Shown here: piece by piece, positions 1 through 64,000 of the stretch
Layout of the letters: each line of letters begins with the position of its first letter
Numbering within the stretch: position 1 is the stretch's first letter
IMG/VR virus record: IMGVR_UViG_3300011339_000564
Span: 14,318 to 78,317 of that record
From: a virus
Lineage: Duplodnaviria > Heunggongvirae > Uroviricota > Caudoviricetes
Length of the DNA stretch: 64,000 nucleotides
Reading direction: 5' to 3' (one strand)
Notes under the pieces: model-generated
What the model was told of the DNA's origin: nothing
The model's database searches: none
Seen by the model: the letters and a program-made list of their open reading frames with translations, nothing else
Program-made: the position numbers and the translations under genes

Positions 1-378
1 TTTGGAGCGTCAACGTCTGTCTTTGGAAGCGCACAAAACATTAACCAATCAACCGGAAATCAATCAGTACTCACGGGAGCCGCACCAACAAATGCCGCCA
101 GCGGAGCAGACGTATTAGTAGCAAATGATAACACAGATTGGATTAACAAAAAATGGCGTCCAGTTATGGGTTGGGTGTATATGTTAACTTGCACTATGGA
201 CTTTGTTGTATTCCCTATATTATGGAGTTTACTGCAAGCATTGAGTAAAGGTAGCGTTACTATGCAATGGCAACCATTAACATTACAAGGTGCTGGTCTT
301 TACCATATTGCTATGGGTGCAGTTCTTGGTATTGCGGCTTATGGGCGTACTAAAGAAAAGATTGAAGGTAAATCATAA
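1..378 (+). CDS. 5'-partial ORF continuing from upstream of the window; the C-terminal part (166-378) has two hydrophobic helices. Membrane protein, possibly holin-like.
   Basis: Frame 1 is open from nt 1 into the 166-378 ORF. Hydrophobic segments WVYMLTCTMDFVVFPILW and LYHIAMGAVLGIAAY. Confidence 0.4.
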   Translation, partial: FGASTSVFGSAQNINQSTGNQSVLTGAAPTNAASGADVLVANDNTDWINKKWRPVMGWVYMLTCTMDFVVFPILWSLLQALSKGSVTMQWQPLTLQGAGLYHIAMGAVLGIAAYGRTKEKIEGKS

Positions 379-444
379 GTAACACTATGATAATAGATGA
401 AGTTGACCATTTGCGGTAATGGAACAATTAACTAGAAAACTAGT

Positions 445-473
445 TTGACAATTTTAATTGTATAGTATATAAT
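445..473 (+). promoter_or_regulatory. sigma70-like promoter: TTGACA (445-450), 17-nt spacer, TATAAT (468-473). The ATG at 481 lies 7 nt downstream, so the transcript is probably leaderless.
   Basis: Exact consensus hexamers with 17-nt spacing. No SD sequence before the ATG at 481. Confidence 0.55.
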
Positions 474-480
474 ATATGTT

Positions 481-849
481 ATGCATATTTTGTCAACTCA
501 ATTAAAATTCACCAAAGAACAAATACTTGAATTTGGTAAAATAACCGGAGACTCGGGGCCTATACATAGCATTGATTTAATAGTACAAGGCGGATTAATT
601 ATAAGTTGTTTACCAAAAATTCTAAATGATATTATGACTAGAGATAATATTGATGAAGGTTATACTCATAGTGTTAGTATGATTTTAGAAGCAAAATTTA
701 GAAACAAATTGCCAGCCGATACATTAGTTACTGTTGATTTTATCCGCGAAGATACTACCAAATTAATTTCCAGATTTAGTTGGCGTGTATATAGTGTAGA
801 TACTGAATATTGTTTTGGTAAATGGGTAATTTACAAAGCTAAACGTTGA
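481..849 (+). CDS. hypothetical protein (122 aa)
   Basis: ORF immediately downstream of a consensus promoter; AT-rich phage codon usage. Confidence 0.5.
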   Translation: MHILSTQLKFTKEQILEFGKITGDSGPIHSIDLIVQGGLIISCLPKILNDIMTRDNIDEGYTHSVSMILEAKFRNKLPADTLVTVDFIREDTTKLISRFSWRVYSVDTEYCFGKWVIYKAKR

Positions 850-857
850 CTTGATTA

Positions 858-1661
858 ATGGATCATTATGTAACTTTAGGGGTAAACAAAAATGCTACCC
901 CGGACGATATTAAAAAAGCATATCGCAAACTGGCAAGTAAACATCATCCCGATAAAGGGGGCGATACCGCAACGTTTCAACAAATTGAAGAAGCATATCG
1001 TATTCTCAGTGATCCACAACAACGTCAACAATATGACAATCCAATGCCACAAGGCTTTGGGCAGAATTTTAATTTTAACGGTGGACCTGATATCTTCCAA
1101 GACTTTATGAGTCAGGTGTTTAGGCAACAACATCAGCAACATCAACACCGCCAGAGACAAAAACCAGTATTTAGAACCACAGTAACTGTAACACTTGAAC
1201 AGTCATACAAAGGTGAAGAGCAAGTTATCAGACTACAAACACCTACACTTACACATGCGGCAAATATTCAAACTCCGAAAGGGGTTCATAATGGTGACCA
1301 AGTTAAATTTGATAATATCATACAAGAGGCAAGTCTTATTGTAGAGTTTAAAATTATACCACATTTAAAATATGATAGAAATGGAAATGACTTGTTATCA
1401 AATCACCCGATATCAATATTAGATTTAATTACAGGGACATCGTTTGAGTTTACTACTATTTCAGGTAAAACATTTGAAGTTACAGTTAAACCTAAAACGC
1501 AACCATTTATACAATTAAAAATTACAGGACAAGGTATGCCCATACATGGAACCAATCAGTTTGGCGACCAAATAATCTTGTTAAAACCCTATATACCTGA
1601 TATAATTGACGAATCAATTATTAACAGCATTCTACAATCTAAAAATAAGGAATCAATATGA
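858..1661 (+). CDS. J-domain co-chaperone (DnaJ/CbpA-like, no zinc finger)
   Basis: N-terminal J domain with the HPD motif (KHHPDKGG). The context YVTLGV...AYRKLA is typical of J domains. A Gly/Phe-rich linker ([15 protein letters not shown]) follows. Confidence 0.8.
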
Positions 1662-3919
1662 CAAATTCTCCGGAAATAGAAAACATTATCGAACAATCGA
1701 TTGAGTATGCCAAACAACGTAAACATCAATATGTTACAGTTGAACACTTACTTCTTGCATTAATTAATCATCCATCTTTTACTAAATGCGTAGTTGGCTT
1801 TGGCATAGATGTTGAGTCAATGTCACACGAAATCACTGGTTATTTAGATAGCTTACACGCTATTGTTTATACTGAAACTGAAGTAGTTCCACGCAAAACA
1901 AGTAGTTTAGAACGGGTTATGAATCGTTCTGTCACTCAGGTTCTATTCACCGGACGTAGACAAGTTACTACTATTGATTTGTATCTAAGTATTGCAAGTG
2001 AAGGTAACAGTCACGCACATTATTTCATGCTCAAATACGGTATGCAAAAGAATGAGTTTGTTGCGTACTGGCAAAAACACTATAAGAATGAAGGCGCCGG
2101 CAATCTTACTGAAAATCAAGCAGATGAAATTCTTGAAGAATATACTATTAACCTAAGTGAACTTGCTAGTCAAGGTAAACTTGAACCATTGATTGGTCGT
2201 GCAAAAGAACTTGATGATATTATCAATGTGCTTGCTAAACGATTTAAATCAAATGTATTGATGGTGGGTGATCCGGGTGTAGGTAAAACTGCTATTGCCG
2301 AAGGTCTTGCACAAATGATGCACGACAAACAAGTGCCTGAATTTTTAGAAGGTCATCAACTATATTCATTAGAAGTTGGTTCATTACTTGCCGGCAGCAA
2401 ATATCGCGGGGACTTTGAAGAAAAAGTCAAAGCCATTATCGATGCATTGAATACTAAAAAGAAAGCTATTTTATTCATTGACGAAGCACATACTATGCAA
2501 GGTGCAGGTTCAAGCTCCAATGGTAGTGTTGACTTTGCTAATATGATTAAACCAGCAATTACTAAAGGCACATTGAAAGTTATTGCTAGTACTACTTGGG
2601 AAGAATACTACGAAAGTTTTGAGAAGGATCGTGCATTAATGCGTAGATTCTATCGTGTCTCAATTGATGAACCAAGCAACGAATCTACTGTTCGAATTCT
2701 TTCTGGACTAAGCACACGATTGAATGACTTTCATAGTGTTGAAATTCAAGAAGATGCAATTAAAGCATCAGTTGAAATGTCAACACGATACATTCACGAC
2801 CGAAAAAATCCTGATAAAAGTATTGACTTATTGGATGCGGCTTGTGCTAAACAACGTGTTGCAGGTAATAAAGGTGCACATATTACTAAAGACTTAGTGT
2901 TTGACCAAGTAGAGAAGTTTACGGGAGTTCCTGCAGATAAGATGAAGGGTGATAATTTTGACCTTATCAATAACCTTGAGATTAATATCAAAGGTAAATT
3001 ATATGGTCAAGATGAAACCGTTCAGCAAGTGTTAGAACGTATCTATGTTAACTTTGCTGGTATCGGTAATGATACTAAACCAACAGGTAGTTTCTTGTTT
3101 TTAGGCCCAACAGGTACAGGTAAAACAGAATTGGCTAAGTTGTTAAGTAAGAACCTTGACATGCCATTGCTCAAATATGATATGAGTGAATACGGAGAAA
3201 AACATTCAGTATCTAGTTTGATCGGTCCGCCCCCTGGTTATGTTGGCTTCGGTGACAGTCAAGTCGGTGGTGGCCGTTTAATCAACGACTTAAGTAAGAA
3301 CCCACATGCTATCATGTTGTTTGATGAAGTTGAAAAAGCACACCCTGATATATTTAACATCTTCTTACAGATGTTAGACGAAGGTACTATTACAGGAAGT
3401 AATGGTAAGAAGGTTAACTGTAAGAATGCTATTATCATTATGACTAGTAACTTAGGTAGTGCCGATGGTGAGCGCAATAACATTGGTTTTGGATCACAAG
3501 ACAAGCAAGGAGAAGATGATAAAGCATTGAAAGAATTCTTTAAGCCAGAATTCAGAAATCGTGTTGATTTGATTTGCAAGTTTAACAAACTTGATAGCTT
3601 GGCTATTAAGAAAATTGTTATTAAGTTTACTGAAGATTTGAAAAAATCATTAATTGAAAAACACAATATCAATTTAGTATTGACAGAACCAGTAGTTGAG
3701 TATCTAGCTGAACAAGGGTATGACAAGAAAATGGGTGCTAGACCACTAGCACGTAAGATTGACGAATTGATTCGTGTACCACTGAGTAAAAAAGTATTGT
3801 TTGAACGCATTAAAAATGCTACTATTACTGCCAACATTGTTGGTGACACTATTGATTTTGCAGTGACACACAAATTAACAGCTAAGGTGAATGACGATGG
3901 CATTATTGAGGTCAGTTGA
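1658..3919 (+). CDS. clpA: ClpA-like ATP-dependent Clp protease ATP-binding subunit (two AAA+ modules)
   Basis: Two Walker A motifs (GDPGVGKT and GPTGTGKT). An IGF loop (NNIGFGS) sits just before [10 protein letters not shown], as in the ClpA ClpP-docking loop. At 753 aa there is no long ClpB middle domain. Confidence 0.85.
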
Positions 3920-4631
3920 AAATATACCCGGTGTTAATTTTTATGAACATCGGGATCAGCTTTATTATAACAAATATGAATATAGAGCTAGATTTTATCT
4001 AGTGGGAGTTCGGTATACATGGTATATCAAAGATAATATTCAGGAACTAGTTGACAAATTAAATGGCCCTGCAATAGGCTACAGCTACAGTTACATAAAT
4101 GGAGAAACCAATAGAGATGAGATTAAAGAAAATATTCCTAAATTAAAGAAATTTTTACACTGGCGTAACGAAATTAAAAAGAAGAAAAATTCTACTATAA
4201 GAGTTGAGCATAATACTGTTGCGGTGTTCAGTAATGATTTACAAGAATTACACGACATTACAAATATTATTCCTGATATTGAAATAGATATCACACAAGC
4301 ACAAACATCTAATTTTGTTGGGGTTAGGTATTTTGTGCGTAAACCAAAACATAGTTATAGAGTTTATTTAAAATCTAGGCGTATTGAGGGTTCATTTGCT
4401 AAGGATTTACATGAATTGTTTAAAAAGAACAAAAAGTTGTATCCATGCAATTCGCTTAAACATTGGGCTAAGGGTAGTGCAAGCAATACTAATATGTGGA
4501 GGTATCGTTTTAGTAGTGCTACTCACTTTATTGACTATGATGATGAGAGCACCTTAAGCTATCTAGCAATATTGCACGGAGATATGCTTGGAAAACGCTA
4601 TAAATTAGAAAAACGTCCTGATCCTATCTAA
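3891..4631 (+). CDS. hypothetical protein (246 aa)
   Basis: Long ORF that overlaps the end of the ClpA-like gene. Confidence 0.5.
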   Translation: MTMALLRSVENIPGVNFYEHRDQLYYNKYEYRARFYLVGVRYTWYIKDNIQELVDKLNGPAIGYSYSYINGETNRDEIKENIPKLKKFLHWRNEIKKKKNSTIRVEHNTVAVFSNDLQELHDITNIIPDIEIDITQAQTSNFVGVRYFVRKPKHSYRVYLKSRRIEGSFAKDLHELFKKNKKLYPCNSLKHWAKGSASNTNMWRYRFSSATHFIDYDDESTLSYLAILHGDMLGKRYKLEKRPDPI

Positions 4632-4666
4632 AATGATAAATACTCTAATAAAATGGAGTATTTACC

Positions 4667-4831
4667 ATGGCAAAGATTGTCGAAGATGTATTAGTCATCA
4701 AATTCAGTAAAATCGTTAAGGACAGCGAAGAAGGTTCTCCTATCGCTGGTTCTGATGTTCAAGCCGCATTAGAGCAAGTAGCACAGGAACTAGTTGGTTC
4801 GGGTGTTGTTGTTGAGGTTGTTCAAGCATGA
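4667..4831 (+). CDS. small acidic hypothetical protein (54 aa). It is not in the ORF track because it is under 60 aa.
   Basis: ATG at 4667 is preceded by GGAG at 4655-4658. The stop overlaps the next start (ATGA at 4828-4831). It fills an otherwise 195-nt gap. Confidence 0.4.
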   Translation: MAKIVEDVLVIKFSKIVKDSEEGSPIAGSDVQAALEQVAQELVGSGVVVEVVQA

Positions 4832-5202
4832 GCCAAACTACAACATTAATACTGTTGCCGCAAACTACATACCAGAATCCAGGTAACGGAGCACCTTACA
4901 CAGTTGTAGGGAACGCTCAACCAGCCGCTGCCTACTATCTAGGTAACAGAGACTTGCAAACAGTTAATCTTAGTTTAACTAACATGACAGGTAATATTGT
5001 AATTCAAGCTACACTATCAAATCCAGCAACACTTGATAGTCAATGGTTTGATGTATATGAATTAGATGCAAATGCTAATTCATCCGGCGATAACTCAAAC
5101 GCACAAACATATACAAATATAACAGGTAACTTTGTTTATATGAGAGCAAAGATTGTAGACTTCCAAGCTGGAGGCGTTAATTTTGTTAAGCTAAGTTATT
5201 AA
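4828..5202 (+). CDS. hypothetical protein (124 aa)
   Basis: ORF with an ATGA overlap to the upstream small ORF. Confidence 0.5.
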   Translation: MSQTTTLILLPQTTYQNPGNGAPYTVVGNAQPAAAYYLGNRDLQTVNLSLTNMTGNIVIQATLSNPATLDSQWFDVYELDANANSSGDNSNAQTYTNITGNFVYMRAKIVDFQAGGVNFVKLSY

Positions 5203-5203
5203 T

Positions 5204-6487
5204 ATGAAACAAATTGTCATTATGCCGGGAGGCTTTCATCCATTTCATGCAGGGCACGCCGCACTATATCAAAGTGCAGTGAAAGCATTTCCGAGTGCAG
5301 AAGTATATGTTGCCGCTACCAATGACACAAAAACAAGACCTTTCCCCTTTAATATCAAAGAAAAACTAGCAAAACTTGCTGGCGTAGCTCCTGGACATTT
5401 TGTACAAGTTAAAAGTCCTTTTAAAGCAGAAGAAATCACAAGTCAATATAATCCAGAAGAAGATGTATTAATTTTTGTGCGTAGTGAAAAAGATAGAACA
5501 GAACAACCTAAACCAGGTGGCACAAAGAAAGATGGTACACCTGCTTACTTTCAACCATGGACCGGTAAGAATTTACAGCCATTCAGTAAACATGCTTACA
5601 TTGCTTACTTACCAACTGTAGAGTTTGGACCTGGAATTCAGAGTGCGACTGAGATTCGCAACATGTGGCCTAAACTAAACGATAAGCGCAAGACTGCATT
5701 GGTTATGAGTTTATATCCGATAACACAGACAAATCCTAAACTTGCCGCTAACGTTGTTAAGATGTTAGATATAGGCATGGGTGAACGACAAGGTGTGGCG
5801 GAGGATAAAGAATCCGATCCAGTCACAAGTGCTGTATTAAATTTCTATAAGCCAGTAATAAATGATATCCACAAAGAAAAACTACCAGACTATGTTGACC
5901 AAGCTCGTGGATTGTTACAGAAAACAAATGATCCTGATATTCGTAGTAAATTAGTTGATATCTTTAAAAAGGGTAAAGAAAATCCATATATTCAAGGTGG
6001 CATTGTTACTACCGTTGGTGCAGTATTAGCCGGTGGTATATTAACTACAGCACAGAAGATGGGACTAAGCCCTGCACAAACTAACTTAGCATTACAAGCA
6101 ATATTGAATACAGTTATTCCTACAGTTGTTTCACGTATCAATGGTAAAAACTGGAGTGATACAATTAAGTATACATTAGCAAGTGCAGGTATAGGTACAG
6201 GTATTGCCGGCGCAAGTTTAGTAGAAAACGATCCTTGGGGAGATCAAGGTAACTTTGCAGGTGATCGACACGTTGATATTGGTGGAATTTTTACTAGACC
6301 TAAATTAGGTGTAGGTGATATGGTTAAAGTAAATGCAGGTCATTTCAAAGGCATCGGAGAGATATCAGAAATTAAAGGTGACCGTGCAGAAGTTTGGATG
6401 GACAGCTATGCTAAATCCTTCATGTTTGATTTATCTGACCTAGTAAAGTATATACCCGAATCCATAGATTACTTAGAAGAAAAATAA
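5204..6487 (+). CDS. Two-part protein. An N-terminal HxGH nucleotidyltransferase domain (NMN/NaMN adenylyltransferase-like) is followed by a GVAE motif and a Gly-rich hydrophobic C-terminal half.
   Basis: IMPGGFHPFHAGH (the (T/H)xGH motif of the cytidylyl/adenylyltransferase superfamily). RQGVAEDKE at about aa 195. Hydrophobic segment GGIVTTVGAVLAGGILTTA. Confidence 0.6.
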   Translation: MKQIVIMPGGFHPFHAGHAALYQSAVKAFPSAEVYVAATNDTKTRPFPFNIKEKLAKLAGVAPGHFVQVKSPFKAEEITSQYNPEEDVLIFVRSEKDRTEQPKPGGTKKDGTPAYFQPWTGKNLQPFSKHAYIAYLPTVEFGPGIQSATEIRNMWPKLNDKRKTALVMSLYPITQTNPKLAANVVKMLDIGMGERQGVAEDKESDPVTSAVLNFYKPVINDIHKEKLPDYVDQARGLLQKTNDPDIRSKLVDIFKKGKENPYIQGGIVTTVGAVLAGGILTTAQKMGLSPAQTNLALQAILNTVIPTVVSRINGKNWSDTIKYTLASAGIGTGIAGASLVENDPWGDQGNFAGDRHVDIGGIFTRPKLGVGDMVKVNAGHFKGIGEISEIKGDRAEVWMDSYAKSFMFDLSDLVKYIPESIDYLEEK

Positions 6488-6538
6488 TTTGACCCCCTCG
6501 ATAGAGTGTAAATATCTTTATCTTAACAAGAGGACCAA

Positions 6539-7435
6539 ATGGCAACTAAGAAAACCAAAAAAACTGAAGAAAAAACTGTACCCGTAGAAAAGGTACAGGA
6601 AATCGCTGAACAAGCGGCACAAGAACAGCAACAAGCCCCGCAACAGGGTCAAGTTCAAGTTAATGTTGACTTTCTAAAAACTACCCGTGTGCACATTGCT
6701 ATGCCATGTTACGGTGGTATGTTGACAGAATCAACATTTATGTCATTCATCAAGTGGGCTAACACAGCCCGTCAACTTGGTATTGACTGGACATTAGAAA
6801 CAATGGTTAACGAATCATTGATTAGCCGAGCACGTAATACACTAACTGCAAAGTTCTTGGACATGCCAGACGCTACTCACTTGTTCTTTGTTGACGCTGA
6901 CATTGGCTGGGAACCCTGGCATCTATTAGTTCTATTGAACCGTGATGTTGATGTTATTGGTGGACTATATCCAATGAAGACTATGCCTATTAAATGGGTA
7001 GTTAATGGTTTTGAAGGTGCAGAAGAAGGCACTGATGGCCTACAGGAAGTATCTAAAGCAGGTACCGGTTTCTTACTAATGAAGAAGCATGTATTTGACA
7101 AATTGAAGTCTCATCCTGCAGTTAAGCAGTATAAGAACGACATTGGTTTAGATCCAAGATTTGACCAACACTTAAAGACTTACTTTGATACAGCAGTTCG
7201 TCAGAATCGTTACTACAGTGAAGACTGGACATTCTGTGAAAACTGGCGTGATATAGGTGGTAAGATTTGGGTTGACAAGCGTGTACTATTACGTCACAGC
7301 GGCTCATATGTTTTCTGCCAAGAGAACCAAGAACACTTGATGAAGACTATTGGACCCATGTACGTAGACCAATTGACTCAACAAGGTATTAAGCTAGTTG
7401 ACAAAGACGGCAACGAAGCTAAAATCAACAAATAA
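6539..7435 (+). CDS. putative glycosyltransferase (DxD-type); assignment tentative
   Basis: FFVDADIGWEP contains a DXD-like motif in a predicted alpha/beta context. SD-like AAGAGGA lies upstream. Confidence 0.45.
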   Translation: MATKKTKKTEEKTVPVEKVQEIAEQAAQEQQQAPQQGQVQVNVDFLKTTRVHIAMPCYGGMLTESTFMSFIKWANTARQLGIDWTLETMVNESLISRARNTLTAKFLDMPDATHLFFVDADIGWEPWHLLVLLNRDVDVIGGLYPMKTMPIKWVVNGFEGAEEGTDGLQEVSKAGTGFLLMKKHVFDKLKSHPAVKQYKNDIGLDPRFDQHLKTYFDTAVRQNRYYSEDWTFCENWRDIGGKIWVDKRVLLRHSGSYVFCQENQEHLMKTIGPMYVDQLTQQGIKLVDKDGNEAKINK

Positions 7436-7436
7436 A

Positions 7437-7464
7437 ACAAAGCCCCGAAAGGGGCTTTTGTTTG
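7437..7464 (+). terminator. rho-independent terminator
   Basis: aaagccccgaaaggggcttttgttt: a GC stem (AGCCCC/GGGGCT) with a GAAA loop, then a T-run. Confidence 0.8.
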
Positions 7465-7475
7465 ATAAATACACT

Positions 7476-8792
7476 ATGAATTTAAAAGAACTTGATTCCT
7501 TTCGCATCTCTGACGCTATTAGTTTCCATGACAAATTGAACCCTAAGTTATGGAATAATACACGGTTGCGTCCTGAAGTAAAACAACAACTATTAATAAT
7601 AGCAGAAGATTTTTTAGAAGAATTAGGTATTAGTGGATTAGATGTAATAGACATGACTGTATCTGGTTCTAATGCCGCATTTAGTTATACACCCAACAGC
7701 GACCTAGACTTACACATATTAGTTGATATGAGTAAGTTGCCAAATGATGAAGTTTACAGAGAATTATTTACAGCAAAAAAATCATTATACAATGACAGCC
7801 ACGACATAAAAATACACGGGATACCAGTAGAGTTATATGTACAAGACGCCAGAGAACCAGTCGTAAGTCTAGGTGAGTACAGTCTCACAAATGATAACTG
7901 GCTTAAAATCCCATCAAAACGCAGAGCCAATTTTGACCAAACCGCCACCAAGACGAAATATGAAAAGTTATTAACATTAATAGAGCTAGCCCTCAAATCT
8001 AGAAAATACAGTAAAGTAAGTAACATAGCTAAAACAATTAAAAGATATAGACAATCAGGATTAGATAAGGGTGGCGAGTTTGGTCCTGAAAATCTAGCAT
8101 ACAAAGCATTAAGAGCACAGGGTTACATTACTAAGTTATACGATTTGCGTGACAAGTTACATAGTGAGAAGTTAACTATTGAAACGATGTACCAGCCCAT
8201 AAACGATGACTATGATCCAAATGGTCCTCCTCCAGGTCCCGAGTTTAAACCAACTATGCCTAAAGGTACTGTTAAAGTAGACGTAAGTGATGTATATGAT
8301 TGGTATAAGTTAGGACAACATATTAGTAATCTTAAGGGTCTAGGTAAGCACGACTTTGGTAGTGGACCTCCTAGTACTATTTTTTCATTTGGTGATGAAG
8401 ATACAGAACACCAGTACATTAAAGATTTAGAGAAGACCGGATTAACGACAACTGATATTGATCCAGTTGATCCCAAGCAACCCAAGGGTATGAAGCGTCA
8501 GAAAGTTGATCCTACATATAACGTCAATGAATACAACACTATGCAATTTGCGGCTGAAAAAACACCAGCAACAAACCCATATGGTGGTCTTAAAGATAAT
8601 CAATTTCGAGGAAGTATGTCAGAAGCAAGTGGATATATACCTTCAGAAAAACAAAAAAATGATCCTCGTTTTAGTACAGCATTGACAGTGGATGTTCATC
8701 CTGATTCAATCAAAAAGAACGCAAAAGCATTTGGATGGCTCACTAGCAGAGCCGGAATCCCTCCTACAGCGAAAGCAAACGGCAAAATCTGA
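7476..8792 (+). CDS. Pol-beta superfamily nucleotidyltransferase-domain protein (438 aa). The start is taken after the terminator; the track ORF 7398 is an upstream extension.
   Basis: GSNAAFSYTPNSDLDLHIL matches G[SG]-x9-13-D-h-D-h of minimal nucleotidyltransferases. The ATG at 7476 follows the terminator. Confidence 0.55.
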   Translation: MNLKELDSFRISDAISFHDKLNPKLWNNTRLRPEVKQQLLIIAEDFLEELGISGLDVIDMTVSGSNAAFSYTPNSDLDLHILVDMSKLPNDEVYRELFTAKKSLYNDSHDIKIHGIPVELYVQDAREPVVSLGEYSLTNDNWLKIPSKRRANFDQTATKTKYEKLLTLIELALKSRKYSKVSNIAKTIKRYRQSGLDKGGEFGPENLAYKALRAQGYITKLYDLRDKLHSEKLTIETMYQPINDDYDPNGPPPGPEFKPTMPKGTVKVDVSDVYDWYKLGQHISNLKGLGKHDFGSGPPSTIFSFGDEDTEHQYIKDLEKTGLTTTDIDPVDPKQPKGMKRQKVDPTYNVNEYNTMQFAAEKTPATNPYGGLKDNQFRGSMSEASGYIPSEKQKNDPRFSTALTVDVHPDSIKKNAKAFGWLTSRAGIPPTAKANGKI

Positions 8793-8841
8793 TGGTAAAA
8801 AATTCTCTTTTGACTAAATATAAGTATCAAGGGAATTTTCT

Positions 8842-9087
8842 ATGCCAATTGCGAATAGCTATAATAATACACCAAACGTAGTTTTAGGTCCTCCAACTAG
8901 TTCTCCACCTACAGTTGATCCGGGCGCGGCTACAGGAACTAACCCAATAGTTAGAAGACCAACTCCTACAATATCATCTAATACTGAAGTAGCAAGTAAT
9001 GCTATTCCTGAAGCAGTTCCTACTCCGACTGTTAATCTTCCCACCGCAACTAACACAACAATATTGAAGTTGTGGAAAACAGCATAA
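8842..9087 (+). CDS. Pro/Thr-rich low-complexity small protein (81 aa); coding status uncertain
   Basis: ORF with GGGAAT upstream. Low-complexity PT-rich composition. Confidence 0.3.
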   Translation: MPIANSYNNTPNVVLGPPTSSPPTVDPGAATGTNPIVRRPTPTISSNTEVASNAIPEAVPTPTVNLPTATNTTILKLWKTA

Positions 9088-9162
9088 TAAACTAACAAGT
9101 TTGGTGGAATTCCTTGTCTATATAGATTTTTGATAAATACTATATAATATTGGAATTCCATC

Positions 9163-9942
9163 ATGCGTTTTACAGAAATATCAGAATCTACAACATCAGG
9201 CTCAGTATCTACTGTAGCAATGCCACTAGGCAAAACTCAAACACGTACTCAAGTATCTGGTTTAGAACCCGTGAAAAAAGTAATGGGCGGCACTGCTAAG
9301 AAAAAAGGTCCATATGGAAATAGTCTTACTGAAGGTGCTATGAAGCAACTTTCAATGGATCTTAAAGAGTTAAAAGACGAAGAATTCAAAAAGAAATATA
9401 ATATGACTAAGCAGGAAGCCCGTACTGAATTATCTGCAAAGCCTGAACCCATCAAAGAAGCAGAACTATCTGAAGATGATATCATATTAGTTCCAGGACA
9501 GGGACGCAAAATGAAAACTGGATTTGTACCGCATGGTCAAAGTCGTGTAGACCATGAAGTAGAAATGGCACGTAGTGATTTATTCAGTGCGGCAAAGAAC
9601 GCTAAACAAGTATATGAAATGATTCATAGTGTATCTGAAGATGAGGGTCTTGAGGGCTGGGTACAAGAAAAGATTATCAAAGCCAACGACTACCTAAATA
9701 CAGTACGTGAATACTTAGAAGGTAAACAAATTCAACAAGAAGCTAGTAGTCTTACATATGAAGGTAAGATTGACTTTGCCAAAAAGATACAAAAGAATGT
9801 AGATAAGAGTAACAAAGCAGTAGTAAAGACTAGAAAAGAAGTTGGTGCAAGAATTGCTGATATTGGTGCAGGCGGCAAAGAACACAATGTTAAAACTGAC
9901 AAAGCGTGGGACGATGCACAAAAAGCAAAGAAAGCAAAATAA
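9163..9942 (+). CDS. Lys/Glu-rich hypothetical protein (259 aa), possibly virion-associated or scaffold-like
   Basis: Long charged ORF directly upstream of the giant protein gene. Confidence 0.5.
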   Translation: MRFTEISESTTSGSVSTVAMPLGKTQTRTQVSGLEPVKKVMGGTAKKKGPYGNSLTEGAMKQLSMDLKELKDEEFKKKYNMTKQEARTELSAKPEPIKEAELSEDDIILVPGQGRKMKTGFVPHGQSRVDHEVEMARSDLFSAAKNAKQVYEMIHSVSEDEGLEGWVQEKIIKANDYLNTVREYLEGKQIQQEASSLTYEGKIDFAKKIQKNVDKSNKAVVKTRKEVGARIADIGAGGKEHNVKTDKAWDDAQKAKKAK

Positions 9943-9943
9943 A

Positions 9944-12900
9944 ATGAGCAATATTCTACAAGGCTTAAACGAAACACAAAAACATGACGGTGTATTCTTG
10001 TTAACAGAATCTCGTACATACAAGTTATGGGAGAGTGCTGGACAAAAGATTAGTGAAGCACAACTAACTGCCGATCAGATTAATCAAATCTTTAAACAAG
10101 TTGAACAAGGTGCTACTGCCGCAGGTGGTAATCGTACAATGCTCGGTAAAGGTAAAGACGCAGCCGGCGCAGTAAAGCAAGCATATGATGATTTGGTGAG
10201 TAAAGCACAGAACTCAGGACCTATTAAAGGTGTTGATGCGATGTACGACAAAGCCGCCGAAAAATTAAAACAAGCAACTGGTGGCGATCAGGGTGTAATG
10301 AAATATGTACAGAAATATCGTGACTTTGCTAAAGAACACCCAGTAGCACAAGGTTTAATATATTCAGCATTAATTGCAGCCGCTGGTATCAGTGGTGCAG
10401 GTATTGGTGGTGCAGCCGCACTAGGTTTGTTTAAGATGGTAGACAAATTGTTACAGGGTGAGAAGTTTAGTACTGCTGTAGGTAAAGGCGTAACTACTGG
10501 TGCAATGGCTTATGGTGCAAGTAAAGTTGGTGATCTTTTCAAAGGTTCACCGCAAGGCGCACCTACTACTGCTGGATCAGACGCTACCGCAGGTGCGGCA
10601 CAAGATACATTGTCTGCGACTAGACAAGCAGTGGAAAAAGAAGCTATGGATGCCATTAAGTCTAGAATTGCCAATGGAGAAATAGCACCCGGCGATCAAG
10701 GTGCCATACGATATTTGGCATACAAAATGCTAGCTGGATCATGTATGCCGCCGCCGTCTATAGAAACTTCTGTAGAAAAATTAATAACACGATCTATGGG
10801 TGATGTAGGAACTAGCGCAACTAATACAGTGTCCGGCACATTGTCAGGTGTTACCGGAGAACAGATGGCTAGTCATCCTGCATACCAAGCAATGATTCAA
10901 AAGTTTGGCAATACACCCGGCGCTCGTCAGGCGGCTATGGCTGCTGCCAAGTCAGCAATTCTTAAGGGACAAGTCAATGAAAGTATCAATTTATCAGAAT
11001 CTCAAATCTTTCTATTGATAGGTAAGATTGTTGAACGTCAACGTAAACTTGACGAAGGCATCATGGATACACTTAAAGGCGCCGCAGGTAAAGCCGCCGA
11101 TTGGGCACAAACTAAAGGAACTAATTTAACAACTAAAGTTACTGCTGACAAATTATTACAAGCGTGGAAGAAAGCTGGTAGTCCAACAGATAGTTTAGAT
11201 GTTGCAAGCATTATTCAAAAAGCTGGTGTACCATCTGATTCAATCAAACAAGTATACACTACAATGCAAATACCTTTTGCAGGTGAAAAAGGTGCAGGTG
11301 CGAGTACAAAACGTAATATAGATGTTGATCCATCAAGTGTTGCACCAGCCGCTCCAACAAGTACACCCACTGCTTCTGCACCGTCAGCTACAGCAAATGC
11401 GCCGGCGGCAGATGCATCACAGCCTGCTACGGCCGCAACTGGCTCTTTAGCACAAGCACAAGAACTCATTGCAAAATTAGATCCAGAAACTAAAACAAAA
11501 CTTATATCAACATTGAAACAAGAGTTGAGTGTAGCTGAAAGTCGAATCAATGAATTATCTAATGAAAAATTAGGACAATACAAAAAAGCCGCAAGTGCTG
11601 ACGCTACTGCCGCTGACAAAGCAGGTGACTATAAGCGTGGTGATAAACGTTTCAGTGGTATTGTTCGTGCAACTAACAAACAGTTTGCTAATGATACTAA
11701 AAAACATGGTCAGCAAGGTGTGGCGGAAGGCTTAGAGCAATCATTATCGTCAATGGTAAGACAAGATCAGACTGAGCGGAATGAGTATGCAACCTTTGTA
11801 AAATCACAAGCAGGTGGTGATTGGTCCAAAGGGGCTAAAATGTATGCTCAACTCAAAAAAAGACCCATCGATGATATATTTGGTGATGCAATAAGATTAA
11901 ACCAGTTTATGAAAATGAAGTTTGATTTTGATAAATTTACCAATGAAGATTGGGACAATTATTGGTTGTTAGCACAGCATTGTGATAATAATCGTGACTT
12001 TCAAAAGAATGCTTTATCAATAATTAAAAAATATCAAGGTACAGATCATTCGCACTACAAATATCTATACGATAGAATCAGTATGGGTCTAACTGGTAAA
12101 CAGAAATACGGAACACAGAATATTAAAGAGCAAGGCGTGGCAGAAGGCTTCCCTCATGATGTTGACCATATGCCGGGTCCTGTGATTCGCAATGCTGATA
12201 TGACTACAGATAATGTCAAGACCAAAGACAAAGCAGAATGGGACAGAGCCACTGATAGCATCAACGCACGGGTGTTTGATGATATGAGTGAATTTCGCAC
12301 TGACAACAACGGTGAAACAGTTGTCGGTGATAGCGCAGTTTGGGCCAAGTGGGACAATGCTACACAAACAGGTTGGTTCAATGCCAAAGGTCGCCCATTA
12401 AAGCCTTGGCCTGTTAAAGAGCAAGGTGTGGCGGAAGGTGATGGGCCAAGATATATTGATAACATAATGAACCAGTATAAGGCAGGCTTGCCTGGCCAAA
12501 ACCCGGCGGCCTTATCTAAACCAACTAGAGCAGTTGATGCCAGAGGTCGCACACAAGAACAATGGGCACAATTAGTTAGGAGCAAGTTTCCGGGTGCTAA
12601 AATTACACAGGCTAAAATGATTGACGGGCCTATGCAAGCAACCTTACCTGATGGTAGAAAACTTGGATGGAAAAAAGTTGAACAAATTGATGAAATTATT
12701 GATCCTAGCACAAAGATGGCATGGGCATTACGCCACATCGCCGGGTTCCTTACTAGATTATTTCCTTACGCAGTGGGCGCCGGAACTTTGTGGGCAGCCA
12801 GTGGACTGTTGGCCCCACTAGTGGCTGCATCCGGTGGAGTGGCCGCGGCAATTTCTGCATTAGGCGGTTCAATGGGATCAGCTACAGGCGCGGCTGCAGG

Positions 12901-13795
12901 AGCAGTTGGCGGTGCCAGTATAATGCAAATTATTAAAAACTTATTTGCCGCAGACGAGAATAGTATACAAGCAGGAATTAAAAAGTGGGTAGAAAGACAA
13001 GTAGGTGACGAAGCCGATGTACAAGAATTTTTACTAACTCATGCCAAAGCCGCATATGACGGTAAACCTGGTTTCCGTTGGAGGGCTAAAGAGTGGCCTG
13101 TTAAATTAAGTAAAGATCAAGCAGAAGCATATTTAGAAAAGAAAGATAAATCTTGGCTTGATTATGAAAAGCAAAAAATAATCGATGCTGAAAAAGCGAA
13201 GGCTGAAAAAGATAAAGAAGGTATGATGGAAGAACAACTTGATGAACTAAATTGCTGGTCAGGTTACCATAGAGTTGCCGGCACTAAAGCAGGCTTTCCA
13301 GGTAGTTGTGCTAAAAATAAAACAAATGAATCAGAACATAAATGCCCACATTGCGGTGGCGAGATGGTTAGTGAAGAACTAATGAATGAAAAGAAAGATG
13401 CTTGCTACTATAAAGTAAAGAGCCGTTATAAAGTATGGCCAAGTGCTTATGCTAGTGGTGCGTTAGTTAAGTGCCGTAAGAGTGGTGCTGATAGCTGGGG
13501 CAACGGTGGAAAGAAGAATGAAGGTTCTATACTAGAAGGTATTAACCGAGCAGACGAAAGTTTGCATGATTGGTTTAATAAAGAAAAGTGGGTTCGCATG
13601 GATACTAAAGGAAAGATTAAAGGTCCGTGTGCTAGAGAACCAGGAGAAGGTAAACCTAAATGTTTACCTCAAGCAAAGGCACATAGTTTAGGCAAAAAAG
13701 GTCGTGCAAGCGCGGCTGCTAGAAAACGCAGAGAAGATCCCAATCCAGAACGTAGTGGTAAAGCCATCAATGTTAATACTAAAAAGAAAGACTAA
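9944..13795 (+). CDS. giant protein (1283 aa). Features are Gly/Ala-rich hydrophobic segments, three EQGVAEG motifs, coiled-coil and a C-terminal Cys cluster. Putative virion internal/ejection protein.
   Basis: ATG at 9944 lies just after the TAA of the upstream ORF; the track start 9842 is an in-frame upstream extension. Motifs: QQGVAEGLEQ, KEQGVAEGFPHD, KEQGVAEGDGPRY; CPHCGG...C...C near the C-terminus; hydrophobic block AVGAGTLWAASGLLAPLVAASGGVAAAISALGG. Confidence 0.75.
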   Translation: MSNILQGLNETQKHDGVFLLTESRTYKLWESAGQKISEAQLTADQINQIFKQVEQGATAAGGNRTMLGKGKDAAGAVKQAYDDLVSKAQNSGPIKGVDAMYDKAAEKLKQATGGDQGVMKYVQKYRDFAKEHPVAQGLIYSALIAAAGISGAGIGGAAALGLFKMVDKLLQGEKFSTAVGKGVTTGAMAYGASKVGDLFKGSPQGAPTTAGSDATAGAAQDTLSATRQAVEKEAMDAIKSRIANGEIAPGDQGAIRYLAYKMLAGSCMPPPSIETSVEKLITRSMGDVGTSATNTVSGTLSGVTGEQMASHPAYQAMIQKFGNTPGARQAAMAAAKSAILKGQVNESINLSESQIFLLIGKIVERQRKLDEGIMDTLKGAAGKAADWAQTKGTNLTTKVTADKLLQAWKKAGSPTDSLDVASIIQKAGVPSDSIKQVYTTMQIPFAGEKGAGASTKRNIDVDPSSVAPAAPTSTPTASAPSATANAPAADASQPATAATGSLAQAQELIAKLDPETKTKLISTLKQELSVAESRINELSNEKLGQYKKAASADATAADKAGDYKRGDKRFSGIVRATNKQFANDTKKHGQQGVAEGLEQSLSSMVRQDQTERNEYATFVKSQAGGDWSKGAKMYAQLKKRPIDDIFGDAIRLNQFMKMKFDFDKFTNEDWDNYWLLAQHCDNNRDFQKNALSIIKKYQGTDHSHYKYLYDRISMGLTGKQKYGTQNIKEQGVAEGFPHDVDHMPGPVIRNADMTTDNVKTKDKAEWDRATDSINARVFDDMSEFRTDNNGETVVGDSAVWAKWDNATQTGWFNAKGRPLKPWPVKEQGVAEGDGPRYIDNIMNQYKAGLPGQNPAALSKPTRAVDARGRTQEQWAQLVRSKFPGAKITQAKMIDGPMQATLPDGRKLGWKKVEQIDEIIDPSTKMAWALRHIAGFLTRLFPYAVGAGTLWAASGLLAPLVAASGGVAAAISALGGSMGSATGAAAGAVGGASIMQIIKNLFAADENSIQAGIKKWVERQVGDEADVQEFLLTHAKAAYDGKPGFRWRAKEWPVKLSKDQAEAYLEKKDKSWLDYEKQKIIDAEKAKAEKDKEGMMEEQLDELNCWSGYHRVAGTKAGFPGSCAKNKTNESEHKCPHCGGEMVSEELMNEKKDACYYKVKSRYKVWPSAYASGALVKCRKSGADSWGNGGKKNEGSILEGINRADESLHDWFNKEKWVRMDTKGKIKGPCAREPGEGKPKCLPQAKAHSLGKKGRASAAARKRREDPNPERSGKAINVNTKKKD

Positions 13796-13804
13796 AGGAC
13801 AATA

Positions 13805-14245
13805 ATGTTATCAGATAATCTAAAAGTACTTTTAGCTAGTACACAAAGTTTTGCTATTAAAACACAAAACTTTCATTGGAATGTTGAGGGGAGTAATTTT
13901 CCACAGTATCATGCATTTTTTGATACGTTATACGGTGATGTAAGTGCTACTATCGATCCTATCGCTGAATATATCAGAATATTAGGTGCTTACACACCCG
14001 GCAGTTTACAACGTTATGCTGAACTAAGTATCATTCAAGACCAAATCAAAATCCCACGTGCTCAACTAATGTTTGCTGAATCACTACAAGATTGTGAAAA
14101 AATGAGTGAATTAGTCGTTGCTATGTTTGACGAAGCAACAAACGAACGTCAGCAAGGCATTGCTAATTACATGGCTGAACTACAAGACCTATACGGTAAG
14201 AAAGCATGGTTCATTCGTTCTACATTGAAAACAGAACGTGAGTAA
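13805..14245 (+). CDS. dps: Dps-like ferritin-fold DNA-protection protein
   Basis: LKVLLASTQSFAIKTQNFHWNVEGSNFPQYHAFFDTLY matches the Dps N-terminal signature (HWNVxGxxFxxLHxxF). About 146 aa, typical Dps length. Confidence 0.7.
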   Translation: MLSDNLKVLLASTQSFAIKTQNFHWNVEGSNFPQYHAFFDTLYGDVSATIDPIAEYIRILGAYTPGSLQRYAELSIIQDQIKIPRAQLMFAESLQDCEKMSELVVAMFDEATNERQQGIANYMAELQDLYGKKAWFIRSTLKTERE

Positions 14246-15515
14246 ATTAGAATTTACCCAGAAAGAATGGGAAAAGATAGAAAATAACGGGACTTATTGT
14301 CCCGGTTTATTTAACAGCAAATACATAGAAACTGACGGTGGACTGAGAGCATGTTGTGTTCAAGATTTAAAAGGTGAACATTATACAAATACAGAATCCT
14401 ATAACACCACTTCGTTAAAACAAGCCAGACAAAATTCATTATCAGGGATTAAAGATTCCAGTTGCGCTAGATGTTGGGAAAATGAATCATTAAACACCAG
14501 ATCATATAGACAAGGTCTAGTAGAGTCTGCTATTCACTGGAAAAGTAAAATCAAAGATAATATAAATGTTGACTATTCCATCACAGAACCCACCATAGAC
14601 TACTTAGACATTAGATTTGATAATATCTGTAATTTAAGATGTAGATATTGCAGTACTATTTTTAGTTCTAGTTGGAGACACGAAACTGAGTTACTAGAAA
14701 AAGAATTACCAATATTTAAATATATAAAAAGAAGATCAGTAGATACAAAAATATTGAATAGTGTAACCGATATTGACACGATATTAGCTGACCTTAGAAC
14801 AGTTAAAAAAATATTTTTTGCGGGTGGCGAGCCATTAGTAAACGATAAACATTATGAAGTGTTAGAATATCTAATAGATAATAATAGAACCAACATTGAA
14901 ATAACGTATAATACTAATTTTACAAACATTAAAAAAGTTATTCCTTATTGGAAAAAGTTTTCAAACATACACGTGGGTGCAAGTTTAGATGCAAATTATA
15001 AAAGAGGAGAATACATTCGTAAAAATCTCGTATGGGACCAGATTGTAGAAAATAGAAAATTAATGATTGCCGAAGTTCCTCATGTTCAATTTGAAATAAA
15101 TGCGTCAATGAGTATATTGAATGCGTATAATGTAGTAGATTTTCATAAAGAATGGATTAATGATAAATTAATTGGACCTTTTGATTTAACTGCATGGAAT
15201 TTTGTATCTAAACCTGAACATTATGATATTAGGAATTTACCTGACCATCATAAGATTAAATTAAAAGAAATATATCAAACTCATATTGATTGGTTAAACT
15301 CCCTCACATCAGGCAATGATATTAAGTTTAAAAGTAAAAATGATTCTAGTTTTGCTATTCAATCATATCAAGGTATAATTAATAGGTTAAATTTAAGTAG
15401 AAATTCATCTTTTGACAAATTTTGGGAATTTGACAAATGGTTAGATAATAATAGAGATGAAAACTTTTTTGATGTGTTTCCTGAGTATGAGGACTTTGCT
15501 AGATATTTTAGCTAA
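14238..15515 (+). CDS. radical SAM domain protein with an N-terminal Cys-rich extension
   Basis: CNLRCRYC is a CX3CX2C radical SAM cluster motif. Additional N-terminal cysteines (CPG...ACC...CARC). No C-terminal SPASM cysteines. GTG start assumed at 14238. Confidence 0.65.
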   Translation: MSKLEFTQKEWEKIENNGTYCPGLFNSKYIETDGGLRACCVQDLKGEHYTNTESYNTTSLKQARQNSLSGIKDSSCARCWENESLNTRSYRQGLVESAIHWKSKIKDNINVDYSITEPTIDYLDIRFDNICNLRCRYCSTIFSSSWRHETELLEKELPIFKYIKRRSVDTKILNSVTDIDTILADLRTVKKIFFAGGEPLVNDKHYEVLEYLIDNNRTNIEITYNTNFTNIKKVIPYWKKFSNIHVGASLDANYKRGEYIRKNLVWDQIVENRKLMIAEVPHVQFEINASMSILNAYNVVDFHKEWINDKLIGPFDLTAWNFVSKPEHYDIRNLPDHHKIKLKEIYQTHIDWLNSLTSGNDIKFKSKNDSSFAIQSYQGIINRLNLSRNSSFDKFWEFDKWLDNNRDENFFDVFPEYEDFARYFS

Positions 15516-15544
15516 ATATTATTATAAGAACAATAGAGAGTAAC

Positions 15545-15982
15545 ATGAAAAAAATTATAACAACAATACTATTGGCATTAGCCACTGTAACATATGCACA
15601 GAAAACACCTCAAGGTGTTACATACGATGCAAACATCATTAAAGTAAGTGACGGTGACACTATTGTTATTGCCGCACCTTTTTTACCAGCTCCATTAAAG
15701 CCACAGTTAGCAGTTAGAATATTTGGTGTTGACACCCCTGAAAAAGGATTCAGAGCTAAATGTGAATCAGAAAATCAACGTGGTTTAGCCGCTAGCGAGT
15801 TTACTAAGAAACTCGTAGGTGCTAGTCAGAAGCGTCAAGTGATATTATATGATTGGGATAAGTTTGGCGGCCGTGTCTTGGGTGACATTATATTAGACGG
15901 CAAAAGCCTACGACAACAATTGATTGCTAATGGCTTTGCCCGTGAGTATTTTGGTGAAGCCAAGCAATCTTGGTGTAATTAA
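15545..15982 (+). CDS. secreted staphylococcal-nuclease-like thermonuclease (SNase fold)
   Basis: Signal peptide MKKIITTILLALATVTYAQ. VSDGDTIVI...RIFGVDTPEKG matches the SNase catalytic region. Confidence 0.7.
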   Translation: MKKIITTILLALATVTYAQKTPQGVTYDANIIKVSDGDTIVIAAPFLPAPLKPQLAVRIFGVDTPEKGFRAKCESENQRGLAASEFTKKLVGASQKRQVILYDWDKFGGRVLGDIILDGKSLRQQLIANGFAREYFGEAKQSWCN

Positions 15983-16707
15983 TTCTTAGTATAAACAAAG
16001 TATAATCTATCGTTATTGTCTTTCTTAAAGGTATCTAACTTTAGATTGTATTTCTCAGCAAACTCATTTACAACTTCAAAGCTCCAAGGGAAGATTTCTA
16101 CATAAGGTCCATTTTTGTGAGGAATTCCTGGATTGGCTCGTAGATAAAATTTTCCACCTACCTTTAGCAAACTAACACAGTGTTCAAATCGTGTTTCAAT
16201 CTCATCTTTGCTATTGAAGTTAATTGAACCAAGAGCCAGAATTACATCGTGTGATTCTGGTTTTACTTTGTACTCTAATATATCAACTTCATAATCAGCT
16301 TGATTATTGTATGGATCAATGCCAATCAGATTCTGAATGCGACCCTTGAATGGGTGATATCCGCAACCAACATCAAGTACTTTTTCTGGGTTTAGTTTGT
16401 TAACTTCATCAGCTAGTTCCCAACCAGTGTGTTCATAGTCACCTGTGCGTGGTTTCCAAATCTCACTAAAAAAACGTAAGATATAACGTTCACTTAAGTC
16501 ATGTACAATTTCTTTTAATGTACCCACATAGTCGCAGGGTAGACTTAATTCAGCTTCCACCGCGTTTTTAAACTTGCTATATCGTGCAGGAGTCCAGGGT
16601 AAGTCTTGGACAATAGTGTTTTCATCAATAGAAATTTTGGAATACTTAGGTAAATTAAACGCAAGTTCTAAATTTTCCTTGACTAACTTAAAAATTTTTG
16701 TGTTCAT
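15979..16707 (-). CDS. class I SAM-dependent methyltransferase
   Basis: Motif I VLDVGCGYHPF. A lone minus-strand gene among plus-strand genes. Confidence 0.65.
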   Translation of the reverse strand: MNTKIFKLVKENLELAFNLPKYSKISIDENTIVQDLPWTPARYSKFKNAVEAELSLPCDYVGTLKEIVHDLSERYILRFFSEIWKPRTGDYEHTGWELADEVNKLNPEKVLDVGCGYHPFKGRIQNLIGIDPYNNQADYEVDILEYKVKPESHDVILALGSINFNSKDEIETRFEHCVSLLKVGGKFYLRANPGIPHKNGPYVEIFPWSFEVVNEFAEKYNLKLDTFKKDNNDRLYFVYTKN

Positions 16708-16787
16708 AGTAATTTTTTCTATATTTTGTAAATTTTTATGCCAAATGGAATAAATATATGTTCATCATATTTATTATCGGAGGACAG

Positions 16788-17747
16788 ATGAGAAAACTTT
16801 TAGTATTATTAGCATTTATACCGTTAGTTGCTTTTGCTTGGCAACCAACAAAACCTGTAACAGTTATATTCCCAAATGGCCCGGGAGCAGGAAATGAAAT
16901 ATCATTTCGTATTGTAGCAGAGATTGTAGAAAAACAAACTGGTGCAAAATTTGTACCTGAATATAGGCCGGGAGCTGATGGCAATATAGCTATCAATCAC
17001 TTTGTAACAGTTCCTACTGATGGGCACACTATCAGTGTTCCGGCATGTCAGTCAAATTGGGTCACCCCTGAAGTGTGGTATCCAAAGGTAATCAAGTATA
17101 ACCCAATGGATTTAGAACCCATTGCTAATATTGCACGTAGTCCATTAGCATTCTGGGCGCATCCTAGCAGTAAGATTAATACTCCCGAAGAACTAGTAGC
17201 CGCTATTCGCAAAAAAGAGCGCCCTATTACAATAGCAATAGGTGGCGGCGGTCATAAGTTAGCAGTTGAATATCTTGCTGCCAAACTAAATGTACCGGGC
17301 GGTGATCGAATAGAAACAGCTATGTATAAAGGTCCAGCACAAGCGTTATTAGATGTAATGGGAGGTCACGTTGAATTTGGAGTGACCCCGGTTGCTGTTG
17401 GATACCCTCACGTACAAACAGGAAAACTAAAGTTAATTGGTATTGCTGATACTAGACCATTGCCTGGATTAGAAACAGCACCATTGATGAATAAGGCAGC
17501 ACCTGGATTAAGCATACATGGTTGCTGGAATATAGTTCTACCTCCCAATACCCCGCAGGATATACAAAAATGGTATGCTGAACACTTTGTTCCTGCAATA
17601 CGTAGCGCGGAAGCAGGCGCTAAATTCAAAGAAAACATGATGTACATTACACCCGAAGAACATAGCCCAGCAGGTGTTCGTGCTAGTATGTCGAGACTAC
17701 AGCAAGTTTGGCAACCGATTGCTAGAAGAATAGATCCTAATAAATGA
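16788..17747 (+). CDS. TctC/Bug-family periplasmic solute-binding protein (tripartite tricarboxylate transporter receptor-like)
   Basis: Signal peptide MRKLLVLLAFIPLVAFA. Length and motifs (PNGPGAGNEISFRIVAE, EYRPGADGNIAI) resemble the Bug/TctC family. Start chosen at the internal ATG 16788 with GGAGGA upstream. Confidence 0.55.
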   Translation: MRKLLVLLAFIPLVAFAWQPTKPVTVIFPNGPGAGNEISFRIVAEIVEKQTGAKFVPEYRPGADGNIAINHFVTVPTDGHTISVPACQSNWVTPEVWYPKVIKYNPMDLEPIANIARSPLAFWAHPSSKINTPEELVAAIRKKERPITIAIGGGGHKLAVEYLAAKLNVPGGDRIETAMYKGPAQALLDVMGGHVEFGVTPVAVGYPHVQTGKLKLIGIADTRPLPGLETAPLMNKAAPGLSIHGCWNIVLPPNTPQDIQKWYAEHFVPAIRSAEAGAKFKENMMYITPEEHSPAGVRASMSRLQQVWQPIARRIDPNK

Positions 17748-18319
17748 AAATAGGTTTATCAATGGAGATGACCCGCAAGTTGCGTGATACGTGGCATGCG
17801 GCTATCAATTACGAATGGTATGACTTTTTATCAGAGCATGATACTGTTCCTTTATCCTGTCATGGAAAAGTTCCGCAGACAGATGAGTTTGACTTAATCA
17901 TATTGGCAGGTGGTAATGACATGCACGGCATTAAAACATGGCGTGACAATCATTATCCAATACGTGACCACTATGAGCATAGTTTGATTCAACAATGTTT
18001 GTTAACTAACACCCCTGTTGCTGGCATATGCAGAGGAGCTCATTTTATCAATCATGTTATGGGTGGCACACATAAGTTAATGGATCACCCATACGACAAT
18101 GTTAAAGTTCAATTGCCTCAGTTTGAAGTAACTTGCCATCACACAATTCAACTTGATACATTAGCTCCTGGCTTTGAAGTGTTACAACAAGATAAAAATG
18201 GTATTGTTGAATTAGCAGTAAATAAATCACAACGTATGTTAGGTATTGGTTGGCATCCAGAACGTGAAGTTAACAAACATACTAGACAATACATTTTAGA
18301 TTTGATTAAGGACTTATGA
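17744..18319 (+). CDS. class I glutamine amidotransferase-like protein
   Basis: GICRGAHFINHV (nucleophile-elbow-like Cys) and GWHPERE (His-Pro-Glu of the GATase triad). Confidence 0.5.
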   Translation: MKIGLSMEMTRKLRDTWHAAINYEWYDFLSEHDTVPLSCHGKVPQTDEFDLIILAGGNDMHGIKTWRDNHYPIRDHYEHSLIQQCLLTNTPVAGICRGAHFINHVMGGTHKLMDHPYDNVKVQLPQFEVTCHHTIQLDTLAPGFEVLQQDKNGIVELAVNKSQRMLGIGWHPEREVNKHTRQYILDLIKDL

Positions 18320-18936
18320 AATACATATTTGTAGCAGGTGCACCGGGCAGTAAGTGGAGTAGTGTGGTAAAGAACATTTACTATAGCCCTAGTGTTGACC
18401 AATCAGACTATAGTGATGATAGAACATATTATCACGATGCCAGTGGTAAGTTGGAGTTGATGCATCTAGGTGCATACTATGATCCTGGTATGGAGTTTGG
18501 TAAATTGTTTCACAGACTACCTATGTATGACAAAGAAACATTAGAACGTGACTTTGATGAAGCATTTACTGGTGAAGGTGTTCGTATTATTAAGTCACAC
18601 GTGTTTAGTAATCACATTGACTATATCAAAGAAACATGGCCTGAATGTCCATTAGTTCTGGTGCATCGTCCCGATGACGCATGTTTAGGATGGTGGGTGA
18701 AGTGCGGGCATTTCAACATCACATACCCTGACTATAGTGAATATTATCAGAACTTGAAAGTAATGGCTGAAAAGATTAAAGAACAGAATCAGGGTATTAT
18801 CAAAGCAACATATAAGTATCCAGGTCGAGCACCATTAACTAATCACATGCTGTGTAAGATGCTAAATATAGAACTACCACCGAGTGAGTATGAACAAAAT
18901 TACGGTGTATCAAACATAAGGGTAACAGTAATATGA
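18316..18936 (+). CDS. hypothetical protein with a P-loop-like N-terminus (possible sulfotransferase/kinase fold)
   Basis: FVAGAPGSKWSSV resembles the sulfotransferase PAPS-binding or kinase P-loop; not conclusive. Confidence 0.4.
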   Translation: MKYIFVAGAPGSKWSSVVKNIYYSPSVDQSDYSDDRTYYHDASGKLELMHLGAYYDPGMEFGKLFHRLPMYDKETLERDFDEAFTGEGVRIIKSHVFSNHIDYIKETWPECPLVLVHRPDDACLGWWVKCGHFNITYPDYSEYYQNLKVMAEKIKEQNQGIIKATYKYPGRAPLTNHMLCKMLNIELPPSEYEQNYGVSNIRVTVI

Positions 18937-19619
18937 TAAGCAGTTGGGAACAAAGTAAGAAAAAAAGTAATTATCATTTTGATAATTTCAAAAATGATTT
19001 ACAAGTTGACAAAGTAACTAAGTTGGGTAAGATAGTTGCAGACTACAGTGAGGATGTTAAACATGCAATAGAATCTTCAAAGCCAGCAACATGGCGTACA
19101 CGTGGTGCAGTGGGTAAAACAAGACCTGAAGAAGAATTAGCCGCAGAAGACTATGATTTGGAACAATTTGGTTATGGTAAAGATTATCAAATCACTCACT
19201 TAAATTGGGAAATAACTCCTAACTTGAAAAAGATTAGTGATTTGTTCGGTCTATCAGATTGCATGGAACGTATACATGTTCAAAAGCCCGGTGAAGTTTG
19301 GAATCTGCATTTAGATAAATTAGAGAAGTGGGCACCCGATTCACCTTGGACAGTCATGCGTGTGCAAGTAGCATTGACTGATTGGGAGCAAGGTCATTTC
19401 TGGAGTTATGGTAATTACAATCATCAGCAATGGCATGCAGGCGATGTGACAACATTTGACTGGCATAATTTACCACATTGTACTGCAAATGCAGGACATA
19501 ACCCTAGAGTCACGTTTCAATTAACTGGTGTTATTACTGAAAAAACTAAAGAGTTTTTAAGTAGATTAAAGAGATTTGATAATTATACCTTGAATTTGTC
19601 AGAGAATTCTTGGTTCTGA
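18933..19619 (+). CDS. hypothetical protein (228 aa)
   Basis: ORF overlapping the previous stop. Confidence 0.5.
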   Translation: MISSWEQSKKKSNYHFDNFKNDLQVDKVTKLGKIVADYSEDVKHAIESSKPATWRTRGAVGKTRPEEELAAEDYDLEQFGYGKDYQITHLNWEITPNLKKISDLFGLSDCMERIHVQKPGEVWNLHLDKLEKWAPDSPWTVMRVQVALTDWEQGHFWSYGNYNHQQWHAGDVTTFDWHNLPHCTANAGHNPRVTFQLTGVITEKTKEFLSRLKRFDNYTLNLSENSWF

Positions 19620-19741
19620 ACACACCTTAGGACCGGTACTTGTTACCGCGGTGTAGCCGGCTGCTGGCTTGACGTATGAATTCGCTACTCAGAAGTCTAA
19701 AGTGAGCTTTAATGATAAATAGTATACAAAGGACATTTATT

Positions 19742-19981
19742 ATGAAAGAACATATCTACACATCATCCAAAGGAGAGAGTTTTTTATCATGGGATGATTG
19801 GGCACTCCAAACACTAAACGAAAGTGATTTGAGTGTTTATCTTAGCCCCCAAGTAGAAGGTTCAACATTATCTGCTGATAAATTGGCTTTATATGCACGT
19901 TGGGTAGACGAAGAACAAATATTAACACACGTTGTTAAAGAAGATGATGTTATAATACAACAATCAAATGCACTCAAGTAA
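19742..19981 (+). CDS. hypothetical small protein (start moved to the internal ATG at 19742)
   Basis: AAGGA lies upstream of the ATG at 19742. The track start at 19712 lacks an SD. Confidence 0.4.
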   Translation: MKEHIYTSSKGESFLSWDDWALQTLNESDLSVYLSPQVEGSTLSADKLALYARWVDEEQILTHVVKEDDVIIQQSNALK

Positions 19982-20540
19982 TTTTATTACAGAATCTGCC
20001 GTAGATGAGTTAGCAAAAAAACTACCCTCATTGACTAAACACGACTATGATACCATTGATACATTAATGAGAAGTATTGCCAGTAGACATAGCATGAGTG
20101 GTAATGCATTACATGATTTGTTTGTAAAAAAATATAAAAGAACACCCGATAACTGGATTAAACATAAATTAGACGAAGGTGATGATTCAGATTTGCAACA
20201 AGAAGTTGATAAATTCTGCGATTGGGCATGTAAACGATTGCATATAAAATCTAAACCTGAAATTGAACTCAGTATGGATACTGAAGAAGCACAAAATAAT
20301 CATCATACAGGTGGTCATCAAATGGGCGCTGATAGTATTTGGGTATATGTAAATAATCGTAACCTAGTTGATATACTACGCACAGTATTTCATGAATTGG
20401 TTCATGTGCGCCAAGGTGAATTAGATATGATTAAGCCGGGTGATAGTTACCCAGGTAGCCCAATTGAAGCAATGGCAGATATGCTTGCGGGCAAATACAT
20501 CAAAATTTATGGTGAACAGAACCATCATATCTTTCAATAA
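19968..20540 (+). CDS. putative small zinc metallopeptidase (HExxH)
   Basis: FHELVHVRQGE contains HExxH in a short (190 aa) protein. Confidence 0.45.
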   Translation: MHSSNFITESAVDELAKKLPSLTKHDYDTIDTLMRSIASRHSMSGNALHDLFVKKYKRTPDNWIKHKLDEGDDSDLQQEVDKFCDWACKRLHIKSKPEIELSMDTEEAQNNHHTGGHQMGADSIWVYVNNRNLVDILRTVFHELVHVRQGELDMIKPGDSYPGSPIEAMADMLAGKYIKIYGEQNHHIFQ

Positions 20541-20560
20541 TTGATTATTTGTGCTATAAT
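20532..20560 (+). promoter_or_regulatory. sigma70-like promoter (TTTCAA-17-TATAAT). The ATG at 20567 is 6-7 nt downstream, so the transcript is probably leaderless.
   Basis: TATAAT at 20555-20560. The -35-like hexamer TTTCAA sits 17 nt upstream. Confidence 0.4.
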
Positions 20561-20566
20561 GCACAG

Positions 20567-21163
20567 ATGATTAAGATTACAGTTCCATTACCCAAACAAA
20601 TTACTGTTGCATGTAGCGGCGGTGTTGATAGTATGGCTGTAGTTGACTTTCTAAGTCGCAAACACGATGTAACTATTGCCCATTTTAATCATAGAACACA
20701 AAACGGTGAACGTGCCGCCCAATTTGTTTCTGGGTATTGTGGTGATAATAATATTCCTATGCTATACGGATCACCTCGCAGTGAACGCGGAACAAAAGAA
20801 TCAATGGAAGAATATTGGCGCAGAGAACGATATGAATTCCTAAGCGAATTAGGACCGGTCATCACTTGTCATCATCTGGATGACTGTGTTGAGACATATG
20901 TTTGGTCTAGTTTACATGGTACAGCCAAAGTTATCCCACTCACTCGCAAAAATGTATTGCGCCCATTTTTAACTACACGTAAGAGTGAATTTGTTCGATG
21001 GTGTGAACAACATAAAGTTCCTTGGATTGAGGACGAATCAAACAAAGATACCAAATACACAAGAAATTACATTCGCAACGAAATGATGCCACATATATTG
21101 AAAGTCAATCCGGGCATTCATACTTTGGTCAAGAAGATTGTAGAAGGTAAGCAAAATACTTGA
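20567..21163 (+). CDS. tilS: TilS-like PP-loop ATPase: the tRNA(Ile)-lysidine synthetase catalytic domain only (about 198 aa)
   Basis: SGGVDS PP-loop. CHHLDDCVETYVW matches the TilS AHHLDDQxETFL block. RPFL...WIEDESNKDTKYTRNYIRNEMMP matches TilS RPLL...WIEDESNQD..Y.RN.LR. It lacks the QueC C-terminal Zn cysteines, so it is not QueC. Confidence 0.7.
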   Translation: MIKITVPLPKQITVACSGGVDSMAVVDFLSRKHDVTIAHFNHRTQNGERAAQFVSGYCGDNNIPMLYGSPRSERGTKESMEEYWRRERYEFLSELGPVITCHHLDDCVETYVWSSLHGTAKVIPLTRKNVLRPFLTTRKSEFVRWCEQHKVPWIEDESNKDTKYTRNYIRNEMMPHILKVNPGIHTLVKKIVEGKQNT

Positions 21164-21187
21164 CTTCTCTACGCAAGCCAAGTACAA
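21159..21187 (+). promoter_or_regulatory. sigma70-like promoter TTGACT-17-TACAAT
   Basis: Hexamers with 17-nt spacing. Followed by AAGGAG and the ATG at 21212. Confidence 0.5.
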
Positions 21188-21211
21188 TAACTAATTATTT
21201 AAGGAGAAACT

Positions 21212-21478
21212 ATGTCAGATTATAACAGAACCTTTAACGGTGAGGCAAAAATTAAACTAACTCAACTAGTAAATGAGGGCATGACAGTCCTACATGAGAT
21301 TGATACATTGAATGGTGGATTGAATGACACTATTAAAGCAGTCGCAGAAGAACTTGAAATCAAGGCTTCTACTTTGAAGAAAGCAATTAAAATTGCTCAC
21401 AAAGCAAGTCTCGGTCAGACTAACAAAGACCACGATGAACTCAACACTATCTTGGAAACTGTGGGCAAAACACTTTGA
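21212..21478 (+). CDS. hypothetical protein (88 aa)
   Basis: Strong SD (AAGGAG) and ORF. Confidence 0.5.
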   Translation: MSDYNRTFNGEAKIKLTQLVNEGMTVLHEIDTLNGGLNDTIKAVAEELEIKASTLKKAIKIAHKASLGQTNKDHDELNTILETVGKTL

Positions 21479-24183
21479 GTTACGTTGACGCTATTCATAG
21501 TAGGGATGAAGACCGTATCTACGTGGTAGAACGTGATAAGAATGGCGTACGCCAGTATAAAGAATATCCTACTAACTATGTGTTGTATTACCCTGACCAC
21601 AAGGGTAAACATCGTAGTATCTATGGCAATCCAGTTAGTCGTTTCAGTACACGCAAACGCACCGAGTTTGAAAAAGAAAAGCGCATCCACTCAGGTAAAA
21701 CATTGTTTGAATCTGATATCAATGTAGTCTTTCGTTGTCTAAGCGAAAACTATCTTAAAGTTGATGCACCTAACCTTCATACTTGCTTCTTTGACATTGA
21801 AGTGGACTTTGATCCAGTCAAAGGATTCAGTCCTACAAGTGATCCATTCAATCCCGTAACTGCTATCAGTTGTTACTTAGATTGGCTTGACCAATGTATT
21901 ACATTAGTTATTGCTCCTAAGCACATGACCACTGAGACTGCGTGGGAAATAGTTAGAGAGTTTCCTAATTGTTTTCTTTGCAATAACGAAAAGGAAATGT
22001 TTGATACATTCTTTGAATTAATTGAAGATGCTGATGTATTAACTGGCTGGAACTCAGAAGGATACGATATTCCATATATGGTCAATCGTGTTACTAGAGT
22101 AATGAGTAAAGATGATACACGCAAGTTTTGCTTGATGGGTCAGCTTCCTAAACCTCGTGAGTACGAACGATTTGGTAAGAAAGAAATGACTTACGATTTA
22201 GTCGGTAGAATTCACCTTGACTATTTACAACTTTACAAAAAGTATAACTATGAATCTCGACATTCATATAAGTTAGATGCTATCGGTGAGATGGAAGTTG
22301 GTGAAAACAAAACACAATATGAAGGTACTCTTGACCAGTTGTATAACAAAGACTTTAAAAAGTTCATTGAATACAATAGGCAAGATACAATGTTGTTGGT
22401 GAAGATTCACAACAAACTTAAGTTTTTAGAATTAGCTAATCAACTTGCACACGAAAATACAGTACTGCTTCCAACAGTAATGGGTTCAGTGGCAATGATT
22501 GAGATGGCAATTTTTAATGAGGCCCACGAACGTGGGTTAGTTGTCCCAGATAAAAAACGAAAGGTTGAAAATGCAGAAGAAATCCAGCAGGCAGCAGGTG
22601 CCTATGTTGCTACGCCCAAAAGAGGTATGCACGAATGGGTCGGCGCCGTCGACATTAACTCGCTCTATCCCTCGGTTATTCGTGCCGTCAACATGGGAGG
22701 AGAAACGATTGTCGCACAAGTCAGACAAACATTAACCGATCACTACATAAAAGAAAAGGGTCGTAATCTTGCTGAAGGAAAGAAATATTTCAAAGAAGGT
22801 GATGAAGATGTGACTGGTGCTATATTATGGGAGAACTTGTTCGGCTCATTAGAATATACTGCTATTATGAACCAAGAGCGTGGCACAATGCTTACTGTAG
22901 ATTACGAAGATGGTCGTAGTGAAGAAATGAGTGCGGCAGAAGTATGGAAGATGATTTTTGATAGTCACAAACCCTGGATGCTCTCTGCAAACGGAACAAT
23001 CTTCACATATGAAAAAGAAGGTGTTGTTCCTGGTCTACTCACACGCTGGTATACAGAACGTAAAGTAATTCAAAAACAAGCAAAAGAAGCATATGGCACA
23101 GATATGTATGATTATTACGACAAGCGACAACTAGTTCGTAAGATTTTATTGAACTCCGCGTATGGTGCATTGTTGAACGAACATTGTCGTTTCTATGATA
23201 AGCGCATTGGTCAAAGTGTTACATTGAGTGGGCGTCAAATCGTGCGACACATGATGAGTACAATCAATGAATCAGTAACTGGTGATTATAATCACGAAGG
23301 TCCTGCAATTGTTTATGGTGATACTGACTCATGTTATTTCACAGCATATCCTATTCTTAAACAGCAAATTGAGAGTGGCGAACTAACTTGGGATAAAGAA
23401 ACTTGTATCGGATTGTATGATGGCATCGCTGACCAAGCTAATGAATCGTTCCCTGCATTTATGGAACGTGCATTTCATGCACCTCGCAAGAATGGTGAGA
23501 TTATTAAAGCTGGTCGTGAACTGATCGGTGATCGTAGTATCTTTATCACTAAGAAACGTTATGCTATTAACATCTTTGACAAAGAGGGCAAGCGTAAAGA
23601 TAAAGACGGTGCTCTTGGTGATATCAAAGCTATGGGTCTTGACTTGAAACGTGCTGATACACCTAAGTATGTACAAGAATTCTTAATGGATGTGCTTGAG
23701 ATGGTTCTTCAACGAGGTAAAAATCGTGAGGATGTAATTGAACGTGTTAAGGAATTTAAACGTGTTATGGTAGCACAGGACAGCTGGACTAAAGGTTCTC
23801 CTAAATCAGTTAATAATTTAACTAAGCATACACAAATATTTGACAAAACAGGTAAGTGTGGTGTTGGTCACGCACGTGCCGCAATCAATTGGAACTATCT
23901 ACGCAGAATGAATGGGGACAACTACAGTCAACAAATTGTTGATGGTATGAAAATTATTGTATGTAAACTTAAATCTAACCCATTAGGCTTTAATAGTATT
24001 GCTTATCCGGTTGATGAATTACGATTGCCTACATGGTTCAAAGAATTACCATTTGACGATAGTGCAATGGAATCAACATTGGTTGATGAAAAGATTGACA
24101 ACTTGCTTGGTGTTCTTAATTGGGACATTAAGAGTAACATTGATGTTAAATCTACGTTTGATGACTTATTCAGTTTCGGTTAA
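21475..24183 (+). CDS. family B DNA polymerase with 3'-5' exonuclease domain
   Basis: Exo I FFDIEVD; Pol motif A DINSLYPSVI; motif B KILLNSAYGAL; motif C VYGDTDSCYF. Confidence 0.95.
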   Translation: MSYVDAIHSRDEDRIYVVERDKNGVRQYKEYPTNYVLYYPDHKGKHRSIYGNPVSRFSTRKRTEFEKEKRIHSGKTLFESDINVVFRCLSENYLKVDAPNLHTCFFDIEVDFDPVKGFSPTSDPFNPVTAISCYLDWLDQCITLVIAPKHMTTETAWEIVREFPNCFLCNNEKEMFDTFFELIEDADVLTGWNSEGYDIPYMVNRVTRVMSKDDTRKFCLMGQLPKPREYERFGKKEMTYDLVGRIHLDYLQLYKKYNYESRHSYKLDAIGEMEVGENKTQYEGTLDQLYNKDFKKFIEYNRQDTMLLVKIHNKLKFLELANQLAHENTVLLPTVMGSVAMIEMAIFNEAHERGLVVPDKKRKVENAEEIQQAAGAYVATPKRGMHEWVGAVDINSLYPSVIRAVNMGGETIVAQVRQTLTDHYIKEKGRNLAEGKKYFKEGDEDVTGAILWENLFGSLEYTAIMNQERGTMLTVDYEDGRSEEMSAAEVWKMIFDSHKPWMLSANGTIFTYEKEGVVPGLLTRWYTERKVIQKQAKEAYGTDMYDYYDKRQLVRKILLNSAYGALLNEHCRFYDKRIGQSVTLSGRQIVRHMMSTINESVTGDYNHEGPAIVYGDTDSCYFTAYPILKQQIESGELTWDKETCIGLYDGIADQANESFPAFMERAFHAPRKNGEIIKAGRELIGDRSIFITKKRYAINIFDKEGKRKDKDGALGDIKAMGLDLKRADTPKYVQEFLMDVLEMVLQRGKNREDVIERVKEFKRVMVAQDSWTKGSPKSVNNLTKHTQIFDKTGKCGVGHARAAINWNYLRRMNGDNYSQQIVDGMKIIVCKLKSNPLGFNSIAYPVDELRLPTWFKELPFDDSAMESTLVDEKIDNLLGVLNWDIKSNIDVKSTFDDLFSFG

Positions 24184-24191
24184 ATTGCTCA

Positions 24192-24220
24192 TTGACATTT
24201 GCAATAAATGCCATTATAAT
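24192..24220 (+). promoter_or_regulatory. sigma70 consensus promoter TTGACA-17-TATAAT
   Basis: Exact consensus hexamers. Followed by SD AAAGGAAA and the ATG at 24265. Confidence 0.6.
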
Positions 24221-24264
24221 ACACAACATAACTACCTAAATAGTACTATACATAAAGGAAAAAC

Positions 24265-24993
24265 ATGAAAGACTATCTTAAAGACTTAATCGACCATACA
24301 CATGGTCTTGGTATTGATTTGATTAAAATCACAGGTACCGACACAGAAACACAATTCAATGCTATTGCAGAAGATAAAAGTGTTATTGTTAGTGGAACAT
24401 TTAAAAACCCAATTCACGATTTCATCGGTGTATTTGGTATGCCTAACTTAAGCAAACTAAAAACAATCGTTGGCTTTGATGAGTATGATGAACATGCTAA
24501 AATCAATGTGTCTAAAACACAACGTGACGGTGAAGATGTTCCCGGAGCAATTCACTTTGAAACAAAGGCAGGTGACTTCATTAATGACTATCGTTTGATG
24601 TATAGAACAGTTGTTGAAGAAAAGATTAAATCTGTTGGCTTTAAAACTCCACCATGGAACGTTAGCTTTGAGCCTACTATTGCTGGCATTCAACGTTTGA
24701 AAAAACAAGCAAGTGCTAATAGCGAAGAAGAACATTTTGTTGCAAAAACTGACGGTGATGACTTGAAATACTATTTTGGTGACCCATCAACACACAGTGG
24801 TAGTTTTGTGTTTCATCCACAAGTAGGTGGTACATTATCTAAGAGTTGGTACTGGCCTGTTAAACAGGTTATTGGCATCATGGATCTAGTCGGTGATAAA
24901 ATTGTTCGTATCAGTGATGCTGGTGCAACAGAAATTATTGTTGATAGTGGTTTAGCTACATATTGCTATAGACTCCCAGCACAAGCAAAATGA
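24265..24993 (+). CDS. hypothetical protein (242 aa). A sliding-clamp-like role is possible from position and size only.
   Basis: ORF directly downstream of the polymerase. No motif support. Confidence 0.45.
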   Translation: MKDYLKDLIDHTHGLGIDLIKITGTDTETQFNAIAEDKSVIVSGTFKNPIHDFIGVFGMPNLSKLKTIVGFDEYDEHAKINVSKTQRDGEDVPGAIHFETKAGDFINDYRLMYRTVVEEKIKSVGFKTPPWNVSFEPTIAGIQRLKKQASANSEEEHFVAKTDGDDLKYYFGDPSTHSGSFVFHPQVGGTLSKSWYWPVKQVIGIMDLVGDKIVRISDAGATEIIVDSGLATYCYRLPAQAK

Positions 24994-25382
24994 TAGACTA
25001 TATACATGGTGGCGAGTATCTTAATGTTGTTAGTAACAAAGGTGCTCAGCCTTATATCAATATGAGTAGTACTCAGCCCATGATTGGTGCATTGTCTTAT
25101 GACCATAGTAGTCAACATATGAAAGTATATGATGGTAATGGGTGGATGACTATTGGCGGTGGCAGTGCTACTGTCAATCTAGCACCAAATGCTATCAATA
25201 TTTTAAAGTGGGCTGAACAGAAAATGCTAGAAGAAGCCGAGCGCAACAAATTAGCAGAAACAACCCCCGCTATTAGAGATTTGATGGACCAGATAAAAGA
25301 AAAAGAAGAACAGATAAAAATGGTCATGACTTTAATTAAAAGTACTGGTAATGATGCAATTAAACCCTCAATGGTACCCTAA
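24990..25382 (+). CDS. hypothetical protein (130 aa)
   Basis: ORF with overlapping stop/start codons. Confidence 0.5.
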   Translation: MIDYIHGGEYLNVVSNKGAQPYINMSSTQPMIGALSYDHSSQHMKVYDGNGWMTIGGGSATVNLAPNAINILKWAEQKMLEEAERNKLAETTPAIRDLMDQIKEKEEQIKMVMTLIKSTGNDAIKPSMVP

Positions 25383-26935
25383 TGGAACAAGATAATCTAT
25401 CAGCAAAACAAAACCCAGAGTGGGCATTGTTCTTACCCGCAGTTAGTAGTTTTTATATTAGTGGTTTGGGTAAGCAACGTAAAGGTGAGGAGTACTTTGA
25501 TAAGGCTCGTATCCCTACTCAGTTCAACGGTGATGTTGAGAAATTAAATTTCTTAAACAGTAGTGAAGGTCTCTATTATTATAAATGGGGCTTGTACAGT
25601 GCTGGTCACGCTAACTTAGATACTACTAAAGACGATGCTAGTGAATCAATCATTAGAGAACGTGAAGAAGGTACATTTATGTTGGGTGACAGTGGTGGAT
25701 TTCAGATTCTTAAAGGTCAATGGCCAGCAGACTGGAAAGATCCTAACTGCCCACGTGCTATGATTAAGCGTAAAGCTGTGTTGAATTGGATGGATACATA
25801 TATGGATTATGGTATGTGTTTAGATATCCCAAGTCAATCACTAACAACGTTTGGCATGAAAGATAAGAATGGTAATAGTCTGCATGGTATCAGTACTATT
25901 GAAGAAGCTATTACTGCCACTCACATTAACAACGAATACTTTATTAAGAATCGTAATGGGAAATGTAAGTTCTTAAATGTACTTCAAGGTCGTAATCATG
26001 GTCAGTCGGAAGACTGGTACAATGAAATGAAGAAGTACTGTGATCCAAACGTATATCCGGACAATCATTTCAATGGCTGGGCATTCGGTGGTCAGAACAA
26101 GATTGATGTACACTTGATGTTAACACGTATGGTTGATATTATCCATGATGGATTGTTGGTAGAAGGTAAACATGATTTGATTCATTGTTTGGGTACAAGT
26201 ATCTTAGAGTATGCGGTATTGTTTACTGATATTCAAAAAGCTATACGTAAATATCATAACTCAAAACTTCAGATTACATTTGACTGTGCTAGTCCATTTT
26301 ATAGTGCGGCTAAAGGATTAGCATATTTCAATACTAACATTGAGCATAATAAAAAATGGTCATACAGTATGGAAAAGACTGCTGAAAAGAAAAGTTATGC
26401 TAATGATACACGTAAATACCGTGATGCTGTGTTAGCAGAAGGCATCCATAAACTCTTTACAGATAGTCCAGTTACTGATAAACTACTACTTAAGGACATG
26501 TGTTATCGTGGTCAAGGGTTCATAGGACAACATGGTAAAGAAACTAAAACTAGTTGGGATACATTAAGTTACACATTGATTCAAAGTCATAATGTTTGGA
26601 TGCATATGAATGCAGTTCAAGAGGCTAATCGTCAATATGAAACAGGTATTACTCCTAAAATGCTTATTCATAAATTTGAAGGTAGTAAGTTTTTTGGTGA
26701 AATAGTTGATGAAATTTTCTCAAAGAAAACTAAACAAGAAGCTATTGACTTGATTGATTATCATCGTAGTTATTGGATGCAATTTCAATCAGGTAGTCAG
26801 GGTATTAGTGGTAAGCGTACAGTTAATGCTATGACAATGTTTGACCAATTATTTGAAGTAAATACAGATGAACCGGAAGTTGATGAAGTCATTGAGGACA
26901 GTGATGATGAAATTTTCAAAGTACTAGGAGAATAA
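25382..26935 (+). CDS. dpdA: DpdA-like DNA transglycosylase (TGT / tRNA-guanine transglycosylase superfamily)
   Basis: FMLGDSGGFQ matches the TGT catalytic-Asp motif (DSGGFQ). ITFDCASPF matches the TGT second catalytic Asp block (MFDCVxPT). No CxCxxC zinc site, as in many phage DpdAs. Confidence 0.7.
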   Translation: MEQDNLSAKQNPEWALFLPAVSSFYISGLGKQRKGEEYFDKARIPTQFNGDVEKLNFLNSSEGLYYYKWGLYSAGHANLDTTKDDASESIIREREEGTFMLGDSGGFQILKGQWPADWKDPNCPRAMIKRKAVLNWMDTYMDYGMCLDIPSQSLTTFGMKDKNGNSLHGISTIEEAITATHINNEYFIKNRNGKCKFLNVLQGRNHGQSEDWYNEMKKYCDPNVYPDNHFNGWAFGGQNKIDVHLMLTRMVDIIHDGLLVEGKHDLIHCLGTSILEYAVLFTDIQKAIRKYHNSKLQITFDCASPFYSAAKGLAYFNTNIEHNKKWSYSMEKTAEKKSYANDTRKYRDAVLAEGIHKLFTDSPVTDKLLLKDMCYRGQGFIGQHGKETKTSWDTLSYTLIQSHNVWMHMNAVQEANRQYETGITPKMLIHKFEGSKFFGEIVDEIFSKKTKQEAIDLIDYHRSYWMQFQSGSQGISGKRTVNAMTMFDQLFEVNTDEPEVDEVIEDSDDEIFKVLGE

Positions 26936-26936
26936 T

Positions 26937-27146
26937 ATGCCATATAAAAGCCGTATTAAAACATTAGAAGAATCACATAGATTAGTAGAAAATCAACTTT
27001 TTCAATTAGAAAAATCAAATGGTGATCCTGAAAAAATTAAAAAGTTGAGAGAGGCTAAGGAAAAGTATTTCACTGAATTACGTGCAATGAATCGGGCTCA
27101 ATGGGATCATGACCATGAAACTGTAGATTTGAACGATGACCGATGA
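26937..27146 (+). CDS. hypothetical small protein (69 aa)
   Basis: ORF with SD and overlap. Confidence 0.45.
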   Translation: MPYKSRIKTLEESHRLVENQLFQLEKSNGDPEKIKKLREAKEKYFTELRAMNRAQWDHDHETVDLNDDR

Positions 27147-27711
27147 TATTAAATTAATTCCCAATATACTAAAACCAGAGGTAGAGTGGGATATTAATAA
27201 ACGAGTTATTGTTATTGATAACGCAATTAGCCCGGATATGTGTGATAGTATTATTAATTTTGCAACTGATAGAGTAGCAAAAGGAGTAAACAAATATCCA
27301 CATGTATTTGGTATTAGTTTTCATTCATGTCTACTTCAGTTAGAACATGAAGTTCATCAATTGTTGCAACCAATATGGCAACAATCAATTAATCAATTGG
27401 GATTTGATATTGATTTCGTTGAACCATATGAAGTTAAAAAGTATACTTCTAAAGATTTCTTTGGTAAACACGTAGATAATTACTACAGTTTGACCAAAGA
27501 CATAGACAGAAAGATAACAATGAGTGTACAATTGACTGACAAATCAGAATATACTGGTGGTGAGCTATTAGTGTTAGGTAGAGACATGGGTGCTAAGTCT
27601 AAAGGTAGCGTCACTGTGTTTCCTAGCATTTTTTCACATGAAGTAAAACCCATTACTTTTGGTACACGATGGTCATTAATAAGTTGGGCTTGGGGCCCTT
27701 ATTGGAAATAA
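27136..27711 (+). CDS. 2OG-Fe(II) oxygenase-like protein
   Basis: HVDN (HxD) plus a distal SHEV...R (second His/Arg), spaced as in prolyl-hydroxylase-type dioxygenases. Confidence 0.5.
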   Translation: MTDDIKLIPNILKPEVEWDINKRVIVIDNAISPDMCDSIINFATDRVAKGVNKYPHVFGISFHSCLLQLEHEVHQLLQPIWQQSINQLGFDIDFVEPYEVKKYTSKDFFGKHVDNYYSLTKDIDRKITMSVQLTDKSEYTGGELLVLGRDMGAKSKGSVTVFPSIFSHEVKPITFGTRWSLISWAWGPYWK

Positions 27712-27712
27712 C

Positions 27713-28165
27713 ATGGAACAACATATTCAAGCAGAAACAGAAAAACGAGTACGCATTAAGCATCATGCAAAGCGTATGATTTTCGTAACATTTCAAAAAG
27801 AGGGTATTCATATGTACCCGGCGGCGGCAACAGATCCAGCACTCGCAACGGGTGATGAATATGATGTTCGCTTTTTAGGAACTCCACATCGTCACATCTT
27901 TCACTTTAACGTGGCGATTGAAGTATTTCACAACGACAGGGATATTGAATTCATTCAATTTAAACGCTGGTTAGAGAATCTCTATAAAGGCGGTACACTT
28001 GAATTGAATTACAAGAGTTGTGAAATGATTAGTGATGACCTCTATGAAGTTATTGCTACTCGCTATCCCGATCGTAACATTGAGATTACCGTCAGTGAAG
28101 ATGGTGAGAACGGTGCTACGATTTATTACAACACAATTAGACCTTATCTTTCAACCGCTATTTAA
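27713..28165 (+). CDS. hypothetical protein (150 aa)
   Basis: ORF. Confidence 0.5.
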   Translation: MEQHIQAETEKRVRIKHHAKRMIFVTFQKEGIHMYPAAATDPALATGDEYDVRFLGTPHRHIFHFNVAIEVFHNDRDIEFIQFKRWLENLYKGGTLELNYKSCEMISDDLYEVIATRYPDRNIEITVSEDGENGATIYYNTIRPYLSTAI

Positions 28166-28177
28166 AGGATTATCAAA

Positions 28178-28384
28178 ATGGCAAAACCAACATTTCAAAC
28201 TAACCCACGTGTTCATCAAATATTTGAGGACTTGGAAAAGTATCTTGAATTCTGTCAAGAGTATGGATATAAGTATAATGAGGCAGACCTCTATGACCAA
28301 CGCAGTTATGTGTTTCGTCAGTTTGCAAAATGCATGACAGGTAAGCCTGCAAAAAATCAATGGACAGAACACTCACGTCCATGA
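28178..28384 (+). CDS. hypothetical small protein (68 aa)
   Basis: AAGGA SD lies upstream. Confidence 0.4.
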   Translation: MAKPTFQTNPRVHQIFEDLEKYLEFCQEYGYKYNEADLYDQRSYVFRQFAKCMTGKPAKNQWTEHSRP

Positions 28385-29133
28385 AGATAGTATTAGTAAC
28401 TGGTGGATTTGATCCATTACACAGCGGTCATATTGAATATTTCAAAGCCGCAAAACAACTCGGTGTCAAGTTAGTTGTCGGGGTAAACAGTGATGCATGG
28501 TTGGCTCGTAAAAAGGGCCAACCTTTTATGCCTAGCATTGAGCGTATGTCAATAATTGAAAATTTAAAAATGGTAGATCATTGTGTTATCTTTAATGATG
28601 ATGATGGTTCTAGTATTGAAGCTATCAATAATGTAAAGATGATGTATCCTGATTCTGAAATCATCTTTGCTAATGGAGGGGATAGAACATCAGCCAACAT
28701 TCCAGAAATGATCTTTGATGATGTAGAATTTGTTTTTGGTGTAGGTGGCGAGAATAAAATGAACAGTAGTTCATGGATACTACGTGAATGGAAACAACCT
28801 AAAACATTGCGGCAATGGGGTTATTATCGTATACTACATGATGTGCCCGGGACTAAAGTAAAAGAACTAACAGTAGAATCTGGAAAGAGTTTGAGTTTAC
28901 AACGACACAAACATAGAGCAGAATACTGGCATGTATCAGAGGGAAGATGTGCAGTAGAACAAAGAATGCCTAATGGCTATCAACTACCTACTCTAGAATT
29001 AGATACACTAAGTCAAATAGTTATTCCTATGAATGATTGGCATAGGCTATACAATCCGTTTGATGTCCCATGTAGAATTATTGAAGTTCAATATGGTACT
29101 ATGTGCGAAGAAGAAGATATAGAACGCAAATGA
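28360..29133 (+). CDS. bifunctional-looking cytidylyltransferase-fold nucleotidyltransferase with a C-terminal cupin (PMI type II-like) domain
   Basis: VLVTGGFDPLHSGHIEYF (HxGH). C-terminal QRHKHRAEYWHVSEGRCAVE matches the cupin motif of mannose-6-P isomerase/GMP domains. Confidence 0.6.
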   Translation: MDRTLTSMKIVLVTGGFDPLHSGHIEYFKAAKQLGVKLVVGVNSDAWLARKKGQPFMPSIERMSIIENLKMVDHCVIFNDDDGSSIEAINNVKMMYPDSEIIFANGGDRTSANIPEMIFDDVEFVFGVGGENKMNSSSWILREWKQPKTLRQWGYYRILHDVPGTKVKELTVESGKSLSLQRHKHRAEYWHVSEGRCAVEQRMPNGYQLPTLELDTLSQIVIPMNDWHRLYNPFDVPCRIIEVQYGTMCEEEDIERK

Positions 29134-29858
29134 ATCGTGCTATCTGTGCCCCGTGCGGTGGTTTAATGAATCATGTCAGATGGTTAACATTAATGTCATC
29201 TGAATTTAAACTTCCTTTTAAAGGTAAGTTAGAATTTATGAAGGGTGTTTACGCTACCAACAGATCGCCATTTGTATGGTTAAAAAATGAATATTTTTAT
29301 AGGGAACGACCTTTTATAAAGGATTTGGTATTTGGAACTCATCACATTGAAGACTGCCTAACATTAGAAAGTCCTAGAAAAATTTTAATATTGGTTCCTT
29401 CCCCTGAATTAAGTTTCACCCATTATTTAAAGTTTAATCCATCATTGAATGGATTATTAAAACTACGAATCAATCAGCCCTACCTTACAGTAGAAGATAT
29501 AAAAAATCTGTATTTGCTTGGCATTTCGGATCACAATTACCGTAATAAGTTGCATGATACCTCAACTAATGATATAATTACTTCAAATATTGATAAATTA
29601 TATACTAATAGAGAATTAGATGTGGACACGTATCGTACTATAACTGATTTTTTTGAGATATCAAATGAATACAACTTAGCAAATGAAGTTCACAATATGT
29701 GGTTTGATTTACAAGAACATGGTAAAAAATTAATGCTAACACTCTCAGAAAACGCAAAAGATGTAGAGAATTATTGGAGATTGAATCATATTGAAGCAAT
29801 CAACCAATCTGATTATAATATTGCACTTAAACTTATTAAAGAGACATACGGAGAATAA
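29130..29858 (+). CDS. hypothetical protein (242 aa from the ATG at 29130)
   Basis: ORF. Internal ATG chosen to give an ATGA overlap with the previous stop. Confidence 0.45.
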   Translation: MNRAICAPCGGLMNHVRWLTLMSSEFKLPFKGKLEFMKGVYATNRSPFVWLKNEYFYRERPFIKDLVFGTHHIEDCLTLESPRKILILVPSPELSFTHYLKFNPSLNGLLKLRINQPYLTVEDIKNLYLLGISDHNYRNKLHDTSTNDIITSNIDKLYTNRELDVDTYRTITDFFEISNEYNLANEVHNMWFDLQEHGKKLMLTLSENAKDVENYWRLNHIEAINQSDYNIALKLIKETYGE

Positions 29859-31058
29859 ATGAAAACATTATATTATATGGGACTAGAACCCTACAAAGCA
29901 CGTTACACTCTACAGTTACAAGAGTGGAATGAACGGGTCTTTAAACAACGTGGTATTAACTATGTCATTGTACCCGGTGAAACACTAACTAATGACCAAG
30001 CTATTGTAACTGGTCAAGTACTAGATGCACATGGTCGTACATACTTTGGTATGAGTCAACTTATGAATCTAGTTAAGATGATGAAGCAAGGTGAAGTAGG
30101 TGCAGGTGATATCGTATACTTTGAAGATATGTTTCAGCCGGGCATTGAGTCATTGCCATACATTATGAAACAGATTCCGATCACAAGTCGTCCTAAGATT
30201 TTTGTTCGCTGTTTAGCACAAAGTATTGACCCAGATGACTTTGTTCATGTCTGGGGTATGAGTGAATTCATGGGTCACTATGAGAAGATGGTTGATTCGT
30301 TTGTTGATGGTGTGCTTGCTAGTAACGAAGAAATGGTAATGCACATGAAGATTGCGGGTTGGAAAGCTCCTATCTATAATATATCAGGTCTAGCATTTGG
30401 TAAAGATGAAGTTCGTAGTCGTATTAATAATAATATTAAACCCTTTGATGAACGTAAAATGCGTATTGCTTTTAGTGCAAGATGGGACCAAGAGAAACAA
30501 CCTGACTTCTACATGGATGTGATTGAAGAATTCTTTAATCGGTATGGTGAGAAGGATCGTCACGGTATATATCGTGGTGTAGAATTTTGTGTATTCAGTG
30601 GTAGCAAATTAAAAAGCAATAACGATAGTTATATGAAACGCACACACGACTTTCAAGGTCGTGGATTGTTGACAGTTTATGAAGACTTGGACAAGAATGC
30701 ATATTATGAATTATTAAATGATACCAGAGTATTGTTTAATTGTGCATTACAAGATTGGGTAAGTAATACAGTTAGTGAAGCAGATAGTTTGGGTTGTAAT
30801 GTGTTGTATCCAGCATATCGCAGTTTTCCAGAAACGTTTGCAAACGACTATACAAGAATGTATGCGCCCTGGTCAGTTGAAGATGCGGCAATAAAGTTGT
30901 ATAATATGTTACATCAGCCACATATAAATCAAGGAAAGATTAGTGATTGGACTGATGGTACTATTGATAGAATCTGTGATATCTTAGAAGGTAAGGGACA
31001 ACAATGGTTGCGTATGGACAAAGATTATCGCAAACATACTAGAGAAAATAAATACTAA
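29859..31058 (+). CDS. hypothetical protein (399 aa)
   Basis: Long ORF. Confidence 0.5.
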   Translation: MKTLYYMGLEPYKARYTLQLQEWNERVFKQRGINYVIVPGETLTNDQAIVTGQVLDAHGRTYFGMSQLMNLVKMMKQGEVGAGDIVYFEDMFQPGIESLPYIMKQIPITSRPKIFVRCLAQSIDPDDFVHVWGMSEFMGHYEKMVDSFVDGVLASNEEMVMHMKIAGWKAPIYNISGLAFGKDEVRSRINNNIKPFDERKMRIAFSARWDQEKQPDFYMDVIEEFFNRYGEKDRHGIYRGVEFCVFSGSKLKSNNDSYMKRTHDFQGRGLLTVYEDLDKNAYYELLNDTRVLFNCALQDWVSNTVSEADSLGCNVLYPAYRSFPETFANDYTRMYAPWSVEDAAIKLYNMLHQPHINQGKISDWTDGTIDRICDILEGKGQQWLRMDKDYRKHTRENKY

Positions 31059-31070
31059 AAGGAGAAAATT

Positions 31071-31760
31071 ATGTTTGAAACAACTTATACAGATAATGTA
31101 AATTACCGTTCTGCTAGCGAAATTAACTCAGCAATGGGCCGTGTTTATGGTCACATGAGTCTAGCTGTCATTGTATCAATGTTAGTTAGCTATTTTGTAG
31201 GCTCTAGTCCAGAGTTACTACAATTCTTTTTTACAGGTGTATTGAAATGGATTGTGATCTTTGCCCCATTAGCGGCAATATTTGGTGTTGCTATGGTCCT
31301 AGGTAACAACCCTAGTAAGGGCGTAGCACAACTATGTTTACATGGATTTGCCGCACTAATGGGATTAAGTTTTGCTACAATCTTTGCTGTATTCAACATG
31401 GGTAGTATTGTAAGCTCATTTATGGGAGCAGCCATATTGTTTGGCGTTATGAGTGGCTATGGTTATTTTACTAAACAAAGTTTAGACAGTCTTGGCAAGT
31501 TTATGTTTGTTGGATTGATTGCAATAGTTATTGCCAGCATTGTCAATATCTTTATCGGCAGTACCGTAATGCAAATGGTTATCAGTGCGTTGGCTATCAT
31601 TATCTTTTTAGGATTGACTGCTTACGACACACAAAAGATTCGTGAAGAATTAAGTCTAGAAACCAGTGATAGTGCAGAAGTACGCGGTGCATTAACATTG
31701 TACATGGACTTCATTAATTTGTTTATTAACCTCTTACAACTATTTGGTGATAGGAAATAA
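31071..31760 (+). CDS. Bax-inhibitor-1/YccA-family integral membrane protein
   Basis: Seven predicted TM segments, about 229 aa. N-terminal AMGRVYGHMSLAVIVSML resembles the BI-1/YccA signature. Confidence 0.5.
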   Translation: MFETTYTDNVNYRSASEINSAMGRVYGHMSLAVIVSMLVSYFVGSSPELLQFFFTGVLKWIVIFAPLAAIFGVAMVLGNNPSKGVAQLCLHGFAALMGLSFATIFAVFNMGSIVSSFMGAAILFGVMSGYGYFTKQSLDSLGKFMFVGLIAIVIASIVNIFIGSTVMQMVISALAIIIFLGLTAYDTQKIREELSLETSDSAEVRGALTLYMDFINLFINLLQLFGDRK

Positions 31761-31762
31761 TC

Positions 31763-32179
31763 ATGGCAACATGGATATTAAAAACACTGCACAAAAAGAG
31801 TGCATATGAAAGACAGCATTGGTACAAAGATGGTAAAGAAATCATCCGTGAAGAAGGTTACCGTTGGGGCACATTTTACTGTGAAAGTGATGAGAAACCT
31901 GATATTGACCTAACTAATGATGATGGTTATGAAATTGGTCAAGATGAGTATGAGTGGGAGCTTGATAGCCTCGATGACGGTTGTTGGGCTGATTGGGAAT
32001 TCCCCGATGACATGAGTGAAGAAGAACAAGAAGAAATTCAAAATGCTTGGGATGAAAATTATTTTGAAGGCATGGAAGAATTAGGTTGGAGTTGCGATGA
32101 TACAGATTATATCTTGCAAGGTCCGTTAGAATTATCAGATGAAGATGGTAATGTAGTAGGTTCTGGTGATACAGAATAA
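31763..32179 (+). CDS. acidic small protein, 'WEF' paralog family member 1
   Basis: CWADWEFPDDMSEEEQEEIQ. Paralogous to 32575-33060 and 63727-end. Confidence 0.5.
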   Translation: MATWILKTLHKKSAYERQHWYKDGKEIIREEGYRWGTFYCESDEKPDIDLTNDDGYEIGQDEYEWELDSLDDGCWADWEFPDDMSEEEQEEIQNAWDENYFEGMEELGWSCDDTDYILQGPLELSDEDGNVVGSGDTE

Positions 32180-32202
32180 GTTCATTTCAAATAGGAGAAA
32201 AC

Positions 32203-32397
32203 ATGAGCGCACAAAATGATATCGAAACAAGTTTGGCAGCATACAACGCTGAAAACGATAAGTTTAACAAAGGAAATGCAGCCGCAGGTACACGTGCCCG
32301 CAAAGCATTAGCAGAACTAGCTAAAGCAGTTAAGGCTCGCCGTAACGAAATTACAGCAGAAAAAGCCGCACGTGCTGAAGCAAAGGTAAAGGCTTAA
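32203..32397 (+). CDS. Lys/Ala-rich histone H1-like DNA-binding protein (64 aa)
   Basis: AAGTRARKALAELAKAVKARRNEITAEKAARAEAKVKA resembles bacterial H1-like nucleoid proteins. SD AGGAGAAAA lies upstream. Confidence 0.45.
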   Translation: MSAQNDIETSLAAYNAENDKFNKGNAAAGTRARKALAELAKAVKARRNEITAEKAARAEAKVKA

Positions 32398-32574
32398 TAT
32401 GACCTGCAGAGGCTATGATAGCAGGGCAATTAAATTGCCAAAAGAGATAAAATGCAGAGCGGCAACTATTTTAGATAATCATCAGCGAGGTGAATTTATA
32501 CGTAGTTGGGTAGCAATATATAAAGAGGCCGCACATTCAAGGGGCTCCAATAAAAAACATTCTAAGGATTAATA

Positions 32575-33060
32575 ATGGCTAATGTCTACTGTATTAAACC
32601 ACTAGAGAAGAAAAGTATTAGCTGGCGGGTAGAAATGTACCGTGAGAATAGTGACGGATCTTTCAGTTGGTTTAATATGGAAGAATTATATCGTTGGGGT
32701 CAGGGTTTTATTGAAGAAGACCTTGATTGCAACCTGCCTTGGAAAGGTTCTAACTCTGCACATTGCAAAACAGATGCAGGTTGGGGATGTGAGTTTGAAG
32801 ATTCTATCAGTATTGACTGGGAATTTTCAGACGATATCACAGAATTGGAACAACAAGAAATTAAAGAATCATACTATGATGGTGGCGCGGCTTGGTTGTT
32901 TGACGGTGAACATGATTGGCAAACTGAAGATGATTATGTCATAGTCTTGGCGCCCTTTAGTGTTGACTATGCTAGTGACAACGGTGATATAATCACTGAG
33001 AACGTAGAATTAAAAGAACGTCCACCATTAGACCCAAATGCGGCATGGCCTTTTTCTTAA
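32575..33060 (+). CDS. acidic small protein, 'WEF' paralog family member 2
   Basis: SIDWEFSDDITELEQQEIKE. Confidence 0.5.
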   Translation: MANVYCIKPLEKKSISWRVEMYRENSDGSFSWFNMEELYRWGQGFIEEDLDCNLPWKGSNSAHCKTDAGWGCEFEDSISIDWEFSDDITELEQQEIKESYYDGGAAWLFDGEHDWQTEDDYVIVLAPFSVDYASDNGDIITENVELKERPPLDPNAAWPFS

Positions 33061-33144
33061 ACAAACACACACTAAGATAAATAAAGATGTAACACAAAGG
33101 TTACAAAATTTCAAAACAAAAACCATCACAAAGGAAGGTTATCT

Positions 33145-33825
33145 ATGAGTTATAATAAAACAAAAACAGATCCAGAGTTGGGTCAACGAGTACACGAACA
33201 TCTAGTTAAGATGGGTGTTGAAACTCCCACTAATCCAAACAACTATGACCGTAAAGAAAAGATAGATCATATTGAAGCGCATTTTACACACATTATGCGT
33301 ATCTTGGGTCTTGACTTAACAGACGATAGTTTGATTGAAACCCCTAAGCGTGTTGCCAAGATGTATGTCAACGAAATCTTTTGGGGACTTGACTATGACG
33401 CATTCCCTAAATGTACAACAGTTGACAACAAGATGCAATACAACGAAATGGTTGTAGAGCGTAATGTTAACGTTCAATCTAACTGCGAACATCATTTTGT
33501 AGTCATCGATGGACTAGCTACTGTAGCTTATGTCCCTAAACAAAAAGTTCTAGGGCTTAGTAAGATAAACCGTATCGTAGAATATTTTAGCAAAAGGCCT
33601 CAAATCCAAGAGAGGTTAACAGAGCAAATTTTTCACACCTTACAGTTCATCCTTGAAACAGAAGATGTTGCAGTTATGATTGATGCACAACACTATTGTG
33701 TAAAATCACGTGGTGTAGAAGATACGGGATCTAGTACTGTTACTTGTCGTTTAGGTGGCGGTTTCAAATCAGATCCTGCGGCAAGACAAGAGTTTTTACA
33801 GATTGCTAACAAAGGTTGCAAATGA
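33145..33825 (+). CDS. folE: GTP cyclohydrolase I (FolE)
   Basis: NCEHHFVVI (CEHH zinc site) and overall FolE-like length; SD AAGGAAGG. Confidence 0.85.
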   Translation: MSYNKTKTDPELGQRVHEHLVKMGVETPTNPNNYDRKEKIDHIEAHFTHIMRILGLDLTDDSLIETPKRVAKMYVNEIFWGLDYDAFPKCTTVDNKMQYNEMVVERNVNVQSNCEHHFVVIDGLATVAYVPKQKVLGLSKINRIVEYFSKRPQIQERLTEQIFHTLQFILETEDVAVMIDAQHYCVKSRGVEDTGSSTVTCRLGGGFKSDPAARQEFLQIANKGCK

Positions 33826-33953
33826 TTATTACAATATTAGTTACAATAGCAGTAATAATAGCTATTGTTATAATGATTGCTACGATGCCAAATGCTAGTA
33901 GATGTAACGGAGACTGCAATCAAGGTCGTAACTGTACTTGTAGGGAGCAATAA
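33822..33953 (+). CDS. tiny hydrophobic peptide (43 aa) with a Cys-rich tail (CNGDCNQGRNCTC); speculative
   Basis: ATGA overlap with the folE stop. The TAA overlaps the next ATG (33953). One TM helix. Confidence 0.3.
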   Translation: MIITILVTIAVIIAIVIMIATMPNASRCNGDCNQGRNCTCREQ

Positions 33954-34171
33954 TGGCACTGATATATAAAGAAGTAGAAGTTGATATTGATCTGAGCGAT
34001 TTTGATACTGACGAATTAGTTGAAGAATTGGAAAACCGTGGCTCAGGTGTTATGGACTACGATGACGGCAAGGAAGTACTACAGTCGATTTACGAAAAAC
34101 GTAGACTTGGACAAGACTATCAGCAAGAACTAGACCAATTAATTTGGTTAGGATTAGGGAGAGTTGTATGA
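33953..34171 (+). CDS. acidic hypothetical protein (72 aa)
   Basis: ORF. Confidence 0.45.
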
Positions 34172-34362
34172 TGAAATTTAAATTAGGTGACATGGTTAAA
34201 AAAGTGTCTGGTTCACAATGGCATGGAAAAGTAGTTGGTACATACTCAACTGAGTTAACGCCTGAAGGATATGCAGTTGAGAGTCATACAGAAAAAGGTT
34301 CTGTACAAATATACCCTGCAAAGGCTCTTGAGTTATGGGAGTTGAATAATGGGATTTCGTAA
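34168..34362 (+). CDS. hypothetical small protein (64 aa)
   Basis: The ATG at 34168 overlaps the previous stop, with AGGGAGAG upstream. Confidence 0.4.
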
Positions 34363-34585
34363 ACAAATGGACTACAATGCAGTACATCATCAAATCTATA
34401 TGAGTGGTGTAGAATTACATAGTAATTACAATGATGGTTACAATCAGTTTGAAATCAAAAAAGATTTACATCGTATCAAGTGGTTGTTAGATGAGATTAT
34501 GGCTGACAGCCCTACATTTGCAGGGGAAGACGAATTCTTAAAAGAACATGAACAAACTAAGATGTGGAGAACTCTTTCAAAATGA
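34349..34585 (+). CDS. hypothetical protein (78 aa)
   Basis: ORF. Confidence 0.45.
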
Positions 34586-35055
34586 TTTTCAATCACATTA
34601 AAAAACTCAAACAAGATGGAAAGAAGATAGGTATTACTTTTAGTACATTCGACCTACTTCACGCAGGTCATATTGCTATGTTAAGTGAAGCAAAAAATCA
34701 TTGTGATTATCTTATTTGTGGATTACAAACTGACCCCACGATTGATCGACCTGAAACAAAGAATAAACCCATTCAAAGTATCGTAGAACGACAGATTCAA
34801 CTTGCGGCTTGCCGCTATGTCGATGAAGTTGTTGTTTATCAAACTGAACAGGACCTTATTGACTTGTTACTTATTCTACCACTAGATGTTCGCATTTTGG
34901 GTGTAGAGTATGCAGATAAAGACTTTACCGGAAGATATGAAGGTAGTGAGCGTGGCATTGAAATTGTATTCAATGGTCGTGACCACAGTTTCAGCAGTAG
35001 TAGTTTACGAAAACGGGTAGCTGATGCCCAGATTATTAACGTTCTTAATAAATAA
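34582..35055 (+). CDS. cytidylyltransferase (TagD/glycerol-3-phosphate cytidylyltransferase-like)
   Basis: IGITFSTFDLLHAGHIAMLSEAK closely matches the TagD-type GTFDLLHxGH motif. About 158 aa. Confidence 0.7.
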   Translation: MIFNHIKKLKQDGKKIGITFSTFDLLHAGHIAMLSEAKNHCDYLICGLQTDPTIDRPETKNKPIQSIVERQIQLAACRYVDEVVVYQTEQDLIDLLLILPLDVRILGVEYADKDFTGRYEGSERGIEIVFNGRDHSFSSSSLRKRVADAQIINVLNK

Positions 35056-35084
35056 CTATAGCGGTCTTTGGACATCATCCCGCT

Positions 35085-35112
35085 TTACAAATTCTGCTGC
35101 CTATGCTATAAT
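35085..35112 (+). promoter_or_regulatory. sigma70-like promoter TTTACA-16-TATAAT upstream of queD
   Basis: Hexamers found; AGGAGAAA SD and the ATG at 35130 follow. Confidence 0.45.
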
Positions 35113-35129
35113 CAACATAGGAGAAATTC

Positions 35130-35612
35130 ATGGCAAACAAAAAATTCTTTTCAACAAAGACATACAGACAAATAGGTCCTGTCGCTTATCGTCAATGGCG
35201 TGCTGACAGTCATTGTAACTTAATTCATGGCTATGCTATGAGTTTTCACTTTGAGTTTGAGGCTGATACGTTAGACGCACGTAACTGGGTAACTGACTTC
35301 GGTGGATTACGACCTCTCAAAGATAAACTAGAAGAATGGTTTGACCATACATTACTAGTTGCACAAGATGACCCAATGCGTGAACATCTATTAGAACTAG
35401 GTCGTTTAAAGCTAGCTAAAATTACAGAAGTAGAACGTACTGGGTGTGAAGGTATTTCTGACTTTTTATATGAATACATTAACACAATTTTTTTGCCTAA
35501 CTGCGGTAGTGAAGAAGCTAAACGTGTATGGTGCTGTAGAGTAGAAGTCCGCGAGACTGATAGTAACATGGCAGGACGTAGTGGTCATAGGGAAGATAGA
35601 GAGTTTGAATAA
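35130..35612 (+). CDS. queD: 6-carboxy-5,6,7,8-tetrahydropterin synthase (QueD)
   Basis: SHCNLIHGYAMSF (the Cx3HGH zinc/catalytic motif of QueD/PTPS). About 160 aa. Confidence 0.7.
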   Translation: MANKKFFSTKTYRQIGPVAYRQWRADSHCNLIHGYAMSFHFEFEADTLDARNWVTDFGGLRPLKDKLEEWFDHTLLVAQDDPMREHLLELGRLKLAKITEVERTGCEGISDFLYEYINTIFLPNCGSEEAKRVWCCRVEVRETDSNMAGRSGHREDREFE

Positions 35613-36235
35613 TGTTAGAAACAATTTGCGATACATTAGTTGAAGCATATAAACGCAACTGGATTACCAGTCGTGATGGCAATGTAAGTATTCGTCATCA
35701 TGATCGGGATCATTTTTACATCACACCCAGTGGTGTGCGTAAGCAGACAATGCAACCGGATCAGTTTAAGAAGATTCGTATTGTTGGTAGTATGTTATGG
35801 GAAGAGCAACCATACACTGATATCAGTGCTAATCTTAAACCGTCAGGTGAGCTACCACTACACCTCGGACTACAGCGAAAAATGGGACAGCACAATAATG
35901 ATGTTAGAGTAGTAGTACATTTACATCCCACATACTGTGTTGCCGCTATGCACCGCGGCATTGAGTTGAGTAGTCTGGCTAATGACTTTCCTGAACTCAG
36001 TCGCTATACTAGCGTGGCACCCAATGTGGGTGATGTGCCTCCTATTAGCCAGGAACTTGCAGACCGCTGTCATGAAAATTTGGGACTAGATAAGAATGGT
36101 ACTATTGCTTATGACATTGTAGGTATCAAAGGTCACGGTGTGGTCGCTATAGATACTAGCCCATGGAGGGCTTTTGAACATATTGAACGATTAGAACATA
36201 TTTGTCAAATCGTATTAGCATCAGGGAAATATTAA
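35612..36235 (+). CDS. class II aldolase/adducin-domain-like protein
   Basis: SRDGNVSIR...FYITPSG resembles the fuculose-phosphate aldolase N-terminal signature (GNxSxR...TPSG). Confidence 0.5.
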   Translation: MLETICDTLVEAYKRNWITSRDGNVSIRHHDRDHFYITPSGVRKQTMQPDQFKKIRIVGSMLWEEQPYTDISANLKPSGELPLHLGLQRKMGQHNNDVRVVVHLHPTYCVAAMHRGIELSSLANDFPELSRYTSVAPNVGDVPPISQELADRCHENLGLDKNGTIAYDIVGIKGHGVVAIDTSPWRAFEHIERLEHICQIVLASGKY

Positions 36236-36236
36236 A

Positions 36237-36650
36237 ATGTTAGACTGTATAATTATAGGTGATAGCATTGCAGTTGGTACAGCTATGGCTCGTCCAGAGT
36301 GTGTAAGTTATTCAAAAGGCGGCTGGAACAGTTGGCAATGGAACAAGGATTACTTAGCCAAAGCCTCTGCTCAACCTGCTCAAACTATAATCATTAGTCT
36401 TGGAGCCAACGACCACAAGGGTGTTAAGACTGAGCTTGAGTTACGTAAAATGCGAGAAGCAGTTAAGGGCCAGCGTGTGTTTTGGATCGATCCAGGTCAA
36501 GACCGTAAACCTATTCCACACGATGCAATTATTCGCATTGCTAAAGAATATGGTGATACAGTATTGCCTAGGCCAAAGAATCATATGAGTGCTGACGGAG
36601 TACATCCAACTGGTCGAGGTTATAAGATTTTAGGAGAGATGGCAAAATGA
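36237..36650 (+). CDS. short SGNH/GDSL-like hydrolase
   Basis: IIIGDSIAVG (GDS block I). SLGANDH (GxND block III). DGVHP (DxxH block V). Confidence 0.5.
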   Translation: MLDCIIIGDSIAVGTAMARPECVSYSKGGWNSWQWNKDYLAKASAQPAQTIIISLGANDHKGVKTELELRKMREAVKGQRVFWIDPGQDRKPIPHDAIIRIAKEYGDTVLPRPKNHMSADGVHPTGRGYKILGEMAK

Positions 36651-37282
36651 GTTATATTGTAGGATCATTACCTCCTATTAAGTGTTGGATAAAACGTGAA
36701 TTTCTTTACAACTTTGAAAAAGGTCACGGAGAATTAGAACCTGCCATATGGGTAAGTCTTAAAGCATTACGTGGACAAGTGTTTCGTATTGAATCATTAT
36801 TACCCAATTACGGAGCACTCTACGATAAACTGCCCATTCATGCCTATGTATGGCAAGACAACTACACAGGCAATCTACCTATAGATACTTTACAACTCTG
36901 GGACTGCATGGGTTATCGCTTTACTATCATTGAAAAAATAGGTTTACGTAATCTAGGTGTTAAGTTCTTGGGCAAAGATAAAGAATGGCATCACGGAACT
37001 TATTTATTTACAGTAGATTTTTGTGCTGATGGAATGGATGTAGATACAGGTTTTACTGAAGTAGCAGAAGAACACAAGTCGTTTAATTTTATTAGATTAG
37101 AAAATGGACAGTTTGCTTGTCAACCCAATAATCGATGTTTGTGGTACGACCAAAGTTTGATTTCAGGTACAGTGAAATTTCCAGACTTTAAAGCCGCACA
37201 GACCATATTTACAGTAGATGGTACTCGCAAGTGGAGTGCAGGAGATGATTGGTTTTATTCTATTGAGGAAAAAAATGAATAG
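36647..37282 (+). CDS. hypothetical protein (211 aa) inside the que module
   Basis: ORF with overlaps on both sides. Confidence 0.5.
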   Translation: MSYIVGSLPPIKCWIKREFLYNFEKGHGELEPAIWVSLKALRGQVFRIESLLPNYGALYDKLPIHAYVWQDNYTGNLPIDTLQLWDCMGYRFTIIEKIGLRNLGVKFLGKDKEWHHGTYLFTVDFCADGMDVDTGFTEVAEEHKSFNFIRLENGQFACQPNNRCLWYDQSLISGTVKFPDFKAAQTIFTVDGTRKWSAGDDWFYSIEEKNE

Positions 37283-37466
37283 TTTAGAAAAAATATGGGC
37301 TAGAGCAACTGGTCATTTAATGGGTAACACTGATGATGATAGACCCGATGTACCTATTCTTACTTTACGAGAAGCAAGAATTGCATTGTTCCTAAAAACT
37401 TTCTGGATTATACTACATGTGATAACATGTTGTTTCATCATAGCAAATACATTACGTCATTGGTAA
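37275..37466 (+). CDS. small membrane protein (63 aa from the internal ATG)
   Basis: Hydrophobic FWIILHVITCCFIIANTL. The ATG at 37275 overlaps the upstream stop. Confidence 0.35.
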   Translation: MNSLEKIWARATGHLMGNTDDDRPDVPILTLREARIALFLKTFWIILHVITCCFIIANTLRHW

Positions 37467-37469
37467 AAT

Positions 37470-37667
37470 ATGAACAAAAAAATTACAGAACTATGGGAAC
37501 AGGCCGCTCAACGAGATGACTTACTAGACGAAAAACGGTATGAGCATTTTGCTGAATTATTAATTAGAGATTGTGCAAAACAAGTTAATCATCTGGCTAA
37601 ACAAGGTGGCGGAACTTGGGGCGAAGTCATTCTAGAAAACTACAATATAAGTGTATATAAAAAATGA
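37470..37667 (+). CDS. member of the small 'FAELIVREC' paralog family (65 aa)
   Basis: HFAELLIRDCAKQV is shared with six other small ORFs in the window. Confidence 0.45.
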   Translation: MNKKITELWEQAAQRDDLLDEKRYEHFAELLIRDCAKQVNHLAKQGGGTWGEVILENYNISVYKK

Positions 37668-38512
37668 GTCATTTAAAAGTATCAGAATTATTTTACAGTA
37701 TCCAGGGAGAAGGTCGCTATATGGGAGTGCCAAGTATTTTCCTAAGAACATATGGATGCAATTTTACATGCGGTGGCTTCGGTATGCCTAAGGGAGAAAT
37801 GAGTAATGAGAGAGATGTTATCGCAATTAAAGCAGAAGATTATACAGATTATAAATCCTTACCACTTGTCAGTACTGGATGTGATAGTTACGCATCTTGG
37901 GACCCTCGCTTTAAACATCTTAGTCCTGTTATCTCTACCGATTCTATTGCTGACAGTATTATGGATATACTTCCTCACAAGCGTTGGATGGATGAACATC
38001 TTGTTATTACAGGTGGTGAACCTTTGCTTGGATGGCAAAGAGCGTATCCAGACTTACTTTCAAACGAGAAAATGAGAGCATTGAAAGAGATTACATTTGA
38101 AACTAATGGCACACAAGAACTAAGTAAAGACCTTACTAACTATCTTCATCAATGGAAGATCAGCCGTGAAAATAACGCACTTACATTCAGTGTGAGTCCT
38201 AAACTTAGTATCAGCGGTGAGAAGTGGGAAGAAGCAATATGTCCACAAGTTGTTCGTCAATATGAAAGTGTTGGCTTTGTATATCTTAAATTTGTTATTG
38301 CTACTAAAGAAGATGCGATTGAGGCAGATAAAGCAGTTAAAGAATTTCGTACAGCTGGATTCAGAGGTCCAATATACTTCATGCCATGCGGTGGTGTAGA
38401 AAGTATCTATAATTTAAATGCTAGAAATGTTGCTATTGAAGCAATGAATCGTGGCTATCGCTATAGTGATAGATTACAGGTGCCTCTATTTAAAAATGAA
38501 TGGGGGACATAA
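37664..38512 (+). CDS. queE: QueE-like 7-carboxy-7-deazaguanine synthase (radical SAM) with atypical cysteine spacing
   Basis: YSIQGEGRYMGVPSIFLRTYGCNFTC matches the QueE N-terminus (QGEG...GCNxxC). The third cluster Cys is displaced by a long insertion. Confidence 0.65.
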   Translation: MSHLKVSELFYSIQGEGRYMGVPSIFLRTYGCNFTCGGFGMPKGEMSNERDVIAIKAEDYTDYKSLPLVSTGCDSYASWDPRFKHLSPVISTDSIADSIMDILPHKRWMDEHLVITGGEPLLGWQRAYPDLLSNEKMRALKEITFETNGTQELSKDLTNYLHQWKISRENNALTFSVSPKLSISGEKWEEAICPQVVRQYESVGFVYLKFVIATKEDAIEADKAVKEFRTAGFRGPIYFMPCGGVESIYNLNARNVAIEAMNRGYRYSDRLQVPLFKNEWGT

Positions 38513-38715
38513 TGACAGAAACAAAAAAACGCACAGTGGTAAGGATGCTTACCTATAGATTGACAGCATGGTTATTCACAATCTTTTGGACTTATCTGTT
38601 TACAGGTAATCTAGGTAACTCAGCCGGCTTTGCTACTGCATTACATATATTATTAAGTATAGACTATTACATTCACGAACGCATTTGGTTGAGAATCAAA
38701 TGGGGTAAGGAATAA
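38500..38715 (+). CDS. small membrane protein (71 aa)
   Basis: Two hydrophobic helices. Confidence 0.4.
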   Translation: MGDIMTETKKRTVVRMLTYRLTAWLFTIFWTYLFTGNLGNSAGFATALHILLSIDYYIHERIWLRIKWGKE

Positions 38716-38716
38716 T

Positions 38717-38941
38717 ATGCCATTAGATCAAGTCCAATCATATGATTACTTTTATGACAAATTGATAGGTACTGAACTTAAGTTTACTTGGCTACCCCAA
38801 ACTTGTGACATATCAGGTAAGCGTATTTGGTTAAAGTATGGGTATAGGATGACTAGGATGATTACTGGACCGGGCACACCTGTCTTTGAGTATAGATGGC
38901 ACGATAAGAATACCCATATTATATGGAAACTAAAAAGGTGA
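38717..38941 (+). CDS. hypothetical protein (74 aa)
   Basis: ORF. Confidence 0.4.
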   Translation: MPLDQVQSYDYFYDKLIGTELKFTWLPQTCDISGKRIWLKYGYRMTRMITGPGTPVFEYRWHDKNTHIIWKLKR

Positions 38942-38945
38942 ATAT

Positions 38946-39125
38946 ATGTATGAATTAAGATATCTTGTCCGAAACGGTTGGGATGGACCTGAACAAGTGT
39001 TACAATATAGAACTCAACATGAAGTAACAGACTATAGTGGCACAGATCCTAAAACAGGTGGATTCATTAGAAAAATAGAATGGACTGAATGGAAGTATGT
39101 CCCCACCGTAGATGAAACAAAATGA
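38946..39125 (+). CDS. hypothetical small protein (59 aa; below the ORF-track threshold)
   Basis: ORF with an ATGA overlap to the next gene (39122). Confidence 0.35.
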   Translation: MYELRYLVRNGWDGPEQVLQYRTQHEVTDYSGTDPKTGGFIRKIEWTEWKYVPTVDETK

Positions 39126-40471
39126 AATTATACGATAAACGAATTGCTTTTTTGATTAGTGACCAACATTTTATACCGCATGGTGGTATAGGTAGTTTTG
39201 CTAAAGGCTTTACTGAGATGTGTGGTCGTATCGGGTGGAAGGTTGATATTATATTAGACAAAGCACCTACTAATTTATTCAGTGATTTAATTATTAGTCT
39301 AGGTGCTAACATTGTTTACCCTGATGAACCACTACGATACAGTGACCATACTGCTACGTTTGCATTTAGCGATACTATCAACTTTGAAAAGATTATCAAC
39401 TTCCGTAAAGCAATATTAAAAGCATTTGAAACAAATGTATACGACATGATTGTGTGTAATACACAAGAGGCAATGACTGCTAGTTATGCCATGACGGTTA
39501 ACAAGTATATACCTGTTGTATTCTATACTCATTTGCACAGTATGATTTTTCGTGAAAGTCAAGGTAGTGATGTATTTTTAGACAGCTATCACAATTTCTA
39601 TAACAAACATATGGAGTTTACTGATATCATTATAGGCACACAAAGTCAAAAGAACATTGACGAACTAACTAAGTTTGGTGCAACTAACTGTCAGTTATTG
39701 CGTATGCCAATGAGTGAACGTGGTCTATTAGAACGATACAATGGATCTAAGAAGGGTGTACTATTCATTGGACGATGGGAAGAAGGTAAGAACCCTGAAG
39801 CATATATTCGTGTAATGAAAGAATGTAAATTACCATGTAAGGTAATGACAAATAGTAACGGTGCAAAAAAGTTTGAGAAGGCATTCAGTGACGCAGGTAT
39901 TACTGATTATGAAATCAAAGCCGGTATTACTGGACAAGAGAAAGTAGATTTTGTTCGTGGTGCTAATGTATTCTTTATGCCCAGCCTTCGTGAAAACTAT
40001 CCATTTGCATTTTTAGAATGTCTTGGTCATATGCCTTGTGTTGTGCTTGATAATCAAGATTGGTCAGACAACTTTGAGCGAGAATACTATCATCAAGTTT
40101 CAATTGGTTCAGCAGCCGACATGATTAAAACATTGTATGGCACAAATCAATTATCTTCAGTATTAGACTATGTGAAACAATTAGATGATGAGGTAGCTCA
40201 AGGTTGGATTACATTCTTAGATAATTTTGCAGGCAAGCGTAGCAACACAAATGCCGCAAAGATTAATACATATGATACAGTTAAGTATAGTGATTATATC
40301 AAGGATTTAAATCGTACACATTTAGCACGTGAGGACTTTGAAAGCGTACTCGCAAACAAATATAAGTTTTTAAATGTCTGCTACACAGATAGTGACACTT
40401 ACCTAAGCAAAGACCCAACATATAAACCAGTCGAGGAAGAAACAGCATTAAGTCTGTTTGAAGGATTATGA
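39122..40471 (+). CDS. GT4-family (GT-B) glycosyltransferase
   Basis: FIGRWEEGKNPEAYI and FFMPSLRENYPFAFLECLGHMPCVV match the C-terminal motif of group-1 glycosyltransferases (E..G...EA...G.P). Confidence 0.6.
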   Translation: MKLYDKRIAFLISDQHFIPHGGIGSFAKGFTEMCGRIGWKVDIILDKAPTNLFSDLIISLGANIVYPDEPLRYSDHTATFAFSDTINFEKIINFRKAILKAFETNVYDMIVCNTQEAMTASYAMTVNKYIPVVFYTHLHSMIFRESQGSDVFLDSYHNFYNKHMEFTDIIIGTQSQKNIDELTKFGATNCQLLRMPMSERGLLERYNGSKKGVLFIGRWEEGKNPEAYIRVMKECKLPCKVMTNSNGAKKFEKAFSDAGITDYEIKAGITGQEKVDFVRGANVFFMPSLRENYPFAFLECLGHMPCVVLDNQDWSDNFEREYYHQVSIGSAADMIKTLYGTNQLSSVLDYVKQLDDEVAQGWITFLDNFAGKRSNTNAAKINTYDTVKYSDYIKDLNRTHLAREDFESVLANKYKFLNVCYTDSDTYLSKDPTYKPVEEETALSLFEGL

Positions 40472-41298
40472 AAAAAGTTTTAATTACAGGTAACTCAGGT
40501 TACATTGGCAGTCATCTAAGTAAGATGTTAATGGATACAATGAAATATGAAGTTCATGGATTAGATATCCGTGACCCGCAATATGCATTGAATAGATTTT
40601 ATCGTCAAGATATCAATAGACAATTTTCATTAGATGAAGAATTTGATGCAGTCATTCACTTAGCCGCATTAGTTAATGTAGGTGAAAGTGAACAGATACC
40701 CATTCAATATTATATCACTAACTTAAATGGCACAATGAATGTCATTAACAAAGTAAAGACTAAAAACTTTATATTTGCAAGTACGGGTGCCGCAGTTGGT
40801 TGCGAAAGTGCTTATGGTATCAGTAAACGTGCCGCAGAAGATGTAGTCAAAGAATACTGCACACATCACAATAAAAAAGATTATACTATCTTTAGATTTT
40901 ATAATGTGATTGGTACTACCGTTGTTCCACCTACAAATCCAGATGGATTAATGTATAACTTAATGAAAGCACGTGAAACAGGTGAGTTTACTATCTTCGG
41001 TAATGACTATGACGTTAGTGATGACGGTACATGTGTGCGTGATTATGTACATGTGAATGAAATTTGTGACTCATTAGCACAGGCTATCGAAAAGCCTAGT
41101 AACCAAATTGAATCATTGGGTCACGGAGTGGGATGGACAGTTAAAGAGATTGTCGATGAGTTTCAAAAAGTCAATCACGTTGACTTTGAAGTAAAATACG
41201 GCCCAAGAAGAAAGGGTGATCTTGCTAGTTCTGTACTAGAAGATGTTTCACCCTATATGCGTAATCTATATACTATGGATGAGTTGCTTAAGGTTTAA
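40468..41298 (+). CDS. NAD-dependent sugar epimerase/dehydratase (SDR superfamily, GalE-like)
   Basis: ITGNSGYIGSHL (GxxGxxG Rossmann motif). YGISK (YxxxK catalytic dyad). Confidence 0.8.
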   Translation: MKKVLITGNSGYIGSHLSKMLMDTMKYEVHGLDIRDPQYALNRFYRQDINRQFSLDEEFDAVIHLAALVNVGESEQIPIQYYITNLNGTMNVINKVKTKNFIFASTGAAVGCESAYGISKRAAEDVVKEYCTHHNKKDYTIFRFYNVIGTTVVPPTNPDGLMYNLMKARETGEFTIFGNDYDVSDDGTCVRDYVHVNEICDSLAQAIEKPSNQIESLGHGVGWTVKEIVDEFQKVNHVDFEVKYGPRRKGDLASSVLEDVSPYMRNLYTMDELLKV

Positions 41299-41299
41299 T

Positions 41300-41773
41300 T
41301 TATAGACCAATCTTGGGTGGATACATTGGGCCAGACTTTATTCGTTCACCACCGTCAAAGTAACTAATTTCTACTGGTAATTCTTTCCAGCCTAATCTAT
41401 GTGCAGCCATGATACGATGATTACCTTCGTTTACCCAGGCACTGCCATCATAGGCCACATTGATAAAAGGTTTGTATTCTTCACTAGAGTGTGAATGTAA
41501 TGGTAGCTTGCCGGTGTCCTTCATTATTTTCATAATTGCAATAAGATCACCTTGACGCACATTTTGTTGTTCGTTTCGCATACCGGGTATTTGTCTTAGT
41601 AAGTTAACAGGAATTTCAACTTTTCTGACAGTAGCAGTTGTCTTTCCCATGTAGGGCAAACCATTACGATCAGGACTTTTTTGCTTGGCATACGCAATAG
41701 CATCGTTTAGCCATTCCTCATTAGGCACATCAACACTAAGTGTTCCTTCAGTTATAAATTCTTTTGCTCTCAC
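41300..41773 (-). CDS. hypothetical protein (157 aa)
   Basis: ORF on the minus strand. Its stop abuts the plus-strand epimerase stop within 1 nt. Confidence 0.5.
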   Translation of the reverse strand: MRAKEFITEGTLSVDVPNEEWLNDAIAYAKQKSPDRNGLPYMGKTTATVRKVEIPVNLLRQIPGMRNEQQNVRQGDLIAIMKIMKDTGKLPLHSHSSEEYKPFINVAYDGSAWVNEGNHRIMAAHRLGWKELPVEISYFDGGERIKSGPMYPPKIGL

Positions 41774-42444
41774 ATTGATCCTTTAGAATTAACAAACCAG
41801 GGGTCAACTATAACTAATTCTCCATTACTACGTTGCATGACATTTTCGGTGTGCAAGTCCCAACCAAATTTGTTTATTCTACCCGATTGATATAATAGTT
41901 TCATTACACTAAACAAGGTAGCATACGTCTTATAAAAAGTAACACCTTGCTGTGTCATTGCATTATCTATAAGTTTAGCCATTTTAGATGATATTGGGCT
42001 AGAGAAGAATTTCCAAGTTTCAGGATCAGTTAGTGAAGGTAAGATTTGTTGCCAAGTCTCACCTGTAACAGCATAGTCACTTAATATCCAGACCATTGCT
42101 TCTTCAACACTGTTCTTTTTAATAGGCTGAAGATGTTCCATGTCAATTTGTATGTAATCCTCACCGGCAATATCGATTGTATTCATTTCATTAAATATAG
42201 GTAAACAAGAAATCTCAGGATGATTTTCACAGAATTCGTAAAACTTTTTAAATACTTTTTCAGCGTGACCACTAGGATCATCTGGCATTAATATTTTAAT
42301 CACATGACTAGTATCTTTAGCCCATACTCTTGCATCAGCTCCGCTACCAATATGTTTGTAACCTAGTGATTTTAAATGCGCGGCAATTTCTTTGAAGGCT
42401 GGTCCTGTTGCAGCCTCATCTACTGCAAATTCATTGGCTCTCAT
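41770..42444 (-). CDS. hypothetical protein (224 aa)
   Basis: ORF. Confidence 0.5.
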   Translation of the reverse strand: MRANEFAVDEAATGPAFKEIAAHLKSLGYKHIGSGADARVWAKDTSHVIKILMPDDPSGHAEKVFKKFYEFCENHPEISCLPIFNEMNTIDIAGEDYIQIDMEHLQPIKKNSVEEAMVWILSDYAVTGETWQQILPSLTDPETWKFFSSPISSKMAKLIDNAMTQQGVTFYKTYATLFSVMKLLYQSGRINKFGWDLHTENVMQRSNGELVIVDPWFVNSKGSM

Positions 42445-42623
42445 TTCTTGCGACCCCTAAACCCTACTGGCATCTGCAAATCATTAACGGGAAACATTGC
42501 TTTGAACCACTCATCAGTACCAGGCTTAGCAGTAATTTTGCTACGGTCTATAGGCACAGAAGATGTAGGTTTTCCTCTATGGTCGGTAACTCCTGCAAGT
42601 CTTTTAAGTTGATCTATGTTCAT
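42441..42623 (-). CDS. hypothetical small protein (60 aa)
   Basis: ORF that fills the gap, with overlaps on both ends. Confidence 0.35.
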   Translation of the reverse strand: MNIDQLKRLAGVTDHRGKPTSSVPIDRSKITAKPGTDEWFKAMFPVNDLQMPVGFRGRKK

Positions 42624-43174
42624 AGACTCTTACCCCAGCGTGTGTTAATCACATTCCAGTTGATAATCTTCCACTGTTCAGCCAAATACTTTTTCTTATC
42701 AGCACCGTAGTCTAATATCCACGCATGTTCCCACCAATCAACTAATAACAATATATCATTGCGTACTTCATGGTTCTTAATTGTTTTAATTTTACCATCA
42801 GTTGCTAAATATACCCACCCACTACCTTGTATCTTCATTGCTTCAGTTTCAAACTGTGACTTCATATTATCGTATGAGCCAAAATGTTTGTTAATAAAGC
42901 CCATCATGGGGCCGTTTGGATTGTTTTTATTTCTTACTTCACGGAACTGAGGGAACAATGTATTATGTAAGAATGCACCTGCATAGTTAAATTCTTTATC
43001 TCCGATATCTTTGTTATATCTTTCAGCATAGCCATGTGCTAACTTGCCATAGTGTAAGTCTATAGTGTCTACCGACAAAACCGGACTTAGTTCTTTTGGC
43101 TCAAAATTAAGCTGAATGATTTCTATATCTTGAGGTTTTGACTTATCCTCAAGTAACTGAATTAAATCACGCAT
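42620..43174 (-). CDS. sodA: Fe/Mn superoxide dismutase
   Basis: N-terminal LHYGKLAHGYAERYNK matches H..KHH..YV. C-terminal VDWWEHAWILDY matches the SOD signature DxWEHAYY. Confidence 0.8.
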   Translation of the reverse strand: MRDLIQLLEDKSKPQDIEIIQLNFEPKELSPVLSVDTIDLHYGKLAHGYAERYNKDIGDKEFNYAGAFLHNTLFPQFREVRNKNNPNGPMMGFINKHFGSYDNMKSQFETEAMKIQGSGWVYLATDGKIKTIKNHEVRNDILLLVDWWEHAWILDYGADKKKYLAEQWKIINWNVINTRWGKSL

Positions 43175-44955
43175 CAGTGTTTCAATAATAATGTAGAAAT
43201 GATGTTAGGATCGTTAGCACTGATATCACCTTCACCGGGTGCAACGATAACATTGTACTTCATACCGGCTGGTATTGATTTACGTTTAGCCATGTACTGA
43301 TTATAGTCTAATATAGAGTTGGCACTTAATCCATACTCTTTTGCAAGACGATTCTTTAGTTCAGGTAACTTATCAGGTTGTACTTGCCATTGGCCTTCTG
43401 ACCCCTTAACTAAGTTTTTCTTTTCGTCCTTAACTAATAAATCTTGGAACAAGTCATCTGGAACAATACGACTATTCTTAGTTTTATCTAAGTTAGCATC
43501 ACTTGCCTTAACTTGTTTCTCTTGTGATGTATGAGCACCTTCACTCCAATTGATAATAAAGTTAGGTGGCTTCTGACCTAATGCGGCACCAGCCATCTTT
43601 GTGTAAGCATAGAACTTAGTATCAGGATGCTTTGCAGCCATCTTTAATGCCAAGTCTAAATATTCTGGGCTGAAGAAGTCACCAGCATCATGCCAACGAA
43701 TAGTAGTTTGCCAACCTTTAGGGAATTTCTTATCACCCTTTTGACCAGCTTGTTCTTCTTTGCTAATCTCACTACTTAATTGATTGAAGAACCCGTCTGG
43801 ATCATTCAATAGATATGTTAATATTCTTCCGTCACTTTGCCATGCGTTCTTAAACTGAATTTTTCCGCCCTTCATAGCAAAACAATCTATTTTACATGAG
43901 CCTGCGCCCGGGCATGTATTAACAATGATTAGTTTATTTGTTTGTTCGTCTAGTGCAATACCAGTCAATGCCGCAAAGCCAACGTTGAAGAATTGTTCAA
44001 ACTCTCCGTTACTATGCTTCATCTTTTCGTTTTGCTTTAGTAATGATTTAGGGCGTTGTGACAATGTTTTCTTAACTGCATCCTCATCATATGTTGCACC
44101 ATCTGGACCTAAGTATTCAACTACACTACTACGGTGGATATAAGGCATTTTGTATCTATCTGTTTTTGTTTTACCAGATACATATTTTTCATTACCCTTT
44201 TTATCTACCTTAACATTACCTGCTTTGTCTGTATCAGGAGTACCAACAATACGTTTCATGTAATCTTGGAACTCATCGCCACCAAACTCACGGCTACTTG
44301 CTGGCAGTTTAGTTGCTTCTTCTAAGCCAGATAGTTTGCGAATTCTATCTAAGCCTTCCGCCACACCTTCATTTGCACTTTGACTAGCCAATTTATAAAT
44401 ATACGCAGTACCGTTGGGTAATAGATACGTAGTATAATTTCCTATACCCCTCTCACCCATTTGAGCCTGTTGAATTGTTATCATTTTTGCGCCGCGCGGC
44501 GTTGGGCCATCATTAGGTACCAGCATACCTTTATATTCTTTGCCTCCATGGTGCACAACTATACCAGTGTCGCTTCGTTCTACTTTTTCTGCTGTATCAA
44601 CATTTTGATTTGGCATCTGACCACCAGATTTTTCTGCACTGGCTTGAAATCCTTGTTGAGCCATTTGTTGTGCGGCACTAGGTGACATTTGGCCATCAGC
44701 ACCAAGACTAACTCTTGCGTGTGCAGAGCCAGCTGACCCTAACGCACCCATTGCACCTAATGCCATTGCACCTGTTGCGGCTGCTTTTTTCCAATTAATT
44801 TCGTCAAGTTGCTCTTCCGTCATACCTTCTTCTGATTCTTCATCGGGCATATCACCCGCTTTAGTAACGAATTGCTGAGGTGTCATAATTTGGATGCCAC
44901 TAGGTGCTCCAGGCATTTTTGGCTCTACGCCTTCGAATAGTTCTTTGAAATTCAT
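43174..44955 (-). CDS. large hypothetical protein (593 aa) with a Gly/Ala-rich N-terminal region and a GVAEG motif; candidate packaged virion protein
   Basis: NEGVAEGLDRI at about aa 200. AATGAMALGAMGALGSAGSA block. Confidence 0.55.
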   Translation of the reverse strand: MNFKELFEGVEPKMPGAPSGIQIMTPQQFVTKAGDMPDEESEEGMTEEQLDEINWKKAAATGAMALGAMGALGSAGSAHARVSLGADGQMSPSAAQQMAQQGFQASAEKSGGQMPNQNVDTAEKVERSDTGIVVHHGGKEYKGMLVPNDGPTPRGAKMITIQQAQMGERGIGNYTTYLLPNGTAYIYKLASQSANEGVAEGLDRIRKLSGLEEATKLPASSREFGGDEFQDYMKRIVGTPDTDKAGNVKVDKKGNEKYVSGKTKTDRYKMPYIHRSSVVEYLGPDGATYDEDAVKKTLSQRPKSLLKQNEKMKHSNGEFEQFFNVGFAALTGIALDEQTNKLIIVNTCPGAGSCKIDCFAMKGGKIQFKNAWQSDGRILTYLLNDPDGFFNQLSSEISKEEQAGQKGDKKFPKGWQTTIRWHDAGDFFSPEYLDLALKMAAKHPDTKFYAYTKMAGAALGQKPPNFIINWSEGAHTSQEKQVKASDANLDKTKNSRIVPDDLFQDLLVKDEKKNLVKGSEGQWQVQPDKLPELKNRLAKEYGLSANSILDYNQYMAKRKSIPAGMKYNVIVAPGEGDISANDPNIISTLLLKH

Positions 44956-45644
44956 TTCTTGTGGTTCCTAATAAATTGTTCTGCTAGCATTACTAATTCT
45001 TGCATTTGCTCAATAGATTCACAATGCCATCTACGTAAACTCTTATTAATATTGCTGTTTGGATCACGTGCTGTTTTAGCACTTGTACGATGTTTCTTCA
45101 TACCGCGCATTCTAGCGCAAAAACTAGCACGGCGCTTTGCGTCCTTGCTACCCTTTTTAATCTTGCTTGGCTTTTTAGTAACTGCTGTTTGAATCTTGCT
45201 ACCAGGATGACTACGGCGATAACTACTTACAGATTTTTTACTCATCCCACCTACACGTTTGTTATTGTGCTTTGACCAATTCTCGCCTTCCGCCACACCT
45301 TGACTTAATAATTTTTTAACAGATATTGGACCTGATTGATTTTCTGCACCGGTTAAAAATTCATTTCCCCATGGGGTTATCCAACCATCAAATTCAATAT
45401 CATTGCCTTGAACCATAATATCATTATTACCATCAAGGTTTTGATATCCATTCAACTCTTTGTACCATTTTCTTAATGATTGTAACTTGTATGGACCTTT
45501 GTAGCCTTGTTTTTTCAAAATAGAAATAATTTCCGGAGTAAATCCAACTGGTTGACCCTCAGATACTTTCTCTTTTTTGCTAATAGCAATAGCGGCTTGT
45601 TGTGCTGGATTTGCGGCTTCTGTTAAAATTTCTGTTATTCTCAT
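44952..45644 (-). CDS. hypothetical protein (230 aa). A GVAEG motif is followed by a highly basic C-terminal half. Internal-protein-like.
   Basis: SQGVAEGENW, then a Lys/Arg-rich tail (KKPSKIKKGSKDAKRRASF...KKHRTSAKTARD). Confidence 0.55.
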   Translation of the reverse strand: MRITEILTEAANPAQQAAIAISKKEKVSEGQPVGFTPEIISILKKQGYKGPYKLQSLRKWYKELNGYQNLDGNNDIMVQGNDIEFDGWITPWGNEFLTGAENQSGPISVKKLLSQGVAEGENWSKHNNKRVGGMSKKSVSSYRRSHPGSKIQTAVTKKPSKIKKGSKDAKRRASFCARMRGMKKHRTSAKTARDPNSNINKSLRRWHCESIEQMQELVMLAEQFIRNHKK

Positions 45645-45662
45645 AATGGTATCCGTAAATAG

Positions 45663-45691
45663 TTGACTTTATTGCGTAGTTGTGCTACACT
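45663..45691 (+). promoter_or_regulatory. sigma70-like promoter TTGACT-17-TACACT in the divergent intergenic region
   Basis: Hexamers with 17-nt spacing upstream of uvdE (ATG 45721). Confidence 0.4.
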
Positions 45692-45720
45692 GTATATATT
45701 ATTTATCACTTTGGGCTTTT

Positions 45721-46749
45721 ATGTACACAAATCAATCAGTCAAACGTATCGGCTTTGCTTGCAAATGGGCAGAAATCAACAAGAAAGGTGAAATTGCTTC
45801 AGCCGAAGGTCTTAACACTGGCGGCACAACTCATGCTTGGGCAAAGCGTAATAGTCGTAATGTAGTAGAAGAAAAGATTATGGATGTTGCAAAACGCAAT
45901 ATTATGAATACACATGCACTAGTTAAACGTGTCGCTACACTAGAACCACAATTACGTATGTTGCGTCTTACTAGCGATATGCTGAGTTTTTACACACTAG
46001 ATGAATATAAAGGCTTTTGGCAAAGTAGTGATGTACAAAACAGCTTGGCTCGATGGTTTGCCCCGATCGGGGAAACAGCACGTGCCAATGATGTTCGTCT
46101 TAGTTTTCACCCTGACCAGTTTGTAGTTTTAGCAAGCGACCGTGAAGAAGTAGTAAATAAGAGTATTGAAGAATTTGAATATCATTGTGACATGGTTCGT
46201 TGGATGGGCTATGGCAAAGAGTTTCAAGACTTCAAAGTAAATGTACATATCTCGGGACGTAAAGGCCCACAAGGCATCAGGGATGTGTACAACAGATTGT
46301 CGCCAGAAGCGAGAAACACACTAACACTAGAGAATGAGGAATACACACATGGACTTACTGACTGCTTATCATTATCTGACCTCGTACCTACGGTCATGGA
46401 CATACATCACAATTGGATTCGTGAGGGAGAATATATTTCCCCCAATGATGACAACGTTAAAAAGGTTATTGATAGTTGGCGCGGTATTAGGCCTACTTTA
46501 CATTACTCCGTCAGCCGTGAAGATGTACTTGTCGGGCATTCCGGATCACAGTTACCCGATCATGGTGCGTTGATTGAATCTGGATACAGTAAGCAAAAAC
46601 TTCGGGCACATAGTGATTACTATTGGAACGAAGCTGTGAACGATTGGGCATTGACATTCATTGATAAATTTGATATGATGTGTGAATCGAAGGCAAAGAA
46701 TCTTGCCAGCTTTAAATTATTAGAGAGATATAAATGTTTGACAAAATAA
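45721..46749 (+). CDS. uvdE: UV-damage endonuclease (UvdE/UVDE family)
   Basis: RLSFHPDQFVVLAS, VNVHISG, LTLENEE, MDIHHNW and RAHSDYYW align with conserved UvsE/UVDE blocks (RTSFHPNQF, INIHIGG, MTLENDD, FDFHH, RSHADYV). Confidence 0.8.
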   Translation: MYTNQSVKRIGFACKWAEINKKGEIASAEGLNTGGTTHAWAKRNSRNVVEEKIMDVAKRNIMNTHALVKRVATLEPQLRMLRLTSDMLSFYTLDEYKGFWQSSDVQNSLARWFAPIGETARANDVRLSFHPDQFVVLASDREEVVNKSIEEFEYHCDMVRWMGYGKEFQDFKVNVHISGRKGPQGIRDVYNRLSPEARNTLTLENEEYTHGLTDCLSLSDLVPTVMDIHHNWIREGEYISPNDDNVKKVIDSWRGIRPTLHYSVSREDVLVGHSGSQLPDHGALIESGYSKQKLRAHSDYYWNEAVNDWALTFIDKFDMMCESKAKNLASFKLLERYKCLTK

Positions 46750-47165
46750 AAAACTTATTTAAAAAGCCAGAACCTGTAAAGCCTGTACAGCAAAAGAAAC
46801 CACGACAGCCTAAAAAGAAGAAGGAAGATACACCTCTTTCAGAAAAAGAAAAAGCTACAATGGAAGGCATGCCCTATGTTAATATTCTTAAAATGGAACT
46901 AGATCCATACGATATTAATACAGGTGCATTTGAATTAGATTGGAACGATAAGTTTGTATTGAACTTAATCAAATCTGGATTTAAGATTCGTGAGGATGAT
47001 ACTGATACAATGATTGTTGAACGTTGGTTTCAAACAGTATGCCGCAATGTCGCACTAGAACTCTATGAACAGCAACAAGCTGATCCAGAGAATCGTACAA
47101 TGGCTAGTGAAATGCGTGTGGTCCGTGCTAAAGATTTGGGCGATGGCCGTACTGAGGTAAGCTAA
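46734..47165 (+). CDS. hypothetical protein (143 aa)
   Basis: ORF. Confidence 0.5.
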   Translation: MFDKIKNLFKKPEPVKPVQQKKPRQPKKKKEDTPLSEKEKATMEGMPYVNILKMELDPYDINTGAFELDWNDKFVLNLIKSGFKIREDDTDTMIVERWFQTVCRNVALELYEQQQADPENRTMASEMRVVRAKDLGDGRTEVS

Positions 47166-47191
47166 TTTACCCAAAATCTTAACGAATAAAG

Positions 47192-47220
47192 TTGACATAT
47201 ATTCCATTTAACTGTATAAT
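47192..47220 (+). promoter_or_regulatory. sigma70 consensus promoter TTGACA-17-TATAAT
   Basis: Exact hexamers. SD AAGGGG and the ATG at 47256 follow. Confidence 0.6.
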
Positions 47221-47255
47221 ACTATTTCTTTCAACAACTCTTAAGGGGTAAACAA

Positions 47256-48440
47256 ATGGCTTATTTCTATAAATGGAAAAACAATAGTCAAAAACGCAAA
47301 CTTGTCCCAATCGACAATAAACTCAAACGTGAGAAGAATACCTTTAAGGTTAAGGATGTTGTTGGATTAGCAAAAGAATTGAATGATCCTTCCAATACAG
47401 GATGGCATGACAACATTGCACACTATACTGCAAACAATATTTATTTTGAACTTAACAAGCGTCCTAAGCATGACCAAATTGAATTGCGTCTGTTACTTAG
47501 TGACGAGGACATTCAACGGTTGTTAGATGGTGGACACTGTGCTGACATTTCGGCCCCGGGAGTATTTGATGAGCGCAGACTTAATCCCATTTTTGCTGTA
47601 AAATTACCTAACGAAGATTATTTTCACGTTACTGATGGCCAACACACTCTTGCAGTTATTGCTGGATTAGCACTAGCAGGTAGATTGAAACTTAATGGTA
47701 AAATCATTGAGTCAAAAGATTGGTTGAGCGTTAAGGTTGATGTGATGTATGTAGAAAGTGATAGCCTAAGTTTTGCACGTAAACACTTCCTATATATCAA
47801 TGGTGAAGGTAAGAAACCAATTGAAGAATATGATACTCATGCAGTTAATACATTATGTGTTCGTTTAGATAGTGATACTGATCCAGATTCTCTCAAAGCA
47901 GAAGAATTGCAGGCTATTGCAGAAGAATATGGTATTACTACATTACCTAAAAATCATTCTCAATCAGAAGAACCAAACGCAGTAACTCACATTAGTGGTA
48001 TGAATAAGATGACTGCTGAGGCATGGCGCTTCTTATGTGCAAATCACGCAAAATATTGGTCAAGCGAGAAAGTTGACAATGCTGAATTTGGTTTGTTTGG
48101 TGGACTGTATGAACATTGTACTAAAACTAAATCTGGAATACGTACTGATACTAAAGCATTCACTGAATTTCTCCGTGATTTTAATGCTACAGTAAAAGAA
48201 GTTTTTGTAAATCCAAATGGATTAAAGGAAGCTACTACTGAAGCATATAAAAAGTATTCACTGCAAACAGTTAAGTATGAAAAAAGTCCTGATAAAACAG
48301 TTGCATTGGCAATCGTACTAAAGATTTACAAAAAAGCAGGTGGCACACATATTGTTCCCGGAGTTATTATGGCTCACGCACAAGATGGGTACGATGTTAC
48401 TGATTTTCTTTCTGATGAAATTAAGGCAAAGTTACCATGA
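47256..48440 (+). CDS. DGQHR/ParB-like (DndB-like) domain protein
   Basis: HVTDGQHTLAVIAG resembles the DGQHR motif of DndB/ParB-like proteins. Confidence 0.45.
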   Translation: MAYFYKWKNNSQKRKLVPIDNKLKREKNTFKVKDVVGLAKELNDPSNTGWHDNIAHYTANNIYFELNKRPKHDQIELRLLLSDEDIQRLLDGGHCADISAPGVFDERRLNPIFAVKLPNEDYFHVTDGQHTLAVIAGLALAGRLKLNGKIIESKDWLSVKVDVMYVESDSLSFARKHFLYINGEGKKPIEEYDTHAVNTLCVRLDSDTDPDSLKAEELQAIAEEYGITTLPKNHSQSEEPNAVTHISGMNKMTAEAWRFLCANHAKYWSSEKVDNAEFGLFGGLYEHCTKTKSGIRTDTKAFTEFLRDFNATVKEVFVNPNGLKEATTEAYKKYSLQTVKYEKSPDKTVALAIVLKIYKKAGGTHIVPGVIMAHAQDGYDVTDFLSDEIKAKLP

Positions 48441-48859
48441 AATGGTTCTATGTTATTAAAACAAGTCACAATGACACACTAGGATTTGGAATTACTATTC
48501 ATTTGTCTAAACGATTAGTTGATGGTTATTGTAATCCTAGTGCGGCAAAACAACAATTTTCAAAATTGTATTATGGAGAAAATCTCCATATCAATCAATT
48601 AGAAAAATATATCAAACAGGTATATAGTAATAAACGATTAAACTTTACTAACACACGTACCCGTAAATTAGAATGGATAGATCCAAAATATGACATTTCA
48701 ATTGAGGATTTGATTGATACTGTTGAGGATCGTATTTTGGGCTACCCATTACCTATCAAACGTATCAGGGATAAATTCTTACCATACACCCTTGATAATC
48801 CGGATATCTTTAAAACAATCAATGAGAATCCTGATTTGTTTTTGGAACAACTCGGTTGA
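48437..48859 (+). CDS. hypothetical protein (140 aa)
   Basis: ORF. Confidence 0.5.
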   Translation: MKWFYVIKTSHNDTLGFGITIHLSKRLVDGYCNPSAAKQQFSKLYYGENLHINQLEKYIKQVYSNKRLNFTNTRTRKLEWIDPKYDISIEDLIDTVEDRILGYPLPIKRIRDKFLPYTLDNPDIFKTINENPDLFLEQLG

Positions 48860-48884
48860 CAACATCTAAATAGTAGTATATAAT
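48856..48884 (+). promoter_or_regulatory. sigma70 consensus promoter TTGACA-17-TATAAT. The ATG at 48891 is 6 nt downstream, so the transcript is probably leaderless.
   Basis: Exact hexamers; no SD. Confidence 0.55.
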
Positions 48885-48890
48885 AGACAC

Positions 48891-49889
48891 ATGAAATACG
48901 CACTCATTGACACAGCAAATACATTCTTCCGTGCCCGTCACATTGCATCACGTAATAGTGATACATGGGAAAAGATCGGCATGGCCCTACACTTGACATT
49001 GGCAAGTACTAATCAAATTGTTCGCAAGTTTGGTGTGGATCACGTTGTGTTTTGTTTAGAGGGTCGTAGCTGGCGCAAAAGTTTCTACGAGCCATACAAG
49101 AAAAATCGCATTGTTGATACACTATCACAAACAGAAGCCGAGATTGAAGAAAATAAAATGTTCTGGGAGACGTATGAAGTATTTACAAATTTTTTACGTG
49201 AGAAAACTAATGTTAGTGTCCTTCGTCATGCTGAGGCTGAGGCTGATGACTTAATTGCACGTTTCATTCACTTGCATCCCGATGATGAACATTTTATTAT
49301 CAGTAGCGATAGCGACTATGTGCAATTGATTACCGAAAATGTAAAACAATATAATGGGGTAGCTAATCAACTGATTACGTTAGATGGTTACTTTGATGAC
49401 AAGGGTAAGATTGTCAAAGATAAGAAAACTAAAGAACCCAAGCTACTAGAAGATCCACAATATTTGCTATTTAAAAAATGTATGCGGGGTGATGGTACTG
49501 ACAATGTGTTTAGTGCTTATCCTGGTGTGCGTGAGAAAGGTAGCAAGAATAAAGTTGGCTTGATGGAAGCATATGCTGATAGAGAAAAACAGGGCTACCA
49601 GTGGAACAATCTACTACTTCAACGCTGGCTAGACCATAATGGAGTAGAACATCGTGTACGTGAGGATTATGAACGTAATCGTATACTAATTGATTTGACT
49701 GCACAACCTCAGGATATCAAAGACAAGGTTGATGCTAGTATCATTGAGGGTGTTCGTACAACTACTACCCCTCAAGTTGGTATTCACTTTATGCGATTCT
49801 GTGGCAAATATGAGTTGACTAAGATTAGTGAACAAGCAGAAACATATGCGAAATGGTTGAATAGTCCTTACATGGGAAGTTTAGTATGA
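48891..49889 (+). CDS. 5'-3' exonuclease / flap endonuclease (RNase H / FEN family)
   Basis: EADDLIARFIH and IISSDSDYVQL match the conserved acidic blocks of T4 RNase H / T5 D15-type exonucleases. Confidence 0.75.
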   Translation: MKYALIDTANTFFRARHIASRNSDTWEKIGMALHLTLASTNQIVRKFGVDHVVFCLEGRSWRKSFYEPYKKNRIVDTLSQTEAEIEENKMFWETYEVFTNFLREKTNVSVLRHAEAEADDLIARFIHLHPDDEHFIISSDSDYVQLITENVKQYNGVANQLITLDGYFDDKGKIVKDKKTKEPKLLEDPQYLLFKKCMRGDGTDNVFSAYPGVREKGSKNKVGLMEAYADREKQGYQWNNLLLQRWLDHNGVEHRVREDYERNRILIDLTAQPQDIKDKVDASIIEGVRTTTTPQVGIHFMRFCGKYELTKISEQAETYAKWLNSPYMGSLV

Positions 49890-50092
49890 ATGAAATAATT
49901 AAAGAACTAATGAAACATGCCGGTACTGATACTAGTGGTAAATGGATGGGTGTAGAACACGCTGAAAAGTTCACCGAATTGATTGTGCAGGAATGTGCTG
50001 ATGTTCTATTAAAGTGGAAGGGTGAACCCTTTCCATTTGATGAAGACCTTGCGGCAAGTCTAATTAAAGAACATTTCGGAGTTGGATCGTGA
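49886..50092 (+). CDS. small 'FAELIVREC' family paralog
   Basis: KFTELIVQECADV...KEHFGVGS. Confidence 0.45.
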   Translation: MNEIIKELMKHAGTDTSGKWMGVEHAEKFTELIVQECADVLLKWKGEPFPFDEDLAASLIKEHFGVGS

Positions 50093-50292
50093 ACGAACGA
50101 ATTAAACAGATTGCAGATGACTGCGGATTGTATATTGCCTACGACAATAGAGAAGTGACTAACAAAGAGTTATCATTTTTTGCCGAGACAATCGTGCGAG
50201 AATGTATGGATGTTGTTAGTAAAGCCACTGCCAGTCCAAACGGATATCAGGCTCTTATGAAACATTTCGGAGTTGATAATGTGGGCACGTGA
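50089..50292 (+). CDS. small 'FAELIVREC' family paralog
   Basis: MNERIKQIADD...FFAETIVRECMDV...MKHFGVDN. Confidence 0.45.
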   Translation: MNERIKQIADDCGLYIAYDNREVTNKELSFFAETIVRECMDVVSKATASPNGYQALMKHFGVDNVGT

Positions 50293-50479
50293 ACAAAGTA
50301 TACACTATCTCAAACAGTATATTCATGCCAGGAAAACAACACCATGGGTTGTGAGTATGTGTCCCAATAGTGAAGAACGTGCTAGATGTGCTATACAATA
50401 CTTAGGTGGCATGGCCGGAGATTGGTATGGTAACCGAAATGACTGTCACTACTATTATTCTCAACAGGTAAAAGAATGA
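50273..50479 (+). CDS. hypothetical small protein (68 aa)
   Basis: ORF. Confidence 0.4.
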   Translation: MIMWAREQSIHYLKQYIHARKTTPWVVSMCPNSEERARCAIQYLGGMAGDWYGNRNDCHYYYSQQVKE

Positions 50480-50619
50480 AACTATACAAACACAGCAACG
50501 GTAAGTCAAGTCTCTTCCCCGAGCATATCCCTAAGGGTTGGGAAGTTATGTTGAAGCCAACTACATTCGAAATTGTATGGCGTAGAATTAAATCAGGCCT
50601 ACTGCATATCAAGCGTTAA
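50476..50619 (+). CDS. tiny basic ORF (47 aa); speculative
   Basis: ATGA overlap with the previous stop. Otherwise the region is a 160-nt gap. Confidence 0.3.
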   Translation: MKLYKHSNGKSSLFPEHIPKGWEVMLKPTTFEIVWRRIKSGLLHIKR

Positions 50620-50641
50620 TGGAACATTGGAGTATTGAAGA

Positions 50642-50869
50642 ATGAACTACTCATTCCCTGACAAAATTATCAAAACGATTAGGAAAGATGATCCAGACTT
50701 TCATATTGTTAATGGCATCACTATGGCACCACGTGCAGGGTTTGAGATTAGTAACAAATGTCCGAGTCAATATAAATTTATGATTATAGAAGCTATTAAC
50801 AATGGTTGGCTCAAACCCATAGCATACATGAAAGATTCTGAATATATGTGGGAAAAACTAGGAGAATAA
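50642..50869 (+). CDS. hypothetical small protein
   Basis: ORF. Confidence 0.4.
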   Translation: MNYSFPDKIIKTIRKDDPDFHIVNGITMAPRAGFEISNKCPSQYKFMIIEAINNGWLKPIAYMKDSEYMWEKLGE

Positions 50870-50870
50870 T

Positions 50871-51113
50871 ATGAATGATGAAGGACGAGAATACATTATC
50901 AATGGATTAACCCCAGCAGAAGTTAAAATGCTTGAAATAATGTGGAATATCCAATCGTCTGACGATATGGAAGATTGGTTAATGAGCCTTAGTCGTAAAA
51001 AACGTGTAATGGCGCATCGTCTTAAAATGTTGTTGCTCATTGAAATGATTGATTATGATGCAATAAAAGATTTGTCTATAGCCAAAACTTACTTGAAAAA
51101 GTTTCAATTATGA
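50871..51113 (+). CDS. hypothetical small protein
   Basis: ORF. Confidence 0.4.
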   Translation: MNDEGREYIINGLTPAEVKMLEIMWNIQSSDDMEDWLMSLSRKKRVMAHRLKMLLLIEMIDYDAIKDLSIAKTYLKKFQL

Positions 51114-51574
51114 AAAAAATATTTTATGAAAAGGTAGGTCGTAGATACGTACCAGTGTACGAATACGACCAAACCATGATGGATGCTTTTCCCAAAGGTA
51201 ATCACATTGTGATGTGCTACCCAGGGGGACAAAGCCGTCGGTACAATATTGATCCCAACTATGCGGCTATGATTGCCGCAGGGCGTGTAGCTGAGGATGC
51301 TATTAGCAGTGCTATTCACAAAGCAAGCGAACTAAGTCCACAACGAACACCACTAACTAAGAGTCAACTTAAGGCTTGGCAGAACTTGGCTAAAGAGTTT
51401 GGTGAAGAGCTTTGCACCTTGCAAGGGGCAAGCACCCGAGACATTGCGGAAGCAGGCGTAAAGGCTATGATGGAAGAGGCTAATAAATTGATGTCAAATC
51501 CAGCCGCTAAAAAAGCATTCGAACATTTTCTTTTAGTGTGTGAATTAACTAAAGAACAACATGAACCTAGCTGA
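51110..51574 (+). CDS. hypothetical protein (154 aa)
   Basis: ORF. Confidence 0.45.
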   Translation: MKKIFYEKVGRRYVPVYEYDQTMMDAFPKGNHIVMCYPGGQSRRYNIDPNYAAMIAAGRVAEDAISSAIHKASELSPQRTPLTKSQLKAWQNLAKEFGEELCTLQGASTRDIAEAGVKAMMEEANKLMSNPAAKKAFEHFLLVCELTKEQHEPS

Positions 51575-51839
51575 TTACTTTGATAAACATCGGTACAAGC
51601 CCAAATATGAGTTTATGGCTAGGGTAACCGGAATGCACGGAAAAATCAGATGGATTGGTAGTGTGGGTAATGACACTGTTATAAGTGAACAGCGTGGACC
51701 CGAATTACATATCCATCTAGATTTACCATTAAAGATTGACAATAGATACACAAATGTGTTAGTATGTACACATAAGGGCGTAACAAGATTAACTAATTTT
51801 GATGACGAGCCTTCAACAAAGAAAAGAAAAAAATTATGA
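51561..51839 (+). CDS. hypothetical small protein
   Basis: ORF. Confidence 0.4.
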   Translation: MNLADYFDKHRYKPKYEFMARVTGMHGKIRWIGSVGNDTVISEQRGPELHIHLDLPLKIDNRYTNVLVCTHKGVTRLTNFDDEPSTKKRKKL

Positions 51840-52297
51840 CTAATAAAATACTAATTGCAAAACCAGTAGTACAGAACCAGTTCTGGATAGTAACAGACGG
51901 AAACGAAAAAGTCGGTAACGTATTAGCTGATGGTTCCGGGTTTGAAGTTAAACTGAATGGTAACAAAACTCATTTTAAAAATACAAATGCTATTGAGAAG
52001 CAAACTAAAATTGAATTCCAGAAGGTTAAGAAAGAAAAAGTTAAAAAAGATATTCCTTTCAGTGAATACCCAACAACTAAAAAGGTATATAATTCTATCT
52101 TAGATATCAAACGTAAGATTCACTTGTTTACAAAGACACCAAAAAGTAAGTGTTATTATGCCGCAGGATGGTATATTGTTAGTCAGGGTAGTGAACCTAC
52201 TATAGAATTTTGCCCTAAATATATCTTTATTCAGCGTTATGACTACGTTGGTCCATTTAAAACAGAAGATGAAGCAAAAGACTTGATAAATATCTAA
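51836..52297 (+). CDS. hypothetical protein (153 aa)
   Basis: ORF. Confidence 0.45.
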   Translation: MTNKILIAKPVVQNQFWIVTDGNEKVGNVLADGSGFEVKLNGNKTHFKNTNAIEKQTKIEFQKVKKEKVKKDIPFSEYPTTKKVYNSILDIKRKIHLFTKTPKSKCYYAAGWYIVSQGSEPTIEFCPKYIFIQRYDYVGPFKTEDEAKDLINI

Positions 52298-52494
52298 TGA
52301 TTCAAATTAAGCGGTTTATTGAGAGAGTATCGTTAATTGAGGGGCGCCAAGGTAAGGATGTGGTTATTCCAGTATCTGACGCTAGAGGCCTACGTGATGA
52401 ATTATCTAAGCTATTAGCAGACCACTATGAAATGAAAAAGGATTCCCCGAATGAGGTAATTCAAGTTCAAGTAACCGGGGGAACATTTAAATGA
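52297..52494 (+). CDS. hypothetical small protein
   Basis: ORF. Confidence 0.4.
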   Translation: MIQIKRFIERVSLIEGRQGKDVVIPVSDARGLRDELSKLLADHYEMKKDSPNEVIQVQVTGGTFK

Positions 52495-52784
52495 GTAGAA
52501 CACAACCAAAAGTCTTACTAGAATTAGTAGATAAAGTAACATACAAGTGCGATCAGATTGTTGAAGCAAGTGGCATCTGGGCTGTATTCTATGATGGACA
52601 ACCAATTAATCTAAAATCACAACATTACTTAGATAACGAGGCTACACCCAAGTATAAGAAGACAAGTTTTAGTAATCCCGGTCACGCAAGAAACTTATGT
52701 AGAAAATTAAACGCACAATTTAAATCTGATAAATTTACTGTCGTGTTTATGAATAATGGTACTATTGTGTACCCCAATGAGTGA
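52491..52784 (+). CDS. hypothetical small protein
   Basis: ORF. Confidence 0.4.
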   Translation: MSRTQPKVLLELVDKVTYKCDQIVEASGIWAVFYDGQPINLKSQHYLDNEATPKYKKTSFSNPGHARNLCRKLNAQFKSDKFTVVFMNNGTIVYPNE

Positions 52785-53169
52785 TAGCAAATCAAATAAG
52801 CAACGTATCACTGAGGCTGTACTTAAACAGTTGCCGCCCACAGATCAACCTATAGATAAAATAATTAACGAATGGTGGTTCACTAGATCCAGTGAGGGAC
52901 TACGATTATCTGCCATTGGTGATTTAAGTTTTCGTCACGCACAAATAGAATTCTTTAATCTCCCATTAAAAATTACTCAGGACAATTGGCATAAGTTTAT
53001 AGTTGATTGTAGTAAGAAGATTAAATGTCCATATTACTTTGGTGTCAATAAAAATGAATTAAAAGAAAAAGAGGCATACATAAGATTGTATGACAGTAAA
53101 ATTGCTATGATGATACAATTATATGGGGATATACACAGTTATTTAGAATCAGTAAAGGCAAGAAAATGA
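52777..53169 (+). CDS. hypothetical protein (130 aa from the ATG at 52777)
   Basis: ORF; 8-nt overlap with the upstream stop. Confidence 0.4.
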   Translation: MSDSKSNKQRITEAVLKQLPPTDQPIDKIINEWWFTRSSEGLRLSAIGDLSFRHAQIEFFNLPLKITQDNWHKFIVDCSKKIKCPYYFGVNKNELKEKEAYIRLYDSKIAMMIQLYGDIHSYLESVKARK

Positions 53170-53333
53170 CAGAAGAAAAGAAAAGTAAAAATCCGTTTAT
53201 TAATTTAGCTAATGCCGCTAAGAAAGATAGTAAGCATCCTGGATTAGGTAAAGCTCCTAAATCACAAGGACCTAAACCAACTAAGGGTAACGGTGGTGCA
53301 ACGGTTGTTCGTAGAAGCGGTCGCGGTGGTTAA
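53166..53333 (+). CDS. small basic Gly/Lys-rich protein (55 aa); speculative
   Basis: ATGA overlap with the previous gene. Confidence 0.3.
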   Translation: MTEEKKSKNPFINLANAAKKDSKHPGLGKAPKSQGPKPTKGNGGATVVRRSGRGG

Positions 53334-53818
53334 TACCATCTACCTTCATTACGCATACGTTTAATGAGAGTTAGATAAGTGCTACATACACCATAGCATT
53401 TTAATTGCACAGTACTAAACAAACTACGGTCATCTATTTCGGGAAGAAAGATAATACTAGTATTGTTTATAGCAACAGTACCCGGAGTGATTAGTTTCCC
53501 ACTACTTGTAGTAACTGGGGTACTCTCAGTAGCATCGGGAAACCAAAAGTAATTAGGATATAATTTACTCGGTTGAGTAGTTAACCAAGTTTGCATGTCT
53601 GTATTTCTAGCGTTGATCCAAAAACGTACACCTTGTAGATATTTTTCGGTCACTTCAGTAGTTGGTTCAAAACTACCCAAATATAGTTTTCCATCTACTC
53701 TCCAAACATCTACCATGCAGGAATATCCGGCGTTGAATGCTTTTCCTATTTGTGCTGGGGTATTAGCATCTTCAAAATTTTGGCTATCAAAGATACCCTG
53801 GTAAGATATATATAACAT
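53330..53818 (-). CDS. hypothetical protein (162 aa) on the minus strand
   Basis: ORF. Confidence 0.4.
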   Translation of the reverse strand: MLYISYQGIFDSQNFEDANTPAQIGKAFNAGYSCMVDVWRVDGKLYLGSFEPTTEVTEKYLQGVRFWINARNTDMQTWLTTQPSKLYPNYFWFPDATESTPVTTSSGKLITPGTVAINNTSIIFLPEIDDRSLFSTVQLKCYGVCSTYLTLIKRMRNEGRWY

Positions 53819-53916
53819 AATATGTATTTATGTCAACGGAATACATAGCTGCCGCGTTATATATATGTAGACACAAAAAATGTTGTTCTACTTTCATTAA
53901 CATAAAGGAAATCAAA

Positions 53917-54237
53917 ATGAAACAACTTATCGCTCTATTTGCCGCTGTTGCAGTTGGCACCGCTTTTGCTCAAGCTCCTGCTAAAAAGGAAGAAGCCAAG
54001 CCAGCCGCGGCTGCTCCTGCTAAAAAGGAAGAAGCCAAGCCAGCCGCGGCTGCTCCTGCTCCAGCTAAAGCAACAGCGCCGGCTGCACCTGCTAAAGCAG
54101 AAGCACCAAAAGAAGAAATGAAATTAGCTAAGAAGAAAGAAGACAAAAAAGCTGATGCCACTAAAAGTGAAGCAAAGCCTGCTAGTCCAGCGCCAGCAAA
54201 AGCTGACGATAAAAAAGCCGAAGCTCCTAAGAAGTAA
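53917..54237 (+). CDS. secreted Ala/Pro/Lys-rich repeat protein (106 aa from the ATG at 53917)
   Basis: AAGGAAA SD before the ATG at 53917. Signal peptide MKQLIALFAAVAVGTAFAQA. Tandem KKEEAKPAAAAPA repeats. Confidence 0.55.
   Translation: MKQLIALFAAVAVGTAFAQAPAKKEEAKPAAAAPAKKEEAKPAAAAPAPAKATAPAAPAKAEAPKEEMKLAKKKEDKKADATKSEAKPASPAPAKADDKKAEAPKK
53975..54052 (+). repeat. 39-bp perfect tandem direct repeat x2 (gctcctgctaaaaaggaagaagccaagccagccgcggct) inside the secreted repeat-protein gene
   Basis: Identical 39-mers at 53975-54013 and 54014-54052. A partial third copy may follow. Confidence 0.8.
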
Positions 54238-54520
54238 TCCATATAGGCTCACTGCAATTAGAATCTGGGGTTTCGATCCCAATAAGGTTCTAGTTGATGA
54301 TGAGGATATATTAGTTAATTCCCGTCGTATCATATTAAAGATTAAAACTTCTTTAGATAATGATGTGGAATTAACTGATTATGTCAAGTTAAGATTGTTT
54401 CTGGCCAGAGAAATGGCTATGTCAAAATATAGAGAAATCTATCAGACGGCATAAATATACATGAAGTTATGAGTTCTTCATAAAAACTCAATTTTTAAAC
54501 ACACACATAGGAGATATAAA

Positions 54521-54796
54521 ATGTTTAACACAGCAACTTACGCCTTTATTGACGGCGTTTCAGACTTCAAAAAGAAATTCGTAGAACAAACAGTTCAACA
54601 CGATGGCATCAAAACAGCATTAAACGGTTTTGTTGATGCACAATCAAAATACACAAAAGCAGCCGCAGATGCAGGAATGCAATCTATGATGGCTATGGGT
54701 ATGATTTTTAGTAGCAAAGAATTCTACACACAATTAGCTGACCAGTATAAAGCAATGGTTCCTGCTTTCAACGCTAAAAAAGCTAAGGCTAAGTAA
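54521..54796 (+). CDS. hypothetical protein (91 aa)
   Basis: SD TAGGAGAT lies upstream. Confidence 0.5.
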   Translation: MFNTATYAFIDGVSDFKKKFVEQTVQHDGIKTALNGFVDAQSKYTKAAADAGMQSMMAMGMIFSSKEFYTQLADQYKAMVPAFNAKKAKAK

Positions 54797-54798
54797 TT

Positions 54799-54963
54799 AT
54801 GAAACTTTTAGGAATGCTAATAGCGTTCCTAGGTTTCTCTACAGACACCTACGGAACTGAGTTGGAAAAATATATAGTCGGCCGAAATCCACAAGATGTA
54901 GGTGACATTGAACGATTAACATACGAGTTCCATCGCAAACAATCTGATTGGAGATTTCTATGA
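54799..54963 (+). CDS. tiny ORF (54 aa), first of a chain of three ATGA-coupled micro-ORFs (54799-54963, 54960-55043, 55039-55140)
   Basis: Serial ATGA overlaps; no other ORFs fill 54797-55169. Confidence 0.3.
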   Translation: MKLLGMLIAFLGFSTDTYGTELEKYIVGRNPQDVGDIERLTYEFHRKQSDWRFL

Positions 54964-55169
54964 ACACACTTAAACAACTTTTTAACAGCCTACTAGAGGC
55001 AATACAATCTATCAAAGACTACAAAGCGAGTAAAATGAAATGAATCAATGGCAACCTATGACTGACGAAGATTGGGAATGGGTTAATCATGGTACATTAC
55101 CAAAACCGGTTGACATCCCAGTCAAAACAAACTATAATTAACACACATACACTTTTTTAAGGAAATAAA

Positions 55170-55445
55170 ATGACAGACTTTACACCAAAATTGCCAGAAG
55201 TTAAATTTAACAAAAATGGCTACGAACTACGTACAGATATTTTAGCTATGGCTAAAGATGTTGTTCAACAAGAATATCAAATGAAATTTCAAGGTTGGGA
55301 ACTAACAGCAAAACGTGATGAGAAAACAGGTCAACTAGTAACAACAGTTGGTATGCCTGAGTTTCCAGGTCTAGATAAGGTCCTTGAAACTGCTGAAAAA
55401 ATGTACGGCTTTGTAAATCAAGGTCAAACACAATCTAAGAAGTAA
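55170..55445 (+). CDS. hypothetical protein (91 aa)
   Basis: SD AAGGAAAT lies upstream. Confidence 0.5.
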   Translation: MTDFTPKLPEVKFNKNGYELRTDILAMAKDVVQQEYQMKFQGWELTAKRDEKTGQLVTTVGMPEFPGLDKVLETAEKMYGFVNQGQTQSKK

Positions 55446-55456
55446 TTCTTAACATG

Positions 55457-55479
55457 AAGGCTCTTTGTGAGCCTTCCTT
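55457..55479 (+). terminator. hairpin terminator (GAAGGCTC tttgt GAGCCTTC)
   Basis: Perfect 8-bp inverted repeat directly after the stop at 55445, followed by a T-rich tract. Confidence 0.55.
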
Positions 55480-55498
55480 TACGGCTATAAATAATTTT

Positions 55499-56122
55499 AT
55501 GAAATATCATATTTTAGGAAGACCGGGCGGAAGCAGACCACTAGTATCAACTATTTTTAATATGATGGGATACAATTCGTATTACGGCTCTTTAGATAAA
55601 CCCAATGACAATGATACAGCAATATTAATAACATATCAATACGATATGTTCGCATGGGTAATGACCTCTAGATACGTTGAAGATATATTATACAATTATA
55701 ATTTAGGTAATAAAGAAAACTTTAATCATTGGCTTACTCACTATGTGGGTCCAGGCACACCGTCAACCCCAGATGATATCAGCATGAGTGATTGGGCGGC
55801 GCACGTAGTGAACAGTTATAAACACATAGGAATGTTTGCTCCTTTAAACGGTATCTATGAAGATTTAGAATTATATTGTAAAGATTCAAAATGTATGCGA
55901 CACGAATTGCCGTTAGAATTAATTGTAGATAGTCCAAATCAGGCTATAATTAGGATAGAAGAAATTACAGAAAAAGTTATGGATCAACAAATTAAGAATT
56001 TTTTCTTAAAAGAAGTTGAGAAACAAAAAATATTACTTTCTCCATGGATGGATGATTACTATAAAGCAAAAGAAAAATCCACAGACAGTTATCTGTGGCT
56101 TAAAAAGCAATCCTCAATTTGA
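55499..56122 (+). CDS. hypothetical protein (207 aa from the ATG after the hairpin)
   Basis: The track ORF 55454 would run through the hairpin, so the internal ATG 55499 is preferred. Confidence 0.45.
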   Translation: MKYHILGRPGGSRPLVSTIFNMMGYNSYYGSLDKPNDNDTAILITYQYDMFAWVMTSRYVEDILYNYNLGNKENFNHWLTHYVGPGTPSTPDDISMSDWAAHVVNSYKHIGMFAPLNGIYEDLELYCKDSKCMRHELPLELIVDSPNQAIIRIEEITEKVMDQQIKNFFLKEVEKQKILLSPWMDDYYKAKEKSTDSYLWLKKQSSI

Positions 56123-56153
56123 CATAAATTCCAAATAGTGTTACAATAAGGGT

Positions 56154-57455
56154 ATGAAAAAATTTATACTCATACTATCTATTGTTCTATCCGGTTGTGG
56201 GGGCGGTGGTGGCACCAGTACTGGCGATAGTTCGCAGGCAGTATCAGTAAAATCAACGTGTACCCTTGCTGTAAATTCAAATACAGTTCCACAATCATAT
56301 TATGGCACTAATTCAATACCCACACCATTATCAAAATTTGATAATACTATTCTAAGAGGTATTGGTCTTAAAGATTATCATCCTAGATTTAATCTGGCAA
56401 ATACAAATTGCACTCAAGATGAACATTCCAGATTACTATATCAAAAAACACTAGACAGATTAAAACTATTAAACGTAGATTATGTTGAAGTATATCAATA
56501 TGGCCCGGTAGTTGATTTTAATGCTACTACTTGGGTAGTAGATAAATCTACATGGCAAATACCAGAAAGTGAATTGATCTGGTTTATTAAAGAGGCTAAT
56601 AGTAGAAACATTAAAGTAAATATTATTTGGCAATTATGGCCAACTGATAGTAAAGGTAATACTATAAATTCAAGTTATGATATGTCAGAAGCGGAAATGT
56701 TAAAAGTATTGCGGGGATGGCATAATATTATTGTAGATTTAGCTAAGTTTGGTGGTAGTAATGGTTTGAATATATTAACCGTACATTGGAATGCATTTCA
56801 TTTTCCAGTAACTAACAAATATAAAGAATCTGCCACCTTAGAATTTTTATCAATCATTAATGATGTGCGACAACATTTTAATGGTAAATTATTTATGGGA
56901 GCATCGCCTGTATTTTTTGATAAGAGAATTGTTGAAAAGGTCGATGGTATTATTATTCCATTAACTCCTAGTAATTGGTCTAGAAATGATGATATTAATA
57001 TATCTGTCAGTTTGTTAAAAAGCCGATATTTAGATAATATATTAGGAAAAGCATTAGAACTTTCTATGGCTACTGGATTAGATTTAAAAAGTATTCCGGT
57101 TATCTGGGATTTTAATATTCAGAGCAGAGATAAAGCATTGAGTGAAGGTTGGGTAGAAGATGGATTTTGTATTAAAGAAGGTGGCGATGGTGCCCCTGTA
57201 AGTTGGGGTAATCCTGAATGTGCCAAACAAATGAATTATATAACCGATTTTAGTATTCAAGCATTAGCTATTGAAGGTGCATTTCAGGCTATTAAAGAAC
57301 AAACATTAATTAAAACATATGGTATTAACTTTAGTACTAGTTATTGGCATACTGATACGTTAGTACCCGGGCAAGAAGGCTTTCCCAACTTGTCGCAATC
57401 TATTCGAGGAAAACCTGCTGAGAATGTAGTCAAACATTGGTTCTCCAAAAATTGA
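56154..57455 (+). CDS. lipoprotein (433 aa), function unknown
   Basis: Signal peptide plus the lipobox LSGC, followed by a poly-Gly linker (CGGGGGTSTGDSS). Confidence 0.6.
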   Translation: MKKFILILSIVLSGCGGGGGTSTGDSSQAVSVKSTCTLAVNSNTVPQSYYGTNSIPTPLSKFDNTILRGIGLKDYHPRFNLANTNCTQDEHSRLLYQKTLDRLKLLNVDYVEVYQYGPVVDFNATTWVVDKSTWQIPESELIWFIKEANSRNIKVNIIWQLWPTDSKGNTINSSYDMSEAEMLKVLRGWHNIIVDLAKFGGSNGLNILTVHWNAFHFPVTNKYKESATLEFLSIINDVRQHFNGKLFMGASPVFFDKRIVEKVDGIIIPLTPSNWSRNDDINISVSLLKSRYLDNILGKALELSMATGLDLKSIPVIWDFNIQSRDKALSEGWVEDGFCIKEGGDGAPVSWGNPECAKQMNYITDFSIQALAIEGAFQAIKEQTLIKTYGINFSTSYWHTDTLVPGQEGFPNLSQSIRGKPAENVVKHWFSKN

Positions 57456-57480
57456 CAATAAATGGGTATTGTGCTATAAT
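57452..57480 (+). promoter_or_regulatory. sigma70 consensus promoter TTGACA-17-TATAAT
   Basis: Exact hexamers. The shared flanks (ttgacaataaat...gggtaTATAAT) recur at 57789 and 58112. Confidence 0.6.
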
Positions 57481-57512
57481 AGAATCTTAAACAGTAAAGA
57501 AAAGGAAACGAA

Positions 57513-57785
57513 ATGTCAGCACTCACAGAATACACATTGGAAATTTACAAAACTGACAAGCGTACCAAAGAAGGTAAGCGTTTGGTTTCAAAGCAAGATT
57601 TTGCACCAGTAACAGTAGACTACATTAATGCCGTTGCAGACGGTAAGCGTAGGTTGGGTTTTGTTGTTGAAGTGTTCGAAACCTTTGTTACCCGCAAAAA
57701 CTTGATGGCAGGTAAGTCATTCCAAGAACGTTATGACACCCCTTACTTTTGTTCACCAAGTTCCGAATCTTACTGGTCAATGTAA
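57513..57785 (+). CDS. hypothetical small protein (90 aa)
   Basis: SD AAAGGAAA; downstream of a consensus promoter. Confidence 0.5.
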   Translation: MSALTEYTLEIYKTDKRTKEGKRLVSKQDFAPVTVDYINAVADGKRRLGFVVEVFETFVTRKNLMAGKSFQERYDTPYFCSPSSESYWSM

Positions 57786-57788
57786 AGG

Positions 57789-57817
57789 TTGACAGTAATT
57801 GGATTTGGGTATATAAT
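57789..57817 (+). promoter_or_regulatory. sigma70 consensus promoter TTGACA-17-TATAAT
   Basis: Exact hexamers. Confidence 0.6.
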
Positions 57818-57848
57818 ACTTGTATTGACTTGATTAAAGGACTACAAA

Positions 57849-58115
57849 ATGGCTAAGAAAATCTCTATCAAAGTGTTTGCAGACCCCGGACATGCTTGGG
57901 CACGTTTTCCCAAAGCAAAATTGGTCAGTCTCGGTATTGCTGACAAAATTAGTACTTATAGTTACATGAATGGTTCCAATGCATTCTTGGAAGAGGACTG
58001 TGATTTGTCTGTATTGCTGGTTGCTCTCCGTAATCGTGGCTATGAGATTAAATTTAACGAAAGTCACACAAACCGTCAAAGCAAAATCCGCAATTATTTT
58101 ACCTACAAGGCTTGA
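57849..58115 (+). CDS. hypothetical small protein (88 aa)
   Basis: SD AAAGGA; downstream of a consensus promoter. Confidence 0.5.
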   Translation: MAKKISIKVFADPGHAWARFPKAKLVSLGIADKISTYSYMNGSNAFLEEDCDLSVLLVALRNRGYEIKFNESHTNRQSKIRNYFTYKA

Positions 58116-58140
58116 CAATAAATCACTTTGGGTATATAAT
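58112..58140 (+). promoter_or_regulatory. sigma70 consensus promoter TTGACA-17-TATAAT
   Basis: Exact hexamers overlapping the end of the previous ORF. Confidence 0.6.
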
Positions 58141-58174
58141 AGAGTCTTATTCAGTCAAACAACAGGAGTTAAAA

Positions 58175-58378
58175 ATGGGTCTCGAAAAAGACGTTCTCGC
58201 TAAGGTTGCTAGTGTTATCGGTGATGACAAATCTGCCGCGTTTGAATATGGTACTTTGTTTGTTATGTGTGAAGAAAGTCAGGCCCGTTCAGTGTTTCAC
58301 AAACTGAGCAAAGACTACGGTTTTGGTAAAGTACGTGTTTCTAAAACCCCCTTTGAATATGCTTTTGATTTTGTTTAA
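58175..58378 (+). CDS. hypothetical small protein (67 aa from the ATG at 58175)
   Basis: SD ACAGGAG before the ATG at 58175. The track start 58112 lies inside the promoter. Confidence 0.45.
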   Translation: MGLEKDVLAKVASVIGDDKSAAFEYGTLFVMCEESQARSVFHKLSKDYGFGKVRVSKTPFEYAFDFV

Positions 58379-58387
58379 GGAGTAATC

Positions 58388-59041
58388 ATGGCTCGCTATC
58401 AAAAACCCGTTCTCAATATCCCTGCTGAAAACGTCTGGGGTGCGGCATGTCAGGCACAACGCATTAACGGTGCCTATGTTAAACTGAGTGTGTTGACAGA
58501 GGCTGACAAGACAGAGAACAAATTGTCCAATCGTCAACTGGTCGAAAGTTTCATGGTTGACCCTAGCTTGATTACCGAAGAAGATATGGAGCAAGGTAAA
58601 AAAGTTCGTGCATTTTATCAGGCATTCACTTTCAAAATCTTGCAAGGCAAACGATTGAATGAATTTGACAACACCGCAATGTTGCTTGCCAATCGTGATG
58701 TTATTACTGGTAGTTATGATGTTGCGGTTATTGCTAGTTTGCCAAGTTGCTATGAGCGTGGTATGAAACGTCAAACAGCAGACCAACGTGTTAATTTTGC
58801 TAGCGGTGGATTTGTGGGTTCAGTTGGTGATAAAGTTTCAACTACTATTGAAGTATTGAAATCTGTATTCTCAATGAAATGGGGCACACACTATGTTACC
58901 GGCATCACTAGTGATGACCAAGTAGTGTTCTTTGCTTACAAAAGTGAATTACCAATTGGTAAGATATATGATATTTATGGTACTGTTAAAGCACACCGAG
59001 ATAACACTACCCAACTTAATCGTGTAAAGGTTATTGTATGA
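58388..59041 (+). CDS. hypothetical protein (217 aa)
   Basis: SD AAGGAG lies upstream. Confidence 0.5.
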   Translation: MARYQKPVLNIPAENVWGAACQAQRINGAYVKLSVLTEADKTENKLSNRQLVESFMVDPSLITEEDMEQGKKVRAFYQAFTFKILQGKRLNEFDNTAMLLANRDVITGSYDVAVIASLPSCYERGMKRQTADQRVNFASGGFVGSVGDKVSTTIEVLKSVFSMKWGTHYVTGITSDDQVVFFAYKSELPIGKIYDIYGTVKAHRDNTTQLNRVKVIV

Positions 59042-59325
59042 ACGAACGAATTCGACAACTGGCTCTACAGGCTGATGAATATGCTGAACAAACTGTTCAT
59101 TATTATATGGGTCAGTTTGATGGATTGACTTGGGAAGGCAAAATCAAACAAACAAGAGATACAAAGTTCGCCGAGTTGATTGTTAGGGAATGTATTGACA
59201 AGATTACAACTTATGATTTGGTTCCAGGTCATTCAGCCAAATGGGAAGATATCTACGATATCCATACTAGGCTGCTACAAGACTTAGGTGAAGAATTGAA
59301 AGAACATTTCGGAGTTGAAGAATGA
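59038..59325 (+). CDS. small 'FAELIVREC' family paralog
   Basis: MNERIRQLALQ...KFAELIVRECIDK...KEHFGVEE. Confidence 0.5.
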   Translation: MNERIRQLALQADEYAEQTVHYYMGQFDGLTWEGKIKQTRDTKFAELIVRECIDKITTYDLVPGHSAKWEDIYDIHTRLLQDLGEELKEHFGVEE

Positions 59326-59549
59326 ATACAGAATTGATTCAGAAATTGAAGTCACAATGTATCTTCCGTGAAATGCGTGGTACTACTGCGTTTAACAGTT
59401 ATATGGTAGATCGGTTTGATAGTGAAAAGTTTGCAGAACTGATTGTACGAGAGTGTGACCGTTATGCCCGTAGTGTATGGGAACATGGTCCATTGTTAGG
59501 TAAGGATTTGTTAATACATTTTGGAATTGAGGAGATGAGTGATGAGTAA
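59322..59549 (+). CDS. small 'FAELIVREC' family paralog
   Basis: KFAELIVRECDRY...IHFGIEE. Confidence 0.5.
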   Translation: MNTELIQKLKSQCIFREMRGTTAFNSYMVDRFDSEKFAELIVRECDRYARSVWEHGPLLGKDLLIHFGIEEMSDE

Positions 59550-59670
59550 ATTAATTATTGGTTTTATTCTTGGTATTGTTGTATCAACGGTTGGCTTTAG
59601 TGGCATCGCTAGAATGGCTGATAAAGGCGTAGACAAGGTTAAAGAAGTAACCATCGAACAAGCAAAGTGA
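59542..59670 (+). CDS. tiny single-TM peptide (42 aa); speculative
   Basis: GGAG lies 8 nt upstream. Hydrophobic LIIGFILGIVVSTVGF. Confidence 0.3.
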   Translation: MSKLIIGFILGIVVSTVGFSGIARMADKGVDKVKEVTIEQAK

Positions 59671-59699
59671 AATTTAAACGTAAACAGGTGGAGGATAAA

Positions 59700-60122
59700 A
59701 TGGGACTAGATATGTATGCTTATGTTGCCAGCAGAAAAGGTCAGTATGATGAATTCCATGAAAAGGCTGAATGGGATGAGACTATAAAAGATTTTACCTC
59801 TCCTATCAGTAAGCCATTGGAGATTGCTTATTGGCGTAAGCATCCTAACTTGCATGGTTGGATGGAACAACTATGGGAACGCAAAGGCAAACCCGGTGCA
59901 GGCCCTAAAGAAATATTCAATGGCATTGAATTGGAACTGACATGGGATGATTTGGATGAGCTTGAACGAGCTATTCTCCGTGGTCAACTCCCGGATACTC
60001 AAGGTTTCTTTTTTGGTAAACCAGCAGATAATCGTTATTATGAACAAGACCTAGAGTTTGTAGACAACGCTAAGGCGGAAGTGTTTTTGGGATTGAAAGT
60101 ATTTTACAACAGTAGTTGGTAA
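59700..60122 (+). CDS. hypothetical protein (140 aa from the ATG at 59700)
   Basis: GGAGG SD before 59700. Confidence 0.45.
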   Translation: MGLDMYAYVASRKGQYDEFHEKAEWDETIKDFTSPISKPLEIAYWRKHPNLHGWMEQLWERKGKPGAGPKEIFNGIELELTWDDLDELERAILRGQLPDTQGFFFGKPADNRYYEQDLEFVDNAKAEVFLGLKVFYNSSW

Positions 60123-60225
60123 TGTATATTACAAATAAATATCATTCAATTAAGTTGCCATATAGTGAAGATTTATTAGAATGGCTGATTGAAACATATC
60201 CTAAATCAGAATATAGAGTAGTAAA

Positions 60226-60564
60226 ATGAACGAAAATATTAAAGCAGGTGGAGACATTCACGCAGGTGATGGTGGTTACTCTATTGGCACCAAAGAAAAA
60301 TATGATGAATTTGTGAAGAATAGGAATCGTATGAACGACCGAATTCGACAACTTATAGAGCAAGCTACGGATACTATAGAAATTGTTAATCCAGATACTG
60401 GAATCACTCATTATCGTGAGTTTTTTGATAAGGAAAAATTTGCCGAGTTGATTGTGTGGGAATGTATGGAACAGGTTTGGTATAGTCGTGAAGATAGTAT
60501 CAACGGCAATGTTTCCGAAGTTATCAAAGACAGGATTAAGAAACATTTCGGAGTTGAAGAATGA
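60226..60564 (+). CDS. small 'FAELIVREC' family paralog. The true start may be the internal MNDRIRQL at 60331.
   Basis: MNDRIRQLIEQ...KFAELIVWECMEQ...KKHFGVEE. Confidence 0.45.
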   Translation: MNENIKAGGDIHAGDGGYSIGTKEKYDEFVKNRNRMNDRIRQLIEQATDTIEIVNPDTGITHYREFFDKEKFAELIVWECMEQVWYSREDSINGNVSEVIKDRIKKHFGVEE

Positions 60565-60956
60565 ACTTAACAAAATACAGTAAAAACAAAATGTTGCAAA
60601 CATTTGCACGTTGGGAAGTTCCCAAAGAGTTTGTTGAACCTTTCTATAACTATCTAGTCTGGGGATTTAGGCCAGGTAGTTGTTTTGAAGCAATACTGGC
60701 TAATGATTTTGCCAAGGCAATCTCACGTAGTCATCCTAGTAATACTATAGAAGCGTACAAAGCCTTGGTAGGTTGGATTGACAGCACAGTACCGAAAGTA
60801 GCACGTGGCAGTCATAAACAGATTCTGCTTTGGTCTAGTATTGATGAAGAACAACGTAGAAGTATTTTAGAAGAACATCGCTTGATCTTCACCAGCAAGG
60901 AAGAAGTTATGTTGATTCTAAAAGATGAACGTATAGTTGAACCACACTTATATTAA
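60561..60956 (+). CDS. hypothetical protein (131 aa)
   Basis: ORF with ATGA coupling. Confidence 0.45.
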   Translation: MNLTKYSKNKMLQTFARWEVPKEFVEPFYNYLVWGFRPGSCFEAILANDFAKAISRSHPSNTIEAYKALVGWIDSTVPKVARGSHKQILLWSSIDEEQRRSILEEHRLIFTSKEEVMLILKDERIVEPHLY

Positions 60957-60996
60957 GGTAACATAATCACTAACTAAATATGCTACTAGGTGTAGT

Positions 60997-61230
60997 ATGT
61001 TCCACAAATTGTTTAAAGATGTAATTATAATAATATTATCAATATTAGCAATATACTTTTGGTTGGGAAATGAAACAGAATATTATGAATATGATAACTC
61101 CGATGATGTTACCATTGAATATAAATGTAGTGTAATTAAAGAATACCAACATGTTCCAGCCGAAGTTCTTAAGGAATGTAGGAAACGGAAAAACGTACCC
61201 GAAGATATTGACGATAAAACAGCAGTGTGA
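60997..61230 (+). CDS. small membrane protein (77 aa)
   Basis: N-terminal TM helix IIIILSILAIYFWL. Confidence 0.4.
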   Translation: MFHKLFKDVIIIILSILAIYFWLGNETEYYEYDNSDDVTIEYKCSVIKEYQHVPAEVLKECRKRKNVPEDIDDKTAV

Positions 61231-61265
61231 TATAATATAACATATTATTAACTTAAGGAATTTTC

Positions 61266-62603
61266 ATGTCAGCATCGTGGATTCGTAAACTAAATGAATC
61301 AGACAGCCGCCTTCACAAGGAAGACGTAATCAAACAAGCATTAGAGGCAAGTGTCCTTGGTAGCACAAATGCTATTAATTTCCTCTCATTCACTAAAGCC
61401 TGTTATAACCCGTATGTAACATTTGGTGTTCGTCAAATACCAGAACTGGTAGGGATCACTAACGCAGAAAATCCCTGGGAAGAATTTAATGAGTTGATGT
61501 TACAACTTAGTCAACGTAGATTGACTGGTCATGCCGCACGTGATGCTATTCAAAGTATGGCTGAACGTTTTGATAGTGACGAATGGAATACATTCTTAGC
61601 ACCTGTATTGCGTAGAGACTTACGTGCAGGCATTAGCGACAAAACAATCAATAAAATTTGTAAGAAAACAGATTATGAAATTCCAATCTTTGGTTGTCAA
61701 TTAGCGACCAACAGTGAAGGTCGTCCTGAGATGAAAGGCATCAAACGTCTTGAACCTAAGTTAGACGGTGTTCGCATGTTGATGATGGTCATCCCAAGCG
61801 ATTTTGGTGATGTGACTATTATCTGTTTTAGTCGCAATGGCAAACAGTTTGATAACTTCATTGACATTGAAAAACAAGTGCGTGATAATTGGGTCAAGAT
61901 GGTTCGCAAGGCCGCAACGTCAAACTTGAGTATGGGATTTGTACTTGATGGTGAAGTGATTGGTAATAGTTTCCAAGAACTAATGCGACAAGCCCGCCGC
62001 AAGACTGATGTACGAGCAGAAGATAGTGTCTATAATGTGTTTGACATTTTACCTCTAGATGCTTTCCGTGAAGGTCATTGGAATGCTCAACTTGAAAAGC
62101 GCATCAAAATCTTAGATGACATGCGCCCGATCATTGATACTATGCCTAATGTCGAATTGCTTCCGCACATCATGGTTGACCTTGATACGGCCGCAGGTAA
62201 GGATCAACTTGAACGCTATGCCAAAGATAATGTGAACGCAGGGTTTGAGGGCATTATGATTAAAGAATTAGAAGCACCATATATCTGTAAGCGTAGTACA
62301 GATTGGATGAAATGGAAACCTACGATTACAGTAGACTTGGAGGTAGTAGGTGTTGAAGAAGGAACTGGTAGAAATTTGGGAAGACTTGGAGCACTTGTTT
62401 GTCATGGAGTTGACGACGGGAAAGAAATTACAGTCAATGTGGGTAGTGGCTTTAGTGATACTGATAGAGATGACTATTGGACTAACCGTAATTTGGTCAT
62501 TGGTCGTACTGCTGAAGTCCTGTGTGATGTGATTACACAGAACCAAGATGGAACATACAGTTTACGTTTTCCTCGATTTGTTAGATTTAGGGATGACAAA
62601 TGA
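61266..62603 (+). CDS. ATP-dependent DNA ligase
   Basis: Motif I EPKLDGVRML (KxDGxR). Adenylation-domain-like downstream blocks. Confidence 0.85.
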   Translation: MSASWIRKLNESDSRLHKEDVIKQALEASVLGSTNAINFLSFTKACYNPYVTFGVRQIPELVGITNAENPWEEFNELMLQLSQRRLTGHAARDAIQSMAERFDSDEWNTFLAPVLRRDLRAGISDKTINKICKKTDYEIPIFGCQLATNSEGRPEMKGIKRLEPKLDGVRMLMMVIPSDFGDVTIICFSRNGKQFDNFIDIEKQVRDNWVKMVRKAATSNLSMGFVLDGEVIGNSFQELMRQARRKTDVRAEDSVYNVFDILPLDAFREGHWNAQLEKRIKILDDMRPIIDTMPNVELLPHIMVDLDTAAGKDQLERYAKDNVNAGFEGIMIKELEAPYICKRSTDWMKWKPTITVDLEVVGVEEGTGRNLGRLGALVCHGVDDGKEITVNVGSGFSDTDRDDYWTNRNLVIGRTAEVLCDVITQNQDGTYSLRFPRFVRFRDDK

Positions 62604-62776
62604 TTAAAGTAGTATTTGCATTCATTGTTATTTTTGCACTATTCTTTTTGGGCATCAAAACTATCAGAAATATGTCCGGTAAAGATGCATTGGCATTGAC
62701 AAAAATAGTAGGTTATAGTATACTATGTTCACTACTGACGATTGCGATATTAATTTCAATCGTTGTTATTTTTTAA
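62600..62776 (+). CDS. small two-TM membrane peptide (58 aa); speculative
   Basis: ATGA overlap with the ligase stop; hydrophobic. Confidence 0.3.
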   Translation: MIKVVFAFIVIFALFFLGIKTIRNMSGKDALALTKIVGYSILCSLLTIAILISIVVIF

Positions 62777-62874
62777 GGACTATAATATGTTTCCTGACTT
62801 TCTTATTAGACCTTTGTATTTTATACTTGGGTTTGTTTTTTGTTTTTTTCTTTTTGTAAAAGGTATTATCTAAA

Positions 62875-63672
62875 ATGATTCGCTCTATTAAAATTGGTTT
62901 TGTTCTCACCGCAGTTGCACTGGTTAGTGCATGTACTCGCATTGAGACTGGTGAGGTTGGTGTACGTGTTGGTTTTGATAAACAAGTGCAAAGTGGTGAA
63001 CTCTTACCCGGCTCATTTAATCAAACCTTTATTGGTGACGTTCTTACATTTCCAATCAAAGACGTTAATGTTAAACTGGATGATATGACTCCAGTTGCTA
63101 AAGATAACAGCACCATGAAAGACTTTGATGCTGTGGTTATCTATAACATCAATCAAGCACAGGTTGCTGAATTGTACTCAACTAAGAGTCAAGCATTCCA
63201 CGCTCGGCATAACGGTGATATTTACTTGATGTACAACTATATTGTTCAAGCTACACGTAATGCTATCTACAAAGAAGCACGTAAGTATGAAGCACTGGAT
63301 ATGGCAGACAATCGCCAGGCTATGGAACAGGCAATTAAAGAACAAGTTCAAAAGTCACTAGCTGATGAAAAACTTGACGGTAGTTTAATTATTGGACAGG
63401 TATTGATTCGAAATATTGTACCTGCAGATTCAGTTGTTGCTAGTGCAAATGAGTTGGTTCGTGCTAAGAATGAATTGAAACAAAAAGAAGTTGAAGTTAA
63501 GACAGCAAAGATGGAAGCTGAACGTATGCAAGCATTGAGTAATCAAGGTGCTCAAAGTATTGCTTACATGCAAGCGCAGGCCATGATGAATATTTCTGAA
63601 GGTATTAAGAACGGCAAGGTGCAGACTATTGTTGTTCCAAGTAACTTCAATGCATTGATGATGAGCAGGTAA
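62875..63672 (+). CDS. SPFH/Band-7 (prohibitin/HflKC-like) domain lipoprotein
   Basis: Signal peptide with the lipobox LVSAC. GEVGVRVGF...DAVVIYNINQAQVAELY is typical of SPFH domains. Confidence 0.65.
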   Translation: MIRSIKIGFVLTAVALVSACTRIETGEVGVRVGFDKQVQSGELLPGSFNQTFIGDVLTFPIKDVNVKLDDMTPVAKDNSTMKDFDAVVIYNINQAQVAELYSTKSQAFHARHNGDIYLMYNYIVQATRNAIYKEARKYEALDMADNRQAMEQAIKEQVQKSLADEKLDGSLIIGQVLIRNIVPADSVVASANELVRAKNELKQKEVEVKTAKMEAERMQALSNQGAQSIAYMQAQAMMNISEGIKNGKVQTIVVPSNFNALMMSR

Positions 63673-63679
63673 TAAAAAT

Positions 63680-63697
63680 AGGGGAGATTCTCTCCCT
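63680..63697 (+). terminator. hairpin (AGGGGAGA ttc TCTCCCTT) followed by a T-rich tract
   Basis: Inverted repeat immediately after the stop at 63672. Confidence 0.5.
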
Positions 63698-63726
63698 TAT
63701 TCCTTAATTTTTGAAAGGACCATATT

Positions 63727-64000
63727 ATGGTAACAATCGTTAAACATGAATGGCATCAACATGATAGACAATATGCTATTGAACTTGATGAAGCACTATT
63801 GAGTGAGATTTATCCCGACAAGGAAGAAGATGAGATTAAAGTAATACTAGATGGTATTGCTGATGGCACATATGATTATGAAGATGTTATTAATGATGCC
63901 TATGAGAATGACGTAGAGATTGAATGGGAGTTTCAATATGATGATTGTTGGACTGACCGCAAAGGTGGTTACGATGTTACATACGAACTAGGTGATGAGG
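63727..64000 (+). CDS. acidic 'WEF' family paralog 3 (3'-partial at the window edge)
   Basis: VEIEWEFQYDDCWTD; SD AAAGGA lies upstream. Confidence 0.45.
   Translation, partial: MVTIVKHEWHQHDRQYAIELDEALLSEIYPDKEEDEIKVILDGIADGTYDYEDVINDAYENDVEIEWEFQYDDCWTDRKGGYDVTYELGDE

Follow-up and report, generated by a model that had tools for sequence, protein, structure and literature searches.

To our knowledge, every tRNA(Ile)-lysidine synthetase (TilS) that has been characterised carries at least CTD1 behind its N-terminal catalytic domain (type II enzymes have CTD1, type I enzymes CTD1 and CTD2), and we know of no TilS consisting of the N-terminal domain only that has been demonstrated to be active. 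The bacterial enzyme enables a tRNA to decode AUA, a rare isoleucine codon. TilS is said always to need one or two appended domains for the distinction between tRNA-Ile2 and tRNA-Met, unlike other wobble-modifying enzymes (PMC11947777, PMC12514573). B. cenocepacia TilS stripped of CTD2 retained only weak activity and discriminated less strictly at the acceptor stem, but it still rejected tRNA-Met (PMC11947777). Among phage genes, the tilS of the Pseudomonas jumbo phage MIJ3 has been called unusual; the absent domains were not remarked upon and the function was not assayed (PMC6892783). Here we describe a tilS-like gene of a phage lineage with a genome of about 350 kb, found in a stretch of 64,000 nt (referred to throughout as the window). 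Its family, architecture and conservation, the linkage to tRNA genes among its relatives and the geometry of its promoter are established by the analysis that follows.

Results

A short phage protein with the TilS catalytic domain

The gene occupies positions 20567..21163 on the + strand (ATG start, TGA stop, stop included) and encodes a protein of 198 aa that comprises just the N-terminal PP-loop catalytic domain of TilS. Its PP-loop ATP-binding motif SGGVDS (aa 17-22, codons at 20615..20632, + strand) aligns with S20-S25 of E. coli TilS. The TilS-family block HHLDDCVETY (aa 102-111, codons at 20870..20899, + strand) contains the near-invariant residues H102, L104, D106 and E109, with L117, D119 and E122 of E. 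coli TilS aligned to the last three. The segment running from RPFL (aa 132-135) through WIEDESNKD..RNYIR (aa 153-170; codons at 20960..21076, + strand), in which WIEDESNKD is aa 153-161 and RNYIR aa 166-170 of the 198-aa protein, includes the near-invariant R132, P133, D156, N159, R166 and R170, the counterparts of E. coli R153, P154, D177, N180, R187 and R191. All five of these blocks, which the preliminary description of this DNA had read as TilS PP-loop motifs, are present in the ORF, and the profile searches bear the reading out: Pfam PF01171 matches aa 11-172 with E = 1.6e-35 over profile positions 1-182 of 182, and NCBIfam TIGR02432 (lysidine_TilS_N), the equivalog model for the TilS N-terminal domain, matches over profile positions 2-189 of 189 with 126.3 bits (1.3e-36) against a curated NCBI cutoff of 93.6 bits. 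Sequence matches in the PDB are to TilS only (1wy5 at 1.4e-19, 1ni5 and 3a2k). Foldseek likewise places TilS structures in ranks 1-5 (2e21, 1wy5, 2e89, 1ni5, 3a2k) with TtuA and other PP-loop enzymes lower, the query being an AF2 model of moderate quality (pLDDT 70.7, falling under 50 at residues 103-127 and 133-136, conserved blocks included).

Models for QueC, MnmA/TrmU, TtcA, LarE and argininosuccinate synthase gave no significant full-domain match to the 198-aa protein. What they gave were a short match of tRNA_Me_trans in the region of the PP-loop (E = 0.14), matches of the TtcA model (E = 8.7e-4, 18.6 bits where the cutoff is 272) and the LarE model (E = 0.037) confined to the same region, and short QueC-type matches (PHROGs QueC-like, E = 9e-4, aa 11-46; PADLOC QueC, E = 9e-6, aa 10-53). 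The choice between TilS and another PP-loop family such as QueC or MnmA, which had been left to a profile search, falls to the TilS N-terminal domain at a score above the NCBI cutoff. Judged by sequence, then, the 198-aa protein is a TilS N-terminal PP-loop domain.

That the protein is a catalytic domain and nothing more, as proposed initially, is upheld by the alignment to the 317-aa TilS of A. aeolicus, in which aa 10-192 of the query pair with residues 25-227 and the phage protein then ends. The full-length TilS model NF007942 scores the protein at 63.9 bits, its cutoff being 606, and the Pfam models TilS and TilS_C have no match in the 198-aa protein or its neighbours. No separately encoded TilS C-terminal domain was found by tblastn in the window or beside the gene in relatives, which is a weak negative because such domains diverge fast.

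Proteins of this length are numerous, and we know of no prior study of this large family of short phage TilS proteins. Relatives of about 200 aa form at least 180 clusters (50% identity, E <= 1e-30), nearly all from viral or metagenomic contigs; of 2397 relatives, the top 120 are without exception 195-203 aa long, and among the 150 best clusters listed almost every one lies between 180 and 230 aa. In an alignment of 136 family members the SGGVDS residues S17, G18, G19, D21 and S22 are 93-96% conserved, and the PP-loop together with H42, E81, R85, R88, D106, E109, R132, P133, D156, N159, R166 and R170 is conserved at 90% or more. Except for H102, the family-conserved residues equal those of E. 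coli TilS (S20-S25, H51, E90, R94, R97, D119, E122, R153, P154, D177, N180, R187 and R191). Since there are at least 180 such clusters and the median dN/dS is about 0.11 (69 pairs), the short TilS is not a fragment or a truncation product, and the comparison identifies the single-domain TilS as a genuine family under purifying selection. A megablast search of the tilS region against 50,697 phage records gave no match. In GTDB genomes nothing was found with the single 198-aa protein as query, and only seven MAG contigs with an alignment of the clade. The 'TilS' of Ralstonia phage RsoM2USA (348 aa, 27% identity) was not counted as a member.

A promoter abutting the tilS start codon

Downstream of tilS lie an 88-aa gene (21212-21478) with a strong AAGGAG Shine–Dalgarno sequence and, after it, a DNA polymerase gene (21475-24183), and the synteny of tilS, 88-aa gene and DNA polymerase is kept in relatives of this lineage. 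A sigma-70-type promoter, TTGACT-17-TACAAT (21160..21188, + strand; 10 of 12 matches in the promoter scan), overlaps the tilS stop codon and is predicted to serve the 88-aa gene and the DNA polymerase.

In front of tilS, the hexamer TATAAT at 20555-20560 is followed by gcacag and then by the ATG at 20567, so that the 6-nt distance given in the preliminary description is correct. The hexamer is an extended −10 element because a TG precedes it at 20552-20553 (TGcTATAAT, 20552..20560, + strand), and the pattern TGnTAnnnT is found in 43 of 45 distinct relatives. From the spacing between the −10 element and the ATG, the A of the start codon (20567..20569, + strand) is the predicted transcription start. 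Across the 45 distinct upstream sequences the start is always ATG, TAnnnT is present in 43 and the TG extension in 43, the spacing is exactly 6 nt in 41, and a Shine–Dalgarno core is present in none. At least five unrelated upstream contexts, with different upstream genes, keep this geometry. An in-frame stop at codon −1 in 37 of 42 relatives means that the ORF start cannot lie earlier. In members of the lineage with a 54-58% identical TilS the order is TTGACA or TTGACT, 17 nt, the −10 element, 5-6 nt and ATG. The −35 of tilS in the window is weak (3 of 6 consensus matches), and a simple two-hexamer promoter scan omits this promoter because it requires a −35 with at least 4 of 6, so that the leaderless case rests on conservation instead. 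The arrangement recurs at the genes starting at 481, 48891 and 56154, each with TTGACA-17-TATAAT or TTGACA-17-TACAAT followed by 6-7 nt and ATG, and at the first two of these it is kept in relatives. The suggestion that tilS is expressed from a leaderless transcript, made at the outset from the position of the hexamer, is thus strengthened by comparison, 41-43 of 45 relatives having the geometry although the upstream gene turns over; on comparative grounds a leaderless tilS mRNA starting at the predicted position is well supported.

The upstream ORF and tilS are only 26 nt apart with no terminator in the gap, which makes it probable that leader-bearing read-through transcripts are produced as well. 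A clear Shine–Dalgarno core precedes only 25 of the 75 ORFs in the window, and initiation without one therefore seems common in this phage. Taken with the weak −35, these features are what might be expected if tilS were not leaderless but were translated by Shine–Dalgarno-independent initiation from a read-through polycistronic mRNA, TGnTATAAT serving either as an A/U-rich enhancer of translation or as an internal promoter from which downstream genes are transcribed. We think this rather unlikely, as an enhancer would need no such register, whereas hexamer, TG extension and the precise 6-nt distance to an invariant ATG persist while the flanks and the upstream gene change; diverged relatives moreover add consensus −35 boxes at 17 nt, and the same geometry goes with perfect TTGACA-17-TATAAT promoters at three other genes.

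tRNA genes in the lineage and beside tilS in relatives

ARAGORN finds no tRNA of any kind in the window, in agreement with the initial remark that no tRNA-Ile(CAU) is visible there, and nothing in the window reaches the Rfam gathering threshold. Nor was a tRNA found within ±10 kb of tilS in 34 loci of close relatives, in the same contig (positions 295-72,897), around the SprT-like gene in 26 loci from relatives or in three relatives' loci upstream of the window start. In window coordinates these searches together run from about −10 kb to about +82 kb (about 90 kb of a genome of about 350 kb). A scan of IMG/VR with a generic Ile2-like pattern returned at least 120 stretches, none of them on a known contig of the lineage among the matches listed. 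Clusters of tRNA genes near a Band_7 gene were rejected as non-syntenic, the contigs having no tilS and Band_7 being the sole gene in common with the window, and a repeated promoter motif was dropped as a lineage-specific probe when it proved to occur only once in the window. The phage is 37% GC and uses AUA at 14.3 per 1000 codons, or 21% of its Ile codons.

The wider family gives a different picture. For 80 diverse IMG/VR loci of distant relatives, dereplicated to 55 clusters, the number with a tRNA within 10 kb of tilS was 49 and the number with a CAU tRNA 31. A non-initiator, Ile2-like CAU tRNA lies no more than 150 nt from tilS in 18 of the 55 clusters and only another tRNA in 3, an excess of CAU tRNAs with a binomial P of 4.6e-13 against a background in which CAU makes up 14% of tRNAs. 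At several loci the adjacent CAU tRNA is the sole tRNA in 20 kb. The adjacent CAU tRNAs are without initiator features, and C4 and C5 are as in E. coli ileX in 15 of 20 distinct ones; with one representative as query, the matches in E. coli genomes were only to PGAP-annotated tRNA-Ile features. In many relatives tilS and the presumed tRNA form a two-gene cassette separated by 33-84 nt, the same adjacency is seen on independent MAG contigs, and in a 142-kb relative (about 10 genes in common with the window) tilS is followed after 64 nt by a CAU tRNA. Relatives with 50-58% identity sit next to tRNA clusters or CAU tRNAs. About one-third of the family loci have tRNA clusters with no CAU tRNA in range, and the closest relative from a huge phage in the databases (46% identity) is surrounded by tRNA arrays, a tRNA-Ile(UAU) among them, with no CAU tRNA within 20 kb. 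The general statement that phage TilS usually accompanies a tRNA-Ile(CAU) therefore stands for the wider family and not for the lineage of this phage, where the loci searched held no tRNA. In view of the linkage in relatives, the best reading of the gene is one of lysidine synthesis on tRNA-Ile2(CAU) in support of AUA decoding.

Discussion

The explanation we propose, and consider probable, is that the gene encodes a single-domain TilS that forms lysidine on tRNA-Ile2(CAU) for the decoding of AUA, recognises its substrate by the anticodon arm and is expressed early from a leaderless mRNA. As a tRNA(Ile)-lysidine synthetase of which only the catalytic PP-loop domain at the N-terminus is left, the protein would turn a Met-type CAU anticodon into an AUA-reading one on a tRNA charged by IleRS, and the likely gain would be more AUA-decoding capacity for an AT-rich jumbo phage. 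With CTD2 and CTD1 missing, and with them the reading of both the acceptor and the anticodon stem, recognition would have to rest on the anticodon arm alone. In this lineage tilS would have moved to the head of the DNA-polymerase cluster, and its substrate may be either a phage tRNA encoded elsewhere in the genome of about 350 kb or the tRNA-Ile2 of the host. Transcription by the host sigma-70 RNA polymerase would provide the early expression, the extended −10 element setting the start at the A of the AUG.

A family with the catalytic domain alone offers a natural minimal system for asking what that domain of TilS can recognise by itself, especially because its members are often encoded beside the presumed tRNA. 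It also suggests that large phages import tRNAs and, along with them, the enzyme needed to render one of them functional, which would matter to an AT-rich phage whose host has a slow TilS and few AUA codons. Leaderless-type promoters, conserved at tilS and other presumed early genes, for their part provide a concrete and testable case of leaderless translation in a jumbo phage of the T4 superfamily.

A bolder version would make the single-domain TilS a third, phage-borne architecture of lysidine synthetase with recognition by the anticodon arm only, moving together with a dedicated tRNA-Ile2(CAU) as a portable AUA-decoding cassette. In this lineage the enzyme would be uncoupled from any phage tRNA and expressed very early without a leader, and its targets would be host CAU tRNAs: it would supplement a slow host TilS or, its specificity being relaxed, convert elongator tRNA-Met as well, and thereby re-tune the host's decoding of AUN codons for the phage. 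We hold this to be distinctly unlikely. Relaxed specificity with unchanged chemistry, whereby any accessible CAU loop including that of host elongator tRNA-Met would be lysidinylated and part of the Met pool would become AUA-reading Ile tRNAs, aiding AUA-rich phage genes and disturbing host decoding, strikes us as quite improbable. The domains that published work connects with tRNA-Met rejection and with the checking of the acceptor stem are indeed absent, deletion of CTD2 did relax acceptor-stem discrimination in B. cenocepacia TilS, and the lineage has no linked cognate tRNA in the loci searched; yet the same ΔCTD2 protein still rejected tRNA-Met (PMC11947777), the tight linkage of the family to one Ile2-like type of tRNA points to a dedicated substrate, and C34 of host tRNA-Met is often already modified (ac4C).

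No better are the chances of a TilS-derived PP-loop enzyme working on another substrate or with another nucleophile (a cytosine in RNA or DNA, or an amine other than lysine), for which the position at the head of the replication gene cluster would be meaningful. The place of tilS in this lineage, fixed directly upstream of the DNA polymerase operon with no tRNA nearby, would suit such an enzyme, as would the acceptance of 5-aminovaleramide by TilS in vitro and the poor modelling of the predicted lysine-site region. Against it, the TilS-specific conserved residues are all kept and the score exceeds the cutoff of the equivalog domain model, relatives with 50-58% identity adjoin tRNA clusters or CAU tRNAs, no conserved DNA-modification partner genes adjoin tilS, and lysidine is incompatible with C:G pairing in DNA, which the substituent at C2 would destroy. 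The preliminary description had entertained a nucleic-acid cytosine as substrate, and that idea gained nothing from the analysis. A non-catalytic remnant serving as a decoy that binds host TilS or tRNA-Ile2 and so inhibits host AUA decoding is very improbable indeed, for although TilS dimerises through its N-terminal domain (1NI5 and 1WY5 structures) and the domains binding the tRNA body are absent, the PP-loop and catalytic-site residues are near-invariant in a family diverged to 35% identity (dN/dS 0.11), an AUA-rich phage would harm itself, and an active enzyme is what the linkage to a co-encoded CAU tRNA would suggest.

Among known systems, the probable single-domain lysidine synthetase is closest to the type II TilS of Aquifex aeolicus (PDB 1WY5/2E21/2E89, 317 aa), its best match by sequence (1.4e-19) and by fold (Foldseek 1.9e-12). 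The two share SGGVDS, HHL[DN]D..ET, the RP motif and ED.SN....RN.IR and their N-terminal domains align end to end, the N-terminus of the phage protein being about 15 residues nearer the PP-loop; however, the A. aeolicus enzyme retains a CTD1 of about 100 aa that reaches the anticodon stem and the tRNA elbow, whereas the sequence of the phage protein goes no further than the N-terminal domain or linker helix. To the type I enzymes (E. coli TilS/MesJ, 1NI5, 432 aa; the TilS–tRNA complex of Geobacillus kaustophilus, 3A2K) it is homologous in the catalytic domain and lacks both CTD1 and CTD2.

Leaderless mRNAs with a promoter abutting the start codon are familiar from lambda cI transcribed from PRM and are common in Actinobacteria, Deinococcus and archaea. 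By comparative sequence, the tilS gene resembles them in its −10 element 6 nt upstream of the AUG, the missing Shine–Dalgarno sequence and the strict AUG. Putative leaderless-type promoters that recur at a number of early genes within a single jumbo-phage lineage are not described for this group in the literature that we searched. The same single-domain architecture, in the same family, is that of the 'TilS' of the Pseudomonas jumbo phages PA5oct and MIJ3 (MIJ3 gp263, 203 aa; PMC6892783), and gp263 is 40% identical to the window protein over 97% of the query. MIJ3 also encodes CAU tRNAs, two of them Ile2-like with an anticodon arm of the E. coli ileX type. The MIJ3 gene is found among small early genes, 5-10 kb downstream of a cluster of 12 tRNAs; it is not beside the DNA polymerase and, unlike the window gene, has no leaderless-type promoter in front.

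Assignment to TilS and extent of the family

The ORF at 20567–21163 (+ strand, 198 aa, running from ATG to TGA; here called tilS) had been described as TilS-like from blocks matching the N-terminal PP-loop domain, and all of these are present in its product: SGGVDS (aa 17–22), HHLDDCVETY (102–111), RPFL (132–135), WIEDESNKD (153–161) and RNYIR (166–170). PF01171 (PP-loop, Pfam) matches at 1.6e-35 over the whole profile, and TIGR02432, the NCBIfam equivalog model of the TilS N-terminal domain, scores 126.3 bits (cutoff 93.6), the best non-TilS NCBIfam model being TtcA with 18.6 bits. These profile searches do not put the protein in QueC or MnmA, named in the preliminary description as examples of a competing placement, and return the TilS N-terminal domain instead; PHROGs and PADLOC gave only QueC-like matches, restricted to the PP-loop. 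Three TilS structures were the sole matches in a PDB sequence search. A shallow alignment yielded an AlphaFold model of moderate quality (pLDDT 70.7, and below 50 at residues 103–127 and 133–136), whose top five Foldseek matches are nevertheless all TilS.

A word-indexed search found 2397 relatives, the best 120 all of 195–203 aa and 72–88% identity, and an exhaustive search of 50%-identity representatives gave 180 clusters at E ≤ 1e-30, with nearly all of the best 150 cluster representatives at 180–230 aa. IMG/VR holds more than 550 loci of the TilS family; the GTDB species genomes contain no close relative, and distant relatives occur there on only seven MAG contigs. Across 136 members (identity down to about 35%) the positions conserved at 90% or more are the PP-loop, H42, E81, W84, R85, R88, H102, L104, D106, E109, G118, R132-P133, D156, N159, R166, R170 and P182-G183, and E. 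coli TilS has the same residue at every one except W84, H102 and G183. Within the clade dN/dS is 0.06–0.19 (median 0.11). On sequence grounds, short TilS is a genuine family and no fragment. Phage TilS proteins of similar length were annotated earlier, for example in the Pseudomonas jumbo phages MIJ3 and PA5oct, in a report that left function open and made no remark on the missing domains (PMC6892783). What appears new relative to the literature searched is that catalytic-domain-only TilS forms a large, conserved and essentially viral family.

Linkage of the family to tRNA-Ile2-like genes

Phage TilS homologues were said to accompany a tRNA-Ile(CAU) as a rule, and the wider family bears this out. 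Regions of 10 kb on either side were scanned for tRNAs at 80 loci of distant family members, dereplicated to 55 clusters at 80% identity. A tRNA was in range in 49 of the 55 clusters and a CAU-anticodon tRNA in 31; in 18 the CAU tRNA lay within 150 nt of tilS (usually 33–84 nt downstream, same strand), and in 3/55 only another kind of tRNA was that close. With CAU tRNAs amounting to 14% of all tRNAs in the fetched loci, the binomial P for this adjacency is 4.6e-13. At a dozen loci the adjacent CAU tRNA is the sole tRNA in 20 kb, and independently found MAG contigs show the same pattern. The tRNAs adjoining tilS have no initiator features, and C4 and C5, as in E. coli ileX, occur in 15 of 20 distinct examples. 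One representative used as query matched genes all called tRNA-Ile in PGAP-annotated E. coli genomes and, among phage records, CAU tRNAs of T4-type phages labelled tRNA-Met in most and tRNA-Ile in two. Of the CAU tRNAs in MIJ3, two share their anticodon arm with E. coli ileX and one is initiator-like. This strong guilt by association argues that the family performs the textbook TilS reaction on phage-encoded tRNA-Ile2; the statistical tie to an adjacent tRNA-Ile2-like gene also seems new to the searched literature.

Several of the fetched loci have further features. The two ileX-like tRNAs of MIJ3 (10199–10275 and 10680–10756 in locus L084) have identical bodies with the anticodon arm GCGACTCATAATCGC, but their acceptor stems, CCCTCGG and GGGACTT, differ throughout; the two may be Met and Ile2 species told apart solely by the acceptor stem, or two Ile2 variants. 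A tmRNA gene lies within a few kb of the tilS–tRNA(CAU) module in L090, L100, L105, L106, L119 (9218–9526, just upstream of tilS at 10001) and L122, and in these phages translation-rescue and decoding functions cluster. CUA-anticodon tRNAs (amber suppressors, labelled ‘Pyl’ by ARAGORN) are found roughly 2 kb away from a short tilS in L108, L109 and L114 (12460–12533), in L436 (12500–12574) and L440 (12130–12204), neither with a tilS, and in Ralstonia phage RsoM2USA (L170, 24594–24671) some 3.6 kb from a longer, 348-aa TilS homologue; this hints that some of the phages recode stop codons. The closest database TilS from a huge phage (46% identity) belongs to a 642-kb uncultured phage (L169, LR756502.1) carrying a tRNA-Ile(UAU) at 13502–13575, a species able to read AUA with no need of lysidine; within 20 kb of tilS it lacks any CAU tRNA, an arrangement at odds with a simple one-enzyme, one-tRNA picture.

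The lineage of the window

The window belongs to a JGI metagenome contig of 77,134 bp (3300011337, Ga0153702_1008). GC content is 36–40%, and tilS is directly followed by an 88-aa gene and then by a family-B DNA polymerase whose best matches are in jumbo myoviruses (Sinorhizobium phage Phosso 49%, Agrobacterium phage Atu_ph07 46%, Klebsiella RaK2/K64-1 44%). Megablast found nothing similar to the region among 50,697 phage records, and close relatives are on IMG/VR and JGI contigs of 249–525 kb, several of about 350 kb; the phage is therefore placed among the uncultured jumbo phages of the T4 superfamily. The order tilS, 88-aa gene, polymerase is kept down to 72% polymerase identity and 54–58% TilS identity.

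That no tRNA-Ile(CAU) is visible in the window was confirmed: the 64 kb contain no tRNA by ARAGORN and no Rfam match at the gathering threshold, and tRNA scans were equally negative for the same contig as far as position 72,897 and for the loci of lineage relatives, which jointly cover roughly −10 to +82 kb (window coordinates). A 142-kb relative with about ten genes in common with the window (40–76% identity, TilS 52%) has a CAU tRNA 64 nt behind tilS, along with a tRNA cluster; from this the tilS–tRNA cassette is likely ancestral, and tilS was probably relocated in the window's lineage. This move, bringing tilS into the replication cluster and behind a conserved leaderless-type promoter, would likewise be new to the searched literature. 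AUA accounts for 14.3 per 1000 codons and 21% of Ile codons in the window phage. An alternative role, boosting modification of host tRNA-Ile2, is plausible because in published kinetics host TilS enzymes differ about 1000-fold in efficiency, that of a high-GC bacterium poor in AUA being very inefficient (PMC12514573).

Other genes of this phage deserve mention. Upstream of tilS (13805–18319) are ferritin-like, radical-SAM, staphylococcal-nuclease homologue, TctC-like solute-binding and class-I glutamine amidotransferase/peptidase C26 genes, the nuclease homologue sitting within a tRNA cluster in more distant relatives (L148/L152). Chaperones and protease adaptors make up a large set in this phage, which also encodes a ribosomal protein: DnaJ (858–1661) and ClpB (1658–3919) in the window, and ClpX, bS21, HSP20 and ClpS just beyond its 3′ end (L458 17365–19713, about 68.6–71.0 kb in window coordinates). 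Three tandem 39-nt repeats, two identical (53974–54090, in ORF 53830–54237), encode an Ala/Pro/Lys/Glu-rich repeat, and a paralogous small-gene family (repeat families D2, D4, D6, D7, D8) occupies 49881–50646, 59033–59327 and 60326–60566. The Band_7 (SPFH) gene at 62875–63672 shows 76–93% identity among many jumbo-phage contigs that are otherwise non-syntenic (448 IMG/VR matches), conservation far exceeding that of the genes around it and suggestive of either frequent exchange or strong constraint.

Probable leaderless expression

The TATAAT at 20555–20560 (+ strand), with a TG extension at 20552–20553, ends 6 nt before the ATG at 20567, as first reported. Lineage members provide 45 distinct upstream sequences: all have ATG, 43 have TAnnnT, 43 the TG extension and none a Shine–Dalgarno core, and the hexamer ends exactly 6 nt 5′ of the ATG in 41. 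This supports the proposed leaderless transcript as probable. The arrangement persists across several unrelated upstream genes, and an in-frame stop at codon −1 (37/42) fixes the start. Diverged lineage members show TTGACA or TTGACT, 17 nt, the −10, 5–6 nt and ATG. Given the usual 7-nt distance from −10 to +1, transcription would start at the A of the AUG. In the window the −35 of tilS matches at only 3/6 positions, the site is not called by a consensus promoter scan, and no terminator was found 5′ of tilS. An ordinary promoter, a leader and AAGGAG precede the adjacent 88-aa gene, so the phage uses Shine–Dalgarno sequences elsewhere. Several family members of other phages (five loci checked) start at an ATGA overlap with the upstream gene, indicating translational coupling there, and for this reason the leaderless design looks specific to the window's lineage.

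Three more genes lie 6–7 nt behind a consensus sigma-70 promoter: ORF 481–849 (promoter region 445–483, TTGACA-17-TATAAT-7-ATG), the 5′–3′ exonuclease gene 48891–49889 (48856–48893, TTGACA-17-TATAAT-6-ATG) and ORF 56154–57455 (56119–56156, TTGACA-17-TACAAT-6-ATG). Of 41 distinct relatives, 24 retain the arrangement at the exonuclease gene, and two of three retain that of ORF 481; together these genes suggest several leaderless early mRNAs. That the phage has a bS21 near leaderless-type genes is possibly of interest. Both the observation and the interpretation of the preliminary description are thus supported; catalysis, substrate choice and transcription start are what we infer for tilS.

Comparison with described TilS types

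At about 198 aa the protein had been described as missing the C-terminal tRNA-binding domains, and it is. It aligns to residues 25–227 of the 317-aa A. aeolicus TilS and to residues 13–199 of the 433-residue E. coli TilS/MesJ chain (1ni5), stopping there in both cases, and scores 64 bits with the full-length TilS model (cutoff 606). Sequence resembling a TilS C-terminal domain was not found in the neighbouring ORFs or the rest of the window. According to recent biochemical papers TilS uses one or more appended domains, whereas other wobble enzymes do not, and the only types these papers describe are type I, with CTD1 and CTD2, and type II, with CTD1 (PMC11947777, PMC12514573). Unlike either, the tilS product has neither CTD1 nor CTD2, and by its predicted sequence it falls outside both described types.

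Follow-up and report, generated by a model that had tools for sequence, protein, structure and literature searches.

A putative DpdA3/DpdL-type 7-deazaguanine DNA-modification module in an uncultured jumbo myovirus, with dDG as its predicted product

Introduction

A phage gene set comprising DpdA3, DpdL, FolE, QueD, and QueE, with no QueC, has been catalogued in 21 genomes, including those of Pseudomonas phage PA5oct and of Cellulophaga phage phiST (Hutinet et al., 2023, NAR 51:9214; PMC10516641). In phiST DNA, dDG (2'-deoxy-7-deazaguanine) replaces all G (100%) and dCDG is absent (PMC10516641). For PA5oct, Data S1 of the same study lists QCG76197.1 as DpdA3 and QCG76199.1 as DpdL, together with FolE, QueD, and QueE and without QueC (PMC10516641), and PA5oct DNA resists restriction enzymes with G-containing sites. 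Experiments have established that the DpdA2 proteins of Vibrio phages nt-1 and VH7D place preQ0, preQ1, and CDG in DNA; unlike the window studied here, both phages encode QueC, accompanied by ArcS2 in nt-1 and by QueF and DpdM in VH7D, and less than 0.1% of their G is modified.

Here, a 64,000-nucleotide stretch of DNA (the window) was analyzed from an uncultured jumbo myovirus that is kin to PA5oct, Phosso, and the RaK2/Atu_ph07 group. It carries a gene set predicted to swap guanine in the phage's own DNA for 7-deazaguanine, and we place at roughly 60% the probability that this is a DpdA3/DpdL-type module with dDG as its product. The core reading, a deazaguanine DNA-modification set around a DpdA-like transglycosylase and without QueC, is supported by fold, by profile homology to the proven DpdA2, by synteny, and by the catalogued DpdA3 homolog of PA5oct. 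The finding holds up, although it is not novel: the gene set had already been catalogued, and a first-pass annotation overstated its novelty.

Results

The order DNA polymerase, clamp, DpdA, DpdL, FolE, QueD, and QueE (Table 1) is conserved in PA5oct, where the module likewise sits beside the DNA polymerase and sliding clamp, in Phosso, and in metagenome relatives (87% and ~55–60% identity), and clustering of the module genes extends over many phages.

Table 1. Module and accessory genes in the window.
Feature	Position	Strand	Basis
Divergent phage DpdA, putative DNA guanine transglycosylase (DpdA3-catalogued clade; no TGT zinc site)	25382..26935	+	
DpdL, QueD paralog, proposed 7-carboxy-7-deazaguanine decarboxylase	27713..28165	+	LxxxHRHxF signature, homology
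Nucleotidyltransferase-cupin fusion (mannose-6-P isomerase C-terminal type), accessory	28360..29133	+	PF01467 51.5 bits, PF01050 75.7 bits
GT4-type (GT-B fold) glycosyltransferase, conserved companion of DpdA and DpdL	29859..31058	+	
FolE, GTP cyclohydrolase I, opening the pathway	33145..33825	+	NF006824, PF01227, CEHH
Nucleotidyltransferase, cytidylyltransferase-like; conserved accessory gene lying between FolE and QueD	34564..35055	+	PF01467, TIGR02199
QueD-like 6-carboxytetrahydropterin synthase, Cx3HGY variant	35130..35612	+	PF01242, phrog_2389
QueE-like radical-SAM 7-carboxy-7-deazaguanine synthase	37664..38512	+	phrog_2076, PDB sequence matches
Conserved accessory; second glycosyltransferase-like protein, matching group 1 weakly	39122..40471	+	Pfam, homology
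NAD-dependent sugar-nucleotide epimerase/dehydratase, accessory	40468..41298	+	PF01370 111.8 bits, phrog_540

The 517-aa DpdA-like protein contains both Asp blocks on which the first-pass annotation had placed it in the TGT superfamily (DSGGFQ at D103 and FDC at D301), but it matches neither the Pfam TGT profile nor any other library profile. Placing it there required structure prediction and profile-profile comparison, which reveal a TGT/DpdA fold with the catalytic Asp pair aligned. In alignment with E. coli Tgt, D103, D148, and D301 fall on its catalytic and substrate Asp residues; D103, S104, G106, D148, H268, and D301 are invariant across the 60 diverse homologs compared. The top profile-profile match, running from the DSGG motif through the (Y/F)D(S/C) motif, is DpdA2 (98.5%, E 2.8e-15), and the best structural match is a DNA-specific DpdA. 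Compared with phage DpdA2, however, the protein shows no pairwise BLAST similarity and differs in the regions beyond the barrel core, and its sequence identity to Salmonella Montevideo DpdA (PDB 7UI4), bTGT, QTRT1/2, and ArcTGT is 10–14%. In contrast to bacterial DpdA and TGTs, its family does not present the conserved CxCxxC...H zinc site of TGTs, there is no Pfam PF01702 match, and the predicted substrate is DG, not preQ0 or preQ1; neither a DpdB partner nor the dpd restriction genes of the bacterial systems accompany it. A catalogued homolog, PA5oct DpdA3, shares 35% identity over ~450 residues (~80–88% of the query). The DpdA3 label is nevertheless uncertain, because by profile the protein only weakly resembles phiST DpdA3, the founding member (61%), and its similarity to RHph_I1_18 DpdA3 is negligible (10.6%). 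The protein is also about twice as long as phiST DpdA3 (259 aa).

The first-pass calls of a GTP cyclohydrolase I with CEHH and of a QueE-like radical-SAM enzyme were both borne out. FolE scores 330.6 bits against NF006824 (cut-off 202) and 207 bits against PF01227, with CEHH at residue 114. The QueE-like ORF scores 181 bits against phrog_2076 and ~41–48 bits against five NCBIfam QueE models, under their cut-offs; its PDB sequence matches are limited to three solved QueE enzymes (6nhl, 4njg, and 5tgs), and it shares 47% identity with BUCT-ZZ01 QueE and 31% with PA5oct QueE (QCG76203.1). A PTPS/QueD-like ORF is likewise present (PF01242, 56.7 bits, cut-off 22.4; phrog_2389, 142 bits), but its motif reads CNLIHGY (Cx3HGY) and not the reported Cx3HGH. 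The same CxxxHGY variant occurs in the QueD of phiST, Acidovorax phage ACP17, and BUCT-ZZ01; identity is 70% to ACP17 QueD and 34% to phiST QueD, and only one of the three canonical zinc histidines is kept. An R67-type DHFR sits between the FolE and QueD-like genes.

The reported lack of QueC was confirmed within the 64-kb window, the genomes of related phages reaching ~350 kb. A phmmer --max search of all 549 six-frame ORFs (40 aa or longer), with QueC of Vibrio phage nt-1 as the query, gave no match better than E 1.7, and Pfam scans of ~70 ORFs, among them almost all plausible ones of 120 aa or longer, found neither QueC nor QueF. The sole SGGxDS PP-loop ORF in the window (20549–21163) is, as proposed, TilS-like: its product has the TilS N-domain (TIGR02432, 126 bits; cut-off 93.6). 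The whole PA5oct genome contains no QueC-like ORF and no TGT-like ORF besides DpdA3.

The "missing QueC" is explained by DpdL, a decarboxylase-like gene encoded in the window two genes downstream of the transglycosylase. Its product carries LGTPHRHIF at residue 55, which fits the DpdL signature LxxxHRHxF (PMC10516641), and shows identities (tblastn or BLASTP) of 68% to Phosso, 57% to ACP17, 57% to PA5oct, and 35% to phiST DpdL (E 4e-14). In a 12-sequence alignment, H59, H61, F63, H73, E79, S102-C103-E104, E129, and D130 are invariant.

Discussion

We infer each enzymatic step, the base that results, and when it is inserted, as follows. FolE would convert GTP to dihydroneopterin triphosphate, from which the QueD-like enzyme would make 6-carboxytetrahydropterin and the QueE-like radical-SAM enzyme 7-carboxy-7-deazaguanine (CDG). 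Without QueC, DpdL, a zinc-type T-fold QueD paralog and proposed decarboxylase, would decarboxylate the free base CDG to 7-deazaguanine, and the DpdA-family transglycosylase would swap it for DNA guanine post-replication, yielding 2'-deoxy-7-deazaguanosine (dDG). The predicted product is dDG, not dCDG, because the same gene set (a DpdA-family transglycosylase, DpdL, FolE, Cx3HGY QueD, and QueE, with no QueC) is found in phiST, with 100% dDG. In phage DNA, dDG would block restriction enzymes that read guanine N7.

The first-pass annotation, whose gene list had overlooked the DpdL homolog lying between the genes it named, reasoned instead that the pathway would stop at CDG, giving dCDG in DNA, or that host QueC would supply preQ0, giving dPreQ0, dADG, or dG+. 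The window does lack QueC, VH7D DpdA2 can insert CDG into the DNA of an E. coli queC mutant, albeit inefficiently, and dCDG is present in Sulfolobus virus STSV2. Both outcomes are nonetheless quite unlikely in view of the DpdL gene two genes downstream of the transglycosylase, the presence of dDG and absence of dCDG in phiST, and the lack of QueC in all 27 DpdL-encoding genomes of Data S1 (Hutinet et al., 2023; PMC10516641); the conservation of a dedicated CDG-consuming paralog also argues against CDG as an end point. The third option offered there, a different downstream chemistry, stands, although that chemistry was described in 2023.

Complete replacement in DpdA3-type phages would be easily explained if the free base passed through a phosphoribosyltransferase, a kinase, and ribonucleotide reductase to the polymerase, leaving the DpdA-like protein a secondary or salvage role. 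A phosphoribosyltransferase lies inside the clusters of relatives L020 and L021 and of cyanophage BUCT-ZZ01, and a HIT-family gene in those of L020 and L021. This nucleotide-pool route is very unlikely, given that Pfam detects no phosphoribosyltransferase in the window, that the DpdA-like gene is a constant member of the module with both catalytic Asp residues intact, and that the model published for every known case is post-replicative insertion. It is extremely improbable that the set serves something other than DNA modification, either making a pterin or its glycoside through FolE, a PTPS-like enzyme, and a GT4 akin to BH4 glucosyltransferase, or providing queuosine precursors for tRNA. The loss of zinc histidines in the QueD-like protein and the neighboring DHFR would suit such a role, but pterin glycoside synthesis has no use for QueE, DpdL, or a DpdA-fold protein, the tRNA route would lack QueC, QueF, QueA, and a bacterial-type TGT, the top structural match is DNA-specific, and PA5oct DNA withstands restriction at sites that contain G.

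Alternatively, the final base might carry further decoration. The phiST cluster includes MazG and a kinase-like ATPase but lacks a glycosyltransferase, whereas the lineage studied here also carries the GT4, another glycosyltransferase, nucleotidyltransferases, and an epimerase. A plain dDG product leaves these conserved glycosyltransferase and sugar-nucleotide genes unexplained. DpdA and DpdL could install a deazaguanine handle that GT4 extends, on the free base or on DNA, with donors from the second glycosyltransferase, the nucleotidyltransferases, and the epimerase. The GT4-like gene is clustered with DpdA and/or DpdL, mostly directly adjacent and in varying order, in ~10 phage or contig lineages (ACP17, PA5oct-like phages, Phosso, X1/BUDD, BCSR5, BUCT-ZZ01, L005, L020, L021, and L022), a neighborhood for which we found no earlier report among searchable papers; 18 of 23 phage records with GT4 also encode DpdL. 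Furthermore, ACP17 DpdA2 plus DpdL and phiST DpdA3 plus DpdL gave no detectable dDG in E. coli, and other enzymes may be required according to the authors (PMC10516641). A glycosylated or otherwise decorated 7-deazaguanine is still rather unlikely: C7 of 7-deazaguanine offers no obvious O or N acceptor, phiST, with plain dDG, and RHph_I1_18 encode DpdL without GT4, and phage glycosyltransferase and sugar-nucleotide genes frequently target host surface glycans or virion proteins.

The accessory genes recur in other lineages. In ACP17 (DpdA2 and DpdL), the order DpdA, GT4, DpdL, and QueE is similar to that seen here. The second glycosyltransferase matches Pfam Glyco_trans_1_4 and Glycos_transf_1 at E 5e-4, under cut-offs, is also found in L005, and is 44% identical to the BUCT-ZZ01 glycosyltransferase embedded between FolE and DpdA2. 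The nucleotidyltransferase between FolE and QueD (PF01467, 48 bits; TIGR02199, rfaE domain II, 81 bits, under cut-off) has homologs in L005, L020, and L021 (E 6e-71 to 5e-51), as does the epimerase, and the nucleotidyltransferase-cupin fusion is kept in L005 and in a 99%-identical relative (on a 64,323-bp contig).

A DpdL Homolog in a Deazaguanine Module Lacking QueC

The module at positions 25382-38512, which comprises a DpdA-like transglycosylase of 517 aa, DpdL, FolE and QueD-like and QueE-like enzymes, is an uncultured instance of an already catalogued deazaguanine system. The first-pass annotation was right to interpret these genes as a phage DNA deazaguanine modification, and the four genes it had named are all present where it had placed them, but its gene list, although it described a real system, was incomplete, as it had missed DpdL. 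This protein has been defined as a QueD paralog in which the CxxxHGH motif has turned into LxxxHRHxF, and has been proposed to be a 7-carboxy-7-deazaguanine (CDG) decarboxylase giving 7-deazaguanine (DG) (Hutinet et al., 2023; PMC10516641). Sequence comparison identifies the window ORF as a DpdL homolog with a predicted role as CDG decarboxylase. Within an alignment of 12 DpdL sequences, L55, H59, H61 and F63 are invariant and the ERDxEF, SCE and EDGE blocks are conserved along with the histidines, while the motif arginine is replaced by phenylalanine in the Pseudomonas phage PA5oct only, a substitution likewise noted in the supplement of the original paper (PMC10516641). The window DpdL is 68% identical to a protein of Sinorhizobium phage Phosso, 57% identical to the DpdL of PA5oct and of the Acidovorax phage ACP17 (E 2e-46 for the latter), and 35% identical to those of the Cellulophaga phage phiST (YP_007673448, E 4e-14), phi13:1 and phi19:2, the last three being phages shown to contain the deoxynucleoside of DG (dDG). 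The protein has no match in Pfam at E <= 0.01; its profile aligns with the QueD profile in hhalign at 67% probability (E 5e-5), an alignment that brings the SCE, V.E and His motifs into register, and the T-fold relation of phiST DpdL to QueD has been reported at 99.9% by HHpred (PMC10516641).

The supplementary table of Hutinet et al. (Data S1) lists PA5oct with QCG76197.1 as DpdA3, QCG76199.1 as DpdL, FolE, QueD and QueE, and an empty QueC entry (PMC10516641). Twenty-one genomes in that table combine DpdA3, DpdL, FolE, QueD and QueE without QueC, six further genomes pair DpdL with DpdA1 or DpdA2, and QueC occurs in none of the 27 DpdL genomes (PMC10516641). The most likely pathway is one in which FolE, QueD and QueE would convert GTP into CDG, DpdL would decarboxylate CDG to DG, and the DpdA-family enzyme would exchange guanine in DNA for DG; each of these conversions, like the base that ends up in the DNA, is predicted, while the analysis itself establishes the identity of the genes, the fold and catalytic residues, the synteny and the lack of QueC. 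The first-pass annotation had proposed that the pathway stops at CDG, which is wrong: it overlooked the DpdL homolog, and in phiST DNA dDG replaces all G, with no dCDG, the CDG deoxynucleoside (PMC10516641). Since DpdL would account for the lack of QueC, the absence of this gene does not imply dCDG. Because the system had already been catalogued, the main value of this analysis is corrective, and a literature search for later DpdA subfamilies or glycosylated deazaguanine returned nothing past Hutinet et al. (2023).

Coordinates of features in the window and in related phage or metagenome loci (L-numbers); strand where reported.
Feature	Coordinates	Remarks
Auxiliary genes, as a group	858-3919, 13805-14245, 14238-15515, 16758-17747, 31071-31760, 32203-32397, 42620-43174 (-), 45682-46749	
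Class-I glutamine amidotransferase	17744-18319 (+)	
TilS N-domain-only protein	20549-21163 (+)	204 aa
Family-B DNA polymerase	21475-24183	
DpdA-like transglycosylase	25382-26935 (+)	517 aa
2OG-Fe(II) oxygenase	27136-27711 (+)	
DpdL	27713-28165 (+)	150 aa; phrog_17812, function unassigned; LGTPHRHIF at residues 55-63
GT4-type glycosyltransferase	29859-31058 (+)	
R67-type dihydrofolate reductase	34144-34362 (+)	72 aa; PF06442 78 bits, E 4e-22
Nucleotidyltransferase	34564-35055	
QueD-like	35130-35612 (+)	
Aldolase II, SGNH/GDSL hydrolase, phrog_3704	35612-37282 (+)	phrog_3704 labelled 'ferredoxin'
QueE-like	37664-38512	
Second glycosyltransferase-like gene	39122-40471	
Epimerase	40468-41298	
GT4 homologs	L003:8969-9997, L001:13617-14678, L008:9001-10167	in DpdA/DpdL cluster
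GT4 homologs	L009:7947-9107, L010:7986-9098, L011:6800-7891	in DpdA/DpdL cluster
Phosphoribosyltransferase and HIT-family gene	L020:10524-11445, L021:9873-11254	marine relatives
Phosphoribosyltransferase	L008:4093-4554	entered with L020 and L021; cyanophage BUCT-ZZ01

The claim that the window lacks QueC holds. When the QueC of phage nt-1 was searched with phmmer --max against 549 six-frame ORFs of the window, the best E-value was 1.7, and Pfam scans of about 70 ORFs (nearly every plausible window ORF of at least 120 aa) detected neither QueC nor QueF. In PA5oct, examined over essentially its whole genome, each gene of the module has a counterpart, but neither a QueC-like ORF nor a second TGT-like one was found. 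As the first-pass annotation had also held, the sole PP-loop ATPase of the window is TilS-like: the only ORF with an SGGxDS motif encodes a TilS N-domain protein. The possibility that this protein substitutes for QueC together with the class-I glutamine amidotransferase was considered and rejected, because its score clears the cut-off of the TilS N-domain model, it has no QueC match, it adjoins a tRNA cluster in PA5oct, and it shows no synteny with the module in L005, a metagenome relative with 87% identity. The amidotransferase lies approximately 2 kb upstream of the truncated TilS gene. In PA5oct the same truncated TilS sits beside a tRNA cluster that includes three tRNAs with a CAU anticodon; ARAGORN predicted no tRNA in the window.

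The 517-aa DpdA-like Protein

The 517-aa protein has no family match in Pfam (including the TGT model PF01702), NCBIfam (including the Tgt models), PHROG or the PDB sequences, and a 60-sequence profile of its family retrieved no TGT from the PDB sequences either. With standard library and PDB-sequence searches empty, only fold and profile-profile methods could place it, and none of the genes on record encodes precisely this sequence. The AlphaFold model obtained from the 60-homolog alignment is of high confidence (pLDDT 90, pTM 0.89) and shows the (beta/alpha)8 barrel fold of TGT enzymes, and the best 13 Foldseek matches of this model in the PDB are all tRNA-guanine transglycosylases. Eight residues (S73, D103, S104, G106, D148, P150, H268 and D301) are invariant across 60 diverse homologs, and in the hhalign alignment of the family profile with E. 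coli Tgt (89.8% probability) D103 and D301 align with the catalytic pair D89 and D264, and D148 with the substrate-binding D143. The motif-based guess of the first-pass annotation, that this is a TGT-superfamily protein with both catalytic-Asp blocks, is thus borne out by fold and aligned residues. The CxCxxC...H motif of the structural zinc site is missing from the sequence, and the 60-sequence alignment holds no conserved Cys cluster; among candidate zinc-site residues only H268 is invariant, H403 and C374 being conserved in 82 and 60% of sequences, respectively.

In the standard libraries the protein fails to match TGT or DpdA profiles, which is, taken literally, the outcome that the first-pass annotation had named as a refutation, but its family aligns by hhalign with a profile built from six DpdA2 members at 98.5% (E 2.8e-15), with ACP17 DpdA2 at 96.4% and with the experimentally proven DpdA2 of nt-1 at 94.7%. 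The corresponding figures are 61% (E 8e-5, over 81 columns) for the founding DpdA3 member, CGPG_00065 of phiST, and an uninformative 10.6% for RHph_I1_18 DpdA3 (QIG70629), and pairwise BLASTP against ACP17 DpdA2 and phiST DpdA3 yielded nothing significant. In profile comparisons, the 517-aa clade resembles DpdA2 far more than it does the DpdA3 of phiST or RHph_I1_18. The PA5oct protein catalogued as DpdA3 (QCG76197.1) shares 35% identity with the 517-aa protein (E 4e-72), and FolE, QueD and QueE accompany the 517-aa protein or its homolog, the sole TGT-like gene product there, in the window, PA5oct, Phosso, L005 and the metagenome loci L020 and L021. The 517-aa protein is a predicted phage DpdA of the PA5oct clade, carrying the literature label DpdA3, and DpdA3 as catalogued is heterogeneous. 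The clade may deserve a subfamily label of its own, and the DpdA subfamily scheme may need revising, given that its profile lies nearer to DpdA2 than to phiST DpdA3. Published attempts at guanine exchange with DpdA3 in E. coli failed. Clustering this very large, uncharacterised family at 90% identity gives more than 6,600 clusters, none of which has a name, and at 50% identity it is reduced to 835 representatives. Since Pfam, NCBIfam and PHROG do not detect the clade, although it is very abundant in metagenomes, annotation pipelines probably under-count deazaguanine-modified jumbo phages.

The FolE, QueD-like and QueE-like Genes

The assignment of FolE is unambiguous (NF006824, 330 bits) and the CEHH motif reported by the first-pass annotation is present. 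The QueD assignment stands at the level of the PTPS family (PF01242 at 56.7 bits, cut-off 22.4; phrog_2389 at 142 bits), but the Cx3HGH motif ascribed to it does not: the ORF reads CNLIHGY, with a tyrosine also at the first zinc-His position, and so departs from CxxxHGH with its three zinc histidines, an E. coli QueD sequence serving as the reference in the motif alignment. phiST, ACP17 and BUCT-ZZ01 have QueD proteins with the same Cx3HGY variant, which is evidently compatible with function, since the phiST pathway is fully functional. The QueD proteins that accompany DpdL (window, phiST, ACP17 and BUCT-ZZ01) retain only one of the three canonical zinc histidines: the last has become Tyr and the first Tyr or Phe, whereas DpdL keeps HRH. 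These two putative T-fold paralogs may act jointly. In PA5oct, DpdL is accompanied by two QueD-like ORFs.

The QueE-like enzyme was also correctly recognized, yet it scores below the cut-offs of standard models: five NCBIfam QueE models give approximately 41-48 bits, under cut-offs of 200-300, and Pfam Radical_SAM gives 20.8 bits against 29.5, with phrog_2076 at 181 bits. The ORF has the N-terminal substrate motif of QueE and the radical-SAM cysteines, reading ELFYSIQGEG...LRTYGCNFTC followed by C73 past a 36-residue insert, and its sole PDB sequence matches are three solved QueE enzymes (6nhl, 4njg and 5tgs). Identity to phage QueE proteins ranges from 31 to 47%, the PA5oct QueE listed in Data S1 standing at 31%. 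Between FolE and QueD lies a gene for an R67-type (type II, DfrB-like) dihydrofolate reductase, an unusual type for a phage and one that sits within a pterin/deazapurine cluster; it is kept in a 99%-identical relative.

Insertions and Genomic Setting

The 2OG-Fe(II) oxygenase gene is tightly packed between the DpdA-like gene and DpdL. As a part of the core pathway it can be rejected, for it is missing from both the 99%-identical relative and L005, and represents a strain-level insertion within the module. The block between QueD and QueE encodes a class II aldolase/adducin-family protein, an SGNH/GDSL hydrolase and phrog_3704. Decarboxylases occur within the aldolase II family, but these genes were rejected as an alternative decarboxylase route because they are missing from L005, where QueD abuts QueE; they are lineage-specific inserts.

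The window derives from a T4-like supergroup phage with jumbo relatives. The family-B DNA polymerase encoded in it shares 49% identity with the Phosso enzyme and 44-46% with those of Atu_ph07 and RaK2-like phages, and the contigs that carry its metagenome relatives are 250-360 kb long. A megablast search of INPHARED phages with the 13-kb region gave no DNA-level match. The order of genes is the same in PA5oct, a jumbo phage, with DnaJ and ClpB-like genes followed by DNA polymerase, clamp and the 517-aa gene. The window is rich in auxiliary genes, and those named encode DnaJ, a ClpB-like AAA+ chaperone, ferritin, a 425-aa radical-SAM protein and a TctC-family solute-binding protein, as well as Bax inhibitor-1, an Hc1 histone-like protein, a Fe/Mn superoxide dismutase and a UvdE UV endonuclease.

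Glycosyltransferase and Sugar-Nucleotide Genes

The GT4-type glycosyltransferase is homologous to genes that ACP17 (E 3e-16) and PA5oct (E 2e-8) carry between DpdA and DpdL. Homologs are clustered with DpdA and/or DpdL, mostly adjacent to them, in Phosso, X1/BUDD, BCSR5 and BUCT-ZZ01 (63% identity), and likewise in the metagenome loci L005, L020, L021 and L022, so that the association recurs in about ten phage or contig lineages; DpdL is also present in 18 of the 23 phage records that carry the gene. It is missing from phiST and RHph_I1_18, and no mention of a GT4 companion of DpdA and DpdL was found in those deazaguanine papers that could be searched. The second glycosyltransferase-like gene is 44% identical to a BUCT-ZZ01 gene lying between FolE and DpdA2, and the nucleotidyltransferase and the epimerase are conserved in L005, L020 and L021.

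These genes may encode a missing factor for dDG formation, further decoration of the base, or an unrelated glycan function. In E. coli, neither ACP17 DpdA2 with DpdL nor phiST DpdA3 with DpdL produced detectable dDG (PMC10516641), and the 'other unknown enzymes' invoked after that result have a concrete candidate in the recurrent GT4 and sugar-nucleotide genes. A further possibility is that these genes mark a new glycosylated purine. In the window clade and in ACP17-, PA5oct-, BUCT-ZZ01- and X1-like phages, dDG would then be only an intermediate, to which the GT4 enzyme would add a sugar, with the nucleophilic C7 (by C-glycosylation) or N2 as examples of where it might attach; supplying or extending this sugar would fall to the second glycosyltransferase, the nucleotidyltransferases and the epimerase, and the DNA would come to contain a glycosylated 7-deazapurine, a type of purine hypermodification of which, to our knowledge, no description exists so far. 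We consider this outcome rather unlikely, and treat it as a lower-probability but testable lead. PA5oct DNA resists five restriction enzymes with G-containing sites (PMC12191111), and because this phage is cultured and known to be restriction-resistant, both the dDG and the glycosylation ideas can be tested on it directly.

The deazaguanine cluster of the marine relatives L020 and L021 also contains a phosphoribosyltransferase and a HIT-family gene, and that of the cyanophage BUCT-ZZ01 contains a phosphoribosyltransferase, genes that hint at nucleotide-level handling of the base.

Follow-up and report, generated by a model that had tools for sequence, protein, structure and literature searches.

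Proteins of the DpdA family mark DNA modification in every phage tested to date (PMC10516641). The closest described systems, those of the phages phiST and ACP17, combine FolE, QueD and QueE, without QueC and adjacent to a DNA polymerase gene, with a divergent DpdA and with DpdL, whose LxxxHRHxF signature was defined in the same work (PMC10516641). Expression of ACP17 DpdL and DpdA alone in E. coli yielded no dDG, and missing enzymes were proposed by the authors; the ACP17 genome carries a glycosyltransferase (GT) gene between DpdA3 and DpdL, homologous to the one referred to here as GT399, which is not discussed in that study (PMC10516641). In phage PA5oct, the pattern of restriction-enzyme resistance of the DNA indicates a modified G of uncharacterised structure (PMC12191111). 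Glycosylation of phage DNA is itself known for 5hmC, which is the substrate of the T4 alpha/beta-glucosyltransferases and of phage clusters with sequential GTs or an epimerase-dependent GT (bioRxiv 10.1101/2023.12.21.572611).

Here we describe an island of ~16 kb (25382-41298) from a large uncultured T4-like phage, located in a window of 64 kb, the whole stretch of DNA analysed. Like the phiST and ACP17 systems, it encodes DpdA, DpdL, FolE, QueD and QueE, lacks QueC and adjoins a DNA polymerase gene; in contrast to phiST, it also incorporates two GT4-type GTs together with genes for nucleotide sugars (Table 1). With the T4 and 5mYOX/C5-MT systems it shares GT-B GTs beside base-modifying enzymes, the translational coupling of a GT to a sugar epimerase, two GTs per cluster and variable sugar-supply genes. 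However, those systems glycosylate a hydroxymethyl pyrimidine, whereas the partner here is a purine-replacement pathway, and no enzyme making a hydroxymethylated base was found among the scanned frames of the window. Because the sugar genes lie within a conserved deazaguanine DNA-modification island, the phage may add sugars to its modified base. We consider the chances about even that the products of these genes attach sugar to a 7-deazaguanine-type base of the phage DNA, a decoration that, if real, would not have been described before; no report of a glycosylated deazaguanine was found in the literature searched.

Table 1. Features of the island and of one reading frame outside it (positions in the window)
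Feature	Position	Strand	Basis or occurrence
Possible GT-A (A197-like) protein, outside island	6539-7435	+	phmmer
DpdA-family DNA-guanine transglycosylase, divergent (PA5oct type), 517 aa	25382-26935	+	motif and profiles
2OG-Fe(II) oxygenase, accessory insert	27136-27711	+	PF13640, E 1.9e-12; 3/63 related loci
DpdL, QueD paralog	27713-28165	+	LxxxHRHxF, as LGTPHRHIF
Conserved 68-aa ORF (u68), function unknown	28178-28384	+	62/63 related loci, position constant
Nucleotidyltransferase (RfaE-II/TagD superfamily) and type-II PMI-like cupin fusion	28360-29133	+	PF01467 and PF01050
251-aa ORF, accessory	29103-29858	+	no family match; 4/63 related loci
GT4-like GT-B glycosyltransferase GT399	29859-31058	+	AlphaFold and Foldseek
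GTP cyclohydrolase I (FolE)	33145-33825	+	PF01227, E 1.9e-61
Stand-alone nucleotidyltransferase (RfaE-II/ECT/TagD-like), 157-163 aa	34582-35055 (ORF from GTG 34564)	+	PF01467
QueD-type T-fold enzyme (CPH4 synthase)	35130-35612	+	PF01242, E 3e-15; CxxxHGY motif
Class II aldolase-family protein, variable insert	35612-36235	+	PF00596, E 4e-30; 6/39 loci
GDSL-like hydrolase, variable insert	36237-36650	+	PF13472 slightly under cutoff; 0 loci
phrog_3704 protein, variable insert	36647-37282	+	4/39 loci
QueE-type radical SAM enzyme (7-carboxy-7-deazaguanine synthase)	37664-38512	+	
Two conserved small ORFs, 74 and 59 aa, before GT449	38717-39125	+	
GT4-type GT-B glycosyltransferase GT449	39122-40471	+	AlphaFold model and motif
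GalE-like NAD-dependent nucleotide-sugar epimerase	40468-41298	+	PF01370, E 5e-32

The DpdA protein has no Pfam match, and it was identified by its GDSGGFQ motif and by profile comparison. Its HMM matches the PA5oct reading frame (L096:6248-7879) with E 4.9e-113, the DpdA HMM in turn matches members of its family with E 1e-9 to 4.5e-12, and its family profile aligns over 197 columns with that of the remotely similar DpdA3-like proteins of BUCT-ZZ01, ACP17, BUDD, L089 and L090 (hhalign probability 96.8%, E 2.9e-10). DpdL, a proposed 7-carboxy-7-deazaguanine decarboxylase, matches its ACP17 counterpart (phmmer E 2.2e-43), QueD is 71% identical to that of ACP17, and QueE shares 47% identity with the protein annotated as QueE in BUCT-ZZ01, its PF04055 and PF13353 matches being weak.

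Conservation was assessed in 80 related viral contigs (GT399 identity 73-97%), with denominators that differ by gene: 63 loci for DpdA and the genes up to GT399, 39 for those between GT399 and QueE, and 22 that reach far enough for GT449 and the epimerase. The order PolB-..-DpdA-DpdL-u68-[NT-cupin]-GT399-..-FolE-NT-QueD-..-QueE-..-GT449-epimerase (NT, nucleotidyltransferase) is kept among them. DpdA and DpdL are present in all 63 loci, FolE, the stand-alone nucleotidyltransferase and QueD in 35, 30 and 32 of 39, respectively, GT449 in 20 of 22 and the epimerase in 22/22; the 74- and 59-aa frames, found only between QueE and the GT, occur in 34 and 20 of the 80. The interleaving of sugar genes with deazaguanine genes, as proposed in an earlier note on this window, is thus real, and its retention in relatives excludes a chance arrangement. 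The island genes share one orientation, with overlapping start and stop codons, and are flanked by DNA polymerase on one side and DNA-repair genes on the other, at a distance from any structural module seen in the window. Relatives exchange the sugar-supply genes and retain GT, DpdA and DpdL; in L076, the interval from GT399 to FolE holds a PfkB kinase, a nucleotidyltransferase and a cupin as separate genes, two SDRs, a DegT aminotransferase and a TylF-like methyltransferase.

GT399 is a conserved partner of DpdA and DpdL. Its AlphaFold model (pLDDT 79.9, pTM 0.81) retrieved GlgM, SPS, BshA, TarM, MshA and PimA from the PDB with Foldseek (E 3e-9 to 1e-7). R208, E212, K213 and E307 are invariant, the last within D299-x7-E307, and an invariant ExP..RYT motif stands where GT4 enzymes usually have an N-terminal glycine-rich loop; PF00534 was found in members of the BUDD branch. 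The gene order is DpdA-GT-DpdL in Acidovorax phage ACP17 and Pseudomonas phage PA5oct, GT-DpdA-DpdL in Xanthomonas phage BUDD and GT449h-DpdA-DpdL-GT399h in Synechococcus phage BUCT-ZZ01, whose GT399 homolog is 63% identical. Homologs also adjoin DpdA and/or DpdL in six of seven distant metagenomic contigs (L089, L090, L093, L097, L098 and L099, the exception being L094), and a third GT family adjoins a DpdL fusion in L089, L093 and L097. At least five phage lineages besides this one have the GT families of the island next to DpdA/DpdL. No occurrence of GT399 was recovered in a pattern scan of 185,579 bacterial and archaeal genomes, and the family appears to be confined to phages. GT399, DpdA and DpdL were missing from the gene list of the earlier note.

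GT449 scores below the cutoff for Pfam Glycos_transf_1 (20 versus 26.4 bits), while its model (pLDDT 82.5, pTM 0.84) matches GT4-type GT-B structures (E 1e-11 to 1e-9) and it carries an invariant E291-x7-E299 motif, which upholds its previous assignment to GT4. It follows QueE in the 20 loci that have it at identities of 39-88%, its place being kept even at 39%. The BUCT-ZZ01 homolog (44% identity) is located between FolE and DpdA, and in L098 the homolog (HMM E 2e-30) sits directly between the GT399 homolog and QueE, so that the presence of two GTs per deazaguanine cluster recurs. The cultured phages with full-length homologs (BUCT-ZZ01, BUDD and X1) all carry GT399 and DpdA as well; in BUDD the homolog is remote from the deazaguanine genes and adjoins NAD-salvage genes. 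As in the retaining GTs of CAZy family GT4 (BshA, MshA, PimA, GlgM, TarM), GT399 and GT449 have the GT-B fold, R/K diphosphate contacts and (E/D)x7E, and nucleotide-sugar-binding residues are retained in both, whereas no significant sequence match was found between solved GTs and the proteins of the window. The epimerase, whose start overlaps the GT449 stop codon, directly follows GT449 in all 20 loci. It has the GxxGxxG and YxxxK motifs, and its top solved relatives are all UDP-glucose 4-epimerases (E 1e-33), in line with the GalE-like label given earlier; it is short (276 aa), and reaches 158 bits against the 262-bit GalE equivalog cutoff.

The earlier description of the frame at 28360 as a cytidylyltransferase-cupin fusion agrees with our searches, which returned PF01467 (E 1.5e-13, HSGH motif) and C-terminal PF01050 (E 4e-21) above cutoff, with rfaE_dom_II (79 bits) and the C-terminal region of GMP_PMI as top NCBIfam hits. 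For the stand-alone enzyme, previously termed TagD-like, the superfamily is supported (PF01467, E 1.8e-12; HAGH motif). In NCBIfam, rfaE_dom_II (81.5 bits) outscores TagD (58 bits), both under their cutoffs, and the top matches among solved structures are to ethanolamine-P cytidylyltransferase (1.7e-19) and TagD (3e-13), so that the call holds at superfamily level only. HldE domain II, of the ADP-heptose pathway, is the top NCBIfam match of both nucleotidyltransferases, and the PfkB kinase and SDR epimerases of L076 resemble a split HldE plus HldD. Nevertheless, scores against this pathway and against TagD/ECT cytidylyltransferases fall far under equivalog cutoffs, the epimerase is much nearer to GalE than to HldD (158 versus 51 bits), GmhA and GmhB were not seen, and a PMI-type cupin takes the place of the SIS isomerase. 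Homologous nucleotidyltransferases (30-52% identity) occur in cassettes of the marine T4-like cyanophages S-SM2, P-TIM68, P-SSM2 and S-CAM1, often beside a nucleotide-sugar epimerase, a carbohydrate kinase or a cupin-type protein; these cassettes are usually read as LPS-related auxiliary genes and have not been reported beside deazaguanine genes. All five members of the gene set first proposed are present and four have good family support, but a single five-gene pathway was too strong a claim, the fusion being accessory (19/63 related loci) and the 6539 frame lying outside the set.

In the route we favour, FolE, QueD and QueE would convert GTP to 7-carboxy-7-deazaguanine without QueC, DpdL would decarboxylate it, and the divergent DpdA would put the deazaguanine base into phage DNA in place of guanine. 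GT399 and GT449 might then attach one or two sugars to this base, whether already in the DNA or still free, using a nucleotide-activated donor presumably made or converted by the stand-alone nucleotidyltransferase and the GalE-like epimerase, in some strains also by the fusion. The glycosylated base could shield the DNA against host nucleases.

Several observations count against glycosylation of a DNA base. 7-Deazaguanine offers no obvious hydroxyl acceptor, attachment through N2, C7 or a carboxyl-derived handle being speculative. The GT models are no closer to the T4 DNA glucosyltransferases, absent from their top structural matches, than to ordinary small-molecule or lipid GT4 enzymes, a cyanophage 'DNA alpha-GT' ranks merely 23rd in the viral structure library, and both proteins are acidic (pI 5.6-5.8). 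With DpdA3 and DpdL but no GT of this kind, Cellulophaga phage phiST produces plain dDG, and Rhizobium phage RHph_I1_18 has DpdL with no GT within 9 kb. The remote position of the BUDD GT449 homolog points the same way, as do the close homologs of the 34582 nucleotidyltransferase that stand alone, and the nucleotidyltransferase/epimerase/kinase cassettes, in phages without visible deazaguanine genes. Finally, all the phages involved are T4-like or jumbo, and synteny could be partly inherited rather than selected.

Decorated DNA bases and modification of the host surface had both been put forward before, and comparative genomics favours the former. A surface role, with the nucleotidyltransferases, the epimerase and the GTs acting during infection on LPS, capsule or teichoic-type polymers of the host, so as to exclude superinfection or mask receptors, and merely sharing an early/middle transcription unit with the deazaguanine genes, would suit enzymes (GT4, GalE, RfaE-II/TagD-like nucleotidyltransferases and PMI cupins) that are classic in envelope-glycan synthesis. 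The cyanomyophage cassettes, the BUDD GT449 homolog and the label 'involved in cell wall biosynthesis' given to the GTs in metagenome sources are also in its favour. We regard it as unlikely, given that the island contains no flippase, polymerase, polyprenyl-phosphate transferase, membrane-anchored or other envelope-assembly gene, that the genes are fixed at a conserved replication-module position and not in a variable island, and that GT399, found in none of the bacterial and archaeal genomes scanned, accompanies DpdA/DpdL across hosts with envelopes as different as those of cyanobacteria, Pseudomonas, Xanthomonas and Acidovorax. Decoration of virion proteins is highly improbable: actinophages glycosylate capsids with their own GTs, and Arthrobacter, Gordonia and Rhizobium phage GTs are among the structural neighbours in the viral library, but the distance from structural modules argues against capsid or tail targets for phage-made nucleotide sugars, and the constant DpdA/DpdL pairing would be left unexplained.

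It is quite unlikely that, instead of DNA, the GTs have as acceptor a free pterin or deazapurine, with a pterin glycoside or a metabolite resembling a deazapurine nucleoside as product, or deazaguanine in tRNA. FolE and a PTPS-family enzyme likewise feed pterin synthesis, the enzymes closest in structure to the two GTs (BshA, MshA and LmbT) use small molecules, and a tetrahydrobiopterin glucosyltransferase is among the GT449 structure matches (rank 32, E 7e-9). Eukaryotic tRNA queuosine is glycosylated by a GT4-family enzyme, and deazapurine nucleoside pathways (toyocamycin, tubercidin) include a phosphoribosyltransferase, such as is present in the cluster of BUCT-ZZ01 and some relatives. Against these targets, QueE, DpdL and a DpdA-family transglycosylase are invariably present, DpdA having marked DNA modification in each phage tested (PMC10516641), the modified G of PA5oct is in its DNA, a gene of the sepiapterin reductase type was not seen, and solved pterin GTs have no sequence-level relation to those of the island. 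Very doubtful, too, is the action of the GTs on a hydroxymethyl- or hydroxy-pyrimidine whose synthesis is encoded in another part of the genome, the deazaguanine genes simply occupying the same 'DNA modification slot' of T4-like genomes. The ACP17 and BUDD clusters do lie between DNA polymerase/UvsX and helicase, a region that in T4 holds gene 42 and beta-gt, and GT and epimerase pairs are documented for 5hmC (bioRxiv 10.1101/2023.12.21.572611). However, no thymidylate-synthase-like hydroxymethylase, TET/5mYOX or C5-methyltransferase was detected among the scanned frames of the 64-kb window, the sole 2OG oxygenase is of the PF13640 type and occurs in 3 of 63 relatives, and in jumbo-phage contigs GTs are wedged between a DpdL fusion and DpdA.

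The frame at 6539-7435, previously included in the sugar gene set as a DxD-type GT, was rejected as a member. It lies 22 kb away from the other genes of that set, no homolog occurs within 10 kb of the island genes in any of the 80 related loci, and Pfam and NCBIfam searches gave no match; its GT-A likeness consists of a weak phmmer match to A197 of STIV (E 0.021), in which FVDADIG aligns with FLDEDVV. It belongs to phrog_1574, of unknown function, and many T4-like phages (cyano-, pelagi- and rhizobiophages) encode homologs.

Judged by motifs and profiles, the window holds a complete deazaguanine pathway of the DpdA/DpdL type, comprising DpdA, DpdL, FolE, QueD and QueE, with QueC absent, and on these tests the island spanning 25382-41298 is assigned to the DpdA/DpdL deazaguanine systems. 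DpdA and DpdL had both been overlooked in the earlier note. The putative DpdA (517 aa) carries the hallmark 'GDSGGFQ' of tRNA-guanine transglycosylase (TGT)-type enzymes (DSGGxQ type), and the profile of its family matched DpdA3-like proteins by hhalign (probability 96.8%, E 2.9e-10). The protein itself had no Pfam match, TGT (PF01702) included; other DpdA3-like proteins are likewise reported without a Pfam TGT match. Aligned by hhalign as a single sequence, it showed no significant similarity to three DpdA3-like proteins (probability 1.5%), and tblastn with the DpdA of phage BUCT-ZZ01 found none in the window; the identification derives from family-level profile and HMM searches. The DpdL candidate shows the signature LxxxHRHxF ('LGTPHRHIF') in place of the CxxxHGH of QueD, and matches DpdL of Acidovorax phage ACP17 at E 2e-43. 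In the QueD of DpdL-type clusters (that of the window and of fetched loci L001, L007 and L090), CxxxHGY replaces the canonical zinc motif CxxxHGH. PHROG scans of the other large ORFs of no assigned family in the window were negative.

This type of pathway has been described in Cellulophaga phage phiST and predicted for ACP17 (PMC10516641). DpdA-family enzymes put a deazaguanine base in the place of guanine in DNA, and DpdA3 is able to replace all G (PMC10516641). When DpdL and DpdA of ACP17 were expressed in E. coli, no dDG, the deazaguanine deoxynucleoside made by phiST, was obtained, and the authors proposed that further enzymes are required (PMC10516641). No follow-up on DpdL beyond that 2023 paper was found in the literature searched.

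All five ORFs that the earlier note had grouped as a sugar-nucleotide and glycosyltransferase (GT) set are present where it placed them. The one read as a GT4 glycosyltransferase, here GT449, is borne out by its predicted structure (AlphaFold, pLDDT 82.5, pTM 0.84): the top 50 PDB matches of the model are GT-B enzymes, mostly GT4, with members of GT4 like BshA, MshA and PimA lying closest (E 1e-11 to 1e-9). The Ex7E motif (E291, E299) of the C-terminal nucleotide-sugar site is kept and, together with E220 and K223, is invariant in homologs as low as 23% identity. The window protein scores 20.1 bits against PF00534 (Glycos_transf_1), under the gathering cutoff of 26.4, and some homologs at 81-90% identity have a precomputed PF00534 match. 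Another ORF, of 399 aa, GT399, which the earlier note had passed over, is predicted to be a second GT-B glycosyltransferase (pLDDT 79.9, pTM 0.81), its model matching GlgM, sucrose-phosphate synthase, BshA, TarM, MshA and PimA; R208, E212, K213 and E307 do not vary, and D299, eight positions before E307, completes the (E/D)x7E motif. It has no Pfam match, PF00534 being present in more distant homologs of the branch of Xanthomonas phage BUDD. Neither GT matched any PDB sequence at E <= 1 by phmmer, and a four-sequence GT399 profile gave marginal GT-B matches only (E 0.04); because sequence searches against solved proteins were uninformative, the fold was settled by structure prediction. By modelled fold and motifs both proteins are GT4-like, and both are predicted to be catalytically intact; the window proteins lie under Pfam thresholds. 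The GT399 family comprises 627 clusters at 50% identity with E <= 1e-30; none was detected in a scan of bacterial and archaeal genomes, and its members occur in abundant environmental phages, from fresh water among other sources, as well as in therapy-relevant Pseudomonas jumbo phages.

An IMG/VR scan with the GT399 family retrieved 576 relatives, and a gene-by-gene comparison covered the best 80 of these loci (73-97% identity). The constant order is PP-loop ATPase, PolB, two unknown genes, DpdA, in some loci a 2OG oxygenase, DpdL, a 68-aa ORF, in some loci a nucleotidyltransferase (NT)-cupin fusion, and GT399, followed after an interval by an Hc1-like small protein, FolE, further genes, a stand-alone NT, QueD, further genes, QueE, two small ORFs, GT449 and an epimerase. 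The interleaving with deazaguanine genes, on which the earlier note had remarked, is thus more than chance in these best 80 of 576 relatives, and the constant order together with the gene frequencies in the table indicates that the set within range constitutes a conserved module with accessory inserts. GT449 and the epimerase occur as a pair in 20 of 22 loci, and the position of GT449 after QueE is kept even where identity falls to 39%.

Features of the window and of related loci (coordinates of each record; loci with the gene are counted only among those reaching far enough to show it)
Feature	Record	Coordinates	Loci with gene
Protein with N-terminal NT domain	window	5204-6487	
Putative DxD-type GT	window	6539-7435	
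425-aa radical SAM protein, upstream of PolB	window	14238-15515	
TctC-family periplasmic binding protein, upstream of PolB	window	16758-17747	
Class-I glutamine amidotransferase/peptidase C26 protein, upstream of PolB	window	17744-18319	
TilS-like PP-loop ATPase	window	20549-21163	
PolB	window	21475-24183	
Gap with sigma-70-like promoter TTGACA-17-TATAAT	window	24192-24220	
DpdA	window	25382-26935	63/63
2OG oxygenase			3/63
251-aa ORF, just before GT399			4/63
DpdL	window	27713-28165	63/63
NT-cupin fusion	window	28360-29133	19/63
GT399	window	29859-31058	
Bax inhibitor-1 family protein	window	31071-31760	
Hc1-like protein	window	32203-32397	
FolE	window	33145	35/39
Stand-alone NT	window	34582-35055	30/39
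Gap with sigma-70-like promoter TTTACA-17-TATAAT	window	35084-35112	
QueD	window	35130-35612	32/39
Aldolase-family gene			6/39
QueE	window	37664	
GT449	window	39122-40471	20/22
GalE-like epimerase	window	40468-41298	22/22
Phosphoribosyltransferase	BUCT-ZZ01 (L001)	13069-13542	
Phosphoribosyltransferase	L098	13470-13910	
DpdL fusion	L089	5426-6238	
DpdL fusion	L093	5322-6119	
DpdL fusion	L097	6728-7552	
DpdL fusion	L098	6685-7485	
GT449 homolog with NAD-salvage genes	BUDD (L002)	174239-182458	
DpdA, GT399 homolog, DpdL	PA5oct (L096)	222985-226130	

The 64-aa, Lys/Ala-rich Hc1-like (histone H1-like) protein, whose homolog in locus L004 matches PF07432, separates GT399 from FolE in 29 of 39 loci and may bind DNA as a partner of the module. 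The island further contains an inserted membrane protein of the Bax inhibitor-1 family (PF01027, E 5e-53), which 8 of 39 relatives also have, though its position varies.

Candidates for sugar supply in the window, as judged from their sequences, are the stand-alone NT, the NT-cupin fusion and the epimerase. The proposed cytidylyltransferase-cupin fusion proved to be correctly described, with PF01467 (E 1.5e-13) joined to a type-II phosphomannose-isomerase-type cupin (PF01050, E 4e-21; 75.7 bits against a cutoff of 23.6) that shows the metal-binding motifs 'LQRHKHRAEYW...G' and 'WHRLYN'. Both NTs exceed the PF01467 cutoff, score 51-53 bits against TIGR00125 (cutoff 27.7) and contain an HxGH motif (HAGH in the stand-alone NT, HSGH in the fusion). 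The label 'TagD-like' given to the stand-alone NT holds as regards the nucleotidyltransferase superfamily and fails at the TagD equivalog level: among curated models HldE domain II (rfaE_dom_II) comes closest and TagD next, and the stand-alone NT and the fusion reach respectively 81.5 and 79 bits against the former (cutoff 181.5) and 58 and 45 bits against the latter (cutoff 165). Since these scores are far below the cutoffs, the assignment stays at superfamily level. The nearest solved relatives of the stand-alone NT are ethanolamine-phosphate and glycerol-3-phosphate cytidylyltransferases, and the neighbourhoods of its closest cultured homologs (Acinetobacter phage Ab1-TPeters and Vibrio phage Va1) were uninformative. 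The epimerase is GalE-like, all its best solved relatives being UDP-glucose 4-epimerases (E 1e-33) and its translation containing GNSGYIG (the GxxGxxG NAD site) and, as catalytic residues of the S/T...YxxxK type, STG and YGISK; it is an SDR of 276 aa, compared with about 330 aa at full length, and scores 157.9 bits against GalE TIGR01179 (cutoff 262.3). Its start codon overlaps the stop of GT449.

In relatives the sugar-supply portion varies while the GT, DpdA and DpdL genes are retained. In locus L076 the stretch from GT399 to FolE holds genes for a TylF-like methyltransferase, a 4,6-dehydratase-like SDR, a cupin on its own, the NT, a PfkB kinase, a second SDR and a DegT-type aminotransferase fragment; in L082 this part includes an IMPDH/GMP-reductase together with an SDR. 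As NT, PfkB kinase and SDR resemble a split HldE plus HldD, one possibility, by analogy, is an ADP-heptose-like donor; another, suggested by sequence, is a UDP-hexose, with the GalE-like enzyme acting as its epimerase. A role of the NT and SDR as a carboxylate-adenylating and -reducing pair acting on 7-carboxy-7-deazaguanine was considered and set aside, the SDR scoring 158 bits against GalE and 32 bits against thioester reductases.

In very different phages, members of the GT399 family are found almost always beside DpdA and/or DpdL, with varying local order. BUCT-ZZ01 has QueE, a phosphoribosyltransferase, QueD, FolE, a GT449 homolog (44% identity), DpdA, DpdL and a GT399 homolog (63%); ACP17 has QueD, FolE, one other gene, DpdA3, a GT399 homolog, DpdL and QueE; BUDD has FolE, a PAPS-reductase-like gene, two others, a GT399 homolog, DpdA, DpdL and QueE. 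In the Pseudomonas jumbo phage PA5oct, PolB is followed at a distance by DpdA, a GT399 homolog and DpdL, consecutive and each annotated as hypothetical, and further on by QueE; HMM searches matched its DpdA of the window type at E 5e-113 and its GT399 homolog at E 1.5e-49. PA5oct DNA resists cutting at G-containing restriction sites, which implies a modified G, whose structure is not given (PMC12191111, preprint). Among seven distant metagenomic contigs, DpdA lies next to or near the GT in five (L089, L090, L097, L098 and L099), L093 has only a DpdL fusion and no DpdA by the GT, and L094 alone has neither DpdA nor DpdL within 8 kb. Two GTs per cluster are recurrent: in L098 a GT449 homolog (E 2e-30) stands immediately after the GT399 homolog and ahead of QueE, and in L089, L093 and L097 a third GT family adjoins the DpdL fusion. 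Full-length GT449 homologs in cultured phages (BUCT-ZZ01, BUDD and X1) are all in genomes with GT399 and DpdA; the neighbours of a partial homolog in an Erwinia phage are all hypothetical. The main exception to the GT-deazaguanine linkage is the position of the BUDD GT449 homolog, which lies away from the deazaguanine cluster beside the NAD-salvage genes NadV, NMNAT and NAD synthase and a 2OG oxygenase.

Several further features accompany these clusters. An HGPRT-like phosphoribosyltransferase (PF00156) inside the cluster of BUCT-ZZ01 and of L037, L059, L081, L086 and L098 may recycle guanine released by DpdA or make a deazapurine nucleotide. In the jumbo-phage contigs L089, L093, L097 and L098, DpdL forms a fusion with another conserved domain (the '215-aa family' of BUDD), and a conserved 140-aa protein always stands just before the GT, with overlapping stop and start. 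In the BUDD/jumbo-phage branch the GT399/DpdL block regularly includes a PP-loop protein resembling PAPS reductase, which could be a QueC substitute activating the carboxyl of 7-carboxy-7-deazaguanine.

The island thus encodes 7-carboxy-7-deazaguanine enzymes, DpdL, DpdA, two GT4-type GTs and nucleotide-sugar enzymes, which co-occur across lineages. We tentatively propose, at somewhat less than an even chance, that the phages with these clusters, the cultured PA5oct, ACP17, BUDD/X1 and BUCT-ZZ01 among them, carry glycosylated 7-deazaguanine in their DNA, by means of a phage-restricted GT4-like family acting with DpdA and DpdL. GT399 and GT449 would attach one or more sugars to a deazaguanine-type base, on DNA or before its insertion, and the donors would be supplied by the neighbouring NT and epimerase enzymes. 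One possible route would place the sugar on the electron-rich C7 freed by DpdL decarboxylation, or on N2; the glycan would then owe its diversity to a second GT and to nucleotide-sugar cassettes that differ between strains. The weak point of this mechanism is the acceptor atom, since plain 7-deazaguanine lacks a hydroxyl, and linkage through N2, C7 or a carboxyl-derived handle is speculative.

Remodelling of the host surface, the usual role of such GT and sugar-nucleotide families and a plausible one where marine cyanophages carry NT/epimerase cassettes, appears unlikely here, as it leaves unexplained the fixed DpdA/DpdL pairing across hosts with unrelated envelopes, and no export or lipid-carrier gene is present in the island. 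The nearest structural relatives of the GTs use small-molecule acceptors and some clusters include a phosphoribosyltransferase, which would suit a product such as a pterin glycoside or deazapurine nucleoside; DpdA, however, points to nucleic acid as the target, and we regard a small-molecule product as rather improbable. That the GTs glycosylate virion proteins is very unlikely, and we give equally little weight to glycosylation of a pyrimidine made elsewhere in a genome of which the window covers a 64-kb fragment, no hydroxymethylase or TET-type enzyme being found among the window ORFs scanned.

On the 5hmC of DNA, phage GTs are known to assemble monosaccharide and disaccharide decorations, some strictly needing a neighbouring epimerase (bioRxiv 10.1101/2023.12.21.572611). 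With such T4-type/5mYOX-type glycosylation the island shares the GT-epimerase adjacency, through the overlap of the GT449 and epimerase genes, and the recurrence of two GTs, dependence on the epimerase being suggested by analogy only. In contrast to those clusters, the window lacks their defining acceptor-generating enzyme, the ORFs scanned giving no match to PF00303, PF02511, TET/JBP or C5-MT, and the island is therefore not a member of that group. To our knowledge, DNA has so far been found to carry sugars on pyrimidines only (glucosyl- and arabinosyl-5hmC, base J and glycosylated 5-hydroxycytosine), and the deazaguanine DNA bases known to us bear small groups only. In the literature searched, no paper connected glycosyltransferases with deazaguanine DNA modification or dealt with glycosylated deazaguanine, and the paper on the carboxymethylcytosine of phage S-B43 did not mention a TagD-like gene. 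If true, glycosylated 7-deazaguanine would be the first sugar-bearing purine-type base and a new class of DNA base, bearing on restriction, CRISPR, glycosylase-based defence, environmental phage sequencing and enzyme tools. It may also account for the failure of DpdL plus DpdA alone to yield dDG in E. coli, the GT between DpdA and DpdL of ACP17 being an obvious candidate for the missing enzyme. The GT399 family is widespread, and four cultured phage groups make the hypothesis directly testable on existing isolates.

The remaining gene of the earlier set, the putative DxD-type GT, does not belong with the others: it is absent from all 80 loci (reach +/-10 kb from GT399) and is thus unrelated to the module. 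It has no Pfam or NCBIfam match, and a weak phmmer match (E 0.021, DxD aligned) to the GT-A protein A197 of STIV. The adjoining ORF carries in its first 90 residues a third PF01467-type NT domain (HAGH), followed by a long C-terminal region with glycine-/alanine-rich hydrophobic stretches; no homologs occur in the fetched loci (+/-10 kb from GT399).

The window comes from the large genome, of about 37% GC, of an uncultured T4-like phage, and its other genes include DnaJ, a ClpB-like chaperone, UvdE, a ligase and SOD. Positions 28000-42000 had no megablast match in 50,697 phage records, hence no close cultured relative. The TctC-family gene hints at a betaproteobacterial-type host. At least 25 related loci have the TilS-like PP-loop ATPase (PF01171, E 1.8e-35) directly upstream of PolB. 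Promoter and terminator scans gave no enrichment over shuffles; individually, a perfect sigma-70-like promoter precedes the 242-aa ORF opening the DpdA block, and a near-perfect one with an upstream TG precedes QueD, which suggests two transcription units.
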